Both the position numbers and the translations under genes were made by a program. DNA of 64,000 bases from an uncultured Planctomycetaceae bacterium (GTDB lineage: Bacteria; Planctomycetota; Planctomycetia; Isosphaerales; Isosphaeraceae), in NCBI GenBank assembly GCA_963833985.1, contig CAWIAD010000002.1, positions 1,376,001 to 1,440,000 on the forward strand, written 5' to 3'. Shown here one piece after another: positions 1 through 64,000 of the stretch (the stretch's first letter is position 1; the number at the start of each line of letters is the position of its first letter). The notes under the pieces are model-generated. The model was not told the DNA's origin, searched no databases, and was given only the letters and a program-made list of their open reading frames with translations.

Positions 1-367
1 CGAAGTGATCGAACCAGGTGACGAGGTTCGCGACGGCGAGGGCGGAGAGATCCTTGACTCGGAAGGAACCTCTCGCAGGCTACGACCTACTGGCGTACGT
101 AGTCTGCGGGCGCGTCTTATCCATGGCCACCCGCCGCCTCGGGACAGACGGTCGCCCGCCAGGAGACGACCACGACCGGTACTTTGTCGGGGCTCTCCAG
201 GGGGTCGCGAGACCGTCCGGTCTGGATCAGCCCGATCTGGCTCTGGCGGTCGCTGACGCACTGGAGTATCCAGCCGATGAGGTTGACTCAGGCCGCAGCG
301 TGACCGGCGATGTCACCCGTGGACCGGACGGTCGCCCACGGGGGATCGCCGAGCGGCCGGGCACGGC

Positions 368-1862
368 TTACATGTAGCCGGGCGCGTTGCTAGTTTCGCC
401 AAATTTCGCCGGAAGTTGCGCCTGTTCGGTCCAGTGGCTGCGCCGTCGTCGGACCTGCCTCCAGGCGAACAGGCCGACGATGGAATCTGCATAGAACATC
501 CCGCGCGGGGTCGGTACCATCGCGGTTCCGTCCACGGCGAGCAAGCCTTCAGCCTCGAGCGCTTCGACCTCGCACTCGAAATCAGCAAGCGGGTCGCCCC
601 GGAATGTGCTCATGTAGTCGTCGAGCCTCGATGTGCAGGGCGGCGAGCCGACGCGTGAGGAAGAAGATCCGCTGGTCCCAGGGGTCGTAATCGAAGCGGC
701 GGTCCCAGGTTGGACCGTCGCGATCCACGGCTGCCATGTATTCTTCCGAACTATCGGGGTTCATCGCCTTTGTGGCCCGCTCGGCTCCGCCAGCGAAGGA
801 GATCGCGGAGGGCCCGAAACCGACCACGTCGTAACGGTTGGGCCGGAAGCCAAACTTCTCGTAGACGAAGCGATGCGCGTGGCCACGGAACTCCCGCCGC
901 TCGAAATTGGTGAGCGTGGTCTGGTCGAAGTTCCGCTTCAGAAGCAGCTCGCGGAGCGCGAGCCAATTGTCGCAAGCTGTTTCGTTGCCAGGCAGGGAAG
1001 CGACCAGCGCGGGGTCGCGCGACCAGGCGGTGCCGAGACCCTCGAAGAGGACCAGGTGGTAAAGGCCCATGTGGTCCAGCCCGATGGCGACGGCCCGCTC
1101 GACGTCGTCGCGCATGTCGCCTTGAGATTCGCCCGGCAGGTTGAAGAGAAGATCGCCCGAGACCGTGAAACCTCGGGCGTGAGCCGCCTCGACGACGGCG
1201 CGGAACGTTGCCGCGTTGCCGAATCCGAGACGGCCCATGAGCCGCAGCCGCTCTTCCTGGAACGTCTGGATGCCCATGCTGAGGCGGAAATGGCGGGCTG
1301 GAAGTTCCTCGCGAAGGATGTCCATGAGCAAGGGCTCACGGTTCAGGAACGCGGCCGGAACGCCCTCCAGCGTGACCTCGGCCGAGGAGAGATCGAACGA
1401 CCCGGCGAGAGCTCTGCAAAGAGTATGGAACGACTCAGGCGGGCAGAGATTTGCAGTGCCGCCGCCGAAATAGAGCCCGGCAACCTGCCTCCCATGGAGG
1501 CTGGGATCACGACGGAGGCGATCACCGATCTCCTTGACCACGTGATTGACGATGTGGGAGGCTTTCCGCCGGTTGAACACCTCATGCGGGAACGTGCAGA
1601 AACCGCAGCCGGCGACCGCCGGGTTGCAGAAGGGATGCGGAAGGACCCCCACGAGCAGCCCGCGCGCGGGGTCGTGGTTCAGGTTCGGGTCAACCCAGCC
1701 ATGGCGATAAAGCTTCTTGTTCCGGGGCATGGCGGCTGCCAGCGGATAACCGTGCAGCAACCGGTGTCGCTGTGGCCGTTGCATCAGGCGGCGGAGCAGC
1801 TCCCGGTCGTGAGCGGTCGGAGACGCGGTGTCAAGGTGGAGCACTTCAACAAGCAGGTGCAT
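368..1862 (-). CDS. HemN/coproporphyrinogen III oxidase-like radical SAM protein (frameshift near 625)
   Basis: HPFC-x6-CGFC, YFGGGT, EVTLEG, RLSMGIQTF, DLLFNLPG, GFGPSAIS; C-terminus continues in ORF 368-613 (..PTPRGMFYAD..); GAGG-containing SD just upstream of 1862. Confidence 0.85.
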
Positions 1863-1905
1863 GAGGAAACTCCTTGAGGGTTGGGGGACGGTTCTAGCAA
1901 CGAAG

Positions 1906-2400
1906 TCATTGACCGTGGAAATGTGCGCGATCAGTGATCGCCTTCGGGTTCAGGCCTGGGATGCGGTGCCTTGACGGTCCGTGCGCAATTCGCCGCGAAA
2001 ATAGGTCCAGGACGATGCCCGCCAGCAGGTATTGCGAGAAACTCTGTAGTATCCAGCAAATAATGATCTGGTGTGGTATTGTGATGGAGGCGTAAGCCAG
2101 GAGATAGATCGGCAATGCGCCAACGAAGAATAGCGCCGCTCCGAGGCGCGCACCGTTCAGCGGCACCACTGAACCGACTGCGAGGAAAGCCCAGGTGAAC
2201 AAGAAACCAAAAGCGAGCGGATGGAAGATCATGTAAGGCAGAGTCCACCCCGGCCAGGGACGGAAGATGCCGCTCGTCACGTAGAGAGTGGAGAGCGAAG
2301 TCGTCACGAGGATGTGAAAGAACAGTCCGACCACTAGCATAACCATGCCGGCAAGGCCGCCAAGGCTGAGGAACGCCCTGGTTTTGGTGCATCTGGTCAT
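1906..2400 (-). CDS. small multi-pass membrane protein, probably separately initiated
   Basis: in-frame ATG at 2400 preceded by GAGGA; four hydrophobic segments. Confidence 0.55.
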   Translation of the reverse strand: MTRCTKTRAFLSLGGLAGMVMLVVGLFFHILVTTSLSTLYVTSGIFRPWPGWTLPYMIFHPLAFGFLFTWAFLAVGSVVPLNGARLGAALFFVGALPIYLLAYASITIPHQIIICWILQSFSQYLLAGIVLDLFSRRIAHGPSRHRIPGLNPKAITDRAHFHGQ

Positions 2401-3702
2401 TGTATGTTCCTCAATTCTGAGATCATGTACGCTGTCGAGGGTTGAATACCGCCTTTCGTTGAGTCCCATCGCACGACGGACACTCTTTGCTTCGAGTCGA
2501 GTGATCGGCTTGCGGCCGCGGATCGTCAGGGAATCCAGGTCGGAAGGAACCCGCGTCAGGAACTCGCCGCCATCGCGTGTGACAAGAATCGTGTCGGAAT
2601 GGCGGAAGCCGCCCACGTCTCCCTCATGCAAGTAGATTCCCGGTTCAATGCTGATCACCATGTTCTCGGCGAGTATGTCCGCGCTGCCCGCGGCGACCCA
2701 GGGAGCTTCATGATTGCCCAGACCAATGCCATGTCCCGTGCGATGGAGCCGGCATTCCTCGCCCGCGTACCCTTGCTTCGCCAGGAAAGCGTTGACGGCG
2801 TCGTCGATGTCGCCACAGGGGATCCCAGGCCGGACCATCTTCAGCGCAAGTTTTCTTGCCTCGAGCATGGCCTGAAACACGGATCTTGTCTTCGCATCAG
2901 GTCGCACTGTGAAGAAAGTCCGCTCGCTCTCCGCGGCATAGCCGTTGACCCGTAGGAAAGCAAGGGCCACATGCGGACCACGTCCCAGGCGATCCCGCGG
3001 GGACGGAATGGAATGAGGCTGGGCGCTGCGTGGCGCAGCCCAGGTCGCCATGAGCACGCGGTTGGTAAGAGGGTCCCAGTCGGGGCTGTCGCGAATGATC
3101 GACCGCGTGATCCTGCCGGTCCGCGCAAAACCTTCGGCAACCGTCGCGTCCCGGTAAGCCGCGTCGAGAAGCTGCTGGACGGCTAAGTCGGCGTATCGGG
3201 CGGCCTGCCTGATCATGGCGATCTCGGCCTCGGACTTGATCAGCCGCAAGCTCTCGATAAGCGTCAGTGCCACGGGCGAGAGTTCCTGCAGCTCGCCGGC
3301 GATGTCCAGCCGGAGTGAAGCCTCCACTCCGATGCGTCCTGCTTTTCCACAAAGGTCCAGAAGGACATCACGCCAGGCTCGGCCCGGCGGCGCGGGGTGA
3401 TCCCGGTAAGTGTGAATGACTCGCGTCTGAACTCCCTGGCTTTTCTTCATGTGTTCGGCATCGAGCCTGGGAACCAGGAGCGCCGGCTCCTCCCTCCCAG
3501 GCGGCGTCACGATGAGGAAGAACGGCCGCTCCAGCGGCTCGAACCCCGCGCCGGTCAGGTAATAGATACTGTCGAACGAAGAGACCAGGAGCCGGTCGAG
3601 ACCGGCGCCGGCAACGGCGGTTTGAAGCCGGCCAAGGCGATCGCGATACTCTTCCGCGGTGATTCGTGGCATGGCTTTCTGAAGTCTCCCTACAGAATTC
3701 AT
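1906..3702 (-). CDS. M24 Xaa-Pro aminopeptidase, read in frame into a 4-TM membrane protein
   Basis: creatinase-like N-domain, LRLIKSEAEI, HRTGHGIGLGNHEAP, SIEPGIY, RHSDTILVT; start uncertain (3702 or 3672). Confidence 0.85.
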   Translation of the reverse strand: MNSVGRLQKAMPRITAEEYRDRLGRLQTAVAGAGLDRLLVSSFDSIYYLTGAGFEPLERPFFLIVTPPGREEPALLVPRLDAEHMKKSQGVQTRVIHTYRDHPAPPGRAWRDVLLDLCGKAGRIGVEASLRLDIAGELQELSPVALTLIESLRLIKSEAEIAMIRQAARYADLAVQQLLDAAYRDATVAEGFARTGRITRSIIRDSPDWDPLTNRVLMATWAAPRSAQPHSIPSPRDRLGRGPHVALAFLRVNGYAAESERTFFTVRPDAKTRSVFQAMLEARKLALKMVRPGIPCGDIDDAVNAFLAKQGYAGEECRLHRTGHGIGLGNHEAPWVAAGSADILAENMVISIEPGIYLHEGDVGGFRHSDTILVTRDGGEFLTRVPSDLDSLTIRGRKPITRLEAKSVRRAMGLNERRYSTLDSVHDLRIEEHTMTRCTKTRAFLSLGGLAGMVMLVVGLFFHILVTTSLSTLYVTSGIFRPWPGWTLPYMIFHPLAFGFLFTWAFLAVGSVVPLNGARLGAALFFVGALPIYLLAYASITIPHQIIICWILQSFSQYLLAGIVLDLFSRRIAHGPSRHRIPGLNPKAITDRAHFHGQ

Positions 3703-3833
3703 ACGTGCTCCCGATGAAAAGCTTTCTTGTCGGTTTCGCCGATAGCGCGATAGCAACAGGGGGCCGGCGTGGAAACCGCTTGCGGGGTCTCAAGACGAGT
3801 GCCGCAATGGACTTTGCTGGAGCAGCGAACTGA

Positions 3834-3850
3834 AGCAGCTTCGGTGCCGA
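3834..3850 (-). promoter_or_regulatory. putative sigma54 (-24/-12) promoter for the peptidase/radical SAM operon
   Basis: minus strand TCGGCACCGAAGCTGCT = GG-N10-GC, between divergent genes, next to a sigma54 activator. Confidence 0.5.
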
Positions 3851-4010
3851 ATCTCCGTGGCCGTTCTAAATCAAGGCGCCACCATGCCTTGTGGAGTTTC
3901 AGGAAGGACCCAACCACTGGCAGCTCGCCAGCCGCGCGGCATATTCTGTAGCATGGACCGCAAAACATGTCGGCCGTGTCTCGAGTAGGCAAAGAGCGCA
4001 GCAGCGCGGG

Positions 4011-5774
4011 ATGGTGATGATGGCACTTCTGGAGTCCGGTCAGTGGCGTGTCGCCCAGTCGATCGCGGGGATCGGCTTCTGCAACCCGTTCCTTCCCGAG
4101 CGGCTCGAGCTGGAGCGGCGCGCTCTCGGGGCCGACTATGTCGACGTCGGGCCTGTGATCCAGGCTCGTCCCGGGGTTCCCGTAGAGGAGCACTTCCCGA
4201 ACGTGACGCTACTCCGCCAGCGCGGCGAGGAGGCTCTCAAGACCATGCGGTTGCAGCTGGAGGAAGGGCATCCCGCAACGGAGTCCGAACTTCTGGTTTA
4301 TGAGAATCTGGCGCTCTTCGTGATCTATAGCCGGTACATGAACTCACTTGACGGACTGGTCGCCAGGTCGCTGAACCAGAAGGGCTGGGACGGCAAGGTC
4401 TCAGAGCGAGAGTGGAAAGCCTTCCTGTACGATTTCCAGTACTACTTCCAGATCCCCGGCCGGGACCTTCCTTCAAAGCATGATGCGGCCAGGGTCTTCG
4501 CCGGATACTTCCAGATCGAGCGCACCTTCATACACATCTTCCACAAGATCCGCGGAGGCTCGATGCCGGCGGCGCGGTTGCGTGCGGCGGTATGGCAATC
4601 GATTTTCACCCATGACATGGCACGTTATCTCCGGGTACTGCACCGGCGCATGACCAGGGTGCCAACACTGATCACGGGGCCCTCCGGAAGCGGCAAGGAG
4701 CTTGTCAGCCGGGCGATCGGTCTGTCCTGCTTCATCCCCTTCAACCCGTTGAGCAAGAGATTCGATGCCCTCATGGACGACCTGTACGTGCCTTTGAACA
4801 TCGCGGCGCTGAGCGCGACCTTGATCGAGTCTGAATTGTTCGGGCATGTCAAGGGGGCCTTCTCGGGGGCGAATCAGAACCGCGAGGGATGGCTTGGAAA
4901 ATGCGGTCCCCATGGCGCGGTGTTCCTTGACGAGATCGGCGAGCTTGAAGGCTCGATCCAGGTGAAGCTTTTGCGCGTGCTCGAATCGAAACTGTTCCAG
5001 CGCGTCGGCGACACGGTTAACCGGAGTTTCAACGGCAAGATCATCGCGGCCACCAACCGCAACCTGGCCGCGGAGATGAAGGCCGGCAAGTTCCGCGCGG
5101 ATCTCTATTACCGGCTTTGTGCCGATCAGGTCGGCACGCCCTCGCTGGCCGAGCAGCTTGCCCACCGGCCCGAAGATCTGGATCAGCTGGTTCAATACTT
5201 GGCAGAAGAGGTTCTCGGATGCGAGGTGTCCGGCGGAGACGACGCCGCACGGGATGACTTCGCGGTTCGCGAAGCGCGTGCGTTGACCCGGGAGGTCGTC
5301 TCCTGGATCGATCGCGAACTCGGCCGCGGCTATACCTGGCCGGGAAACTTCCGGGAGCTGGGGCAGTGCGTCCGGAATATCATGATCCGCGGCAGTTACC
5401 GTCCCAGCCCCCACGGCCGCGATCCTGATGACAGGCGTGAACCGGCCGAAACGTTCCTCCACCAGGTCCGCGAGCTGGAGCTCTCGGCGGACGAACTCCT
5501 GGGCCGGTACTACGCGCTGGCCTACGATCGATGTGGGCGCAGTTACCAGGCCACCGGCCGACGATTGGGTGTTGACTGGCGCGTGATCAAAGACAACCTC
5601 GATCGATCGTTTCTTGACCAGCTTCCGGGCGGCGAACTACCACTTCACGATCGAGTCTCGACGTCGACGGGACGCGGTAAGCCAGCGCCTCAGCCAGACA
5701 CTGCCGGCTCCAGGATCGACCGTGCCCAGTCCATGTCGCGGTCCAGGAGCGGTGGAACTGGCGGTTCCCCGTAA
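4011..5774 (+). CDS. sigma54-dependent enhancer-binding transcriptional regulator without receiver domain
   Basis: GPSGSGKE Walker A, ESELFGHVKGAFSGA, FLDEIGEL, IIAATNRNL, FRADLYYRL, WPGNFREL. Confidence 0.9.
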   Translation: MVMMALLESGQWRVAQSIAGIGFCNPFLPERLELERRALGADYVDVGPVIQARPGVPVEEHFPNVTLLRQRGEEALKTMRLQLEEGHPATESELLVYENLALFVIYSRYMNSLDGLVARSLNQKGWDGKVSEREWKAFLYDFQYYFQIPGRDLPSKHDAARVFAGYFQIERTFIHIFHKIRGGSMPAARLRAAVWQSIFTHDMARYLRVLHRRMTRVPTLITGPSGSGKELVSRAIGLSCFIPFNPLSKRFDALMDDLYVPLNIAALSATLIESELFGHVKGAFSGANQNREGWLGKCGPHGAVFLDEIGELEGSIQVKLLRVLESKLFQRVGDTVNRSFNGKIIAATNRNLAAEMKAGKFRADLYYRLCADQVGTPSLAEQLAHRPEDLDQLVQYLAEEVLGCEVSGGDDAARDDFAVREARALTREVVSWIDRELGRGYTWPGNFRELGQCVRNIMIRGSYRPSPHGRDPDDRREPAETFLHQVRELELSADELLGRYYALAYDRCGRSYQATGRRLGVDWRVIKDNLDRSFLDQLPGGELPLHDRVSTSTGRGKPAPQPDTAGSRIDRAQSMSRSRSGGTGGSP

Positions 5775-6478
5775 TTCAAGCGCAGGTCGAACCGGGCGCG
5801 GTCGTAGAGGGCGTGAACGACTGCGCCGAGGTCGAACTCGGGCTCCGGGTCTTCGGGCAGGAGCGGGATCGGGATCGCCGGGATCGGCTGCCGGACGCCG
5901 AAGACGTGGAGTTGCGCCTTCGGTCGCGTGGCCCCTCGGCTCACGAGGATGCGATAGTCGATGCGTTTGATCGGCACGCGGGCCAGGGGCATGGGCTGCC
6001 CGGCGCGCAGCAGGTCGATCTCGACGAGGTTGGTTCGAGAATCGAGGATTTTCATCCGCTTGTTGAGGTATTTCACTCGTCCTTCCGCGTGGATCTTGTT
6101 GACGGGGGAGAGGATCTCCAGCACCGTGACCAGGGTTCCGGTCTCGACGTCGTGAATTTCCAGGAACCACTCTTGAAGCGAGTCGTTGGTCACGACCTCC
6201 ACGTCGAGCACGCCGCCCACAGCCGATTCCTCGTTCTCGGCCGGCTCCCACCCCGCATTGCCACGCGCGGGTCTGGCAATCACGAGGTCGGGTCGGCCCA
6301 CCAAGACGAGTTCACCCGGGTCCATCCTGTACGCCTGCTGCTCGAGGCCGATGTAATACTTCGGTGCGACTTGGGGCGTAAGCTCATTGGCAATCGCCGC
6401 GATCAGGCTGTTGTGCACATCCGGCCAGAGCGCTGGATGTTCGAGCCAGGGATCCATGCCGGGGAATGGTGGTCGCAT
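5690..6478 (-). CDS. DUF4058 family protein
   Basis: MRPPFPGMDPWLE, LEILSPVNK, LVEIDLLRAG. Confidence 0.9.
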   Translation of the reverse strand: MRPPFPGMDPWLEHPALWPDVHNSLIAAIANELTPQVAPKYYIGLEQQAYRMDPGELVLVGRPDLVIARPARGNAGWEPAENEESAVGGVLDVEVVTNDSLQEWFLEIHDVETGTLVTVLEILSPVNKIHAEGRVKYLNKRMKILDSRTNLVEIDLLRAGQPMPLARVPIKRIDYRILVSRGATRPKAQLHVFGVRQPIPAIPIPLLPEDPEPEFDLGAVVHALYDRARFDLRLNYGEPPVPPLLDRDMDWARSILEPAVSG

Positions 6479-6549
6479 GCTTCGAAGCAAATTCTCCGCA
6501 GGACCAGTCCTGTTCCTTGTGTTCCTTGAGCTCAAGGCGACTATCCCTA

Positions 6550-8043
<1,494 letters not shown>

Positions 8044-8063
8044 GGGGGTATCGCTCCACTCGA

Positions 8064-11000
8064 TCAACCTTTGGTCACCACTTCGTCCAGGTTAAGGATC
8101 ACGTTGCCGATCATGGTCCAGGCGGCCAGCTCGGCGGGGTCCCACTTCGGGTCGGCCTTCGTCTCGCCGGTGGCGATCAATGCCCGGGCCGCGTCGGGAT
8201 GTCCGGCGTAGCGCGCCTGGAAGTCCTGGAGGGCCGAGGTCAGCTCGGCGAGCTCCCGGGCGTCGGGCCGGCGCGCGGTGGCAAGGCGGAACATGAAAGC
8301 GAGCCGCTCGTCGGTGGTCGGCCCGGCCTCGCGGAAGGTTCGCTCGGCCAGACCGCGTGCCGCCTCCACCATTTGCGGCTCGTTCATGAGCAGGAGCGCC
8401 TGGAGGGGGGTGTTGGTGCGTTCCCTGCGCACCAGGCACGCCTCGCGGGAAGGAGCGTCGAAGGTGGTCATCTGGGGCGGAGGCGAGGTCCGCTTCCAGA
8501 AGGTGTAAAGGCTGCGGCGATGCACCTTCTCGGGGCCGCTGTCGGCGGTGAACCGCGCGGTGTTGCTGCCGGTGTAACCCACGGCTTCCCACAGGCCGGC
8601 CGGCTGGGGCGGCTTCACGCTTGGCCCGCCCACATGCTCGACGAGCAGGCCGCCGAGGGCGAGTGCCTGGTCGCGCACCATCTCGGCATCCAGCCGGTAG
8701 CGAGGGCCGCGGCTCAGCAGTCGGTTGGCCGGGTCGCGGGCGAGGCTTTCGGATGTCACGTGCGCGCTCTGGCGATAGGCTGCCGACATCACCAGCCGTT
8801 TCATGAACCGCTTCACGTCCCAGCCGTCGTCACGGAACTGCACCGCCAGCCAGTCGAGCAGTTCGGGATGGCTGGGCGGTTCTCCTTGCGACCCGAAATC
8901 CTCGGCCGTCTTCACGAGTCCGGTGCCGAAGATTTGAAGCCAGAACCGGTTCACGGCCACCCGTGCGGTCAACGGGTGGTTCGGCGCCACCAGCCAGCGG
9001 GCCAGGCCCAGGCGGTTCAATGGCGCGCCCGCGGGCGGAGGGGGCAAGAACGCCGGCAAGGCGCGTCCCACCTTGTCGCGGCGCTGATCGTATTCACCAC
9101 GGTTCAGGATGTAGGCCGGCTTCGGCTCGCCCTGCCGCTCGCGGAAGACGAGGGTTGTGGGAACCTGGCCCTCGACCTGGCTGCGCGCCTGTTCGGCGGC
9201 CGCCCGCTCGGCGAGCAGCGGTTCCAGGACGGCACGCGAGCCCGAGAAATCGCGCTCGATGAAAGCGGCCAGCAGCGCCTTCTGCTGCACCGAGGTTCGC
9301 TTCGAGCGCTCGACGGCGAGGCTCGCTTTGATCTCGCTGGACAGGCCCGCGCCGCGGTCGGCCTTCCGGCGCGCAGCCAGGCAGCGAACGAGCCGTAGAG
9401 CTGGCCTTCCTGTGGCGTCCAGGTGTCGAGGCCCGCGCGGTCCCAGTACACCGTTCCATCGTGCTGCGTGAAGGCCCAGCCGTCGATGAGGGTCCCGGGC
9501 TTGAGGCCCAGCTTGCCGGCCTCCACCTCCAGACGGACCCACTTGCCGGAGGCCGGCAGGTCTCCGCGATGCAACCGCTCGGGCGTACCGTCCTTGCCCC
9601 ACGAGATGAGGTTCTGGCCCCAGTACGCGCGGTGGCTCCAGCCGCCCTCGGTATGCCACTGAAGCATGATCTCCCTGGGAGGGTCGAGCGGGTCGAGGAA
9701 CACCTGGGCAAAGAGTGTGTCCCCCTCACCGATCTTCAGCTTGCGCGGGGCGCTGTCGAAGAACCGTTGCTTGAGCCCCTGGGCCGCGACCCGCAGCGCC
9801 GCTTGACCGCTGGCGACGGGGTGCTCGGGACGGGTCACGAATTCCCAGGGGCCATCACCCTGGGCCTTCGCTCCACCGGGCACGGCGTCTTCGATCCAGA
9901 CGAAGTCGCGGCGCTCCACGACCTCGCTCTCGCCGGCATCGGCCTTCGGATCGTAAGCCGCGACGGCCCGGGCCACGGCCGCGGAGATCTTCCGGCTCAC
10001 CGCGGCGATGCGCGCGTCGGCCTCGGCCATGGCCTTCTTCTGGTCGGGCGAGGGCACTCTCACCACCGGTGCCCAGCGTGCGTCGTTGCCGTCGAGCGCA
10101 GGGCCGTCAATGTTGTTGAAGAAAGCGAAGAGCTGGTAGTAGTCTTTCGACCGGACCGGGTCGTACTTGTGATCGTGGCAGCGGGCGCAGCCGATGGTCA
10201 TGCCCAGGAACACGGTGCCATTGGTATCGACCTGGTCGAACACGTTGCGGACGTAGACTTCTTCCTCGATCGACCCTCCCTCGCTCGTCGAGATGTGGCA
10301 GCGGTTGTAGCCGGTGGCGACAAGCTGATCGAGCGTGGGGTCGGGCAGAAGATCGCCGGCAAGCTGTTCCACGACGAACTGGTCGAACGGCTTGTTGGTA
10401 TTGAACGCCCGGATCACCCAGTCGCGGTACGGCCACATCTCGCGGTAGTTGTCCAGGTGCAGCCCGTGGGTATCTCCGTAGCGGGCAGCGTCGAGCCAGA
10501 ACCGGGCCATCTGCTCGCCGTAACGCGGCGAGTCGAGCAGCCGGTCGACGATCCGCTCATAGTTCGACTCCGAGCTGTCGGCCAGGAAGGCGTCGACGTC
10601 CTTGAGCGCGGGAGGCAGCCCGGTGAGGTCGAGCGCGAGCCGGCGGATCAAGGTGGCCGGGTCGGCCTGCGGGGCGGGATGCAGCCCCTCCTCCTCGAGG
10701 CGGGCGAGGATGAACCGGTCGACCGGGTTCCGCGGCCATCGCGCGTTCTTGACGTCGGGCAGGCCCGGCTTGCGGGGCGGCTCGAACGCCCAGTGCGTGG
10801 TCCAGGGTGCGCCTTGCTGGACCCACTGGCGGAGCGTCTCGATCTGCTGGGCCGTCAGCCGTTTGCCCGACTTCCTCGGCGGCATCACGGCCTCGGGATC
10901 GTCCGATTCCACGCGGAAGATCAGCTCGCTGTCCTCCGCCTTGCCGGGAACGATGGCGAACTCGCCGCCCTTCAGCTTCCCCATCGCACCGTCCCTGGTG

Positions 11001-11224
11001 TCCAGCCGCAAGCCGGCCTTGCGCTGCTTGTCGTCGGGCCCGTGGCACGCGAAGCAATTGTCCGAAAGAATGGAACGGACATCGCGGGCAAAGTTCACGG
11101 GGCGGCTCTTGTTGTCGGCCGCCTTCGTGGCGCCCGTGTCCCCGGCTCGGGCCAGCGGGGAAAGCAGAAGGAAGCTGGAAACGCCAATCCATGCGAGCGC
11201 TGCGTTGCGGACGAGAGAGGCCAT
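8064..11224 (-). CDS. planctomycete cytochrome c / DUF1549 (PSCyt2) / DUF1553 (PSD1) protein (frameshift near 9370)
   Basis: [58 protein letters not shown]; split over ORFs 9104-11434 and 8064-9659. Confidence 0.9.
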
Positions 11225-11591
11225 CGGATCGCCCCCTGCGTGGCCGCCCGGTTGGCGTTTCTGCGGAGACCCGTGCTTCGTTCGCTGGATCGGTGCGAGC
11301 GGGTTCAGGTCCTCGGCAGCATCGTCTCGCGGGCGGGATCGGGTTTGCGCTGGTGTGATCAATGCGAGGCAGGTCGGAAGGCATGCCCGGCGGCGCCTCG
11401 AGATCTCGCCACCCAGCCTCCATCCTCGACACATTATATAGAATCTTCCTTGCGTTTGTCACCCCACTCGTGCCGGGCATGAGGGGCAGGGGAGTGATGG
11501 CCGGTGGCTCGCGGCGGTCGGACGGGCATCTGCGTGCGGGACGCAACCCTGCGCGTTGACTGAGATTCGGGCGAATTCCTACAATCCGACC

Positions 11592-13479
11592 ATGGCCACC
11601 GACCTGCCGATGCCCGGCTCCTGCGTCTTCCTGCTCGCGGGCCTGCCGGGAATCTGGCTGGCCGGCCGGCTGCTGGCGCGGCGCATCCTCTCGGAACCGC
11701 TGAGCGTCTTGTTAGTGGGTCCGGGCCTGGGGCTGGCCGCCTGGCTTCTGGCGGTGCACTTCACAGCGCGCTGGACCGGGTCGTTCCTGGTCGGACTCTG
11801 GGCGGGGACGGCGAGTGTGGCGCTGGCCGGGTTGCTTGGCTGGGTCGAGCGCGTCCCGTGAGCGCTTCACTCATGAGCGGGCCGATGAGCCGGCAGGCCG
11901 ACGTTCCGTGGCTCCCGCACGCGCCATGATCGTCTCGGCCGTTCTGAGCACGCTGCTCATTGCGCCGATGACCCTGAACTGGGCATTCCACGACGAGCAG
12001 CTCTACACGGGCCACACGGGCGTCGTGTCCCAGCTTTTGAACGGCCACTATCCGCCCCGGCACATGACCTTCCCGGAGCTGGAGTACCGCTACCATTACG
12101 GCTTCGACGTCGCGGCCGCGGCCGTGTCCGCCGTCTTGCGGATTTCACCGGGCGCCGCGATCGACGTCGTCACGCTCGCGAGCTGGCCCTACACCTGGTG
12201 CTTGCTCTGGGTGCTGGGCGACACGCTGCTGGGGCGCGGCCGCGGCTGGCTCACGGCGCTGATCACGCTCTTCGGCGGCGGACTGCCTTACCTGCTGGCC
12301 CTGCACGATGGGTACTACGTCGCCCGGCTCGTCCTCATCTGCGAGGTCGGCGGCATGGACCTGAACCCTCCCATGATCTCGTACTTCTACCAGCATGCCT
12401 GGGGGCTGGGGTTGCCGCTCGCCCTCTGCGCCACGCTGCTCTTGCTGGAGCGCGACCGCGTGGGGCCTCTGCGCTATGCCTGCCTGGCGGTCCTGCTCTC
12501 CGCGCTCTCCTTCAGCCAGGTGGTGCTGTACGCGTCGCTGGCCGGTGCGCTCACGGTCGCGGAGGTCTTCTGCGACCGAACGTTGCGGGGACGCCGACTG
12601 GCCGGGACGGGCGCGGCGCTGGCGTTCGCCTTGCTGGCCGGCTGGGCCGCGGGCGGGTTCTTCCTGCCGCCTCCGGACCAGATGGGGATGGGCATCCACT
12701 TCCAGAGAGGCGTTGCCGCAACTCCGAGCGACACCCTGGTGTGGCACCTCCTGACCTACGGCTTGCTCTTGCCGCTGGGTATTTGCGGTTTCGCCTTCCT
12801 GTCCCGGGGCCGGCTGTTCCTGGCGCTGCTTGTGGCCGGCAGCCTGGGAGTCCTCAATTTCCTGACCTACGCCCATTCGTGGGACCTGGTCAAGTTCGGC
12901 ACGGTCGCCGCCTTGGCACTGGCGATCACCTCGAGTGCCACCGTCACGCGGGTGCTGGCGCTGCGGCCAGCGTTTCTGGGCCGCGCACTCGGCCTGATAC
13001 TCCTGGCGGGCCTCACGGCCGATGGCCTGGCATTTCCGCTGCTCTTCGCGATCGATGCGCCGGGGATCCCGCTGGCCATGTATCCGAAGGAAGCGTCGCG
13101 GCCGCCGTCGGGCGACGACCTTCAGGCGATCGGCTGGCTGCGAAGGCAGGTCCCGCCCGACGAGATCGTCTACCGCAAGCAGAGTGCCGCGCTGGCCTAC
13201 GACCACGTCGGTGGGCTGGCCGTTCCCTGGTTCGACGGCCTGACCGACACCTTCGGGTTCTCGCAGCAGCGCATGGACCGGCGCAGGCGGCTGCTCCTGG
13301 AGCCGCCCGGCGACCCTGAAACCTACGACGCGGAGCATCTTCGCTGGTTCGTGCTGGGGCCCGAGGACACTCCCGTGGCGCGGCACGTCGATCGCTGGAC
13401 GGAGCAGGGGCGGGCGCGCGTTGTGGCGCGGTTCGGGTCATTGCGCGTGGTCCGGCTGCTGCCGCGGCCTGGAGCCTGA
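11592..13479 (+). CDS. polytopic membrane protein, GT-C glycosyltransferase-like (frameshift near 11855)
   Basis: many TM segments, HDE and YRYHYGFD loop motifs; ORFs 11556-11861 and 11815-13479 overlap. Confidence 0.55.
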
Positions 13480-13502
13480 GCCAGGGCCTTGGCCTGCTCG
13501 GC

Positions 13503-14042
13503 TCATTCCACCTCGACGTCCTCGATCGGCACGTCCCAGTGGGCGTCAAGGATCTCGAACCGCCGCGCTTCCTCCGCGCGGAAGGTGGTCTGATCCGGAT
13601 ACAGCTCCTTCTTGATCGCCTCCTCCACGGCGGCCGGTGCGAAGGCGGCCTCGACGTTCTTGAAGACGATGGTCACCCGGTAATCCCAGCGGCCGTCCTC
13701 GGTGGCATGATAGCGCGGTTTGACCGCGGTAACGCGCAGCAGCCGGCCGGTCTGCACCTGCTTCTTGAGCACGGGATAGTGGTTCTTCTTGAAGAGCCGG
13801 ATGAACTCGTCGGCATGCCCCCACCTGGCCTTGTAGTAGTACTCCACGATGAACGGCTTCTCGGCGTGCTTCGCCTCGGCCTGGGCTTCGGCCCCGGGTT
13901 CAGCCTCGGTTTGCGAACTGGCGCGGACCATCGGTTGAGCTTTCTGGAGGAGAGGGACCGCCATCACCAGCAACATCACCAGCCAAAGCAGGTCGCGGAC
14001 TGACCGGATGACGGATCTGCCGTGTGTTGTTTTCATAGACAT
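13503..14042 (-). CDS. exported hypothetical protein
   Basis: N-terminal hydrophobic segment, strongly host-like codon usage (VEYYYKARWGHADEF..HWD). Confidence 0.7.
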   Translation of the reverse strand: MSMKTTHGRSVIRSVRDLLWLVMLLVMAVPLLQKAQPMVRASSQTEAEPGAEAQAEAKHAEKPFIVEYYYKARWGHADEFIRLFKKNHYPVLKKQVQTGRLLRVTAVKPRYHATEDGRWDYRVTIVFKNVEAAFAPAAVEEAIKKELYPDQTTFRAEEARRFEILDAHWDVPIEDVEVE

Positions 14043-14482
14043 GTCCCGTCGGGTGCGAACCTCGAGCGTCTCAATCCCAGTCATACTCTTCGCCCGGACG
14101 CCAGGCAAGTCGCGACCGCCCACCGGCTACGCCGAGCGGCAGAGGATGCAGAAAGAGCCAGTACCAAAGTCGGAGGAGCTTCTTCAGCCACAAGAGGAGC
14201 CAGGCACCAAGGTCGGGGCATCTGCGTCGATTGAACCGGCGTGGCAAGCTGCCCGTTGGTCCGGGCTTCGGAGCTTTCGTGCCTGTCTCTTTCTCGGGGC
14301 TTTCGTGCCTGGCGTTTTGTTGCTTTCCTGGCTCTTTCTTGAGTTCTCTTACGTCGATTGCTCCGGCCGCTTTGAGATGCAGCCACATAGTGAGTCGAGG
14401 CAGCTCTCGAATTTGCTGGTGCGAAGCCCGGTTCCGGTGTACAATCGCGTCGGTCAAATCATGATCGAGGAGTACCGCCGTC

Positions 14483-15172
14483 ATGCCTGCACCCGATGAG
14501 AGAAACGCCACGACCGTGGTGATCGAGATGAAGCCCGGCTGGATCTACGTGAAGGTGGCCGAGCCCAGGCCTGAACCGGAGCGGATTGAACGCCTGCTTG
14601 GCCTGACCATCGATCACTGGTTCCACGCCCATCCGCAGTTCATGATCGACAAGACTCAGGCCGTTACCCAGCACGGCAGGCTCGAAGGCATCAACGTCTG
14701 GTACCACGCCAGCGAACAAGAGCCGGAGCCAGGCGTCCCTCAGGATGCGCGGCAGCCCATCGCGCTGACCTTCGGAGTGGATCGCCAGGTCTTCGAGCTC
14801 TTGCCGAAGGAACACATCGAGGCCCTTGTCGATGAAGCGTTGCAGATCAGCCTCGCCCACAAGGAGTGGCACGGGACGTTGGTGGTGATCAGCCCGGGTC
14901 GAACGGCCGTGGTGCTGGACAAGCACGTCAACCAGGGAGTGGTGCTGCTGGTGGAATCGGTCTATCCCTCGCTCGAAACCAAGACGAGACAGTCCGTCGA
15001 AACCTGGCTTGAGGCCCCGCAAACGCGCCGCCATGTGGTCCTGATCGATGGTAGCTGGTTCATGGGACAAACGCCCCGGTCCACCCCGGGCACGATCGTC
15101 GACTGCGGTGAAAGGGCCACGAACTTCACTCTCGATCGTGAGCCTCCCACCGCGGATCCGGACGGCGATTGA
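14483..15172 (+). CDS. hypothetical protein
   Basis: GAGGAG SD upstream, host-like codon usage, 229 aa. Confidence 0.65.
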   Translation: MPAPDERNATTVVIEMKPGWIYVKVAEPRPEPERIERLLGLTIDHWFHAHPQFMIDKTQAVTQHGRLEGINVWYHASEQEPEPGVPQDARQPIALTFGVDRQVFELLPKEHIEALVDEALQISLAHKEWHGTLVVISPGRTAVVLDKHVNQGVVLLVESVYPSLETKTRQSVETWLEAPQTRRHVVLIDGSWFMGQTPRSTPGTIVDCGERATNFTLDREPPTADPDGD

Positions 15173-15264
15173 CGGGAGCCGCTTGCTCGAGAGCCGCGGT
15201 CTGTGGCCCGGCCACCGCGCTCAGCAGGTTGATGCGATCCTGGATGACCGGGAGGCCGCTCCTT

Positions 15265-15319
15265 GTGGGCCACGATACCCAATCGTGTCAATTCCATCAC
15301 CTCGTGGGACACGATTCCA
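15265..15319 (+). repeat. REP-like palindromes: one full unit plus the left half of the intron-interrupted unit
   Basis: GTGGGCCACGATACCCAATCGTGTCA (15265-15290) and GTGGGACACGATTCCA| (15304-15319), completed by ATCGTGTCA at 17314-17322. Confidence 0.7.
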
Positions 15320-17313
15320 GTGCGCCGTGGAAAGGTGTTGGTCTTCAGTGGGTGTAACTCCCACCCGGCAACTGGGTCGCTCCAGCCGGTAGCTATCGGA
15401 GCGGCGGTGGAGGAGACGAAACCGTCGGAGCCTTCGAGACAGATGTGTCGCTTGGCGATGCAGCGAACCGACAGGCCGTAACGCGAGTGAACGTTGAGCA
15501 GGCCTCGAAAAGTCCAATGTGGTCGCCGACCTTGCTGGAATATGGGGAAGGCCGCCGTCGCTGGGGATGAAAGGGAAACGGTTGGAATAGGCCGCCCCAC
15601 GAGCGATCAGAACCCAGCGGGCCACCGGGGTATTGACGACGGCATGTCGGCACACGGAGATCAACACAACACGGGAAACCCCAAGCGGTGAGGGCGCGTG
15701 ACCCTCAACCGGACGCCCGCGAGGGACCGGCCGGGCTGCCTGGGGTGGCGGAGAGGCCCGTAGTACCGTCGACGCCGGGTAACTCCGGTCGAGGGAAGGG
15801 GCCTTGGTTCAAGGTCAACGCAACAAGCGGCAGACAGCCGGGAGATTGGCGTGAGTCTATCACCTCCACTGAAGGTCGGGAAGTTGCAGACGGCGTTGCA
15901 CACCAAAGCGAAGAACGCGCCCAACTATCGGTTCTACGTCCTGTACGACAAGATTTATCGACGTGACGTTCTGGGATTCGCCTACGAACGCTGCCGTGCC
16001 AACGGCGGCGCGCCGGGGATCGACGGCCAGAGTTTCGCCGACATCGAGGCGTCCGGGAAGGAACGATGGCTGGACGAACTGGCGGAACAACTTCGTAAGG
16101 AGACGTATCAACCCCAGGCGGTGCGGCGCGTGTACATCCCCAAAGGGGACGGCAAGCAAAGGCCGCTGGGCATTCCTTGCATCAAGGATCGTGTGGTGCA
16201 GATGGCTGCGGTGCTGGTCTTGGAGCCGATCTTCGAGGCCGACCTGGAGCCGGAACAACACGCCTACCGCCCGGAGCGCAGCGCCCTGGACGCCGTCCGC
16301 GAAGTCGAACGGCTGCTCAAGACGGGGCACACCGAGGTGGTGGACGCGGACTTATCTGGATATTTCGATAGCATACCCCATTCCGAGTTAATGAAATCGG
16401 CGTCACGGCGCATCAGCGACGGTCGCGTCCTGCGGCTGATCAAGATGTGGCTGGAAACACCGGTGGAAGAAACCGACGGGAAGGGGCAGCGCCATCGAAC
16501 GACCCGGAATAAGGACCAGGGGATGGGTACACCGCAAGGTGCACCGATCTCACCATTGTTGTCAAACATCTACATGCGACGATTTGTGAAGGGATGGAAG
16601 ACTGGTGGACACGAGCGGCGTCTGGTCGCGCGAATCGTCAACTATGCGGACGACTTCGTCATCTGCTGTCGCGGCACGGCCGAAGAGGCCATGACGGTGA
16701 TGCGGAAGATGATGTCCAGGCTGAAGTTAACGGTGAACGAGACCAAGACGCGGCTGTGCCACCTGCCTGAGGAGACGTTCGACTTTCTGGGTTATACCCT
16801 CGGCCGGAACTACGACCGACGAACGGGCCGATCCTACATAGGGTCACGCCCATCGCGGAAGAAGATCATTCGGCTGTGCAGCGAGATCAGTGCGATGACG
16901 ACGCGCCAGACCACTGGACAGGACGTCGAGATGCAGATTGGTCGGATCAATCGCAAGTTACGCGGTTGGTCCAACTATTTTCGCATCGGAACGGTGAGCC
17001 CAGCCTATCGCCAAGTCAACCACCACGTCCGCTACCGGGTACGTCAGTGGTTGTGTGCGAAGTTCAAGGTGCCGGGTCAGGGGCTCAGACGCTACCCTGA
17101 CAGATACCTGCACCAGGAGTTGCATCTTTACCAGCTGCAACGAACCTAGCCGCGATGGTTTCGTGAGCGAACGTGTGAACTCAACCAATGAGACAAGCCT
17201 TGTCCGAAAGCTGGATGCGGGAAAACCGCCCGTCCAGTTTGATGAGCGGGGTGTGGAAACGAGGCCCAGCCGAGCCATCGACTCGAGCCCACCGCGCCAC
17301 GCCTCGACCCTAC
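15320..17313 (+). mobile_element. group II intron (IIB-like, endonuclease-less IEP)
   Basis: 5' GTGCG at 15320; domain V AGCTGGATGCGGGAAAACCGCCCGTCCAGTT at 17209-17239; domain VI ending CCCTAC at 17313; EBS1 TGGAAT 15583-15588 and EBS2 TGTGTC 15444-15449 complement the 5' exon. Confidence 0.93.
15851..17149 (+). CDS. ltrA: group II intron reverse transcriptase/maturase
   Basis: RPLGIP..DRVVQ, DADLSGYFDSIPH, GTPQGAPISPLLSNIY, YADD, FDFLGY, GWSNYF; no C-terminal HNH domain. Confidence 0.95.
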   Translation: MSLSPPLKVGKLQTALHTKAKNAPNYRFYVLYDKIYRRDVLGFAYERCRANGGAPGIDGQSFADIEASGKERWLDELAEQLRKETYQPQAVRRVYIPKGDGKQRPLGIPCIKDRVVQMAAVLVLEPIFEADLEPEQHAYRPERSALDAVREVERLLKTGHTEVVDADLSGYFDSIPHSELMKSASRRISDGRVLRLIKMWLETPVEETDGKGQRHRTTRNKDQGMGTPQGAPISPLLSNIYMRRFVKGWKTGGHERRLVARIVNYADDFVICCRGTAEEAMTVMRKMMSRLKLTVNETKTRLCHLPEETFDFLGYTLGRNYDRRTGRSYIGSRPSRKKIIRLCSEISAMTTRQTTGQDVEMQIGRINRKLRGWSNYFRIGTVSPAYRQVNHHVRYRVRQWLCAKFKVPGQGLRRYPDRYLHQELHLYQLQRT

Positions 17314-17347
17314 ATCGTGTCACTTCTTCTATCTGATGGACCAGGAA

Positions 17348-17372
17348 TGGCACGATTGGAATCGTACCCCAC
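17348..17372 (-). repeat. inverted REP-like unit
   Basis: reverse complement GTGGGGTACGATTCCAATCGTGCCA; flank CACAAGGAG pairs with CTCCTTGTG near 15260. Confidence 0.7.
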
Positions 17373-17492
17373 AAGGAGAGCGGTCAGGCAGGGCCCTCAG
17401 CCCCCGGGCAAGCGAACTGCAATCCTGCCAAAAGACTTCTGCGGATCTGCTGATCGCTGGTGCCCGGCCCGGCTTGGCCGGGCCCTGCGCGT

Positions 17493-18325
17493 TCATGATT
17501 CGATCGGGATCCAGATCTCGATAGCTCTGAGTCCCGTTTGCGGGTTGAACTCGGCGCCATAGCGTTCGAACGACGGCACAGCGATGGGCTTATGGCCCGA
17601 GCCTGGAATCCACTGGTTCCAGATCGCCATCATCGTGGAACGAATGCCGGCCACGTGGCCGCGATGCAGGAACACGGCGTATCTTGCGGGGGGACTTGCA
17701 GCGTCGCCAGTGCTTTCGGAAGGTCGGGGCTGCCGGTGATCTCGACCCCCGTCATGTCGTCGAAGCAGCCCTCCGCGTCGAAATGGGAGCAGACCCCGTA
17801 GGCGACCTGCCCGGCCTGTCCGGGGATTCTCCCGAGATAGGGCGTGAACCTCTGCCATTGCTTCGGGATGCCCGCAACCGCATGGCAGTCGTATCGTTCT
17901 GACAGGCCCGCGAAGACGATCTGTGCGCGGGTGTCGAAGCGAGGGGCATCGAGCGGCCGGGTCGTCGCTGCCTCCATTGGAATAGCCTCTGCGAGGTTGA
18001 TGCTGTGGATGTGGCCCTGCAAGCGAACCTGTTCCGGAGTCAGTCCGAACTGTTCGCGAAACGCCCTGGTGAACTCCTCATGGGACCCATAACCGGAGCC
18101 GAGGGCGACGTCGATGATGCGATAGGTCCCCTGTGCCAGTCGACGCGCCGCCTCGCTCAGCCGCCGCCCCCGCACGTCGCGCATGAGCGAAAGTCCCGTG
18201 GACGCCGCGAAGGCGCGCGTGAGGTGGAACGGCGAGAAGTGACAGGCTCTGGCAATGGCCTCGAGCGAGGTCGATTCCTCCGAATGAATCTCGATGAACC
18301 AGAGCGCCTTCTGAACAAGATCCAT
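17493..18325 (-). CDS. AraC family regulator with GyrI-like effector domain (frameshift at G-run near 17690)
   Basis: SLEAIARACHFSPFHLTRAF, GYGSHEEFTRAFREQFGLTP, YAVFLHRG, FERY..IEIWIPI; AGGAGG SD. Confidence 0.88.
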
Positions 18326-18727
18326 GAGCGTTCCTCCTGATCTCACGGCATGATAGCCGGGACGGGAGGGAGACTGCTTGATCGTTCTTGCGGTCTCTGA
18401 GGCTGGCCGACACAGAAACTGAAGAAGCGGAAACAGGACAAGCAGAAAGAACAGAAACGAAACAGGCGAGGGAGCTGAAGACCTGACAGAGCCGAAAAGA
18501 GACACACCCGGCACGCCCTGTGCAGCGGGTCTGTGCGCCGCCGCGCAACAAGCTGCCAGGCATGAGAGTTGCATTCCGGAATCAACAACCTCCTGCATGC
18601 GACTCATCCAGGTCTCACGTGGCGAGAGCGCCGCCGGAATCACCGGCTGCGCAGGCGGGCGTCCCACGGCGAACGTTCACGCGGGCGCTTGCCCGGTCCG
18701 CCGCAGAGGTCCCGGGCATTTTCCCGC

Positions 18728-20860
18728 ATGTGCATATTACTGACGTTCATCCGCGAAAGCCGGCTGGCCCGGGCGGGGCGAAAGTCTCCCTGGCGACCGC
18801 TGTCGGCATTGCCTGATCGCAAATTGCCGAAACTCGAGAACCTGCGACGGGCCAGACGAAGAGGTATCGCGACGGTCGAGCCCACGTTCTGGGCTGCCGC
18901 GCACGACCTCGAAGGGCAAGGGAATCTGGATTTGCCCGGACTGGCCAAGCTGGTGGGGTTTCCTTGCATTCTCCGGTCCTGCTCGCCGACCGAGGACACC
19001 CTGCAAGGATCACAAGCGGGACGGTTTGTGAGCGTGATCGTGCACCGTCCCGAGGCGATGGCCGGCGCTCTGGCGCGCGTCATCTCGTCGTTACCGGCAG
19101 GGTCTGGCCAGCGGATGGGAGCCGTCGCGGTACAGCCTTTCCTGGCCGGCTCCAGGGCCGGGGTCACGTTCTTCGACGGTTTCTATTTCGAGGAAACGGC
19201 GGTCTCTGGCCAGAATACGGGCGTTACGTCGGGCCGGAGGCGCGGGCGGGTCTGTCGTGGCCACATCACGCGCGGAGAAGCGCAGAGCGACTGGCTGCTT
19301 CGTCTCCATCGGCTCATTGGCGGCCCGCTCGATGCGGAGTGGACGGAGGATGCCGGTGGACGGCGCATCCTGATTCAGGTCCGGCCGGCCCTGTTCCCGG
19401 TTCGCAGGTGCGAAACCCTGAGCCTAGCCAACAACAAGGAGACGCTGGGCGAGGTTCCCAGCCCGTGGATCGCCGGAGTGTACGCCGACGTGGGACATCC
19501 GGTGCACGAATTCGCCCGCCGCGCCGATCGGCGACTGCCGGACTGGAATGAACCCTACACGATTGAGCTGGCCGGCAGGGTCTGGGTGAACTTCTCTTCG
19601 CTCTTTCGCCTGATGGATCGCTGGGGCTTGCCGCGCAGCCTGGTCTGGCGGTCCCTGGGAGGCGCGCCATCCGGGCCCGTGGACGATCGCTTCTTGCCGG
19701 GGCCGTTCCTGCGATCGCTCCCTGCACTGGTGAAGATCGCCTGGAACTGCCTGGCAAGCGACCTGGTCATCGGCCGCGACTTGCATCGAGTCGACAAGGT
19801 GCTGGACGCGGCCCATTGCCTGGCCGATCTCTGGGACGTGAACGTGCGGGTCCACCAGCTTTCCATCCGGCACAACTTCGCCCTGATCGCGGTGTCCAGC
19901 GCCGCTTCGGGTCTGCGGCGCTGGCTTGGCATCGCATCACGGGCGAATCCCATCACGCAGGCCATGATGGCCGAGTACGCGGCGATCAGGGCCAGACCCC
20001 GGCCGGCCGATCGATTGCAGGGGATCGATGACTGGCTGCGGCACTACGGACATCGCGGACCGCTTGAGACCGATCCCTCCCAGCCGCGCTTCATCGAGCT
20101 GAGCGAAGAGCTGAAACAGGATGTGGCCCGAACCGAGACAGGACAGGAAAACGGGCCGGCTCACGGCTCACGCCCCAGCGCCGGGCCGGCGCTGCTCTCC
20201 CGGCTGCTCTGCCACTGGGAGCAGCGCCGCGAGTGGTTCCGGCATTCGCTCATGCGGCGCACCCAGCGGCTCAGACAGCGCATCCTCGAGGAGGCCAGAA
20301 GAGCGGTCGATGCGGGATGCCTTGATATTCCTGAAGATGTCTTTCTCCTCACTCGCAATGACCTGACCGCGAGTCCAGACTCCTGGAAGGCGCGCGTGGG
20401 CCAGTCACGCGCCCGGCTGGAGCAAGCGCGTCGTCTCAGTTTTCCCACATCGACGACGCGCGACCTGGTCGAGGAGTCCTGGAGGCGATCCGGATCGTCG
20501 GGGATCCGCGGGCAGGAAGGCCCCTTCGTGGGCATTGGCTTCGGCTCGACGCCGGTCACGGGCACGGTGGTGCGGGCCCGGACGATCCACGAAATCTTGC
20601 GGCGACAAGACTGGCCGCAAGCGCCGATCCTGGTCGCGGACGCACTGGGGCCGTCATGGGCGGTGGTCTTCCCCAGGTTCAACGCCGTCGTTTGCGAGCT
20701 GGGGGGCGAGCTGAGCCACGCCGCCATCTTGCTCCGCGAGGCGAAGCTCCCCTGCGTGATCAACGCCGCGGGTGCCTTTCGCAGCCTGGCGGAAGGCGAC
20801 ACGATCCGCGTCAACCCCGCCTCTGGCGAGGTCGTCCTGGTGGCCCACCGCGCAGGATGA
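18728..20860 (+). CDS. PEP-utilizing enzyme (PPDK/rifampin phosphotransferase-like architecture)
   Basis: ILRSCSPTED..SQAGRF, IQVRP, YGHRGPLE, GGELSHAAILLRE phospho-His swivel; start uncertain. Confidence 0.75.
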   Translation: MCILLTFIRESRLARAGRKSPWRPLSALPDRKLPKLENLRRARRRGIATVEPTFWAAAHDLEGQGNLDLPGLAKLVGFPCILRSCSPTEDTLQGSQAGRFVSVIVHRPEAMAGALARVISSLPAGSGQRMGAVAVQPFLAGSRAGVTFFDGFYFEETAVSGQNTGVTSGRRRGRVCRGHITRGEAQSDWLLRLHRLIGGPLDAEWTEDAGGRRILIQVRPALFPVRRCETLSLANNKETLGEVPSPWIAGVYADVGHPVHEFARRADRRLPDWNEPYTIELAGRVWVNFSSLFRLMDRWGLPRSLVWRSLGGAPSGPVDDRFLPGPFLRSLPALVKIAWNCLASDLVIGRDLHRVDKVLDAAHCLADLWDVNVRVHQLSIRHNFALIAVSSAASGLRRWLGIASRANPITQAMMAEYAAIRARPRPADRLQGIDDWLRHYGHRGPLETDPSQPRFIELSEELKQDVARTETGQENGPAHGSRPSAGPALLSRLLCHWEQRREWFRHSLMRRTQRLRQRILEEARRAVDAGCLDIPEDVFLLTRNDLTASPDSWKARVGQSRARLEQARRLSFPTSTTRDLVEESWRRSGSSGIRGQEGPFVGIGFGSTPVTGTVVRARTIHEILRRQDWPQAPILVADALGPSWAVVFPRFNAVVCELGGELSHAAILLREAKLPCVINAAGAFRSLAEGDTIRVNPASGEVVLVAHRAG

Positions 20861-21093
20861 CCCGGTCCGAGACAGCGCCCGATCGCGAACCGAACCGACC
20901 CGACCCTTGCCACAGCCGCTCCGGTTCGGAGCGAGCGGAGAAGCAGCATGCGGCCAGGTGCAAGGGGGCGGCAAGGCCGGGATGCACACGGATTGACACC
21001 CGCGATGCAAGGCCGGCGGGTCCCGGGACCTCGATGCCAGGGCACGGCGATGCCGCGACGGACACGCTCCGGTTCCGGGCCCTCGCTGCCGGG

Positions 21094-21882
21094 TCAGTCC
21101 GGCAGGAAATGCCGTGCAAAGGCGGGAACGTCGCGGTAGAGGACGTGAAAGCTCTCGTTGAACGACCGGAACCTGAGGCCAAAGGGACGCACCAGCTTTG
21201 CCAGGCTGGCGCGGGAGTAGAGCGAGACGTGCCCGTTGCGGGGGGCGGCGTACCACCAGTTCAGCCCCTGGCGGTCGATGTCGGCCGGCTGGAGCAGCGT
21301 GGAGAAGAGGATGAGCCCGTTCTCCGTGAGCGACTCGTTCATCTCCGCGATCGACCGTGCGGGGTCGATGGAATGCTCCAGCACTTCGAAGCAGAGCACG
21401 CAGTCGAAGCGGCCGGCGGGCCGGGCGTCATGGCTGGCCACGAACGGGTCGTAGGTCTCGACGTGGGGAAAACCCGCGTCCCGCAGCAGCCCGGCCAGCG
21501 TGCCATGGCCGCCGCCGTGATCGAGGATGCGCGCCGGCCGCTCGGTGGGGAATAGCCCTCGCAGCACCTGGGCATTGGACCGTGGCCGCGCCTCGGGATA
21601 ATCCGGGTCCACCAGCACGTAATCCTGGTTATAGATGTGTTGCTGAAAGTCCTCGATCGAGAAACCATCGAACGCCGTGGTGAAGAGGAACTGGCAAAGC
21701 GAGCAGCGGTGATAGTAGACCGGCACGCCGGAGAGGCCCAGCACGCTGCGGCGGTAGATCTCACAGTTCTTGTGGAAGTCGACAACCCCGTAGAGAAACG
21801 CCTGGGCGCCGCAGCACTTGCAGACCGTTTCCTGAGGGCAAATGGCGCGCATCCGTGCGTTCATCACACCGCTCCTCTCCAT
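21094..21882 (-). CDS. class I SAM-dependent methyltransferase with N-terminal Cys cluster
   Basis: CKCC..CSLC, ILDHGGGHG, FDCVLCFEVLEH. Confidence 0.85.
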   Translation of the reverse strand: MERSGVMNARMRAICPQETVCKCCGAQAFLYGVVDFHKNCEIYRRSVLGLSGVPVYYHRCSLCQFLFTTAFDGFSIEDFQQHIYNQDYVLVDPDYPEARPRSNAQVLRGLFPTERPARILDHGGGHGTLAGLLRDAGFPHVETYDPFVASHDARPAGRFDCVLCFEVLEHSIDPARSIAEMNESLTENGLILFSTLLQPADIDRQGLNWWYAAPRNGHVSLYSRASLAKLVRPFGLRFRSFNESFHVLYRDVPAFARHFLPD

Positions 21883-21906
21883 GACATTATGCAGATGAGA
21901 GTCCGC

Positions 21907-22686
21907 TCACCGCGCTCTTTCGATCACCGTCCGCCAACGCCGGGGGACAGCCTCCCAGGCCGACTGATAGGTCGCTTCGAGAGCCACGGGCACATGCCCG
22001 CCGGCCCTCAGGAAGAGAGGCATCTCCGGCAGCTCGTCACCGACGGCCACCATCTCGACGAACGCGCGCACGCCCATCTCGGCCTCGTAAGCGGCGAGGG
22101 TGAGCGGCTTTCCCGCGGGTGCCTGGTAGTGTTCATCGCAGAGGGCTTCCCAGATGGCGCCATGGATCCCGTTGGGGTCTCTCGAGGATGGTGGAATCAG
22201 ATCGAGGATAAGCAGGTGGATATCCTGATTCAACAGCTCCACCGCCTTGTCGACGAACTTCTGAAGGACCGCCCGGCTCGACTTGTTGCCCGGCGAGACG
22301 ATCTCGACGATGGCAATCAGCCGATCCCCGCTCACGTGGCGGATCGCGACGACGTTCTGCTTTCGGCGGTAGAACTCCATGTCTGTCTCGCCGACCAGGC
22401 GGGCTCGCGGCCTGGCGGCGACCACGCCGCCTGCGCTGGAGGAGGATCCATTGCCGCCGAGGGCAGGATCATATTGTTCCTCGACGACCGAGCCGGGACC
22501 GCTCGCCGGTCGCGATTGAAGTGTCAAGACTTCGGGGCCGAACTGTGATGCATGTTGCTCGGCCAGGGCGTAATGGTCTGGAGGAAGCACTCCACCGTTG
22601 AGTAGCCGTTTGATCTGTTCAATCCAGGCGTGATGGAAGTCGTGAAAGATTCCGGCTTCGACCTTCGACCAGTCGTGAATGGGCAT
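21907..22686 (-). CDS. DUF4058 family protein
   Basis: MPIHDWSKVEAGIFHDFHHAW, VEIVSPGNK, LILDLIPP. Confidence 0.88.
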   Translation of the reverse strand: MPIHDWSKVEAGIFHDFHHAWIEQIKRLLNGGVLPPDHYALAEQHASQFGPEVLTLQSRPASGPGSVVEEQYDPALGGNGSSSSAGGVVAARPRARLVGETDMEFYRRKQNVVAIRHVSGDRLIAIVEIVSPGNKSSRAVLQKFVDKAVELLNQDIHLLILDLIPPSSRDPNGIHGAIWEALCDEHYQAPAGKPLTLAAYEAEMGVRAFVEMVAVGDELPEMPLFLRAGGHVPVALEATYQSAWEAVPRRWRTVIERAR

Positions 22687-23187
22687 GGCAAGACCTTCCT
22701 TCCCGAACGTGATCCTGACCGTATTTTACAAGCAATGGCCGTTACCGGCTATGCGAGCCGCGCGTGTCTCTGGTCGGTAGCCGCGAGGCATACCCTGTCC
22801 AGGCAACTCACCCTCCTGCTGTCCCCGTTTTTCGGCGGCGGGCTCTGGGATAATTACGTTCAATGGTCATGTCCAACCTGGTCCCTGACCAGCGAGACCA
22901 CAATGACATGCAGCGACGTTCACCAGCAGCACGGCCCGGACCCGCTCGATGCCGCGAGACGGGCACCGCCGGGCGCTCCCACGACGAGAGCCGGCGCGAC
23001 GAACAAAGGGCTTCCGTTGCCGGATTCATCGCAGCCCTCCCTTTGGATTGAGCGGTCGTCCGGTCCCGCACGCCACGCCGGGCGGCTCTTCTCCAGCCAG
23101 GCCGGGTACCCCGTAGAATAGACCGGAGGCCATCATGCCGGAAGCGGTAAGCGAACCGCGCCGGATTGGATCGGGAGGAACGCAGTC

Positions 23188-23958
23188 ATGAAGACGAAGG
23201 CCGAGATCGTGAAGGATTGGCTGCCCCGGTACACGGGGCGCCCGCTCGATGGGTTCGGTAAGTACATCTTGCTGAGTAACTTCGTCAACTACGTTGATAT
23301 GTTCGCCCAGCGGTTCGGGGTCGAGGTGCTGGGTAAGGACCATCCCATGCAGTCGGCGACTGCCGAGAACCTGACCATCCTCAACTTCGGCATGGGGAGC
23401 GCCATGGCCGCGACCGTGATGGACCTGCTGGCCGCCGTGGAGCCGAAGGCCGTCCTCTTCCTGGGCAAGTGTGGGGGCCTCAAGAAGACGAAGCTCGGCG
23501 ACTTCATCCTGCCCATCGCCGCGATTCGAGGCGAGGGGACGAGCAACGATTACATGCCTCCGGAGATCCCGGCGCTGCCGTCGTTCCGGTTGCAGAAGGC
23601 CGTCTCGGCGATGATTGTGCGGCACGGCTGTGAATACTGGACCGGGACCGTCTACACGACCAACAGGCGGGTCTGGGAGCACGATGAGAAGTTCAAGCTC
23701 TATCTGAAGCAGATGCGGGCTTCGGGAATCGACATGGAGACCGCCACGATCTTCATCGTGGGCTTCGTCAATCACATACCGAAAGGTGCGCTGCTGCTGG
23801 TATCGGATAGTCCGATGAGTCCCGAGGGAGTCAAGACGACCAGAAGTGATCGTGCCGTGACAGATCAATATGTGAAGCAGCATCTGGAGATAGGCATCGA
23901 CTCGTTGATCGAGCTGAGAGACTCGGGAGAGTCGGTCATGCATTTGCGATTTGAATGA
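23188..23958 (+). CDS. amn: AMP nucleosidase (short type, PNP/UDP phosphorylase family)
   Basis: WLPRYTG..YILLSNF, NFGMGSAMAAT, FLGKCGGL, AIRGEGTS, IDMETAT, GALLLVSD, HLRFE. Confidence 0.9.
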   Translation: MKTKAEIVKDWLPRYTGRPLDGFGKYILLSNFVNYVDMFAQRFGVEVLGKDHPMQSATAENLTILNFGMGSAMAATVMDLLAAVEPKAVLFLGKCGGLKKTKLGDFILPIAAIRGEGTSNDYMPPEIPALPSFRLQKAVSAMIVRHGCEYWTGTVYTTNRRVWEHDEKFKLYLKQMRASGIDMETATIFIVGFVNHIPKGALLLVSDSPMSPEGVKTTRSDRAVTDQYVKQHLEIGIDSLIELRDSGESVMHLRFE

Positions 23959-24150
23959 CGTTCGAACGGGACGGCGAAATAGACCAGCCGGCCCCCTTTC
24001 CCCCATAAGCAGGTCTGGTTCTTTTAAAGTGACCTGAACTCCGCTCCGATCCCCTCCGGATGTTCGGCGACACAGGACAGGAATGGCCCAGAAACCAGGA
24101 TGTGATAGAATATCAGAAGGTTTCAGGCAAGATTTGAACGAGGACGGACC

Positions 24151-24410
24151 GTGAACATCAGCTTTGAGATACCCCACGACATCGAAGAGCAGATTCGCGC
24201 CGAGGGGACGGACCTCAACCGAAAGGCGAGGGAAGCCTTCCTGCTCGAACTGTACCGCGAGGAGCGTATCTCCCATGCTCAGCTCCGGTGGCGTTGGGCT
24301 TGAGCTTCCATGCAACGGAGGTGCTCATCAAGCAACGAGGGGTCGGGCAGGACATCGAACTCGATGAGTTCGAGTCAGGGCGCGAGTTTCTGAGGAAGGC
24401 CAGGCCCTGA
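24151..24410 (+). pseudogene. UPF0175 family antitoxin-like gene, frameshifted
   Basis: GTG start after AGGA; NISFEIP..AREAFLLELYREERISHAQL..; TGATG overlap with next gene; TGATAGAAT extended -10 at 24103-24111. Confidence 0.65.
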
Positions 24411-24694
24411 TGACGGTCGTCTGCGACATGGGGCCTCTGCACTACCTGATCCTCATCGAGGCCGAGCACATCCTGTCCCAGCTTTTCGACCGCGTGCATA
24501 TTCCCCAGGCCGTGCATGCCGAACTGAGCCATCCCCATACCCCCGAGCCGGTCCGACGCTGGGCCGTCGCTCTTCCTTCCTGGGTCGAGGTGAAGGAGCC
24601 TACCAAGATCGAGGACATTCCATTGCTCGGCAGAAGGGGCTTGAAAGGAGCAGGCGAGCCTCGCCGAGCGTCGTTCCAGCTCATTCAGGAATGA
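24410..24694 (+). pseudogene. DUF3368 PIN-like toxin, 3'-truncated
   Basis: VVCDMGPLHYLILI..LFDRVHIPQAVHAEL; similarity ends after GAGE, where it meets a convergent gene. Confidence 0.7.
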
Positions 24695-25017
24695 AGCTCG
24701 CCGCTCCAGTAACGGAACTCGATCGTCTCGTCCCCGCGCTGGTACCGTAGCTCAGAGGCCGGAACTTCGGTGACCCACACGTCTTTTGCCACCCCATTGG
24801 TCCGGCTGACCGCGATGATCGCCCGGTCGTTGAGTACGTCGTCGATGAATCGCCGTATCGCTTCCGGCTCGCCCGGGCCTGAAGACGAGGCCAGGATATC
24901 TGCGTGAGTATGCCACGGAAAGCTCGCAAAACCAATGGCCGTATCGCCATCGGCCGCGCGGCAGACGACGAGTTTCAGCAAGCCGTCGTTGCTCGTGTGC
25001 GCCTCGATGATACTCAA
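24685..25017 (-). CDS. hypothetical protein
   Basis: ~110 aa open frame with GGGAG SD; start approximate. Confidence 0.55.
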   Translation of the reverse strand: MSIIEAHTSNDGLLKLVVCRAADGDTAIGFASFPWHTHADILASSSGPGEPEAIRRFIDDVLNDRAIIAVSRTNGVAKDVWVTEVPASELRYQRGDETIEFRYWSGELHS

Positions 25018-25079
25018 CGGCACCGACTCCCGGAGGTCTCCCGAGACCGCCTCGCCTCGCCACGCAGGAAGGAAAGAGG

Positions 25080-25319
25080 TCAAGGGGCTTGCTGCTGGGA
25101 CGGCAGAGCCAGCCATTCGGGCTGCTGGCTCAACCACGCTCGATACGGCTTTCCCCGGATAAATCCGCCCCATGCGAGCCCAGCGAGCAGGATTGCCAGG
25201 ACCACGGCGACAAGCCGAAGCTGCCGGGTTGGGGAGCCTGACCCGGCCAGGGCGACGACGGCAGCTGTGTGTGCCCCACTTGGCGGACGCCGGCGCAACG
25301 AGGGGCCAGGGGGTTGCAT
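25080..25319 (-). CDS. small hypothetical membrane protein
   Basis: one TM segment; downstream of motif at 25355. Confidence 0.35.
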   Translation of the reverse strand: MQPPGPSLRRRPPSGAHTAAVVALAGSGSPTRQLRLVAVVLAILLAGLAWGGFIRGKPYRAWLSQQPEWLALPSQQQAP

Positions 25320-25850
25320 CGGATAAGCGAAGCGTGCCTTGAGTGTAAAGATTCAACTACAGTTCAGACGTTACACATTTCGATCAGTGTTCTGAGGGTC
25401 GCTCAAGGCTAAAACGGTGAGTCGTTTGTCCAGTTCGGCTCTCTGCCTTGCGATGAAGATGCAGCGTGATTGGTGGTGGGCTGGCGTCATCGTGAAACCG
25501 ATGGTCTTCCGTCAATTCCGTCAATGCTATGCGTACTGTCGCATACCCCACTGCCTCGACATCCACCTGCCAGCAGCAATATAAGACACATCGTGACTTT
25601 CTGAAGAGCGTTGAGTTAGAGCAGCAATTGAACCCGAGGCTGATGGTCGTCTGACCATCCAGACCGGTGGTCGGAGCACGGTATTCGGCGCGATTGAATT
25701 CCGTAAACTTCACCTGGGCTGCTGAGATCGGACGCCCGGAGTCCGCATCGAGGACCGTGAACCTGAGCGGTACATCGGCTTGTCTTGCTTCAGCCGGAAA
25801 TGGAGAGGCGTACCACCCGAGTTATACTACAACTCGGCAGGAGTCTCACC

Positions 25851-26159
25851 ATGCGAAAGCCCCGCAAGAACTATACGCCTGTCGAGAAGGTCGCCATCCT
25901 CCGGCGCCACCTCATCGATCGCGTCGCCGTTTCCGATCTCTGCGACGAGCACCAGCTGTCGCCCACGTTGTTCTACCTCTGGCAGAAGCAGTTCTTCGAG
26001 GGGGGCACGGCGGCCTTCCAGCGCAAGAACGGACCCTCTGAGAGCCAGCACCTTCGCACCATCGCAGCCCTCCGCGACAAGCTCCAGCGCAAGAATGAAG
26101 TCGTCGCCGAGCTCATGGAGGAACACATCCAGCTAAAAAAAGAGCTTGGGGAGCTTTGA
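25851..26159 (+). CDS. IS3 OrfA (HTH)
   Basis: RKNYTPVEKVAIL..LFYLWQKQ, coiled-coil C-terminus. Confidence 0.88.
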   Translation: MRKPRKNYTPVEKVAILRRHLIDRVAVSDLCDEHQLSPTLFYLWQKQFFEGGTAAFQRKNGPSESQHLRTIAALRDKLQRKNEVVAELMEEHIQLKKELGEL

Positions 26160-27125
26160 CCAAGGCATGGGTTCCCCACGATACCCGCGACGGCATCGTT
26201 GACTTCGTCAGGCGCTGGTCGCAGCGAACCGAGATCCCCGTCGCCAGGTTCATCACCTGGCTGGGGATCGCAGCCAGCAAGTTCCAGAACTGGAAGACTG
26301 GCTATGGACTGGCCAACGAGCACAATGCCTTGGTTCCACGCGACTGGTGGCTGGAGCCGTGGGAAAAGCGAGCCATCATCGAGTTCCACAAGGACCATCC
26401 CGTCGACGGCTACCGGCGACTGGCGTTCATGATGCTCGACGGCGATGTCGTCGCGGTCAGCCCTTCCAGCGTCTATCGCGTGCTCCGTGATGCGGGGTTG
26501 GTAAAGCATCATAACAGCAAACCTTCACTCAAAGGCAAAGGCTTCCAGCAGCCACTTTTGCCCCACGAGCACTGGCACGTGGACATGTCGCACATCAACG
26601 TCGCCGGCACGTTCTACTCGCTTTGCAGCCTGCTCGACGGCTGCAGCCGGTTCATCGTCCACTGGGAGCTCCGCGCGAGCATGACCGAGGCTGAAGTCGA
26701 GACGATCATCCAGCGCGGCACGCGAGCGATACCCTGACGCCCGCCCGCGGATCATCTCTGACAACGGGCCCCAGTTCATCGCCAGGGATTTCAAGGAGTT
26801 CATTCGGATTTGCGGTATGACACATGTGAGAACATCGCCATATTATCCGCAAAGCAACGGCAAGATCGAGCGCTGGCACCGCTCGCTGAAATCCGAGTGC
26901 ATCCGGCCCGGCGTGCCGCTGTCGCTGGAGGATGCCCGTCGTCTCGTGGAACGTTATGTTAATCACTACAATCAAGTGCGTCTTCATTCTGCGATCGGTT
27001 ACATCGCCCCGGCCGACAAGCTGGCCGGCCGTGGTCCAGCGATCTTCGCCGACCGCGACCGTAAGCTGGAGACTGCCCGTGAAAGGAGGGAACAGGTGCG
27101 TGCGACGACCCGAGCGACGGGTTGA
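26156..27125 (+). CDS. IS3 OrfB DDE transposase (extra indel near 26720)
   Basis: GYRRL, WHVDMSHI, LLDGCSR, ISDNGPQF, PQSNGKIERWHRSLKSE, YNQVRLHSAIGY. Confidence 0.88.
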
Positions 27126-27591
27126 TCACAGGGAGGCGATTGTCTCGTTCAGCTCGGTGCGGCTACGATGAGAGATGGCCTGGGCGGAAGGTAAGGCAAC
27201 GTGGCGACACGACCTGAGCGCCGACCCAGGGACCAAGACCGAAGGGGGCGGCACGATGCCGCCCTGTCTTCTCCTTCGGGATTGGTACGAAAGCGGTAAA
27301 TCGGTCCATCTGTGTGAATGTTCACTCTACCTTATCTTTCGGCCCCGGTTTCTCCATTTCACGCTGAACCATTACAGGCTCTTTCGAACGACTGATTGAT
27401 CGCAGGTGAAGCCAAAAAGACGAGGAGAGCCGTCGCACCACCCATCGCCAACAGCACCGCAGTCCCTTTGAAGATTCGATGCAATGGCATGTTCCACCTG
27501 GCGGTCCAAGGACGCTCACTTAACCCCGATCTGTCAACACCGTTTATAGTTCCGGCGATACACAGTATCTCGGATTCCCAGGTATGCCGAC

Positions 27592-28038
27592 CTAATCTCG
27601 AAGTCCTTCGAGCAAGTCAAATCCTTCAAGCAAGATGTCGATGTCACTGGCCAATACTTGCTCCCAGGCGTAAGAAACTCGATGCACCAATTCCTCCAGC
27701 TGGTCTCGGAACGCTTGGGTGAACGTCGCTCCGCGTGACCAGCGACGATGATATTCCAGGCCTTCATCAATGATACAAGCAACCGGGTAGGCGACTTCCG
27801 CGATAGCCGTCGAGTCTTCCCTCGGGCCTCTCCGCTCCGAGGGCACGGGGCCGTTGAGCCGACCGTTGACGGCCTCCAGGCAATCGAGGATGTCGCCGCA
27901 CAGCGGCTGAACGTCGGGGGCCACCCGGTTTCGTTCCGCGTCCCACAATACCCATCCGAAGCTCTCCGTCTCCGGGAGTTGTCCCCCGGGGAGGTTTGCG
28001 TGGTTACAAAGGCGAGCGATCGCTTCCTCAAAAGTCAT
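27592..28038 (-). CDS. acidic hypothetical protein
   Basis: 148 aa, GGAG SD. Confidence 0.65.
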   Translation of the reverse strand: MTFEEAIARLCNHANLPGGQLPETESFGWVLWDAERNRVAPDVQPLCGDILDCLEAVNGRLNGPVPSERRGPREDSTAIAEVAYPVACIIDEGLEYHRRWSRGATFTQAFRDQLEELVHRVSYAWEQVLASDIDILLEGFDLLEGLRD

Positions 28039-28070
28039 TCACGTGGCTCCCGGCGGTCAGTCATAACCCC

Positions 28071-28379
28071 TTACTCATTGCTTTTATGGAAGAGGCGCAT
28101 AGCCATCCGTATATCGCCCAGAGCATCCTCCGCGTGGGTAAGCTCGTGAAGCGCCTCACCGAACTTCTCCCATCCGCCGAGCCTGAGCAGCTCCTCGCGG
28201 ACGTATGACAACGCCCTCTCGGCGTCGCTGATGCTGCTCTCGGCGTTTACTCGCCACCATGAAGTGAAGTGGTCTGCGATCCAGGCTGCTGGCTCGGTGC
28301 CCTCTGGCAATCGGCCCATGGGCGACAGGGCCTGCTCGATCCAGTTCACCAGGGCTTCCCTCACCTCATCGCTCGCCAT
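28071..28379 (-). CDS. hypothetical protein
   Basis: 102 aa, helical; 32 bp from the next gene. Confidence 0.6.
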   Translation of the reverse strand: MASDEVREALVNWIEQALSPMGRLPEGTEPAAWIADHFTSWWRVNAESSISDAERALSYVREELLRLGGWEKFGEALHELTHAEDALGDIRMAMRLFHKSNE

Positions 28380-28679
28380 TTCGATTCATCCTGGAAGATG
28401 AAGGGTCTCGCTCTACTCGAACCGTACAGATAATGCATGGTTGCGTTTAGTGGAGCTGCTGCGTCGAACTATATACCACCCGATGCGGCAGCAGCCAACG
28501 CGACGCATGCTTCTCCTGGCAGGAATGGCCATGCTGGAACGGTAGGTTTAAGGAAGAGGTAACAGCCTGAAAATGCGTGCCAGCATTCTGACTGATAGCG
28601 GCGGGCGCATCTCCTGGCGGGAGGCCCGGAGTCGATCGTTATAAGCTTGCATGTTCTCCCCTGTCTCGACCCATTCCAG

Positions 28680-30923
28680 CCTACTTTCCGCACATCTCCC
28701 TTTGATTTCCCCGAATTCGACCTGAGGCCATCTTCTCAGACGCGGCCCCAGGGTCGGTAAACATCTACAAGTCGATCGGCACGGGGACCTTGTTCGGTTC
28801 AGATGGTTCGCCAACCGGACCGTTCCTGAACTCGAGCCATTCTTCGCCTTGTCTTATGACTTGGCAATGTCCAGCCGCGCGCCGCGATTCTCGCCGCGAC
28901 GACTTGTGACACGGGCTATGAGCGTAAGTTGAGCGGCTCACAACTTATGTCAAGGCACATTGTCATAAGGGAATCGCAAGATTTTTTGTCCTTGACGTCC
29001 CGATCTCCTCCGCCATCATTGCGGCAAGCCCTGCGGCGGTCGGCCTGCTCCCCTCACGGCCCTGGAAGGCCCGGCGGCGGACACCGGCCAACTCGCTGCA
29101 AACCCTCCGGAGATGATCCGCATGAACGAACCTCAACGACCGCGCCAACCCGGCGAGACGGCACGCTCGAAGGGACGCAAGCGCACGCTCAACACGCGGC
29201 GGATTGCCGCCGTGCCCATCCTGGAACACTTCCTGAGTCGGCTCCGCCTTCGCGAGTTTCTCTGCGACCACCTGCCCCATGAGGACGGCCGCACTCGGGT
29301 CCCCACGGCCACGGCCTTGCTCGTCCTGCTGCGCAACCTGCTGATCTCGCGTGAGCCACTCTATGGTGTCGGTGAGTGGGTGGCCCGCCATGAGCCGAAA
29401 CTGTTCGGGTTGTCCGATGTCCAAGTCGCCGCAATGAACGACGATCGAGTTGGCCGGGCCCTCGACCGTCTCTTCGACGCCAATCTCTCGGGGTTGGCCC
29501 TGAAGGTCGCGGCCCATGCCGTACGCGAATTCGACGTCAGCCTCGACCAGTTACACAACGACTCGACCACCATCACTTTCCACGGTGACTACGAGTCGGC
29601 GGAGGCGGAGCGAACCCTGCGGGGACAATTGCGGTTGGCGGTGACCTGGGGTCATAACAAAGACCACCGCCCCGACCTCAAGCAGCTACTCTACATCCTC
29701 ACCGTGACCGGCGACGGTGCCGTCCCGGTGCACTTTCGCGTCGAGAGCGGCAACGCCACCGACGACCGCTCTCACCAGGAGACCTGGGAGTTGCTCTGTC
29801 AACTGACCGGACGCCGAGACTTTCTCTACATCGCCGACTGCAAGCTGGCCACCACCGAGAACATGGCCTATCTGCATCAGCGCGGCGGTCGGTTCCTCAG
29901 CGTGCTGCCGCGAACTCGCAGTGAGGACGGTGCCTTCCGCGGCGCCGTACTCCGGGGAGAGATCCAGTGGCGATGGACCCACGACAAGTACGACGACAAG
30001 GGACAGTTGACCGACCGCTTCTCGATCTGCAAACCTGCGAGCCAGACCACCGAGGGTTACCGGCTGATCTGGTATCACAGCACACGCAAGGCCGAGTTGG
30101 ATGCGGAGGTACGGCTGACCCGGCTGGAGAAGGCGTTGAAACGACTGGACGAACTGCGTGCCAAGCTCGCCTCGTCCCGAACCCGGTACCGCAGTCGAGC
30201 CAAGGTCGCCGAGGCGGTCGAGGAGCTGCTCCGAGACTGTGAGGTCACCGAGTGGATCTCGGTCGAGATCGAGGAGCAGGTCACCGAAAAGTTCCGCCAG
30301 GAGCGACGCGGCCGGCCTGGACAGGACACGCGGTACGTCCGAGAGGAGAAGCTCCGTTACTCGTTGAAGCATCGGATTGAGTTGGAGCGACTGGATGAGG
30401 AGGCCCGCTGTGATGGCATTTTCCCGCTGGTGAGCAACGAATCGAAGATGACGGAGCAGGATCTGCTCTTGGCCTACAAACAGCAACCGGCCATCGAACG
30501 ACGGTTCGAGCACCTGAAGACTGACTTCGTGGTAGCGCCTATGTACCTGAAGGAGGTAAGTCGGATTCAGGCCTTGCTCTGCGTGTACTTCTTCGTGTTG
30601 CTGGTCGAGGCGCTGTTGGAGCGAGAACTCCGCCGCGCGATGGAACGAGCGGGAATCGAGAGTCTGCCACTGTATTCCGAAGGTCGGGCCTGCCGACGCC
30701 CGACGGCTCGAAAAGTGATCGACCTGTACGAGGACGTTCAAGAGCATTCCCTGAAGGCTGGGAAACGCCCTCTTGAGGTCTTCAGCACAGAGTTAACTCG
30801 GCTCCAGAAGAGGATCCTGCGCCTGCTGGGGATACCCAAAGCCTACGAGATTTGAACCTGACAGGCCGAAAGACGGCACACGGAAATTAGGAGATAGTCA
30901 AGGCGAGATGTGCGGAAAGTAGG
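28680..30923 (+). mobile_element. IS1634 family insertion sequence, copy 1
   Basis: IRs CCTACTTTCCGCACATCTC / GAGATGTGCGGAAAGTAGG; 6 bp TSD TTCCAG (28674-28679, 30924-30929). Confidence 0.93.
29113..30855 (+). CDS. IS1634 family transposase
   Basis: NDDRVGRALDRL, HNDSTT, GHNKDHRPDLKQ, IADCKL, YKQQPAIERRFEHLK. Confidence 0.92.
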   Translation: MIRMNEPQRPRQPGETARSKGRKRTLNTRRIAAVPILEHFLSRLRLREFLCDHLPHEDGRTRVPTATALLVLLRNLLISREPLYGVGEWVARHEPKLFGLSDVQVAAMNDDRVGRALDRLFDANLSGLALKVAAHAVREFDVSLDQLHNDSTTITFHGDYESAEAERTLRGQLRLAVTWGHNKDHRPDLKQLLYILTVTGDGAVPVHFRVESGNATDDRSHQETWELLCQLTGRRDFLYIADCKLATTENMAYLHQRGGRFLSVLPRTRSEDGAFRGAVLRGEIQWRWTHDKYDDKGQLTDRFSICKPASQTTEGYRLIWYHSTRKAELDAEVRLTRLEKALKRLDELRAKLASSRTRYRSRAKVAEAVEELLRDCEVTEWISVEIEEQVTEKFRQERRGRPGQDTRYVREEKLRYSLKHRIELERLDEEARCDGIFPLVSNESKMTEQDLLLAYKQQPAIERRFEHLKTDFVVAPMYLKEVSRIQALLCVYFFVLLVEALLERELRRAMERAGIESLPLYSEGRACRRPTARKVIDLYEDVQEHSLKAGKRPLEVFSTELTRLQKRILRLLGIPKAYEI

Positions 30924-31493
30924 TTCCAGCTCCCGGCACCTTACATGCTTCCGGCAGCCGACGCAGTAGGATCGATCTACCATGTATGTGTGCGGATTCT
31001 TGAGATACGTCCGGATGATCTCCTCCGGCATGACGGTACGTTGGCCGCAACGCCAATGGCGGTAAACGCGCGGCACGCCTTCCAGCGAACCTTGATATCG
31101 GTCGTCGGGAGGCAAAGTGACATACTCGCTGAGCCGGCCGTCGGGGCGAAGCCGGGTGTGCTCAAGCCGATGTGCCTCATCCTGTTCCGGATCGACCCAT
31201 TCATGACAGTAGCGGCAACGTGACCAGGGCCTATCGACCCCGAGGTCACGAATGAGCCATTTCTCCTTGCTGACCACCTCAGCCTCGACGCTCAGGGCGT
31301 CGGACATCGCAGGCTGATACACGGGCCAGAGAGCGTCGGCTGTGCGTGAGCAGGCTAAGCGACGCGAAATCAGCGATTCCTGAGCAACATCGCTGAGGGT
31401 ACCAACAAAATTCCCCTCGAAGAGCCTGGTCACTTGATCAAGCTTCCCGAGGGGTGTACTCCGTGGTTTACCACAACAGCGGAGTACTCGACC

Positions 31494-32078
31494 ATGTATC
31501 ATGATTTACCCCGGACCGCCAGGCTCTGGTCGTTTCTTTGGGCTGTCGACCAGCATCTCGCAGAGGAAACCCGCAAGCAAGCATGTTCATGTGGCGGCCG
31601 CCTGCACGCCGCCAACTATCTCCGCAAGCCACGCGGCACTGCCGTCCAGCTACCCGAGCAAGAATGCCTCAGACTGAGCTTCTGCTGCGATCGCGAGGGC
31701 TGCAGGAAGAGAGTCACACCGCCGTCGGTGCGCTTCCTGGGCCGCAAGGTCTACCTGGGCGCGATCGTGATCCTCATCAGCGCCATGCGGCAGGGACCCT
31801 CGCCACGCCGCGTCCGCGAGCTTTCCACACGCTTCGGCGCCGACCGCCGGACCATCGCCCGCTGGCAGGTCTTCTGGCGCGAACGCTTTCCTCAGACACC
31901 ATTCTGGAAGGTTGCAGGCGCCCGGTTGGTGCCGGTCCTGGAGATCCTCTCCCTTCCCTACTCACTTGTCGACGCCTTCCTCTCCCGCCATCGCATCTGC
32001 AAAGGGTGGACGCTCCTGCTGCGGTTTCTCGCACCGATCACGATCCCCGGCGGCCTGCGAATCGAGGTCTCGCGATGA
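31494..32078 (+). CDS. transposon-associated Cys-rich/HTH hypothetical protein
   Basis: CSCGGRLH, SFCCDREGCRKRVTPPSVRFLGRKVY, RRTIARW. Confidence 0.75.
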   Translation: MYHDLPRTARLWSFLWAVDQHLAEETRKQACSCGGRLHAANYLRKPRGTAVQLPEQECLRLSFCCDREGCRKRVTPPSVRFLGRKVYLGAIVILISAMRQGPSPRRVRELSTRFGADRRTIARWQVFWRERFPQTPFWKVAGARLVPVLEILSLPYSLVDAFLSRHRICKGWTLLLRFLAPITIPGGLRIEVSR

Positions 32079-33374
32079 TCGCTTTCCACCCGCAGAAGAT
32101 GCTCGTCGCCGATTTTGATCCGCCGATTTATAGAGGTTGTCACGGTCCCTTCACCCGACTTGTGAGGAGATGTGATGACTCAAAGACACCCCTGTTCAAC
32201 CGCTGCCTTGTGGGCACGGTTTCGGTTCTCCGTGGTGGGCTCGCTCCTGAGCTCTCCCCCTGCGCGGATCGCTTCAGACAGCGATCTGCTCCCTTGCCGA
32301 AAAGACCTGGTCGCATCCTGTGACGGGGCGCGATGTCCGCGTCGCGGCCGCCACCATCGCGCGCTGGTACTACACGGCGCTCCACCAGCCTGACGACCCG
32401 GTCGCCGCCTTGCGTCGTGCCGTGCGGAAAGACTGCGGAAAGATCTCGCTGGCGGCGACCCTCGCCGAGCGACTCCATCTCCAGTATCGCGATCACACGG
32501 ACTGGAGCTATCAACTGCACTACGACAACCTCGCCGCGCTCTTGAAGGCCGATCCCTCACTGGGGCGGCTCCCCTCCTATTCCACGATCAAGCGTTTCAT
32601 GCAGGCTCACGGCCTGGTGCGCAGACCGAGGCTCCGGCCCGGCGGACGCCCTGGCGAAGTCCGCGCCCAAGAGAGGCGTCAGACACGGGAAATCCGCAGC
32701 TACGAAGCCACCCATGTCGGAGCGCTCTGGCATCTCGATTTCCACCACGGATCGCTCAAGGTGCTCACTCCCGGCGGCCAGTGGCTGCGGCCAATCGCGC
32801 TGGGCATCCTCGATGACCACTCACGACTGTGCTGCCACGTTCAGTGGTATCTCTCGGAGACCGCCGAGGACCTGGTGCACGGACTCTCCCAGGCGATCCA
32901 GAAACGGGGCCTGCCGCGCGCGCTGTTGACCGATAACGGCTCCGCGATGGTGGCCGAGGAAGTCACCGAAGGGCTCTTGCGTCTGGGCATCGTCGCAGAG
33001 CGAACGCTCCCTTATAGCCCGTATCAAAACGGCAAGCAGGAGGCGTTCTGGGGCACGCTCGAGGGGCGGCTCATGAAGATGCTCGATGGTGTCAGGGAAT
33101 TGACCCTGGAATTGCTCAATGAGGCAACCCAGGCCTGGATGGAAATTGAGTACAACCGCGCCGTGCACCGCGAGACCGGCAGCTCGCCGGTCGACCGCTT
33201 CGCCAAGGCCCCCGATGTGCTTCGCTCGAGCCCTTCGAGTGTAGCGCTGCGTGCGGCATTCCGCCTGGAGACCAAGAGGAGCCAGCGTCAAAGCGACGGC
33301 ACCATCTCACTGGAGGGGAGGCGCTTCGAGATTCCGGCAAGGTACCGTCACTTCCGCGCAGTGACCGTCCGTTA

Positions 33375-34727
33375 GGCGACCGGCACGTCGAGATCTACCC
33401 GGAATTGAGCTTCCCCGTTCTGTGAGATGATGCAAGGCTAGAGCCTGGCCTGTTGCCGTCTGTACACCAGGGAGGGGAACCGTCATGGAAGGATCCACTG
33501 AGTGCCTCGACGCCTTGATCTGTTCGGGAGCCAGACGGCTGACCGGATACCAGCGCCGATTGTTCATGGCCGAGGTGGCCACGGAACTCTGTGAAGGCAG
33601 CGCCCGCCAAGCTGAACGACGCTTCGGCTGGGGACGAGAAACGGTCCTGAAAGGACTGCACGAGGCCCGTCAAGGGATACGCTGTCTCGAGAATTTCGTC
33701 GCGAGAGGTCGGCTGCGCAGCGAAGAGAAGGACCCGCAACTGGCTGCGGACATCCGTGCGATCGTCGAGCCCCATACCTACGCCGATCCGGAACTGAAGT
33801 CGTCGCGACGGTACATGAACCTGTCGGCGGCGGAGGTGCGAGGAGCCTTGATTGACAAGGGCTATCCCCGAGACGCGTTGCCCAGCGAGCGCACCATGCG
33901 GGACATCCTCAACCGCATGAACTTCCGCCTCAAGCGGATTCAGAAGGGCAGGCCGCTGAAGAAGACCAAGGAGACCGACGCGATCTTCGCCAACGTGAAG
34001 GAGGTGCAGCAACAGGCTCGGGACGATCCTGAGGCGCTGGAGATCTCCATGGACACCAAGGCGAAGGTGGGATTGGGCGATTACGCTCGTGGGGGGAAAA
34101 ACCAGGACCGCCGCCGACGGTCAAGTGGCCAAGGGATGGGATCACGATCCGCCAGCCAAGGAGAAGCTGGTCCCTTTCGGCATCGTGATGCGGGTGACCG
34201 GGGTATTGATGCTCCTGTTCGGATCGCGCGAGACCAGCGACGCTTGGGCCGATGCGCTCCGCATGTGGTGGCTGCAGGTCCGGTCAGGCTTCGGGCATGT
34301 CAAGCGCCTGGTGATCTATCTGGACAACGGCCCCAAGAACTCCGGTCGGCGGACCCAGTTCCTGAAACGGATGGTCCAGTTTGCCGACTGGTCGGGGTTG
34401 GAGATTCGGTTGGTGTACTATCCCCCCTACCACAGCAAATACAACCCGATTGAACGCTGCTGGTCGGCCCTGGAGAAGAAATGGAACGGCGTGTTACTGA
34501 ACTGCCTGAAGGTGGTCCTGCAATGCGCCCTACGAATGACCTGGAAGCGCCGGCACCCGATCGTGAAACGCCTCCACGGCGAGTATCCCGATGGCGTTCG
34601 AGTCGCCGCCAAGGAGATGAAGCAGTACGAAGCTCGATTGGAAAGATCGGCGACCCTGCCGAAGTATGACATCACTATCAAACCGAGAATCACCGAGCAG
34701 CAGGGAAACTAAGACCTGCCGCTCGCC
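33375..34727 (+). mobile_element. ISAzo13 family insertion sequence
   Basis: IRs GGCGACCGGCACGTC / GACCTGCCGCTCGCC; 3 bp TSD TTA. Confidence 0.9.
33485..34712 (+). CDS. ISAzo13 transposase (two frames joined near G6A5 at 34091)
   Basis: ISMDTKAKV, DNGPKNSGRRTQF, YYPPYHSKYNPIERCW. Confidence 0.88.
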
Positions 34728-35000
34728 TTACGCCCGCTGGGACCTCGGCCGGATCGATCTGGTCGACGAGCAAAGTGGAACCGTCCTGGCTCCCATTTAT
34801 CCCCTCGACAAAGCCGCCAACGCCGACGGCCGCCGGGCCGTGACCGGGTCCGGTGGCACCGAGGTGCCGTCCCCAGAGCAGCGGCGCGACGCCGGCGAAC
34901 TGCCACCCCTCCTGAAAAGGATCCTCCAGGAGTACTCGGCCACGGGCATGCCGCCGGCCTATTTGCCCAGGACATCCCCGAAAGACAACGGAGAACCCTC

Positions 35001-35825
35001 ATGAATAGCAAGAAACTGCTGGCACTCTATGGGCTGAAATGGAACCCGTTTTCACCCGAGCTTCCTCCCGAAGCACTGCTGGCGCCCCCCAGGATCGAGC
35101 AATTTGCCTGGCGCGTGGAACAATTGGTCCAGGAAGGAGGCTTCGCGCTGATCACGGGTGAGTCGGGCACCGGCAAATCGGTGGCGCTGCGGATTGTGGC
35201 CGGGCGGCTGGCGGCGCTGCGGGATGTCACCGTCGGTGTGATCGAGCGACCCCAGTCGAAGAGCCCCGACTTCTATCGGGAGCTGGGGGACATCTTCGCG
35301 GTGAAGCTGGCACCGCACAATCGCTGGTGCGGGTTCAAGGCGCTCCGCGAGCGGTGGAAAGCCCACGTGGCCTCCTCGCGGATCCGCCCGGTGCTGCTGA
35401 TCGACGAAGCCCAGGAGATGAGCCCTGAGGTCCTCTGCGAGCTGCGTATTCTCTCCAGCGCCGACTTCGATGCCACGTCGCTTTTGACCGTGATCCTCTC
35501 GGGAGATGAACGACTGCTGGAACTGTTGCGGCACGAAGATCTGGTGCCCCTGGGCACCCGGATTCGCACGCGACTGGTCACCGAGCCCGCCACCCGCGAA
35601 GAGCTCCTGGAGTTGCTTCAACACGCGCTGGCCAAGGCCGGCAATGCCGCGCTCATGACGCCCCAGCTCGCAGAGACACTGGTCGACCACAGCGCGGGGA
35701 ACTACCGTTTGCTCATGATTATGGGAGGTGAGCTCTTGGCCCATGGCATGGCGCACGAAATCGGGCAGCTTGACGAGAAGTGCTACCTCGAGGTCTATCA
35801 GCCGCGAGGCCCGCGCCCGCGCTGA
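35001..35825 (+). CDS. ExeA/MuB/TnsC-like AAA ATPase
   Basis: YGLKWNPF, GESGTGKS, LLIDEAQ; ATGA overlap with transposase stop. Confidence 0.88.
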   Translation: MNSKKLLALYGLKWNPFSPELPPEALLAPPRIEQFAWRVEQLVQEGGFALITGESGTGKSVALRIVAGRLAALRDVTVGVIERPQSKSPDFYRELGDIFAVKLAPHNRWCGFKALRERWKAHVASSRIRPVLLIDEAQEMSPEVLCELRILSSADFDATSLLTVILSGDERLLELLRHEDLVPLGTRIRTRLVTEPATREELLELLQHALAKAGNAALMTPQLAETLVDHSAGNYRLLMIMGGELLAHGMAHEIGQLDEKCYLEVYQPRGPRPR

Positions 35826-35847
35826 AGAAGAAAGCGAAGGTGTGACG

Positions 35848-36801
35848 ATGGCGACCAGTGGCGAGCAAGTGCTTCCGGTGGTGCGTGTGGCCGAGCTTCC
35901 CAGCGATGAGCTCGCGGAGCGATGGCTGGTGGAGCAGCTCTGGTGTGCCCACGCGGTGGGCGTCATCGGCGGCGCTCCGAAGTGCGCCAAGACGTGGCTG
36001 GGGCTGGACATGGCCCTCTCCGTAGCCACGGGCACACCATGCCTGGGCAAGTATGCCGTACCGGAGCCGGGACCGGTTCTGGTTTACCTGGCTGAGGATG
36101 CGCTGCGGGCTGTGCGCGAACGTATCGAGGGAATGGCCCGGCATCGCGGTCTGGATCTCGACGAGGTGTCGATCCACGTGATCACGGTCCCGGTGCTCCG
36201 GCTCGATCACGATCGAGACCGCACGCGGCTGTGGGAGACAGTGCGGGGGCTTCGGCCTCGGCTGCTGGTGCTGGATCCCCTGGTGCGACTTCACGGCATC
36301 GACGAGAATCATGCTGGCGACGTCGCCGAATTACTCGGGTATCTGCGGTCGTTGCAGCGTCAGCTTGGCCTGGCGGTTCTGCTGGTGCATCACACGCGGA
36401 AGAACGCCGCGGACGGTGTTGCCGCCGGTCAGGGCCTGCGTGGGTCGGGTGACATACATGCCTTCGGCGACTCGAACCTGTATCTCCAGCGCACGAAGGA
36501 GCACCTGATCCTCTCCAGCGAGCACCGGTCGGCGCCGGCAGTAGCGCCTGTTTATCTGGAGCTGGTCGCCACCGACGCGGGGACAGCTCACCTGGAGGTC
36601 ATCGCAGCGCCTGATGATCGGAACGGGCGCGACCTCGAAGGGCAAGTGCTGAATCTTCTGGCTCAAGGCCGAGTGCTTACGCGAGCGAGCCTGCGTGATT
36701 CGCTGGCGGTGAAGAACGAGCGTTTAGGGACGGTACTGGAGTCACTGGAGCGCGCCGGCAAGATCGGCCGCACAACTGGAGGCTGGCGACGTCTCCGCTG
36801 A
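35848..36801 (+). CDS. AAA_25 / RecA-like (RSF1010 RepA-type helicase-like) ATPase
   Basis: WLVEQL, GGAPKCAKT, VYLAED, LVLDPL, LVHHTRK, LRGSG. Confidence 0.82.
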   Translation: MATSGEQVLPVVRVAELPSDELAERWLVEQLWCAHAVGVIGGAPKCAKTWLGLDMALSVATGTPCLGKYAVPEPGPVLVYLAEDALRAVRERIEGMARHRGLDLDEVSIHVITVPVLRLDHDRDRTRLWETVRGLRPRLLVLDPLVRLHGIDENHAGDVAELLGYLRSLQRQLGLAVLLVHHTRKNAADGVAAGQGLRGSGDIHAFGDSNLYLQRTKEHLILSSEHRSAPAVAPVYLELVATDAGTAHLEVIAAPDDRNGRDLEGQVLNLLAQGRVLTRASLRDSLAVKNERLGTVLESLERAGKIGRTTGGWRRLR

Positions 36802-36816
36802 TCATCCGGAGCGGAC

Positions 36817-36851
36817 CGTTCCGTTCCCCTTCCGGAGAGGGGAACGGAACG
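36817..36851. other. perfect 14 bp hairpin downstream of the AAA_25 gene
   Basis: CGTTCCGTTCCCCT-tccggag-AGGGGAACGGAACG, no U-tract. Confidence 0.6.
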
Positions 36852-37209
36852 ATCCTCCTGCAGTGAAATACACCACCGATTATCTTGCCCAGATGGCCAT
36901 CGATTATCGCGGCCACTCTCACGTCGGCATCCAGATCAAGATCGAGGACCCCGGTCTGGGGGATCGTGCCCCGGATGAAGTCGAACAGCTCCCCGACCAT
37001 GATGTCCGGTGGCTCATTCTTCACGGCCATCGACCTGAGCCGATCGAGGCTTGGCCTTACACCGAAACGCCTTTCCAGTTGAGACCCTACCGAGAGTAGA
37101 TGAACTCCCAATGATGTCGTCCTCCCGCGTGCACACGCCCCTACCGACTATAGACCCCGTTGTAATGTGGACGACGCGTAGGCGGCGAACCAATCGGCCT
37201 TCCCGGCCT

Positions 37210-37506
37210 TCAGATGTTATACAGAATTACCTGAAGGGCGACCAAGGCGAACACGCAGTAGCAGGCCTGCTGGGATCGCCGCAGCCACCGACGTTCATCG
37301 GCGTCGAGGTACTTCGTTGGCGGCACCGTTGCAATGGCGGTGGCCAATGATCCCCAATCTTGTCTCATTCTCTTCATCGAGCCCGGCGTCCGGACCCTTG
37401 GAATGCAGAGCAACGACCACATCCAGAGGAAGACGATGAGAACCCACAGCAGTCCTCGCAGAAAGACAAGCATCTGTAGTTCCCAGGGTTTGTTGGCTAA
37501 CTCCAA
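37210..37506 (-). CDS. small 2-TM hypothetical protein
   Basis: two hydrophobic segments; TTG start overlaps motif at 37505 (alternative ATG at 37473). Confidence 0.5.
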   Translation of the reverse strand: MELANKPWELQMLVFLRGLLWVLIVFLWMWSLLCIPRVRTPGSMKRMRQDWGSLATAIATVPPTKYLDADERRWLRRSQQACYCVFALVALQVILYNI

Positions 37507-37647
37507 CTATATATCAGCCGTTGCACTCCTCGCTCAAGAGGGACCGAAGGGGCCGCACAGAATCTCGGGTTGGAACCTGCTAGGAAACCGAACTGACTTC
37601 GCTCATTCTGACCTTGAGGACCTTCGCACGAGCATCGCCACTCAGCC

Positions 37648-39069
37648 CTACCTCTTCGTTTCGATTTGGATTAAAGAGGCGATGTCCCAGAGGACAACGC
37701 TACCCTCTTCGACCTGTTTCTCCTCCTGCGGCCGACAGATCCCTGCGAGCGTCCTACAATCCGGCGAAAAGACCATCTTCTCGACATATAGCCTGCGGCC
37801 CCCGAGTGAAAGCTCGCAGGTCGCCTTGAGTTCCCCCGTCGCCAGGTCCCGTATCCGGACTTTCATCTCGGACACGGAGAAGATCGCCCGGCCGCCGGGG
37901 GCGAACGCGGCATAGCACGATCGATCCGCCCATCCCGAGCCCATACCCTCCTGGTAATGAGCGACCTCATTCCCGGTCGCGCTGTCCCATAGTTTGATGT
38001 CGTTGTCCCTGCTCGCCGTGGCGAACCTCTTGCCATCCGGTGAGAAGGTGACGGAAGTGATTGCTCCTTTATGCCCACGGTGATTGGCTCGTGCTGTTTT
38101 GGTCGCAACGTCCCAGAGACCAACAGACCCCCGGTGATCGCCTGCGGCCAGGCTATTGCCGTCGGGCGCGAGGGCCAAGTTATTCACCACCCCTAAGCTC
38201 CCCTTTAGACTGAGGTTAGCCATCTCTCGTCCTGTGGAGAGGTCCCAGATGGTTGCACCGAAAGCATGACCGGAGGCGAACAACCTACCATCCTGAGTAA
38301 AGGCCGAACACAGACCCCCGTAGAGCCCGCAATGGAAGGAAGCCCGCACCCTGCCGGTCTCCCACTCCAGAATCCGGACGAGCCCATCGGGCCTCTTTGC
38401 TTCCTCATCTTTCCGACCCACGGCGAGTAGTTGACCGTCCGGAGAGAAAGCGACGGACCTGGAGGGTCCCTGTCCGTCGAGTAGGGAGCGAACAGTTCCC
38501 GTCGCCGTCCTCCATATCATGATGTCAGGATCGTCACCGACTGAGGCCAGATATTGGCCATCGGAGGAGAAGGCCAAGGCGACGATTCGGTCCTTGCGAC
38601 CGCGCAGAACGACTTTGGCGTTGGGGGGTCGTCCATCATCCAGGAAGCCGAACGCCGACTCGGCCGCCACTGCCACGTGCTTCCTGAGCGGGTCGAGATC
38701 TGCGACGAGGACACGGCCACCGCGCCGGACGTGTCCGAACGGCGAGAGCAAGTCGATCACCTCGCTCGCTCCGTCACCGTACTTCAGCTCCAGCGCACCC
38801 AGAGTGTTGCGATTCGAAGGGCCTTGCACATGTCTCGCCGAGGCCAGCGGCTGGAGGCACAGACGCTCAATGAGATGGGGATCGGTCAGAAGTAGTTCAA
38901 GCCTTCCGTCGGGCCCAGTGATGGAGATGCGCAATTCCGAGGGCTGCCGCTCCTTGTGCTCCGCTTGTGAAGCAGCTCCGGTTTGTGTACAGCCTCTGGG
39001 GGCGGATATCTCGCACGCCAGATGGAGGGCTAAGATGAAGAATAGACTGGGAAACGGTCGACATGCCAT
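37648..39069 (-). CDS. secreted WD40-repeat protein
   Basis: signal-like N-terminus; repeated AFSxDG..LA..WD units, GHKGAITSVTFSPDG. Confidence 0.88.
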   Translation of the reverse strand: MACRPFPSLFFILALHLACEISAPRGCTQTGAASQAEHKERQPSELRISITGPDGRLELLLTDPHLIERLCLQPLASARHVQGPSNRNTLGALELKYGDGASEVIDLLSPFGHVRRGGRVLVADLDPLRKHVAVAAESAFGFLDDGRPPNAKVVLRGRKDRIVALAFSSDGQYLASVGDDPDIMIWRTATGTVRSLLDGQGPSRSVAFSPDGQLLAVGRKDEEAKRPDGLVRILEWETGRVRASFHCGLYGGLCSAFTQDGRLFASGHAFGATIWDLSTGREMANLSLKGSLGVVNNLALAPDGNSLAAGDHRGSVGLWDVATKTARANHRGHKGAITSVTFSPDGKRFATASRDNDIKLWDSATGNEVAHYQEGMGSGWADRSCYAAFAPGGRAIFSVSEMKVRIRDLATGELKATCELSLGGRRLYVEKMVFSPDCRTLAGICRPQEEKQVEEGSVVLWDIASLIQIETKR

Positions 39070-39214
39070 GTTACGCACCCCATCAGCTGAGGGGTTGGTC
39101 AGGAACTGAGTCTTGTAGCGCAACTGATGAATTATATTTCACCCGATGCGCTCCGAGTGCCTTGCGACCGTAAGATCAGGAGCAGAACACCGGCTCCGAG
39201 GAAAGGAGATGACT

Positions 39215-39598
39215 CTAGGATGGCCTCAAGCACCACTCAGCGAGTGAGCGAGTGTCGGCGAACTCATTGACCGGAGGAAACCCAGAAAGCATGGGCACCC
39301 ACCTTCGGTAGGCGGAGTCGTATCGCTCGATAAGAGCCATGTGAAAGAGAGCCCTCTGATAGTCCCGCCACACTGCCAGACCCCGCTTTCGATAACTTGC
39401 GTCGATCGATTGCGGCGTTTCCCCGAGCTTGCAGACCGGCCCAGATCGATCGAGGCAAGCGTCGAGACGCTCGTGTTCTGCGATACAAACGCGAGTGAGC
39501 CGCTCACGACGTTGTCGAAACTCAGCCATCACGAGCGCGGACAAGGCCACTGTAAGCGTCACCATCCAAAGTCTGCACCGCGGATGGGCCAGTCGCAT
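39215..39598 (-). CDS. membrane-anchored hypothetical protein
   Basis: GAGG SD; basic N-terminus then a TM segment. Confidence 0.55.
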   Translation of the reverse strand: MRLAHPRCRLWMVTLTVALSALVMAEFRQRRERLTRVCIAEHERLDACLDRSGPVCKLGETPQSIDASYRKRGLAVWRDYQRALFHMALIERYDSAYRRWVPMLSGFPPVNEFADTRSLAEWCLRPS

Positions 39599-39754
39599 GC
39601 CACACCTCGTTCGGTTACCCAGGGAGAACTACACGCCATCGAGTCGATGCGCCCCATCTCTCAATCATGGGTGCAACACAATGCATCCTCGCGACCGCTG
39701 AATTGCTGCGTCAACTATACTCCACCACTTACAGGCCCGCCGATTGACCCGTCC

Positions 39755-40330
39755 CTACGGATCGACCAAGAGATAGAGAGCGGGAGATAGCACACCGAGG
39801 ACAACCCAGCAACTACCAAGCACCCAGCCCATCATCTCCAGCCAATCAAGGCTCCTCCTCTCTTCCGAGCGGATGATCCCAAGCAGCCAGACCGAAGCCA
39901 GCGATAACGCAACCTGCGTGGGCAGTAGAAGGCCGGTGCGAAACCAGATGCCAGTCAGGCTCCGCACTGATGAGGTGCCCTTAATGCACATCGCGATTAG
40001 GAGAAGTACCGCCCACATTATCAGCCCGGCGGAGACAACGATCCCCACGATCGCGGACGGTCGAGAAGCGAGCCTGGCCGAACGCGGTTGCCTCAGCGAC
40101 AGCACCAGGAGAGCGAGGGACCATGGAACAAGGACATCGACCGATCTGGTAATGTTGTACCAGAACCATCGGATATCACGCGGCCAGTAGCGATTCATCT
40201 CAAGCCACATAAGTTCGAGATGAGGCCGCCAAAGGGCAAGGCCGGTGGCGGTAGCGGCAAGGAACACCATCGCATCGAGTAGCGTGAAGCGGCGTAGTTC
40301 GCTGGTAGGCTTCATGCTGGATTCACGCAT
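39755..40330 (-). CDS. multi-TM hypothetical protein (RRFTLLD family)
   Basis: RRFTLLDAMVFLAATA, LRQPR, DWLEMMGWVLG. Confidence 0.7.
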   Translation of the reverse strand: MRESSMKPTSELRRFTLLDAMVFLAATATGLALWRPHLELMWLEMNRYWPRDIRWFWYNITRSVDVLVPWSLALLVLSLRQPRSARLASRPSAIVGIVVSAGLIMWAVLLLIAMCIKGTSSVRSLTGIWFRTGLLLPTQVALSLASVWLLGIIRSEERRSLDWLEMMGWVLGSCWVVLGVLSPALYLLVDP

Positions 40331-41159
40331 TTAGCTAGTCTTGATACAACTCGTGAACTCGCATTGCATGGATGAGTTCAGTGGAATGTCGAGACCTGTT
40401 ATAGGTCACCCGTACCAGCTCACACCAAGAGCATCACGAGCAACGCTGCCGAGACACATGGCCGAGACGCCCGAACGCCAAACACTGGCCTTTGTTCACC
40501 GATAATACTGCATCTGACCACGCTTGACCGAGAACGCTAGTGATGGCTCACCGCGGCGTGTACGGGAAAGGGAATAGGTAGAATAGGAGAGGTACCAGCA
40601 AGATGTAATAGGCTCCGAGTATTCGACCCGTCCGATCAATCCATGTGGATTCAGGGTGGCAGCAGCCGCCCAGCCTCACAACGGCCCAAGAAACGCCGAC
40701 AGCGAGGCACATGTGCGGTACTAATTCATCCGTTTGTGTGAAAGCGATCAACCAGAAATCATCCAGCAGAGACCCTATCGGTAGTGTCCCTTCTGACATC
40801 CTTAAGGTCAAGTCTCGCCAGTCGTTCCCCGAGATGCAAGCCAAGGCCATCCCCGCGGCGAGTTGCACTATCCGGAACAGTGCAACGAACACGATCGCAA
40901 AGCAGGCGACGGTTCCAGGTTGTCTCATCATCCGCGTGAGCCGAGGGCGAGGTCGCATCGAACGGAGGATCAACAGTGATGAGGCGAGGGCGATATTGAT
41001 CGGTTGGAGAATGCAAACAAGACGGAACAGACTTCCCAGCATTCCCGTTAAACTTGGGTCGAACTGCCACCATTCTGATATGGCTCCCATGGTTTGACAG
41101 TAGATGCGAGCTAGGAAGATCGCAACACCGGTCGTCGCGACCAGAACCATGCCGTCTAG

Positions 41160-43403
41160 CCTACTTTCCGCACATCTCGCCTTGACTATCTCCTAATTTC
41201 CGTGTGCCGTCTTTCGGCCTGTCAGGCTCAAATCTCGTAGGCTTTGGGTATCCCCAGCAGGCGCAGGATCCTCTTCTGGAGCCGAGTTAACTCTGTGCTG
41301 AACACCTCAAGAGGGCGTTTCCCAGCCTTCAGGGAATGCTCTTGAACGTCCTCGTACAGGTCGATCACTTTTCGAGCCGTCGGGCGTCGGCAGGCCCGAC
41401 CTTCGGAATACAGTGGCAGGCTCTCGATTCCCGCTCGTTCCATCGCGCGGCGGAGTTCTCGCTCCAACAGCGCCTCGACCAGCAACACGAAGAAGTACAC
41501 GCAGAGCAAGGCCTGAATCCGACTCACCTCCTTCAGGTACATAGGCGCTACCACGAAGTCAGTCTTCAGGTGCTCGAACCGTCGTTCGATGGCCGGTTGC
41601 TGTTTGTAGGCCAAGAGCAGATCCTGCTCCGTCATCTTCGATTCGTTGCTCACCAGCGGGAAAATGCCATCACAGCGGGCCTCCTCATCCAGTCGCTCCA
41701 ACTCAATCCGATGCTTCAACGAGTAACGGAGCTTCTCCTCTCGGACGTACCGCGTGTCCTGTCCAGGCCGGCCGCGTCGCTCCTGGCGGAACTTTTCGGT
41801 GACCTGCTCCTCGATCTCGACCGAGATCCACTCGGTGACCTCACAGTCTCGGAGCAGCTCCTCGACCGCCTCGGCGACCTTGGCTCGACTGCGGTACCGG
41901 GTTCGGGACGAGGCGAGCTTGGCACGCAGTTCGTCCAGTCGTTTCAACGCCTTCTCCAGCCGGGTCAGCCGTACCTCCGCATCCAACTCGGCCTTGCGTG
42001 TGCTGTGATACCAGATCAGCCGGTAACCCTCGGTGGTCTGGCTCGCAGGTTTGCAGATCGAGAAGCGGTCGGTCAACTGTCCCTTGTCGTCGTACTTGTC
42101 GTGGGTCCATCGCCACTGGATCTCTCCCCGGAGTACGGCGCCGCGGAAGGCACCGTCCTCACTGCGAGTTCGCGGCAGCACGCTGAGGAACCGACCGCCG
42201 CGCTGATGCAGATAGGCCATGTTCTCGGTGGTGGCCAGCTTGCAGTCGGCGATGTAGAGAAAGTCTCGGCGTCCGGTCAGTTGACAGAGCAACTCCCAGG
42301 TCTCCTGGTGAGAGCGGTCGTCGGTGGCGTTGCCGCTCTCGACGCGAAAGTGCACCGGGACGGCACCGTCGCCGGTCACGGTGAGGATGTAGAGTAGCTG
42401 CTTGAGGTCGGGGCGGTGGTCTTTGTTATGACCCCAGGTCACCGCCAACCGCAATTGTCCCCGCAGGGTTCGCTCCGCCTCCGCCGACTCGTAGTCACCG
42501 TGGAAAGTGATGGTGGTCGAGTCGTTGTGTAACTGGTCGAGGCTGACGTCGAATTCGCGTACGGCATGGGCCGCGACCTTCAGGGCCAACCCCGAGAGAT
42601 TGGCGTCGAAGAGACGGTCGAGGGCCCGGCCAACTCGATCGTCGTTCATTGCGGCGACTTGGACATCGGACAACCCGAACAGTTTCGGCTCATGGCGGGC
42701 CACCCACTCACCGACACCATAGAGTGGCTCACGCGAGATCAGCAGGTTGCGCAGCAGGACGAGCAAGGCCGTGGCCGTGGGGACCCGAGTGCGGCCGTCC
42801 TCATGGGGCAGGTGGTCGCAGAGAAACTCGCGAAGGCGGAGCCGACTCAGGAAGTGTTCCAGGATGGGCACGGCGGCAATCCGCCGCGTGTTGAGCGTGC
42901 GCTTGCGTCCCTTCGAGCGTGCCGTCTCGCCGGGTTGGCGCGGTCGTTGAGGTTCGTTCATGCGGATCATCTCCGGAGGGTTTGCAGCGAGTTGGCCGGT
43001 GTCCGCCGCCGGGCCTTCCAGGGCCGTGAGGGGAGCAGGCCGACCGCCGCAGGGCTTGCCGCAATGATGGCGGAGGAGATCGGGACGTCAAGGACAAAAA
43101 ATCTTGTGATTCACTTATGACAATTTGCCTTGACGTAAGTTGTGAGCCGCTCAACTTACGCTCATAGCCCGTGTCACAAGTCGTCGCGGCGAGAATCGCG
43201 GCGCGCGGCTGGACATTGCCAAGTCATAAGACAAGGCGAAGAATGGCTCGAGTTCAGGAACGGTCCGGTTGGCGAACCATCTGAACCGAACAAGGTCCCC
43301 GTGCCGATCGACTTGTAGATGTTTACCGACCCTGGGGCCGCGTCTGAGAAGATGGCCTCAGGTCGAATTCGGGGAAATCAAAGGGAGATGTGCGGAAAGT
43401 AGG
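41160..43403 (-). mobile_element. IS1634 family insertion sequence, copy 2
   Basis: near-identical to copy 1, inverted; 6 bp TSD GTCTAG (41154-41159, 43404-43409). Confidence 0.93.
41228..42970 (-). CDS. IS1634 family transposase
   Basis: translation identical to 29113-30855. Confidence 0.92.
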   Translation of the reverse strand: MIRMNEPQRPRQPGETARSKGRKRTLNTRRIAAVPILEHFLSRLRLREFLCDHLPHEDGRTRVPTATALLVLLRNLLISREPLYGVGEWVARHEPKLFGLSDVQVAAMNDDRVGRALDRLFDANLSGLALKVAAHAVREFDVSLDQLHNDSTTITFHGDYESAEAERTLRGQLRLAVTWGHNKDHRPDLKQLLYILTVTGDGAVPVHFRVESGNATDDRSHQETWELLCQLTGRRDFLYIADCKLATTENMAYLHQRGGRFLSVLPRTRSEDGAFRGAVLRGEIQWRWTHDKYDDKGQLTDRFSICKPASQTTEGYRLIWYHSTRKAELDAEVRLTRLEKALKRLDELRAKLASSRTRYRSRAKVAEAVEELLRDCEVTEWISVEIEEQVTEKFRQERRGRPGQDTRYVREEKLRYSLKHRIELERLDEEARCDGIFPLVSNESKMTEQDLLLAYKQQPAIERRFEHLKTDFVVAPMYLKEVSRIQALLCVYFFVLLVEALLERELRRAMERAGIESLPLYSEGRACRRPTARKVIDLYEDVQEHSLKAGKRPLEVFSTELTRLQKRILRLLGIPKAYEI

Positions 43404-43547
43404 GTCTAGAATCGTGAAATGCCGCGTTGAATTCTGCATTGCGGGGCTTTTCCGAAGCGGGACCGTGTTCGTCATGCGTTCCTGCGCCCCCGCCTAGAAT
43501 GCTGCGTTCGACTATACTTCAGGATTTACGCAACATGCGGTCGAAAC

Positions 43548-44441
43548 TCAACGAACGATTCTCGCCTGGGGAAGGGCCTCTCCAAGCTCTTTCACTCCGG
43601 CTTCAGTGATCCTGGTCCACTTGATGTCCAGTTCCCGCAGGCTGGTCAGTGCCTTGAGATTCGCTAGTCCGGCATCACTGATCCGGGTGTAACCGAGACC
43701 CAGCTCCCGCAGGCTGGTCAGCCCCTTTAGGTAGGACAATCCGGCATCGTTGACATAGGTGTGGTAGAGGAAGAGTCCCTTGAGGCCAGTCATGCCCTTC
43801 AGGTTCGCCAGCCCCTCTCCCGTGACCCTCGTGTTAATGAGGTCAAGCGATTGGAGGCCAGTCAATCCCTTCAGGTTGGCCAGTCCCTCGTCGGTGAACG
43901 CGGAAGAGTCGAGGGTCAGGTTTTCGAGGCGATTTAATCCCTTCAGGTGAGCCAGACCAGCGTCGCCGACACCCGTGTGGCAGAGATCTAAGGCCCTGAG
44001 CCCGGTCAGTCCTTTCAGGTTCGCGAGCCCAGTGTCAGTTACATAGATACAACCGATGAATGACAGTCGCTCAAGCCGGGTGAGTTGTGCGAGGTGGACC
44101 AATTCCGTATCTGATCCCCATTCACGAAGGCTAGCTGAGACGACGTTGCCGAAGTAATCGACTCCGATGTAATTAACCAACCAGCTCGGTGCCCAGGGCC
44201 CCGCATTCGGAATCGGTTTACCGTTCTTCCGCTCCCAATCGTACCGCACCGAGCCGCCGGCTTTCTTGATCACCGCCACCGCCTCACGCTGGACCCGCGC
44301 ATTGCGAACAATCCAGCCGAGTCCGCCTCCTACGACCAGGAGCAGGATCATCAGGGCCCGCACGCTCAGCCGGAGCCGATAGCGCCTGGATTTCGGTGAG
44401 GGCTGGTCTGGTATTTCACCCCACCGCGTGGCAAGTCTCAT
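43548..44441 (-). CDS. membrane-anchored leucine-rich repeat protein
   Basis: RLRLSVRALMILLL TM, then 24 aa repeats (VTDxGLANLKGLTGLxxLxL); start 44441 or 44504. Confidence 0.88.
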   Translation of the reverse strand: MRLATRWGEIPDQPSPKSRRYRLRLSVRALMILLLVVGGGLGWIVRNARVQREAVAVIKKAGGSVRYDWERKNGKPIPNAGPWAPSWLVNYIGVDYFGNVVSASLREWGSDTELVHLAQLTRLERLSFIGCIYVTDTGLANLKGLTGLRALDLCHTGVGDAGLAHLKGLNRLENLTLDSSAFTDEGLANLKGLTGLQSLDLINTRVTGEGLANLKGMTGLKGLFLYHTYVNDAGLSYLKGLTSLRELGLGYTRISDAGLANLKALTSLRELDIKWTRITEAGVKELGEALPQARIVR

Positions 44442-44643
44442 CTCTAGCTCACCCTTTACACCATCAATTTGACGTAAGTCCGTAATCAACGCCTCGAATT
44501 CCATTGATGCGACGGGGATATTGACCCTTTACACATTGGACCCCGCTGGAGCCCGCTTGAGGGCGGTTGCCATGCGTTCACAGGTGCACCCACCTCCACT
44601 CCGGCATATCACCGTCGGAGCGACTTCGCCAGTGCCATAAAAC

Positions 44644-44862
44644 TCACTCTTGCATGCTCTCATGATAAATGGCCAACCGCCGTCGTCTCATACGGACAGA
44701 GTGCCGCAGACCGGTGTTTGCAGCGACAGCGAACCAGCCGGCCTCGACCCCGGGATAGAATGTGATCAGCAGCCCCAGCAGGCCGAACACCGCCGCGAGC
44801 CCGACGCCAACCCGAGCCACAAACGTCCGTGGCCTCAGCAACCAGGTGCGGAAGGATGGCAT
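44644..44862 (-). CDS. small membrane protein or fragment
   Basis: GGAG SD, TM segment. Confidence 0.4.
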   Translation of the reverse strand: MPSFRTWLLRPRTFVARVGVGLAAVFGLLGLLITFYPGVEAGWFAVAANTGLRHSVRMRRRRLAIYHESMQE

Positions 44863-44934
44863 CGCCGGGGGCTCCGGGTCACGAACTTGGCCATTTCTTG
44901 TTACGAGTGCACGAGGTGGGTCCAGCAGCCTGCC

Positions 44935-45159
44935 TCATCTCTGCTGTGCCTGACTTGCGGTCTGCTGAGCATCCGCCAGAGCCATCTGTAAGTGCCGCAT
45001 CACAGCTTCAGCTCGCATACGCTGCCGTCCCGCCTCGATCACCAGGAAAATCGCGGCGAAGACCAGCGCGGCAGAGACAGCCAGCGCCAGCGTCTTCCAC
45101 CGGCGGTTTGACCGCTTGAGTTGTTCAATGGCGAGGAGAAGGTCTTTTGGTTCCGTCAT
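44935..45159 (-). CDS. small single-TM coiled-coil protein
   Basis: IEQLKRSNRRWK followed by a TM segment. Confidence 0.6.
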   Translation of the reverse strand: MTEPKDLLLAIEQLKRSNRRWKTLALAVSAALVFAAIFLVIEAGRQRMRAEAVMRHLQMALADAQQTASQAQQR

Positions 45160-45361
45160 GGGAGAAGCCCCGGGACGTTTGAAGCTGGACTGGAGGCCAA
45201 CTCGACACCATTTTACTGGGTCATTGCGGAATAAAGCGAACAAGAAAGACCCGAGGCGGGATTTGGTCCCGCGCGGTGTTGTTCCAGAATGTGGTACCTC
45301 GAACGTCGCTCTCCATCGCATGTTGCTGCTCGCGAAACTTTGTAACCCAGGCCATGCACGT

Positions 45362-45460
45362 GAAAGGGCACTCCTCCTGGTGTCGGACAGTCCGATGAGT
45401 CCCACAGGAGGCAAGCCCTCGTTCCATTCACGGGTCGTGCCTGGTGGAAAAGCCGCATCG
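45362..45460 (+). pseudogene. degenerate duplicate of the amn 3' segment
   Basis: encodes ALLLVSDSPMSP as in amn 23781-23835; 15 bp identical core AGTCCGATGAGTCCC. Confidence 0.8.
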
Positions 45461-45475
45461 CGCCCCACGATCTGC

Positions 45476-46246
45476 TCACGGAATGGCGGGAGGGAGGAAC
45501 TGGCGGGCCCACGCGAGGTCGTCAGGATCAAGGTCGGGAGAGGGCGTTCCTTCGTAGATGTAATACTGGTAACCGGCGGCATCGTAGATCCGGTGCAGGA
45601 GTGCCTGGAGATCGAGCCGGGCATCGGCGTGACCCGCGCGGAGCGGGATCGGGATCACGGGCAGGATGTCGCGCAGGCCGATGGACCAGAAGCCGGCCAG
45701 GGGGCGGTCGCCCGCGCGGCTGACCATGATCGAGTAGGTACAGGCGGGTCGGTCCTCCGATGGCATCGCCTCGCCTCCTCGGAGCAGGTCAATCTCCACC
45801 AGGTGCGCCGGGCTGCTCAGGAGCTGCCTTCGCTTGAAAAGGTACTGTTCGCGATTGGGCCCCGAACGCTTGTTGGAGGGACTCAACAACTCGATGACAC
45901 ACACCACCTCTCGCGATTTCCGATCGCGGATCTCGACGAAGGACTCGTGCTCGAGGTCCTCCGCGGGCAGACGCACATGCGCCGGGGCGTCCAGCAGGCC
46001 AACGCCCGCCCGCGTTTCAGCAGAAGGCCGGGTGGGTGTGACGCCCAGGTCTGCTCTACCGATCAATCGGCGTGGCGGAGAGAGAAGTTTGTGAACGTAG
46101 ACGTGCTCATCAATCTTGACGATGTAGTCGGGCTGAACCTGAAGTCCAAGCGCCTCCGCCGCGGCCGGCAGTGCACGCTTGTGGAAGTCGTGCCAGACGT
46201 CGTCCTGCTCCAGGTACGGGTTCATCCCCGGAAACGGTGATGGCAC
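45476..46246 (-). CDS. DUF4058 family protein
   Basis: PSPFPGMNPYLE..WHDFH, IELLSPSNK, LVEIDLLRGG. Confidence 0.9.
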   Translation of the reverse strand: MPSPFPGMNPYLEQDDVWHDFHKRALPAAAEALGLQVQPDYIVKIDEHVYVHKLLSPPRRLIGRADLGVTPTRPSAETRAGVGLLDAPAHVRLPAEDLEHESFVEIRDRKSREVVCVIELLSPSNKRSGPNREQYLFKRRQLLSSPAHLVEIDLLRGGEAMPSEDRPACTYSIMVSRAGDRPLAGFWSIGLRDILPVIPIPLRAGHADARLDLQALLHRIYDAAGYQYYIYEGTPSPDLDPDDLAWARQFLPPAIP

Positions 46247-46430
46247 GAGTCTCCCTCCCGCCATGAAAACGGTGCGACGCGTCCCGTCCCATTCTATCAG
46301 ATCGTCCGGTCCTCTTTAAGCCGCGGTAACAGCCGGGTCGTTGCCCCCGTGCATCGGTCTGGGTTCCTGAGATAATGGCTCCTGGTGGACGACAACGAAG
46401 TCTCTCATTGAAAGTACAGGAGAATACCGC

Positions 46431-47138
46431 ATGCGCCATCACTTCGGACTGATTCCGGCACTGGTCGTAGCGATCGCGACCGCGTTTTCATTCCCCGCGC
46501 TGGGCGACGACTCCGGCTGGACGCCGCTCTTCGACGGCAAGTCGCTCGACGGCTGGTCGGTGCACGGCGGCTTCGCGACCTACAAGGTCGAGGATGGGAC
46601 GATCGTGGGGACCACGGCGGTAGGCAGCCCGAACACGTTCCTCTGCAAGGGGGACTTCACGGACTTCGCGCTCGAGCTGGACGTCCAGTGCGACCCGCGT
46701 CTGAACTCGGGGGTGCAGGTGCGCAGCCATGTGTACCAGCAGGATGGCCCCGACCCGCTCGACGCCTCGAAGCAGCGCAGGAAGGGCGTCGTGTACGGAC
46801 CACAGTGCGAGATCGCCCGCCACGAGACGGGCACCGCCGGGCGCTTCTACGACGAGAGCCGGCGCGACAAGTGGATCTGCGAGATTGGCTCGCAGGCGCA
46901 GGACGCGTTCAAGGACAGCGGTTGGAACCACTACAAGATTGTCGTTCAGGGCAATCGCTATCGTTCGTGGGTCAACGGCGTGCCCTGCTCGGACTTCCCC
47001 GACGACATCGATCGGCACGGTCTGATCGGTCTCCAGGTGCACGGAATTGGCCGCGGGGAAGGACCTTTCCAGGTGCGCTGGAGGAACATCCGGATCAAGG
47101 AGCTGAAGCCCGGCGAGAATCTCGACACGGGCAATTGA
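46431..47138 (+). CDS. DUF1080 (3-keto-disaccharide hydrolase-like) secreted protein
   Basis: GWTPLFDGKSLDGW, NSGVQVR, WNHYKI, IGLQVH, WRNIRIKEL. Confidence 0.92.
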   Translation: MRHHFGLIPALVVAIATAFSFPALGDDSGWTPLFDGKSLDGWSVHGGFATYKVEDGTIVGTTAVGSPNTFLCKGDFTDFALELDVQCDPRLNSGVQVRSHVYQQDGPDPLDASKQRRKGVVYGPQCEIARHETGTAGRFYDESRRDKWICEIGSQAQDAFKDSGWNHYKIVVQGNRYRSWVNGVPCSDFPDDIDRHGLIGLQVHGIGRGEGPFQVRWRNIRIKELKPGENLDTGN

Positions 47139-47385
47139 CCGCCGGAGATCCCTCGCCCGCTCGGTTCCTGGCTCGACGTACCGGCGATCTGGTTTGAATT
47201 TTTCAACACTGGCGGATAATCTGCACTAAGTGCCGGCTACATCTGTGGTAGCATTGCCAAGAGCCGAGCCGCGAGAACCCACCTGCGCGTGCCCCAGATT
47301 CCTTCCGGCGGGTGACAATCCAGAGATCATCGCCGTTTCCTTCCTTCCTTGCGCGTGAGCGACCATGGCTGAGGAGCACCCCGCG

Positions 47386-50300
47386 ATGTGCATGCTGAGA
47401 AACCTGGGATCGCTTCAGGGAGCCGCGGCTCCTCATCGTGGCTCTGCTGCCCGCGACCGCCCTGGCTGGCGACCAGAAACCCGACTCCGGGAGCAAGGCC
47501 CCGGCCCGGGTGAGCTACGACAAGCAAGTGCGGCCCATCTTGCAGGCGCACTGCCAGGGCTGCCACCAGCCGGCGAAGGCGGGTGGGGCCTACGTGATGA
47601 CCGCCTTCGAGCGGATGCTCAAGGGGGGAGAATCGGGCGAGGCGGCGATCGTGCCGGGCAAGGCGGCCGAGAGCCATCTGATCGAGCTGGTCACGCCGCA
47701 TGACGGCAAGGCCGAGATGCCGCAGAACAAGCCCGCGCTGGCGGACTCGGAGATTGCGCTTCTCACCGACTGGATCAGCCAGGGCGCCCGCGATGACACG
47801 CCCACGAACCTGGGAAGGCGGTACGACGCCGAGCATCCCCCGGAGTACACGCGGCTGCCGGTGATTCCGGCCCTGGCGTTCTCGCCCGACGGCTCGCTCC
47901 TGGCGGTGGCCGGGTTCCACGAGGTGGTGCTCTGGAAGGCCAATGGCAGCGAACCGGCGGGCCGCCTGGTCGGGCTTTCCGAGCGCATCGAGTCGCTGGC
48001 GTTCAGCCCCGACGGCAAGAAGCTGGCCGTCACCGGCGGGCAGCCCTCGCGGATGGGCGAGGTGCAGGTCTGGGACGTGGCGAAGCGAAAGCTCACGCTC
48101 TCGGTCCCGGTCACATTCGACACGGTCTACGGAGCAAGCTGGTCGCCCGACGGCACCAAGATCGCGTTCGGGTGTACGGACAACACCGTCCGGGCGATCG
48201 ACGCCAGGACCGGCGAGCAGGTGCTCTTCCTGGGCGCGCACAGCGACTGGGCGCAGGACACGGTCTTCTCGGTCGACGGCTCGCACCTGATCTCGGTTGG
48301 CCGCGACATGGCGGCGAAGCTTACCGAGGTGGCCACCCAGCGGTTCGTGGACAACATCACCTCGATCACGCCCGGAGCCCTCAAGGGCGGACTGGCGACC
48401 GTGGCCCGGCACCCCCAGCGCGACGAGATCGTGATCGGCGGTTCCGACGGCGAGCCCAAGCTCTACCGCGTGTTTCGCAAGACCACGCGGGTGATCGGCG
48501 ACGATTCGAACCTGATCCGCGAGTTTCCCGCGCTCCCCGGGCGCATCTACAGCGTGGCCGTCAGCACCGATGGCAAGCGCGTCGCCGCCGGCAGCAGCCT
48601 TGACGGTTTCTCCGGAGAGGTGGCCGTCTACAATTTCGACTTCGACACCGCGCTGCCCGAGAACATCAAGGCCATCAACGAGAAGGTGGTGACCGCGCGA
48701 TCCGCCGCCGAGAGTGCGGCGCTGGACGCCTATCACAAGCAAGGGGTCAAGCTGGTCTCCCGCGTCAAGGTCCGCGCCGGTGGAGTCTACTCGGTGGTTT
48801 TCCGGCCCGACGGCAAGGTTCTGGCTGCCGCGGGCGGCGACGGCATCATCCGGCTGATTGACCCGGAGCAGGGAAAGATCCTCAAGGAATTCGCGCCGGT
48901 GGCTGTGAAGACCTCCTCCTCCGTGGCCAGCGCCCCGGTGACCGCCGTGCCGCCCAAGCTGGACGAGAGCGTCCCGACCGAGACCCTGCCGCGCGGTGCC
49001 TCGGTGGTGGCTCTGGACGTCCAGCCGAAGGAGATCCGGCTCTCGAACCGGTTCGCCTACACCCAGCTTGTCGTGACCGGCAGGCTATCGTCCGGCGAGA
49101 CGATCGACGCCACGCGGATGGTCGAGGCGAAGCTCTCGTCCGAGATCGTCGCGCTGGGCCGGTCCGGCCTGGTCCGGCCGCTGGCCGACGGCAAGGCGAG
49201 GCTGACCCTGAGCCTGGCCGGCAAGTCGGTCGACGTCTCGTTGTCGGTGCTCGGGCTGGCCACGCCGGTGCGGGTGGACTTCGTTCATGATGTCGCGCCG
49301 GTGCTCTCGCGGCTGGGCTGCAACCAGGGGACCTGCCACGGCTCGGCCCAGGGCAAGAACGGCTTCAAGCTCTCGCTCCGCGGCTACGATCCGCTCTTCG
49401 ACGTGCGGGCGCTGATCGACGACAACGCCGCGCGGCACGTCAATCTCTCGCAGCCGGAGACCAGCATGATGCTGGCCAAACCCACCGGCGCTCTGCCCCA
49501 CGTGGGCGGGGCCTTGATGCAGCCGGGAGAGCCCTACTACGAGGTCCTGCGCTCCTGGATCGCCGATGGCGGCCGGTTCGACGCAACGACCCCGCGGGTG
49601 GCGCGGATCCAGATCTTCCCGGCCGACCCGATCGTGCCGCGGATCGGCGGCAAGCAGCAGTTCCGCGTGCTGGCGACCGACGCCGGCGGCGAGGTGCGCG
49701 ACGTCACCCGCGAGGCGTTCATCGAGACCGGAAACATGGAAGTGGCCACGACCAGCCGCTCCGGCCTGGCGACGGCCCTGCGGCGCGGGGAGGCGCCGAT
49801 GCTGGCGCGCTACGAGGGTGCGTACGCCTCCACCACGCTCACCGTCATGGGCCAGCGCGACGGCTTCGCCTGGGCCCAACCGCCGTCCTACAGCCGCATC
49901 GACGAGCTGGTGGCGGCCAAGTGGAGGCGGATGAAGATCCTCCCCTCGGGCCTCTGCTCCAATACCGATTTCCTGCGCCGGGTGAAGCTCGACCTGACCG
50001 GCCTGCCGCCGACCAGCGACGACGTCCGCGCCTTCCTGGCCGATCCGCGCGACTCGCGTGAGAAGCGCGCGGCCCTGGTCGATCGCCTCATCGGCTCGCC
50101 CGACTACGTGGAATACTGGACCAACAAGTGGGCCGACTTGCTCCAGGTCAACCGCAAGTATCTCGACGTCGCCGGCGCCACCGCGCTGCGGAGCTGGATC
50201 CGCGGCCAGGTGGCCGCGAACACGCCCTACGACGTCTTCGTACGCTCGATCGTCACGGCCGCCGGCTCGAACAAGGACAACCCGCCGGCCGCGTATTTCA

Positions 50301-52522
50301 AGGTCCTGCGCGAGCCGGCGGCCATCATGGAGAACACCACCCAGCTCTTCCTGGCCGTACGGTTCAACTGCAACAAATGCCACGACCATCCTTTCGAGCG
50401 CTGGACGCAAGACCAGTATTACCAGACGGCCGCGTATTTCGCCCAGGTGGGCCTGAAGGCCGACCCGGCGAGCCACGGGCGGATGGTCGGGGGGACGGAC
50501 GTGGAGTCTCCCAAGCCGCTCTACGAAATGGTGGCGGACACGGGCTCCGGCGAGGTGGTGCACGACCGTACCAAGCAGGTGGCCGCGCCGAAGCTGCCGT
50601 TCAAGTGCGCCTACCCGAAACCGGCCGCGGGAACCCCCAGGCGGGTTGAGCTGGCCGCCTGGCTGACGTCCAGCGACAACCCTTACTTCGCCCGCAGCTA
50701 CGTCAACCGGCTCTGGGGTTACCTGTTCGGCGTGGGCATCATCGAGCCGCTCGACGACATCCGCGCCGGCAATCCGCCGACCAATCCCGAACTGCTGGAC
50801 TACCTGACCCAGGAGTTCATCAAGAGCGGGTTCAACGTCCGCCACGTGATCCGCCTCATCTGCACGTCGCGGACCTACCAGCTCGCCATCGACGCCGGGC
50901 CCTGGAACGCCGACGACAGGACCAACTACTCGCACGCAGTCGCCCGCCGGCTCCCCGCCGAGGTGCTGCTGGACGCGGTCTACCGGGTGACCGGCGCGCG
51001 TTCGAAGTTCCCGGGCTTGCCGGAAGGAACCCGGGCGGCGGCCTTGCCCGACTCCGGCGTGGAGCTTCCCAGCGGCTTCCTGACCACCTTCGGCCGCCCG
51101 CCCCGCGAGAGCGCCTGCGAGTGTGAGCGCAGCAGCGGTCTCCAGCTCGGGCCCATCATGGCCCTGGTGAGCGGACCGACTCTGGCCGACGCCATCGCCG
51201 ACCCGAGCAACGAGCTGACCAGGCTGCTCACGCGCGAGAACGATGACGCCAGTCTGGTCAACGAGCTCTTCCTGCGCATCCTCAACCGCCCCGCCACGCC
51301 GGAAGAGATTGCCACCTGCCGCAACGACCTGAAGTCCATCGATGATGATCACCGCAGGCTGGCCGAGAACCTCGGCAAGCGCGAGGTCGAGTACGCGCTG
51401 CGGCGTCCCCAGCTCGAGCGCGAACGGCTGGCGGCGATCGCCAGGGCGGAAGCGGCGCTGGCGGCCCACGAGAAGGAACTGGCGCCCCGCCTGGCCCAGA
51501 AGGAAAAGGAAAAGGCGGCGCGTACCGCGCAGCTCCAGGCCGAGCTGAAAACCTACGAATCGACCGTCCTCGCCAAAAAGATGGCCGAGTGGGAGAAAGC
51601 CCAGGCCCTGGCCGTGCGCTGGAAGACGATCGAGCCGAAGTCGCTGGAGGCGATCGGCGGGGCCGTCCTCTCCAGGCAGCCCGACGGTTCGATCCTTGCC
51701 GGAGCCAAGAGCCCGTATCAGTCGGTTTACACCATCACGACCGAGACCGAGCTGACCGACATCACCGGCCTGCGGCTTGAAGTCCTGCCGACCGACTCGC
51801 TGCCGAACCACGGCCCCGGCCGTGCTCCCGACGGCAACTTCGTGCTCACCGAGATCGAGGTGCTCGCGGCGCCCAAGGCCAATCCCGGGCAGGTCAAGCC
51901 GGTGAAGCTCCAGACCCCGCTGGCCGATTTCAACCAGGACGGATATTCCATCGGCCTGGCGATTGACGGCGACCGCACCAACCAGGGGACCGGCTGGGCG
52001 GTCTACCCGACGATCGGCGTGCCGCACTGGGCCACCTTCGAGACGGTGCAGCCGGTCGGCAAGCCCGGCGGGACGATCCTGACCATCAAGCTCCATCACC
52101 GGTTCAACGCGCCCTATTACACGATCGGCCGCTTCCGGCTGGCCGTGACCCGCGTGCCCCGTCCCGTGGGCCTGGGGACGAGCGACGCGCTCCGCGAGAT
52201 CCTCGCCACGGTGCCCGAACTGCGCACCGAGGCCCAGCGCCAGATGCTGCTGAGCTACCACCGCGTGATGGACCCCGACTGGCGAAGCAAGCAAGCGGCC
52301 ATCGGCGCCAGCCAGGCTCCCTTGCCCGTCGATGCGGAGCTCGCCGCGTTGCGGGTTCAGCTCGAGCAGGCCCGCAAACCGGTGCCCGTGGATGCGCAGC
52401 TCGTGCAGTTGCGCCACGACGTGGAGATGAGCATCCAGCAAGCCGCCACCCGCCGGCTCACCGCCGCCCAGGACATTGCCTGGGCCTTGATCAACAGCCC
52501 GGCATTCCTGTTCAATCACTAG
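47386..52522 (+). CDS. large cytochrome c / WD40 / Ig-like / DUF1549-DUF1553 protein (probable frameshift near 47420)
   Basis: CQGCH, WD40 units, GCNQGTCHG, CNKCHDHPFE, ESACECER, WALINSPAFLFNH; GAGGAG SD precedes ATG 47386, out of frame with ORF 47438. Confidence 0.9.
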
Positions 52523-52552
52523 TGCATCGCTGAGCAACCTGGTCTTCCGGGC

Positions 52553-52969
52553 ATGGGTGTTCCATCATCAGTCGAGGCACGCCGGTTCTACCGATGTGCG
52601 ATTCAGAGGCTCGAAGAAGCACAGATCTTGCTCCGGGCGGATCGTACGACCGGAGCGGTCTACCTGGCCGGTTATGGAATCGAGTGTATTCTGAAATCTC
52701 TGATTCTTTCTGCCGTTGTCTCTGGGGCAGCCGTGTCGGTCCTGCAATCTTTCCGAGGGAGCCGCGCCCATGATTTTGAGTGGTTGAGACAGCAGTACAT
52801 CGACTCTCATGGTCCGGACTTTCCTCGTTCCATCAACATCCAGTTCACGTTTGTCAACGACTGGTCCACGGAGTTAAGGTACAATCCGGGGAACCTGAAA
52901 GCGGATGATGCCGTGGATTTCCTGGCTGCCGCCGAAGAGATCATTCGCTTTGGCAGTGAGAGACTTTGA
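52553..52969 (+). CDS. HEPN domain protein
   Basis: RLEEAQILL..GAVYLAGYGIECILK, HD, W..LRY, A..FL. Confidence 0.8.
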   Translation: MGVPSSVEARRFYRCAIQRLEEAQILLRADRTTGAVYLAGYGIECILKSLILSAVVSGAAVSVLQSFRGSRAHDFEWLRQQYIDSHGPDFPRSINIQFTFVNDWSTELRYNPGNLKADDAVDFLAAAEEIIRFGSERL

Positions 52970-52970
52970 A

Positions 52971-53294
52971 ATGTCGATCGAGATTTCACGGGGCAAGACC
53001 GATTCGATTCTCGAGGAGATACGGACAGCGCTGATCTCCTTTGAAACAGACCGTCCCGACGCGAGGATCGACCTTTATCGACACAGCTCGGCATCAGTTC
53101 GCGTGCGAATCATCGATCCTGGTTTCGACGGCATGAGCAAGAAGCAGCGGAATGACCTTGTGTGGAAATACCTGGAACCCGTTTCGGAAGATGCGCAGGG
53201 TGATATCAGCATGTTGGTACTCCTGACCCCGGATGAGGTTGAGAAGTCGATGGGAAACCTGGAGTTTGAGGACCCCGTTCCAACGCGACTCTGA
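52971..53294 (+). CDS. HEPN-partner protein (BolA-like / degenerate MNT-like)
   Basis: VRIIDPGFDGMSKKQR..V..L, LLTPDE; 1 bp after the HEPN stop. Confidence 0.6.
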   Translation: MSIEISRGKTDSILEEIRTALISFETDRPDARIDLYRHSSASVRVRIIDPGFDGMSKKQRNDLVWKYLEPVSEDAQGDISMLVLLTPDEVEKSMGNLEFEDPVPTRL

Positions 53295-53385
53295 TGGTGA
53301 CATCATGCGCATTTGCCGAGATCACGTTTCGAAGCATTCTGAGCCTTACCTCTCCTGATCGTTCTGCCATTCAAGGAGCCACCCG

Positions 53386-54872
53386 ATGATCATCGTCCCC
53401 GGAGGAGCAGGCAAGGACCTGTGTGATCCGCAGCTTGGCATGACCCGGCGCGACATTCTCCGCGTCGGCGGTTCGGGGCTCCTGGGTCTGAGCCTGGGCT
53501 CGATGCTCCAGCTTCAGGCCGCATCGGCGCGGGCCGCCGACGTCCCGGGCGGCAAGACCGCCGGCCCTCCGGGATGGGGCAGGGCCAAGAGCATCATCAT
53601 GCTCTATCTCCAGGGCGGGCCCAGCCACCTCGACCTCTGGGACCCGAAGGACAACGTCCCGGACAACGTGAAGAGCGCGTTCAAGAAGATCGCCACCAGG
53701 GTACCGGGCATGGACGTCACCGAGAACCTGCCCCGGCTGGCACAGCTCACCGATAAGTTCACCTTCATCCGCTCGATGAGCTACACGCCCAACGGCCTGT
53801 TCAACCACACCGCGGCCATCTACCAGATGATGACCGGCTACACCACCGACAAGGTCAGCCCCTCGGGCCAGCTCGAGCCTCCTAGCCCCAAGGACTTTCC
53901 CAACTTCGGCTCGCAGATCATCCGCCTGCGGCCACAGAACGTCCCCATGCTGCCGTTCGTCATGCTGCCCAGGCCCTTGCAGGAAAGCGGCGTCGTGGGC
54001 AAGGGCGGCACGGCCGGCTTCCTGGGCAAGGCGTTCGATCCCTACACCCTCTACCCGGAGGGTGATGATATGGACATGACGAAGATGGATCGCATCAAGG
54101 TTGACGACCTCCAGCTTCGGCCCGAGGTCTTCGCGCTGCGGCTGGAGCGGCGGGCCCGCCTGCGCGACGCCCTCAGTGCGGGCATGAAATCGATCGATTC
54201 GGCCGTTTCGGACTACAAGCTCAACGAGTACTACGACCGGGCGCTCAGCCTGGTGGCTTCCGGCCGCGCCCGCGAGGCGTTCAACCTCCAGGCCGAGCCG
54301 GCCGCGATCCGCGACATGTATGGCCGCAATACCTTCGGCCAGAGCTGTCTGCTGGCCAGGCGGCTCATCGAGGCCGGCACGAAGGTGGTTGAGGTCATCT
54401 GGCCCAAGGTCGCCAACTCCGACAATCACTCGTGGGACCACCATGTTGACCTGACCAACCGGATGCGCGATCGCTCCGGACCCATGCTGGACCAGGGACT
54501 CTCGGGCCTGCTCACCGACTTGGAGCAGCGCGGGATGCTCAAGGACACGCTCCTTGTGGCCGTCGGCGAGTTCGGCCGCAGCCCCCAGAAGGGCGTGAGC
54601 ACCTCCGGCAACGGCAACAGTGCCGATGGCCGCGACCACTGGCCGTACTGCTACACGGCCGTGATTGCCGGCGCGGGCATCCGCCGCGGGCATGTCCACG
54701 GCAGCTCCGACAAGACTGGCTCCGCGCCCTGACCGACCCGGTGCATCCCGGCGAGCTGCTGGCCACGATCTACCACGCGTTCGGCATCGACCCGGCCACC
54801 ATGGTGCTCAACCACCTGAACCAGCCGCGCGAGCTGGTCAAGGCCGAGGCCGTGACCCGGCTCTTTGGATGA
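53386..54872 (+). CDS. DUF1501 domain protein (frameshift near 54728)
   Basis: [34 protein letters not shown]; tail [19 protein letters not shown] in the shifted frame. Confidence 0.92.
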
Positions 54873-54889
54873 GGGTCGGTCTTCCCGCC

Positions 54890-55363
54890 ATGCCGTCACG
54901 AGCCAACCTGCCGGCAATCCTTGCCGTGTGCCTCTGTGCCACCCTGGTGAATGCTCAGGAGCCCGCGCAGGACGAGCTCCGGCAGCACCAGGGCACCTGG
55001 GCCGCCGTGTCGTTCCGGCGTGACGGTCAGGACACGCCCGCCGACATCGTCCGGTCGATCACGCGAACCGTCGAGGGGAAGCATGTCGTCTGGAAGCGCA
55101 ACGGCAAGAACTTCGCCGGGACAGCCCTGGAGCTTGACCCCGCGCAGCATCCCAGAGCCATCGACGTCAGCGCCGACGGCGGCCCGATGCGCGGCAGGCG
55201 CGTGCTGGGCATCTACAAGCTCGAGGGCGACCGGCTCACGCTCTGCATGGCTGACCCCGACAGGCCCCGGCCGCGAGAGTTCCGGGCGGATCAGGGCTCC
55301 GGTCAAACGCTCATGGTTTTTCAGCGGAAGGGGAAAGGAGAAGCCAGGTCTTCGAGGCCATGA
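54890..55363 (+). CDS. TIGR03067 planctomycete domain protein
   Basis: signal peptide, QGTW, LDPAQHPRAID, GIYKLEGDRLTLC..RPREF. Confidence 0.88.
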   Translation: MPSRANLPAILAVCLCATLVNAQEPAQDELRQHQGTWAAVSFRRDGQDTPADIVRSITRTVEGKHVVWKRNGKNFAGTALELDPAQHPRAIDVSADGGPMRGRRVLGIYKLEGDRLTLCMADPDRPRPREFRADQGSGQTLMVFQRKGKGEARSSRP

Positions 55364-55494
55364 GCCCTGCGCCACGCGCTTTTCTCACCGCGCAAGATTG
55401 CAATGCGTCGATCCGCCGGAAACCGCTCGATTGCATGGCGGAGCATGCCGAGGGCATGATGGAGATCGACTCACCGTCATGGCGTTCAGGGCAA

Positions 55495-55712
55495 TCACGA
55501 TGTTCGACCCCGGCTTCGCGTCAGCGCCTTGCGGGCGTCGGCCGTGGCGTCGGCGAGGTCGTCCAGTTTGCCGCGTGCCTGGAGATGGTCGTCCAGGCTC
55601 CTCGACCTCTCCCGGGTCCAGGCCTGGAAGGCGAGCACAAGCGGCTTCGGACCGATGATCCCCGTTTGGAGCGCGAGCAATCCGAAGTGAGGATGGCGGT
55701 CGGCGGCGATCA
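55495..55712 (-). pseudogene. remnant of the N-terminus of a planctomycete Ser/Thr kinase
   Basis: AADRHPHFGLLALQTGII..AFQAWTRERSRSLDDHL..RG; no kinase domain follows. Confidence 0.5.
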
Positions 55713-55777
55713 GTCTCCTGACCTGGTGTCCGGCCCGGCTTCGGCCCCCGGCTCCGCAAGCAGCTTCCTGTACCGAC

Positions 55778-56518
55778 TCAGCCCACTTGCAGGGCGCGGC
55801 ACGTTTGTTCGTAAGCGGCTTCCAGGTCCAGCGACACGACCAGGGTTTCCGTCAGCCAGATGTACAAAGGCGGCAACGATTCACCGACGACGAGCGGCAG
55901 GGCCCACGTGTCCAGCTTTGTCTTTCGGCCCGCCTGGCGCTTGCGACAGGTCGCCGCATAGATCGGTGGCGGGTCGGGGGACATCAACGGGTCCACCTGT
56001 CCCAGGAGGGTGAGCAACTCCGTGTACAGGTTGAACCGGCGTACGGTCACCAGATCGACCACGGAGACGCAGACGTCGTTTCGCAGCAGGTTTGCACACT
56101 TCGCGATGAACAGTTGGCGACTCTCCGCACGGTCCTTGTTGGCCGGGCTGACGATCTCCACGGCCGCCACCAGCTTGCGGTCGCGCGTCTGATCAAAGAT
56201 CAGGACTTCGTAAACATGCTGATCCGGGAAATCGACGTCGACCGTGAGATTTGGAGTGGGCAGCGCCAGGGTGGCCATGGCCGCGCCGTCATGCCTCACC
56301 GGATCCGGATCGGAGTGCCAATCCCTCTCACTACCCTTATCGAACGTGCATACGTCGATCTCGAAGTACGTGCCCACATGAACGCGCGGCTCGGCCGCGA
56401 AGCCCTTTGGTAATTTGGGTGCGAGATCGAGGACCATCATCATCGGCCAACCGCCATGGAAGCCTTCCCAGGAAGCCTGGTTCCACACCGGCGGCCGGAA
56501 GTGGTCTCTGAGCGGCAT
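55778..56518 (-). CDS. DUF4058 family protein
   Basis: [37 protein letters not shown]. Confidence 0.88.
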
Positions 56519-56566
56519 GAGGATGCTCCTTTGACGCATTCTATCAGGATCGGCCAGGTCCAGCGA

Positions 56567-56720
56567 GCCGGCTTCCTGGGCAAGGCGTTCGATCCCTACA
56601 CCCTCTACCCGGAGGGTGATGATATGGACATGACGAAGATGGACCGGATCAAGGTTGATCACCTCCAGCTCCGGCCCAGGTCAGACGCTCATGGTTTTTC
56701 AGCGGCAGAGGCAGGGAAGA
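56567..56720 (+). repeat. mosaic duplicate: DUF1501 internal 111 bp plus TIGR03067 3' fragment
   Basis: 56567-56677 nearly identical to 54013-54123; 56679-56720 similar to 55301-55343. Confidence 0.85.
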
Positions 56721-56743
56721 ACTTCCGCACCATAGACTTGCCT

Positions 56744-57454
56744 TTATGTACCGCTCTCGCCGCGCAGGATCGCCTTGCGCATGGGCTCCGGAAACCGCTC
56801 GATCGCGTAGCGCAGCATCGTCCGGGGCATGGCCCCGGAGTGCTGCCGGACGAAGGCCTCGAGCGCGGGATGATCGCGCTTGCCGACCTCCCGGAGCATC
56901 CAGCCGGCGGCCTTGTGAATCAGGTCTTCGCGGTCGCCGATGAGTCGCTCGGCGACCCGTAGCGTGTCGGCGAATTCGTGCCGGCGAATGAAATGGAGGG
57001 TAGCGACGATACTGATGCGCCTTTCCCAGAGGCTGCGGGAAGCAGCCAGGCGGTCGAGCGGCCGGCGGTCGCGATCGGCCAGGTAGCCCCCCACGATGGC
57101 AGGCGCCGAGCAATCGACGAGATCCCAGTTGTTGATGTAGAGCGTATGATCGAGGTAAAGCCTGTAGATCTGCTTTTGCAGTGAGGGCTCCGCTCTGGCT
57201 GCCCTTCGGACCAGGATCAAAAGCGCCAGCAAGCGGTCCTCGTGGACCTTCGAACGCAGCAGCAGCAGGACCTGGTCGAGATCCAGAGCCTGGAATTCCT
57301 TCGCAAGACTGCGGAGTACGGGAACGCGGAGACCGAGGAAGATGTCGCCCTCGCCGTACTGGCCCGGACCCGTCTTGAAGTAGCGAGCCGCGAAAACCGC
57401 TGCCTCAGGGTTGCCGAGCGCGCGTAAGCGGTCCTGAACCTCGTCTGCCATCAT
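56744..57454 (-). CDS. DNA alkylation repair protein (AlkD-like)
   Basis: [58 protein letters not shown]. Confidence 0.9.
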
Positions 57455-57541
57455 GAGTTTTCGATCCGAATTCGATGGCGTGGCGCACCGGGTCCGGGAT
57501 ATGGTTGAAGAATCACACTCACCGGTCTCGGGGCGAACGCC

Positions 57542-58788
57542 ATGTCCGACGTTGCCGGCCGCGGTCCTCATTTTGGCCTTCGCACTCAGCTCTTCGAAGA
57601 GCAGGTGCGGGAATTCCTCAAGATTCAGGATGGCAACGTGCCGGGCCCGCTTGCGGCCGAAGCACACGCACGCCTGGGCCAGTCGCTGCTGCTCCGTGGC
57701 CACAGGGTCGAGGCGATGGAGCAAGCCACACAGGCGCTGGAGCTTGACCCAGGCGAGCCGCTGGCCCATCACGTGCTCTCGCTGGCGCTCATGCGGCCTT
57801 CGTGGCCGCGCACCCGGCAATGGGACGCCGCGATCGTGCACGCCGAGGCCGCGATCCAGTCGGAGCCGTCGAATTCCGTGTACCGTTTTCAGCTCGGTTT
57901 GCTGTACCTCAATCACCCCAGAGCCGCTGCCGGAAGGAAACGGCAGATGGCCGCGAAGGCACTTGAGGTGGCCGAGGCCGGGCTGGCGATTCATCCCGAC
58001 TGCTCGTATTGCCAGCAGATTCGCGCGCAGGCTCTTGCAACGCTGAACCGCCGCGTTGAGGCAGAGCAGGCTTTTCTGGGAGCCCTACGCGAATCTCCAG
58101 ACGACGCCTACCTGCTTGTGCTTTTCGGCCGCTTCCTGATCGAGAGCGGCAGACTGCAAGAGGCAGAGCGCGTCCTCGACAAGGCCGTTCGATTGCAGCC
58201 GGGCAGCCGGTACTTCCGCTTTCATCGGAACCTCGCGCGGCTCGCCGGCGAGTGTCTGGCGGGGGGGGCCAGGCTTGCACTCTTGCTGGGGCTGGTCCGG
58301 CCGCGTCCACAGCTCGCGCAAAGGGGCGGCCCGGCAGTCGCGGAGGAGCTGATCCCGAACTGGCCCATCGGCATGGTTCTGGCAGTTACGGTTCTGGCGC
58401 TCACGCGGGTCTTCCTGGATCTGGTCGGCGACCGGGAACCTCTGCTGTTTTGCATCCCGGCCAGTATGCTGGCCATCTCGGCCTGCGCGATCTTCGGTAG
58501 GTACGGCCGCCGGCTCGGCGATCACGGCCGGTTGACCACCGGCGCCGTGATGGGTTCGCGTCGCTCATGTGGCTCTGGGGCTCGTTCCTGATGTTCCAGT
58601 GGCCCGCGCACATCTCGGTCGCGGTCAGGCAGTCGTGGCCCGGGCGCCATCTGGGCCTGGAATTCGAGCTGATGCGCGGACTTGGCCGGCTGTCGATTGC
58701 TGGCATGGTGCTCTTCGTGCTGGCCGTGCTTTGCCTCGGCTTGATCAATGCCAATTCGTCTTCGCGACTGGAAAGAGAAGAGCAGTGA
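57542..58788 (+). CDS. TPR-repeat membrane protein (frameshift near 58560)
   Basis: TPR-like units (ALELDP, AVRLQP) followed by TM segments; continues in ORF 58567-58788. Confidence 0.7.
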
Positions 58789-59075
58789 GCCTGACCTTGG
58801 ACGTCGAGAAGACAGGCAACCTGGTCGAGGCCGGTTTCTGGATCAGCTTCGGGCTCGTCGTCCTGCTCGGTCTCTGCAAGCGAGCCCGGCGGGTCACGGC
58901 TTTCACCATCATCACGGCAGCGATCATTGTTCTTTTCGGAGTCTCCGACCTTGTCGAAGCCCAGACAGGCGCGTGGTGGCGTCCCTGGTGGCTTCTGGTC
59001 TGGAAGGCGGATTGCCTGGCGGGGATGGCGCTCTGTTTGTGGACGTTCCTGCGTGTCAGATCAGAGCCGGGATGA
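58785..59075 (+). CDS. small membrane protein
   Basis: GTGA overlap; FGVSDLVE..GAWWRPWWLLVWK. Confidence 0.65.
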   Translation: MSLTLDVEKTGNLVEAGFWISFGLVVLLGLCKRARRVTAFTIITAAIIVLFGVSDLVEAQTGAWWRPWWLLVWKADCLAGMALCLWTFLRVRSEPG

Positions 59076-59092
59076 AGCAATTCGAATCCGCT

Positions 59093-59390
59093 TCAGCCCG
59101 CCTCGTCTTCCATGTGAAACCCCGCAGCCACGAGGTCGGACAGGGCCGAAATGGCTGCCTCCGCGTCCGGGCCGCGCAGCTTCGAGCTCGAGCGTCTGCC
59201 CGCGCTGCGCTGCCAGGCTGAGCATGTCCATCACGCTTTTACCGTTGGCCTTTCGTCCGTCGTGCAAGACGGACACGTCGCCCTGAAACGTGCTTGCCAG
59301 CTTCACGAACCGGGTCGACGGGCGCATGTGCAGCCCGTAGGTATTCACGATCGTCACCTGCCGGCGTGCGACGTCAGCGTCGCTGTTCAT
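59093..59390 (-). CDS. ptsH: HPr phosphocarrier (frameshift near 59175)
   Basis: VNTYGLHMRP, ANGKSVMDML; shifted tail GPDAEAAISAL. Confidence 0.88.
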
Positions 59391-59405
59391 GTTCCGTCCC
59401 CTGGC

Positions 59406-61900
59406 TCACGGGCCTTGAGTTGCTCTCAACTGACCATCGATCTCGTATTGCCTTCCAGGCCCCGTGGCGAGCTTCACGGTCCTGTCGCCGTACCGCACGG
59501 TCGCCTCGCGGCCCAGCAGCGAGTGGATCGTTGCCGATGCAAGCTGGCCGTCCTTCCACGCCAGGTCGACCTCGAATCCGCCCCGGCGCGCAGGCCTTGC
59601 ACCGATCCGCTGGGCCAGGCCTTGGGCAGGGCAGGCAGGAGGTGAATCTCGCCAGGGGCGGCGTGGCTTTGCAGCAGCATCTCGGCGATGCCGGCCGGGA
59701 AGGCAAAGTTGCCGTCCATCTGGAACGGCGGGTGGCTGCCGAACAGGTTGACATAGACGCCACCCGGCCCGAGCCGGAGGGTCCGTTCGATGAGCCGGAA
59801 GGCGTGGTCGCCGTCTCCCAGCCGGGCCCAGAGACTGATCTTCCAGCCAGAGGACCAGCCCGTCCCCTCGTCACTGCGCACCTCGAGCGACTTGCGAGCG
59901 GCCGCCAGCCATCCGGGCGTCTCCCGCGTGATCTGGTTCCCGGGATAAACGGCCCAGAGATGCGAGAGGTGCCGGTGGTGCACCTCGGCCTCGCGGAACG
60001 GACGGAACCATTCCTGGAGCCGTCCGTCCGGGCCGATCTGAAGTGGGTACAGCTTCGCCAGCGCCGCCGCGAGCCGGCCGCGGAAGGGCTCGTCGGTGTT
60101 CAGAAGCTTCGACGCCTCGATACAGTGCGTGAACAGGTCATGAATCAACTCCAGGTCCATCGTGCTGGCCATGCTTACGGCGGAGTGAGTGCCGTCCTGC
60201 GTGACGAAGACGTTTTCGGGCGAGGTCGAGGGCGCGGACACCAGATGGCCCTTGCCGTCGTCAATCAGGAAGTCGAGGCAGAACTCGGCCGCCCCTTTCA
60301 TGAGCGGGTACGCGGTCGCCTTCAGAAAGGCCTCGTCCCCGCCGAACTCGTAGTGCTGCCAGAGATGCTGGCAGAGCCAGGGACCGGACATCGGCCAGAG
60401 CACCAGGTGGCATCGCCCGCGCCGTAGTCTCCCACCGGAGCGGACTGCCGCCAGACGTCGGTGTTGTGGTGTGCCACCCAGCCGTTGCAACCGTAATTGA
60501 TGCGCGCCGTCTTGCGGCCGTTCTCGGCGAGGCCGCGGATCAGTTCGAAGAGGGGCTCGTGGCACTCGGCCAGGTTCATGGCCTCGACCGGCCACATATT
60601 CATTTGAGTGTTGATATTGATCGTGTAATTGCTGCTCCAGGGGCGCGCGCAGCTCGTCGTTCCAGATGCCCTGAAGGTTGGGCGGCTGCGTGCCAGGCCG
60701 TGCACTGGCAATCAGCAGGTAGCGGCCGTACTGAGCGTGCAGGACCACGAGCCCCGGATCGCGGGCGCCGAACTGCCGGACGCGTTCGTCGGTGGGCAGC
60801 TTCCGCGCCGCTTCGGGCGACGGCCCGAGATCCAGAGCGACGCGCCGGAAGAGACGCTGATGATCGGCGAGGTGAGCCTCCAGCAGCGCGGGATAGGTTT
60901 TGCCGGCGGCAGCGGCCAGCGCCTTGCCGGCGATCATGGCGGGATCGTTGCCCTGGAGCCCCGGCGATCGGTCGTAGCCGCTGAAGCTGGTGGCCGCCGA
61001 GAGCAAGAGCGTGACCTCGGTGGCGTGCACCACCTTGAGCTCGTGGTCGGAGGCCTCGACGGAACCGGACCTGGCCAGGGCGCGGAGCTGGCACTCGAAG
61101 GTCATGCCCTCACCGTCGTCCTTCTCGGAATAGACGATCGGGTTGGAGCGATCATAGTAGTTCGGATCGACGTGCGCGGGGGCCTTGCCGTGCAGCACCA
61201 GGTTCCCGTCCCGGGCCTGGGTCCGGAAGTGGAGCTTGCTGGCCAGGCGCGCCTTGAAGCTGAGGGCACCGGGCCGGCTCGCCGTCAAACGCACCACCAT
61301 GACCTGGTCGGGATGGGACACGAAGAGCGTGCGCCGGTAGTCCACACCGTCCCTGGTGTACGAGACTTCCGCCAGGCCCCGGTCGAGATCGAGGGTGCGG
61401 CGGTAGCGGCTCACGTCCCCGGCAGCCTGCGCGGCCGGGCGCGCCGGTTCAAATTCCAGGATCAGCTCTCCCATGGGGAGGTAGGTCTGGGTGTAGGGGC
61501 CCATCATCCTCTTCCCCAGCCGATGGGCTTCGGCGAACTTGCCCGCGAAGATGAGCCGGCGGATCTCGGGCAGGGATTTCAGGGCCTGGGGATTGTCGCA
61601 ATCCTTCGGGCCGCCCGACCAGAGGGTGTCCTCGTTCAGGGTGATTCGCTCGGTATTCACGCCGCCGTGCACCATGCCGCCCATGCGCCCGTTACCTACC
61701 GGCAAGGCTTCGAGCCACTCCCGGGCGGGTTTCGCATACCAGAGGACGAGCGGTTCCACGAGCTCGTCCGTCGGTACGGAAGCCGCTCGATCAGAGGCTT
61801 GAATCGAGCCCGTTGCCAGGAATAGAATCCAGTAGACCGCACTTCCGAGAACGCGTATCGGTCGCGGAGCTGAATTTCCCATCACGGAGTTCCTGCTCAT
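59406..61900 (-). CDS. GH95 alpha-L-fucosidase (several frameshifts)
   Basis: [59 protein letters not shown]. Confidence 0.92.
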
Positions 61901-62566
61901 GCGTCATGAACGGTACCGGACACGTCCTGCAAACGCCGCCCGCATGCAGTGCTCAGTGAAGACGCTGCAATGCTTACAAAACGAGCGTGTCCCTGGATGC
62001 GACGAGCGCCTTGGTTCGCGCTCGGGCCCGCTGGCAAGACAGCTCTGACGCTGAGCCTGATCTGCCAGTCTCCAGGTATTTTACGGCGATCTTCTCGGGC
62101 AACGCCATGAGGCTGCGGCAGGATCTGGCGCGGTTTCTCAATGCTTTTGATTTGCGGTATCGGTCTTGCTTCAGGTTTCTGTGGATGCGGCAAGCAACGC
62201 CCACATCCTCATGTCCAGAGTTCTCGTTTTCTTTCCCCACGGAGGCGACCATGAGTGCAAAGAAGCGTCGCAAGATCTACGGTGTCCGTCGGGAGACGCG
62301 CCGGACCAGAGGCTGGACGAGGTGGTTCCAGGAAGGCTTGTTCGATTCCGATTCGGCTGGCGGCATTCGCCTGCGGACGGTCCTGTGGGGACAGAGATAG
62401 GTCCGCCGCCGATCAGGCAGGACCGGTGAGCCGGCATTCCAGACCCATGCCAGCGATCGATGACCCTCGATCCAGCGGGTTCGGCTCACCTCAATCTGGC
62501 TCCCATCCGTCGGTCGGGTCACGGCCGGTCCAGTCATACCGGCCGTGACGCGACACAACGCGATGC

Positions 62567-64000
62567 TCACCGGGTTTTCAGGCTGGCCAGGAACTCGATG
62601 AGGTCTCGCACCTCGGACTTGCTGAGCTTCGTGATGAGGTCGGCCGGCATCGCCGAGGGCCCGCGCTTGCGTTCCTCGATCTCGGTCTTGGCCACAGTCA
62701 CCGGTTGACCCTCGGCGGTGATCAGATGGACGTCCCGGTCCGTCTCCGACCGGAGCACCCCGGTCACCACCTTGCCGTCGCTGGTGGCCAGGACCACCGA
62801 TTCAAAGCCCTGAGCGATCTTCTGATTGGGGTCGACCAGCGATTCAAGCAGATACTCGCGGTTCTGCCGGCTGCCAATGCCCGACAGTTCCGGCCCGACC
62901 TCTCCTCCGGTGACCTTGCGGTCGAATCCCGGGGCCTTGTGACAGCGCAGGCATGACACTTCGGCCTTCGAGAAGAAGATTCTCCGTCCTCGTCGCGCAT
63001 CGCCTCCCGCCAGGGTTTCCCGGAAGGGCCCGAGCGGATCGTTTTTCGACTTCGAGGCCTCGTACCGTTGCAGCCGGGAACGCATGGCGTCCGAGGGTTG
63101 ACGCTCGGCCGCCGTGATCAGATCAAGCCGGATCTCGGCGGGTACCTTGCCGGCGGCCAGGCGATCGAGCCATTCCAGCAGCACCGTCTCGGCCGCCGGG
63201 TAGGGACGATCGCCGAGGATCGCGAAGACGCCCTGACGCTCGTACGCGGTGCCCGACTGGAGCATCCGGTCCACCGCGGCGCGGGCGGCCGCGGGATCGG
63301 CCTGAAAGAGAACCCGGACTGCCTCCACACGCGCCCGCGGAGCACCCGACTTGACGACTCGCCGAGCCAGATCGGCCCGCGCCGGATGATGGAGGGCCTC
63401 GAGGGCCTTGAGGATCTCCACGAGCGTCTCGGCGGATGTCTTGCCGTCCGCGGCCAGCCGGGCGAGTGCTGGTCCTGCTTCCTGAATTGCCAGCAATCCG
63501 CTGGCGCGGATGGCTTCCTGGCCGATCTCCTCCGGTCCCCTGGTCAGCAGGTTCTCGATCTCCGTCCGGAGGGCCGTGGCGGCCGGATCCGCGGACCGGG
63601 GAGCGATCGGCCTCCAGAGCCCCATGACCTTGTCACGGCCCGCCGGATGTGCCCACTCCCCAAGCATCTCCAGCGCCAGCAGTCGTACCGCCTCGGGAAG
63701 ATCGGCGCGCCCCGCGGCGCTGGCCAGCGACCGTGCATCTTGCTCGCGACCGAGCCGGAAACAGGCGTTGGCAATCCGGCGCAGCAAGGGAACCGGTGCG
63801 CTCGCCGTGAAGGGCAGGGCGGCCAGCGCCGGCATGGCCTTCGGGATGGGGACGTCGTTGATGGCACGCGCGGCTTCCATTACCAGGCTGGGATCGGCAT
63901 CGCTCAGGAACTCCGCGACCGCCGGAGCCTCGTGTCTCCTCAGCGCCAGCAGCACACCCACTCGAACCGAGGGAGACGGATCGTGACATGCCTGCTTGAG
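62567..64000 (-). CDS. PVC-type HEAT-repeat / heme-binding CxxCH protein, 5' part outside the window
   Basis: HEAT-like repeats, GDARRGRRIF..CLRCH, GPELSGIG, SAMP..RDLIEFL. Confidence 0.88.
   Translation of the reverse strand, partial: LKQACHDPSPSVRVGVLLALRRHEAPAVAEFLSDADPSLVMEAARAINDVPIPKAMPALAALPFTASAPVPLLRRIANACFRLGREQDARSLASAAGRADLPEAVRLLALEMLGEWAHPAGRDKVMGLWRPIAPRSADPAATALRTEIENLLTRGPEEIGQEAIRASGLLAIQEAGPALARLAADGKTSAETLVEILKALEALHHPARADLARRVVKSGAPRARVEAVRVLFQADPAAARAAVDRMLQSGTAYERQGVFAILGDRPYPAAETVLLEWLDRLAAGKVPAEIRLDLITAAERQPSDAMRSRLQRYEASKSKNDPLGPFRETLAGGDARRGRRIFFSKAEVSCLRCHKAPGFDRKVTGGEVGPELSGIGSRQNREYLLESLVDPNQKIAQGFESVVLATSDGKVVTGVLRSETDRDVHLITAEGQPVTVAKTEIEERKRGPSAMPADLITKLSKSEVRDLIEFLASLKTR

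Follow-up and report, generated by a model that had tools for sequence, protein, structure and literature searches.

Integron cassette arrays comprise the integrase IntI, the attI site and attC sites, the last being imperfect hairpins of 55-140 nt. Core sites of the loxP, FRT and dif type are about 34-36 nt long and consist of two arms around a central stretch of 6-8 nt, and direct repeats of such sites allow excision while inverted ones allow inversion. In addition, the neisserial intergenic mosaic elements and dRS3 repeats flank silent gene cassettes. The rAID-1 orphan-immunity arrays of Bacteroidales contain repetitive intergenic sequences that were described as reminiscent of integrons (Ross et al., bioRxiv 10.1101/471110).

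The window analyzed here is a stretch of 64,000 nucleotides from an uncultured bacterium of the family Isosphaeraceae (contig CAWIAD010000002.1), and it harbors a co-oriented gene array whose features are collected in Table 1. Once the four IS/transposon insertions, which carry target-site duplications, were removed, 8,987 nt with 14 minus-strand ORFs remained, in agreement with the count of about 14 genes in an earlier note made from the sequence, and the GC content was 58.6% in this insertion-free array versus 65.1% in the flanks. Element-headed relatives were identified in two other genomes for g7 and in L043, L049 and L063 for g11, and g9 had only four homologs among 5.8 billion proteins. 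No immunity family was detected among the window genes by Pfam, NCBIfam or PADLOC. Elsewhere in the genome, the g1 paralog lies directly after the g13 paralog with a spacer of 33 nt; because the two paralogs are adjacent there, the block 25153-44907 separates the pair in the window.

Table 1. Features of the array and its insertions; scores are leave-one-out (LOO) PWM values in bits.
Feature	Position	Strand	LOO score	Details
Co-oriented array	24685..45359	-		13-14 gene units (g1-g13), four IS/transposon insertions inside
g1	24685..25173	-		paralog at C2:5798.8-5799.2 kb
Unit 1 copy	25355..25376	-	21.8	core TGTA; type-B downstream arm GAATCTTTACAC; 181 nt upstream of g1 ATG at 25173 (start homology-supported)
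IS, 1,596 nt	25781..27376	+		inside g2; target duplication GGCT; at least 4 more genome copies
Unit 1 copy	27542..27563	-	21.7	core TATA then AAC; 51 nt upstream of g2 ATG at 27490
Unit 1 copy	28467..28488	-	22.1	downstream arm CGACGCAGCA; 87 nt upstream of g4 ATG at 28379
IS, 2,244 nt	28680..30923	+		580-aa DUF4277/DDE transposase; inside g5; 6-nt target duplication; >20 copies in genome
Transposon, 5.6 kb	31341..36921	+		inside g5; rve integrase-type transposase, AAA_22 and AAA_25 ATPases
Nested IS, 1,360 nt	33371-34730			within the 31341..36921 transposon; ISAZ013-type transposase in two frames
Weak copy	37146..37167	-	4.8	upstream of g5; TATAGTC retained, upstream arm lost; singly not significant
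Best unit 1 copy	37505..37526	-	27.2	0 mismatches to pattern; 31 nt upstream of g6 ATG at 37473
g7	37648..39123	-		WD40 beta-propeller protein, N-terminal hydrophobic segment
Two head-to-head upstream arms	39118..39151	.	25.4	TATA core in common
Unit 1 copy	39713..39734	-	22.5	downstream arm GACGCAGCA; 114 nt upstream of g8 ATG at 39598
g9	39755..40330	-		multi-pass membrane protein; distant g10 paralog, 24% identity
Weak copy	40397..40418	-	8.5	before g9; core TATA then ACA; singly not significant
2,244-nt IS, second copy	41160..43403	-		inside g10; target duplication GTCTAG
Unit 1 copy	43510..43531	-	21.5	downstream arm GAACGCAGCA; 34 nt upstream of g10 ATG at 43475
g11	43548..44504	-		leucine-rich-repeat protein, N-terminal membrane-anchor-like segment
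Second-unit-type copy	44440..44461	-	21.2	core TAGA, tail GAGACTTGCCAC; before likely g11 start
Weak copy	45338..45359	-	8.2	membership unsupported, no nhmmer match
g14	45476-46264	-		adjoins array

The earlier note had described a 22-mer repeated at gene boundaries, and all 11 of its listed copies were found in place. Leave-one-out PWM scoring separated eight strong copies (25355, 27542, 28467, 37505, 39130, 39713, 43510 and 44440; 21-27 bits), which form one motif with the minus-strand consensus GYGYAWC-N3-TGR-N2-TATAGTT, from three weak ones (37146, 40397 and 45338; 4.8-8.5 bits), which are individually at chance level. The information in the window copies is limited to the 22 nt and a weaker 12-15 nt downstream. 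With up to three mismatches, the window contained nine matches to GYGYAWCNNNTGRNNTATAGTT versus 0.28 expected, a number reached by none of 100 shuffles, so that the motif is enriched over shuffled DNA; seven of these were on the minus strand, and the other two were plus-strand partners overlapping 25355 and 39130. Across the 10.16-Mb genome, all 11 PWM matches of at least 20 bits were confined to the island (the eight strong copies) and its 99% segmental duplicate at C2:1453097-1458013 (three copies identical to those of the island), and 3 Mb of simulated order-3 Markov DNA gave no match of at least 18 bits. Outside the island and the duplicate, 17 matches of at least 16 bits were detected versus about 13.5 expected, and the hexamers TATAGT (253) and TATAAT (304) are rare on both strands of the entire genome. 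The motif is not general upstream of genes here, contrary to the case of a signal common upstream of core genes that the earlier note had considered.

The copies differ in their surroundings. The distance from motif to candidate start was 31-181 nt, so the range proposed earlier (0-115 bp, about 180 bp at 45338) held roughly but was slightly too narrow, and the 33-nt gap between g4 and g3b had no unit in between. The quasi-palindromic character ascribed to the pattern was clear at two sites but not for the other copies: at 25343-25376, where a plus-strand partner (25343-25364) and the copy 25355..25376 form an imperfect palindrome of 34 nt, and at 39118-39151, where the minus-strand unit 39130-39151 before g7 meets its plus-strand partner 39118-39139. 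Only the latter showed real hairpin potential among the window units (z -3.8). The extension TGCTGCGT(T)C noted as common to 28467, 39713 and 43510 is real and represents the downstream arm of the unit. Moreover, copy 39713..39734 is followed about 50 nt further on by a degenerate second unit, and for the most part the window copies retain only the first unit and traces of the second.

The 22-mer is the front of an approximately 100-nt module, which is present across the soil-bacterium family Isosphaeraceae and is not limited to this island. This module consists of two related direct repeats, units of about 35 nt lying 57 nt apart, and its 5' edge is sharp. Its first part comprises an upstream arm GYGYAWCGGGTGAA, the core (C)TATAG(TT) and, downstream, an arm that is either type A (TGGCGCGGACA) or type B (TGAAACTTTACAC), after which about 20 nt precede the second unit; copy 44440..44461 aligns to positions 59-95 of the module. 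A degenerate pattern gave 74 matches versus 16 for reversed-pattern controls in 121 genomes, distributed among 32 genomes from 20 of 53 genera, with non-random free positions, and 37 of 64 instances aligned across about 100 nt; in 227 genomes outside the family, about 30 matches versus about 36 controls represent background. Furthermore, the module HMM had 253 matches in 337 kb of element loci versus none in 290 kb of unrelated loci. The clustering in co-oriented arrays that the earlier note had suggested checking was borne out in related genomes, where neighbouring elements formed 108 same-strand versus 12 opposite pairs, spaced by a median of 618 nt, and module arrays occur in several genera. 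An ORF started 40-260 nt downstream on the same strand for 128 of 158 elements, compared with 68 of 158 in the mirrored direction. The genes behind the module are unrelated and small, mostly with an N-terminal membrane-anchor-like segment, and their proteins are diverse (51 singletons among 74 compared), while about 85 nt of the module are conserved 5' of each gene.

Twelve inter-genome HSPs yielded 44 scored ends, 21 of which lay within 25 nt of the TATA core (mean 2.2, maximum 9 for random positions in 2000 draws) and 29 within 40 nt (mean 3.2, maximum 10, likewise in 2000 draws), with the limit that HSP ends tend to lie in intergenic DNA in any case and that only the blocks of 95-97% identity (L060/L065 and L052/L054) are free of this bias. 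Blocks of this identity have unalignable neighbours on both sides. In a small sample of eight boundaries read by eye, seven lay no more than about 6 nt from the TATA core, at module positions 14-24. A 665-nt unit shared by genomes of two genera with 96.8% identity was bounded core to core and had unrelated flanks. In addition, the module was present in four and absent in four of the eight aligned loci of one gene family, and the same LRR gene (81% identity) had a type-B module ahead of it in one genome but one of type A in a second. Head-to-head upstream arms sharing TATA occur at L060:3059-3098 as well as at the two palindromic sites of the window, and a search for reciprocal junctions yielded no site in L060, while those detected elsewhere were ambiguous. 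The identical tracts between module copies were short in the alignments read, about 14-17 nt around the core. Breakpoints of gene gain and loss between genomes hence coincide with the motif, as the earlier note had anticipated; its view of each gene as a gained or shuffled cassette is in line with the enrichment, the co-oriented arrays, the lack of the motif upstream of genes in general in this genome and these breakpoints, whereas the integron-like mechanism is unsupported.

The reading that we favour, tentatively and with a probability of about 0.45, is that the module may be a shared promoter- or operator-type 5' signal that is also a site of unit exchange by recombination between copies. 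TATAGT would act like a -10 element, the transcript would begin in the downstream arm, and, as there is no -35, the upstream arm would be recognized by a dedicated factor; the module would travel with its gene, and swapping would rely on homology between copies and not on a dedicated enzyme. A shared promoter or operator, the alternative offered in the earlier note, fits at least equally well, considering that about 85 conserved nucleotides lie 5' of the gene and move with it. No site passed a scan with the sigma-70 consensus, and a conserved -35 is absent; since TATAAT-like hexamers do not form the usual promoter in this genome, TATAGT is read as a putative -10 element by analogy. Against homology-driven exchange, the identical tracts offer little for ordinary homologous recombination. 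The g13/g1 paralog comparison would also speak against exchange at the module, as its breaks fall at the g1 start codon and 27 nt past the g13 stop, where no core is recognizable.

Core-clustered switch points and head-to-head junctions are also expected from a site-specific crossover in an 8-nt overlap, and a rather unlikely but serious competitor builds on this: a lox/dif-like core site, with two arms of about 14 nt each flanking an overlap of about 8 nt, (C)TATAG(TT), at which exchange, insertion, deletion and inversion of cassettes running from one core to the next would be the work of an unlinked site-specific recombinase, the second unit being an accessory binding site and each cassette carrying its own 5' region. 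The by-eye boundaries in the core, the 665-nt unit, the strong co-orientation of the arrays and the GC content of the window array, which is below that of the host, agree with this, as do the head-to-head arms, the product expected at a symmetric core, and the conservation, which is strongest in the core and adjoining arm as if overlap identity were required. However, recombination within the module's sole invariant tract would cluster the switch points in the same way, the boundary sample is small and read by eye, and the search for reciprocal junctions gave the result described above. The two arms match only weakly as inverted copies, the downstream arm exists in two dissimilar types, and about 85 conserved nucleotides 5' of the gene exceed what a core site needs. 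Moreover, the arrays have no linked recombinase: the nearest tyrosine recombinase was about 700 kb from the window, and of about 19 element loci in five relatives one had a recombinase in its vicinity, a broken fragment lying 1.5 kb from a solitary element. An integron integrase is likewise absent from the genome (best score 98.9 bits versus a cut-off of 265). A true integron array, in which IntI recombines attC sites as folded single strands, is the least probable explanation; small ORFs of unknown function in one orientation, a low GC content, an intergenic repeat and a downstream arm starting GTTGR, which resembles the integron core-site consensus GTTRRRY, speak for it, but two defining features have already failed. 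In addition to the integrase score and the distant recombinase, the unit measures 22-38 nt instead of at least 55 nt, the repeat is located mainly on the 5' side of the gene, folding was no better than that of shuffles for 13 of 15 units, a consensus structure is lacking, and no attC-type hairpin was found in the units, as the earlier note had also seen for integrase and hairpin.

A regulon, in which the module is only the promoter and operator of one regulator or alternative sigma factor and the units are immobile, appears improbable. The module is upstream of and co-oriented with its genes at many separate loci per genome, and the diverse downstream genes with a common N-terminal membrane-anchor pattern and recurring repeat domains (among them LRR, WD40/PD40 and HEAT), together with thioredoxin-fold proteins, resemble a functional regulon. 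Block ends at the module would then be a trivial coincidence, since alignments break off in rapidly evolving intergenic DNA. Nevertheless, the entire 100 nt, in types A and B, are conserved before unrelated genes across genera, which is indicative of a common origin of the module and not of convergent binding sites, and both the blocks of 95-97% identity with unalignable neighbours and the same gene occurring with and without the module, or with either type, argue against immobility. Also very improbable, slightly less so than the integron, is the view that the element is transcribed as a structured leader or small RNA, or that it is the promoter of a single-subunit RNA polymerase of the phage type. 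In favour of this are its position 5' in the genes and its length of 22 nt and ...CTATAG ending, both reminiscent of T7/SP6-type promoters; however, PF00940 polymerase was unmatched in the genome and likewise in control genomes, RNAalifold found 0 pairs in 37 module copies, an Rfam search with the element returned nothing, and a coding leader is excluded by indels between copies. The RNAalifold and Rfam results indicate a DNA-level signal, not an RNA.

Among the systems introduced above, the neisserial mosaic elements and dRS3 repeats are similar in that short conserved repeats between variable units form recombination junctions through which the units are reshuffled with no dedicated linked integrase, but they are unrelated in sequence and taxon and are not known to form a module with a -10-like core fixed 5' of each gene. 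Sites of the loxP, FRT and dif type share the length of about 34-36 nt, the two arms, the conserved centre of 6-8 nt and the switch points within it, whereas the candidate sites here have poorly inverted arms, two unlike downstream-arm types and a symmetric central TATA. Like integron arrays, the loci described here are co-oriented, hold mostly small genes of unknown function with one repeat family between them, and would exchange units at junctions in a short conserved core beside GTT; unlike them, they have no integrase and no repeat forming a 55-140-nt imperfect hairpin, are spread over many loci, and carry a repeat mostly 5' of the gene, with which it would move. The rAID-1 arrays (10.1101/471110) are likewise co-directional, with many small unrelated genes, a GC content under that of the host genome and a content that varies between genomes. 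They differ in that their genes are homologs of immunity genes, a family of which no member was detected among the window genes, and in belonging to another phylum, whereas the Isosphaeraceae have many arrays per genome and a two-unit module of about 100 nt 5' of each gene.

A module that is conserved at the DNA level, and that stands in fixed position and direction before unrelated genes, forms arrays in the window and in other Isosphaeraceae genomes. All eleven 22-mers listed in the earlier note were present, and eight of them (25355, 27542, 28467, 37505, 39130, 39713, 43510 and 44440, named by start coordinate) proved real at 21-27 bits in leave-one-out scoring, whereas those at 37146, 40397 and 45338 were weak (5-8 bits). 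On the minus strand the motif reads GYGYAWC-N3-TGR-N2-TATAGTT; searched as a degenerate pattern with at most three mismatches, it occurred at 9 window sites against 0.28 expected, and none of 100 shuffles reached 9, which bears out the enrichment on which the note's proposal depended. At 20 bits or more, the whole genome held, besides the eight strong copies, only three others, which are identical to window copies and lie in a segmental duplicate of 99% identity; counts elsewhere were at background. Because TATAGT and TATAAT are very rare hexamers in the genome (253 and 304 sites over both strands), the motif is not the ordinary promoter of this organism. Paralogous upstream regions arising by gene duplication were ruled out as its source, only g9 and g10 being related among the array proteins, as was a tie to the g1 family, of which five homologs in other genomes had neither the motif within 1.5 kb nor an adjacent g13.

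When a 20-position pattern derived from the window was run against 121 family genomes, 74 matches turned up (reversed control, 16), distributed over 32 genomes and 20 of 53 genera; its unspecified positions departed strongly from randomness, with CGCATCGGGTGAACTATAGT recurring. Elsewhere in the class the count was at background, 227 genomes of other families yielding about 30 matches and the controls about 36. The fetched loci contained 64 distinct instances, 37 of which carried about 85 more conserved bases after the word, revealing the 22-mer as the front part of a longer module with a sharp 5' edge and no conservation upstream. In unit 1, an upstream arm leads into the core TATAG, after which comes a downstream arm, either type A (TGGCGCGGACA) or type B (TGAAACTTTACAC), and the TGCTGCGT(T)C that the note had seen next to some copies is this downstream arm. 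After a spacer of about 20 nt follows unit 2 (GTGGAACGGGTGATCCAGAAATCAGACTTGCCAG), a diverged direct copy of unit 1 that starts 57 nt later. Copy 44440 in the window is of the unit-2 type and copy 25355 a type-B unit 1, and in most window copies unit 2 is reduced, as judged by eye, to remnants; two fuller modules lie elsewhere in the genome. Profile HMMs of the units matched 253 times in 337 kb of element loci and not once in the 290 kb that surround an unrelated gene across 80 genomes. Immediately before the upstream arm, (G)AATTCCTTCGGG was observed at five places, in copies from different genomes, perhaps as the shared 3' terminus of units.

The host genome comprises 10.16 Mb in two contigs with 65% GC, the window being G000:C2:1376001-1440000, and the array lies in a lower-GC stretch that spans from a purine-nucleoside-phosphorylase (PNP)-like gene, whose nearest public records come from MAGs, several of them Isosphaeraceae (85-90% amino-acid identity), with Tautonia sociabilis at 82%, to the DUF4058 gene g14. 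Four mobile elements are inserted in this stretch, each with a target-site duplication, and without them window 24685-45359 amounts to 8,987 nt with a GC content of 58.6% versus 65.1% in the flanks. Its 13-14 ORFs all lie on the minus strand, g2, g5 and g10 being split by insertions, and g5 is unbroken in the duplicate. Pfam families were assigned only to g7 (WD40), g11 (leucine-rich repeats, LRR) and g14, and NCBIfam, PADLOC and protein atlas searches for cargo function returned nothing useful for the array ORFs. At the start of most products, as read by eye, basic residues lead into a hydrophobic helix; g9 had only four homologs among 5.8 billion proteins, and window 37132-41159 matched nothing in the DNA of 40 relatives except WD40 repeats. 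In one relative (locus L084) a PSCyt-type match lies 1.3 kb after the PNP gene, which hints that the 23 kb between these two genes is variable, the match covering just 57 aa of a multi-copy family. Three DUF4058 genes occur in the window and at least eight more paralogs in the genome. The IS load is heavy genome-wide, with more than 20 near-identical copies of the 2,244-nt IS, at least eight of the 1.36-kb ISAZ013-type IS and about five of the 5.6-kb rve/AAA transposon. A block of the 2,244-nt IS, a 417-nt middle piece of g5 and the 5.6-kb transposon recurs elsewhere on the contig at 99.6% identity without the nested IS, and the g5 piece seems to have been carried along within it. The array at locus L040 of another genome is likewise IS-invaded.

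Coordinates of features in the window, elsewhere in the reference genome (G000, contig C2) and in fetched loci (L) from genomes of relatives (G)
Feature	Location	Strand	Remark
Group II intron	window 15346-17288		Rfam D1-D4 at 15346-15486, 3' domain at 17206-17288
Reverse-transcriptase/maturase ORF	window 15851-17149		enclosed by the Rfam matches of the intron
Further DUF4058 genes	window 21907-22686, 55778-56662		
PNP-like gene	window 23188-23958	+	one flank of the lower-GC stretch
g14, DUF4058 gene	window 45476-46264	-	other flank of the lower-GC stretch; directly adjoins the upstream end of the array
1.6-kb IS	window 25781-27376		
2,244-nt IS, two copies	window 28680-30923 and 41160-43403		
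5.6-kb transposon with nested 1.36-kb IS	window 31341-36921		
IS/g5-piece/transposon block	window 28677-33377 and 34728-36921; G000:C2:5875171-5882060		
Head-to-head arm junctions	window 25343-25376, 39118-39151		
Fuller modules	G000:C2:3067846-3067938, G000:C2:6464351-6464430		degenerate cores
(G)AATTCCTTCGGG before upstream arm	L030; L040:6230-6262; L041:7530-7560; L161; G000:C2:3067830-3067845		
Segmental duplicate of g1-g5	G000:C2:1453097-1458013 (L001:5097-10013)		copy of window 24133-37131 without ISs
Unbroken g5	L001:9268-9993		in the segmental duplicate
Paralogous g13-g1 pair	G000:C2:5798453-5799237		
17-bit site	G000:C2:2122195-2122479 (L168:5153-5479)		core TATG
665-nt element-plus-gene unit	L060:2417-3080 (G098), L065:2360-3024 (G048)		98% identity over the gene part
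AhpC/TSA proteins	L038:7564-8796, L041:11428-12546, L042:8314-9642		
IS insertions in the L040 array	L040:3629-5380, L040:7855-9474		DDE_Tnp_1 and IS110-family transposases

In 57 loci from other genomes, 177 elements (copies of the module or its units) were identified, 30 of the loci holding three or more. The co-oriented clustering in related Isosphaeraceae that the note had suggested looking for was evident, with neighbours within 2.5 kb on the same strand in 108 pairs and on opposite strands in 12, at a median spacing of 618 nt, and four loci of 12-13 kb from four genera contained window-like runs of 5-10 units. An ORF started 40-260 nt downstream on the same strand for 128 of 158 elements, compared with 68 of 158 in the mirrored direction. 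The cargo was diverse (51 of 74 compared proteins were singletons), and its recurrent members were LRR (g11-like), WD40/PD40 (g7-like), membrane (g9/g10-like), HEAT-repeat and thioredoxin-fold (AhpC/TSA) proteins. The last, of 372-442 aa with long N-terminal regions, were found in one array each of three genera; in L041 and L042 they occupy the upstream end of the unit run, and in L038 more small genes lie upstream of them.

Comparison of 58 loci, with inter-genome alignments kept at 75% identity and 250 nt, left 12 alignments, and their ends coincided with the core, as the earlier note had anticipated for breakpoints between genomes: a predicted core was no more than 25 nt away for 21 of the 44 scored ends and no more than 40 nt away for 29, against means of 2.2 and 3.2 and maxima of 9 and 10 for random positions in 2000 draws. 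As the ends are not mutually independent and alignments are in any case prone to break off in intergenic DNA, the weight falls on near-identical blocks with unalignable neighbours. Loci L060 and L065, from two genera, share 96.8% identity over 665 nt that start 2 bases before ATAG and stop after the GAACTAT of the next unit, and identity of this order across assigned genera points to a recent transfer. Within one genus, L052 and L054 share 95.6% over 1,222 nt, starting at a degenerate core (TATC) whose upstream arms differ between the two and dropping to the usual between-copy level just past the next core. In the pairs L022/L044 and L019/L034, a common upstream gene, arm and core split right after TATAGT(TG) into a type-A versus a type-B arm, and in L041/L052 similarity starts at TATAGTT and ends just past the stop codon, 25-35 nt short of the next core. 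Seven of eight boundaries, read by eye, fell at module positions 14-24. Furthermore, one LRR gene (81% identity) was preceded by a type-B module in one genome and by a type-A module in another, and the gene of the L060 unit, present in nine genomes of nine genera, had the module upstream in four of eight aligned loci and unrelated sequence in the other four. It is thus likely that neighbouring units have been exchanged at the module. The unit shared by L060 ends at a head-to-head junction of two upstream arms across TATA, and two such junctions occur in the window; the reciprocal form (downstream arm-core-downstream arm) was absent from L060, and three CAACTATAGTTG sites in L051 and L065, candidates for it, were ambiguous.

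Two rearrangements within the reference genome were also considered. Paralogs of g13 and g1 (75-79% nucleotide identity) are adjacent 4.4 Mb away with a 33-nt spacer, and in the window 19.7 kb (g2-g12 and ISs) lie between them; the pair was rejected as a core-bounded case, both breakpoints being without a recognisable core. The g1 paralog shows an apparent frame change near its 5' end. The 99% duplicate of g1-g5, 53 kb downstream, bears different IS insertions. It was set aside as a test of whether mobility is motif-bounded: the motif is missing at its left end (24133), and its right end is an IS copy without target duplication, so that it arose by way of IS activity and is uninformative on the motif.

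We infer that the module acts as a promoter- or operator-type 5' element whose units are reshuffled by recombination between copies, a reading held at slightly below even odds (about 0.45). TATAGT would serve as a -10-like element, transcription would start in the stretch after it, GC-rich in type A or AT-rich in type B, a dedicated factor would bind to the upstream arm and to unit 2, and recombination between module copies would reshuffle the units. The hexamer is TATAGT or TATAAT in six of the eight strong copies, TGTAGT in one and TAGAGA in the second-unit-type copy. A sigma-70 consensus scan found no -35 hexamer 16-18 nt upstream at the sites, and there was no information upstream of the 22-mer; neither a canonical sigma-70 promoter nor intrinsic terminators occurred there, and ECF-type -35/-10 and sigma-54 -24/-12 spacings did not fit by eye against the consensus sequences. 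A T7-type polymerase was dropped as a candidate after no PF00940 match was obtained in the genome, a result that leaves absence unproven, as 14 control genomes were likewise negative. A structured RNA was not supported by Rfam, which had no match over the elements and matched only the group II intron in the window, nor by RNAalifold, which returned 0 pairs and no consensus structure on 37 copies. Against a leader peptide stand the indels between copies, even though an ATG at +46 shares the gene's frame in some of them, and a MITE was rejected since the module ends are not inverted copies of each other in the alignments, judged by eye.

Under the main rival to the promoter-type module, each unit would be a core site resembling lox, at whose (C)TATAG(TT) overlap an unlinked recombinase makes its cut. 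The clustered switch points, the core-to-core unit common to two genera and the head-to-head junctions argue for it, yet the core is the module's only invariant tract and lies where the switch points fall, so that recombination between copies would leave the same picture. In the consensus, AAC-TATA-GTT at the centre forms a perfect 10-nt palindrome, and an imperfect one of 34 nt is seen in type-B units; type-A arms match poorly, and of the eight strong window copies only two match the PWM or pattern on both strands. Also against this rival, no enzyme is in sight. The nearest of 13 PF00589 matches in the genome lies about 700 kb from the window, and the proximity to a tyrosine recombinase that the note had proposed checking was found neither there nor in relatives: among the matches listed for five element-rich relatives, no recombinase occurred on array contigs or within about 70 kb of a pattern match, the one exception being a broken fragment 1.5 kb upstream of a solitary element (G083:C9), a lead that does not generalise. 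In the reference genome, a 17-bit site, 2 kb downstream of an intact recombinase frame of 367 aa, overlaps a PF00589 fragment at its end; the site's score is within chance expectation, and this lead does not generalise either. We consider a lox-like site doubtful, and it is compatible with, rather than exclusive of, the promoter-type module. An extension that we regard as unlikely is a second, integron-independent cassette platform of Isosphaeraceae, in which an unlinked site-specific recombinase would act on arm-TATAG-arm sites of approximately 34 nt to insert, excise and invert core-to-core units and to move them from one genus to another; as every cassette would come with its own promoter-bearing 5' module, arrays could sit anywhere in the chromosome.

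The idea of an integron-like array as such found no support, IntI being absent from the genome (best TIGR02249 score 98.9 bits versus a cut-off of 265). An attC site is an imperfect inverted repeat that spans about 55-140 nt and takes up its fold in single-stranded form. The units measure 22-38 nt, and as single-stranded DNA 13 of 15 folded no better than shuffles, the others being the two head-to-head sites, in agreement with the note's remark that no attC hairpin was visible. Co-orientation matches that of integron cassettes. Block ends fall at the core, and the repeat stands on the 5' side of the ORF, not on the 3' side.

No description of the module was found in searches of the full-text literature. 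As described (10.1101/471110), the criteria for rAID-1 arrays include a XerD-like tyrosine recombinase lying 5' with at least 44% identity, at least two co-directional downstream genes, a GC content below that of the host, repetitive intergenic sequence and homology of the genes to interbacterial immunity genes. The array features are shared here (14 minus-strand ORFs, lowered GC, a confirmed repeat), whereas the recombinase is absent, with no PF00589 match near the window or on the array contigs of five relatives bar the one broken fragment, and no immunity family was found for the window ORFs in Pfam, NCBIfam or PADLOC; in the immunity-family check of 57 ORFs from relatives, only DUF4279, zf_Tbcl and ParE appeared. 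The architecture is closest to Bacteroidales rAID-1 arrays and integron cassette arrays, but their defining features (linked recombinase, attC, immunity homologs) were not found. One repeat between unrelated genes is a hallmark of gene capture, as in integrons and gut Bacteroidales rAID-1, and it is met here in large-genome soil planctomycetes without a linked integrase, with the repeat placed 5' of the individual genes and two genera sharing at least one near-identical unit. A portable promoter with unit swapping would be an uncomplicated means of assembling and rearranging groups of co-regulated surface or membrane proteins, and a recombinase site would constitute a new cassette system. Under either reading, the module HMM provides a sequence handle on hypervariable loci in a poorly studied phylum, and the module a defined 34-100-nt element for planctomycete genetics.
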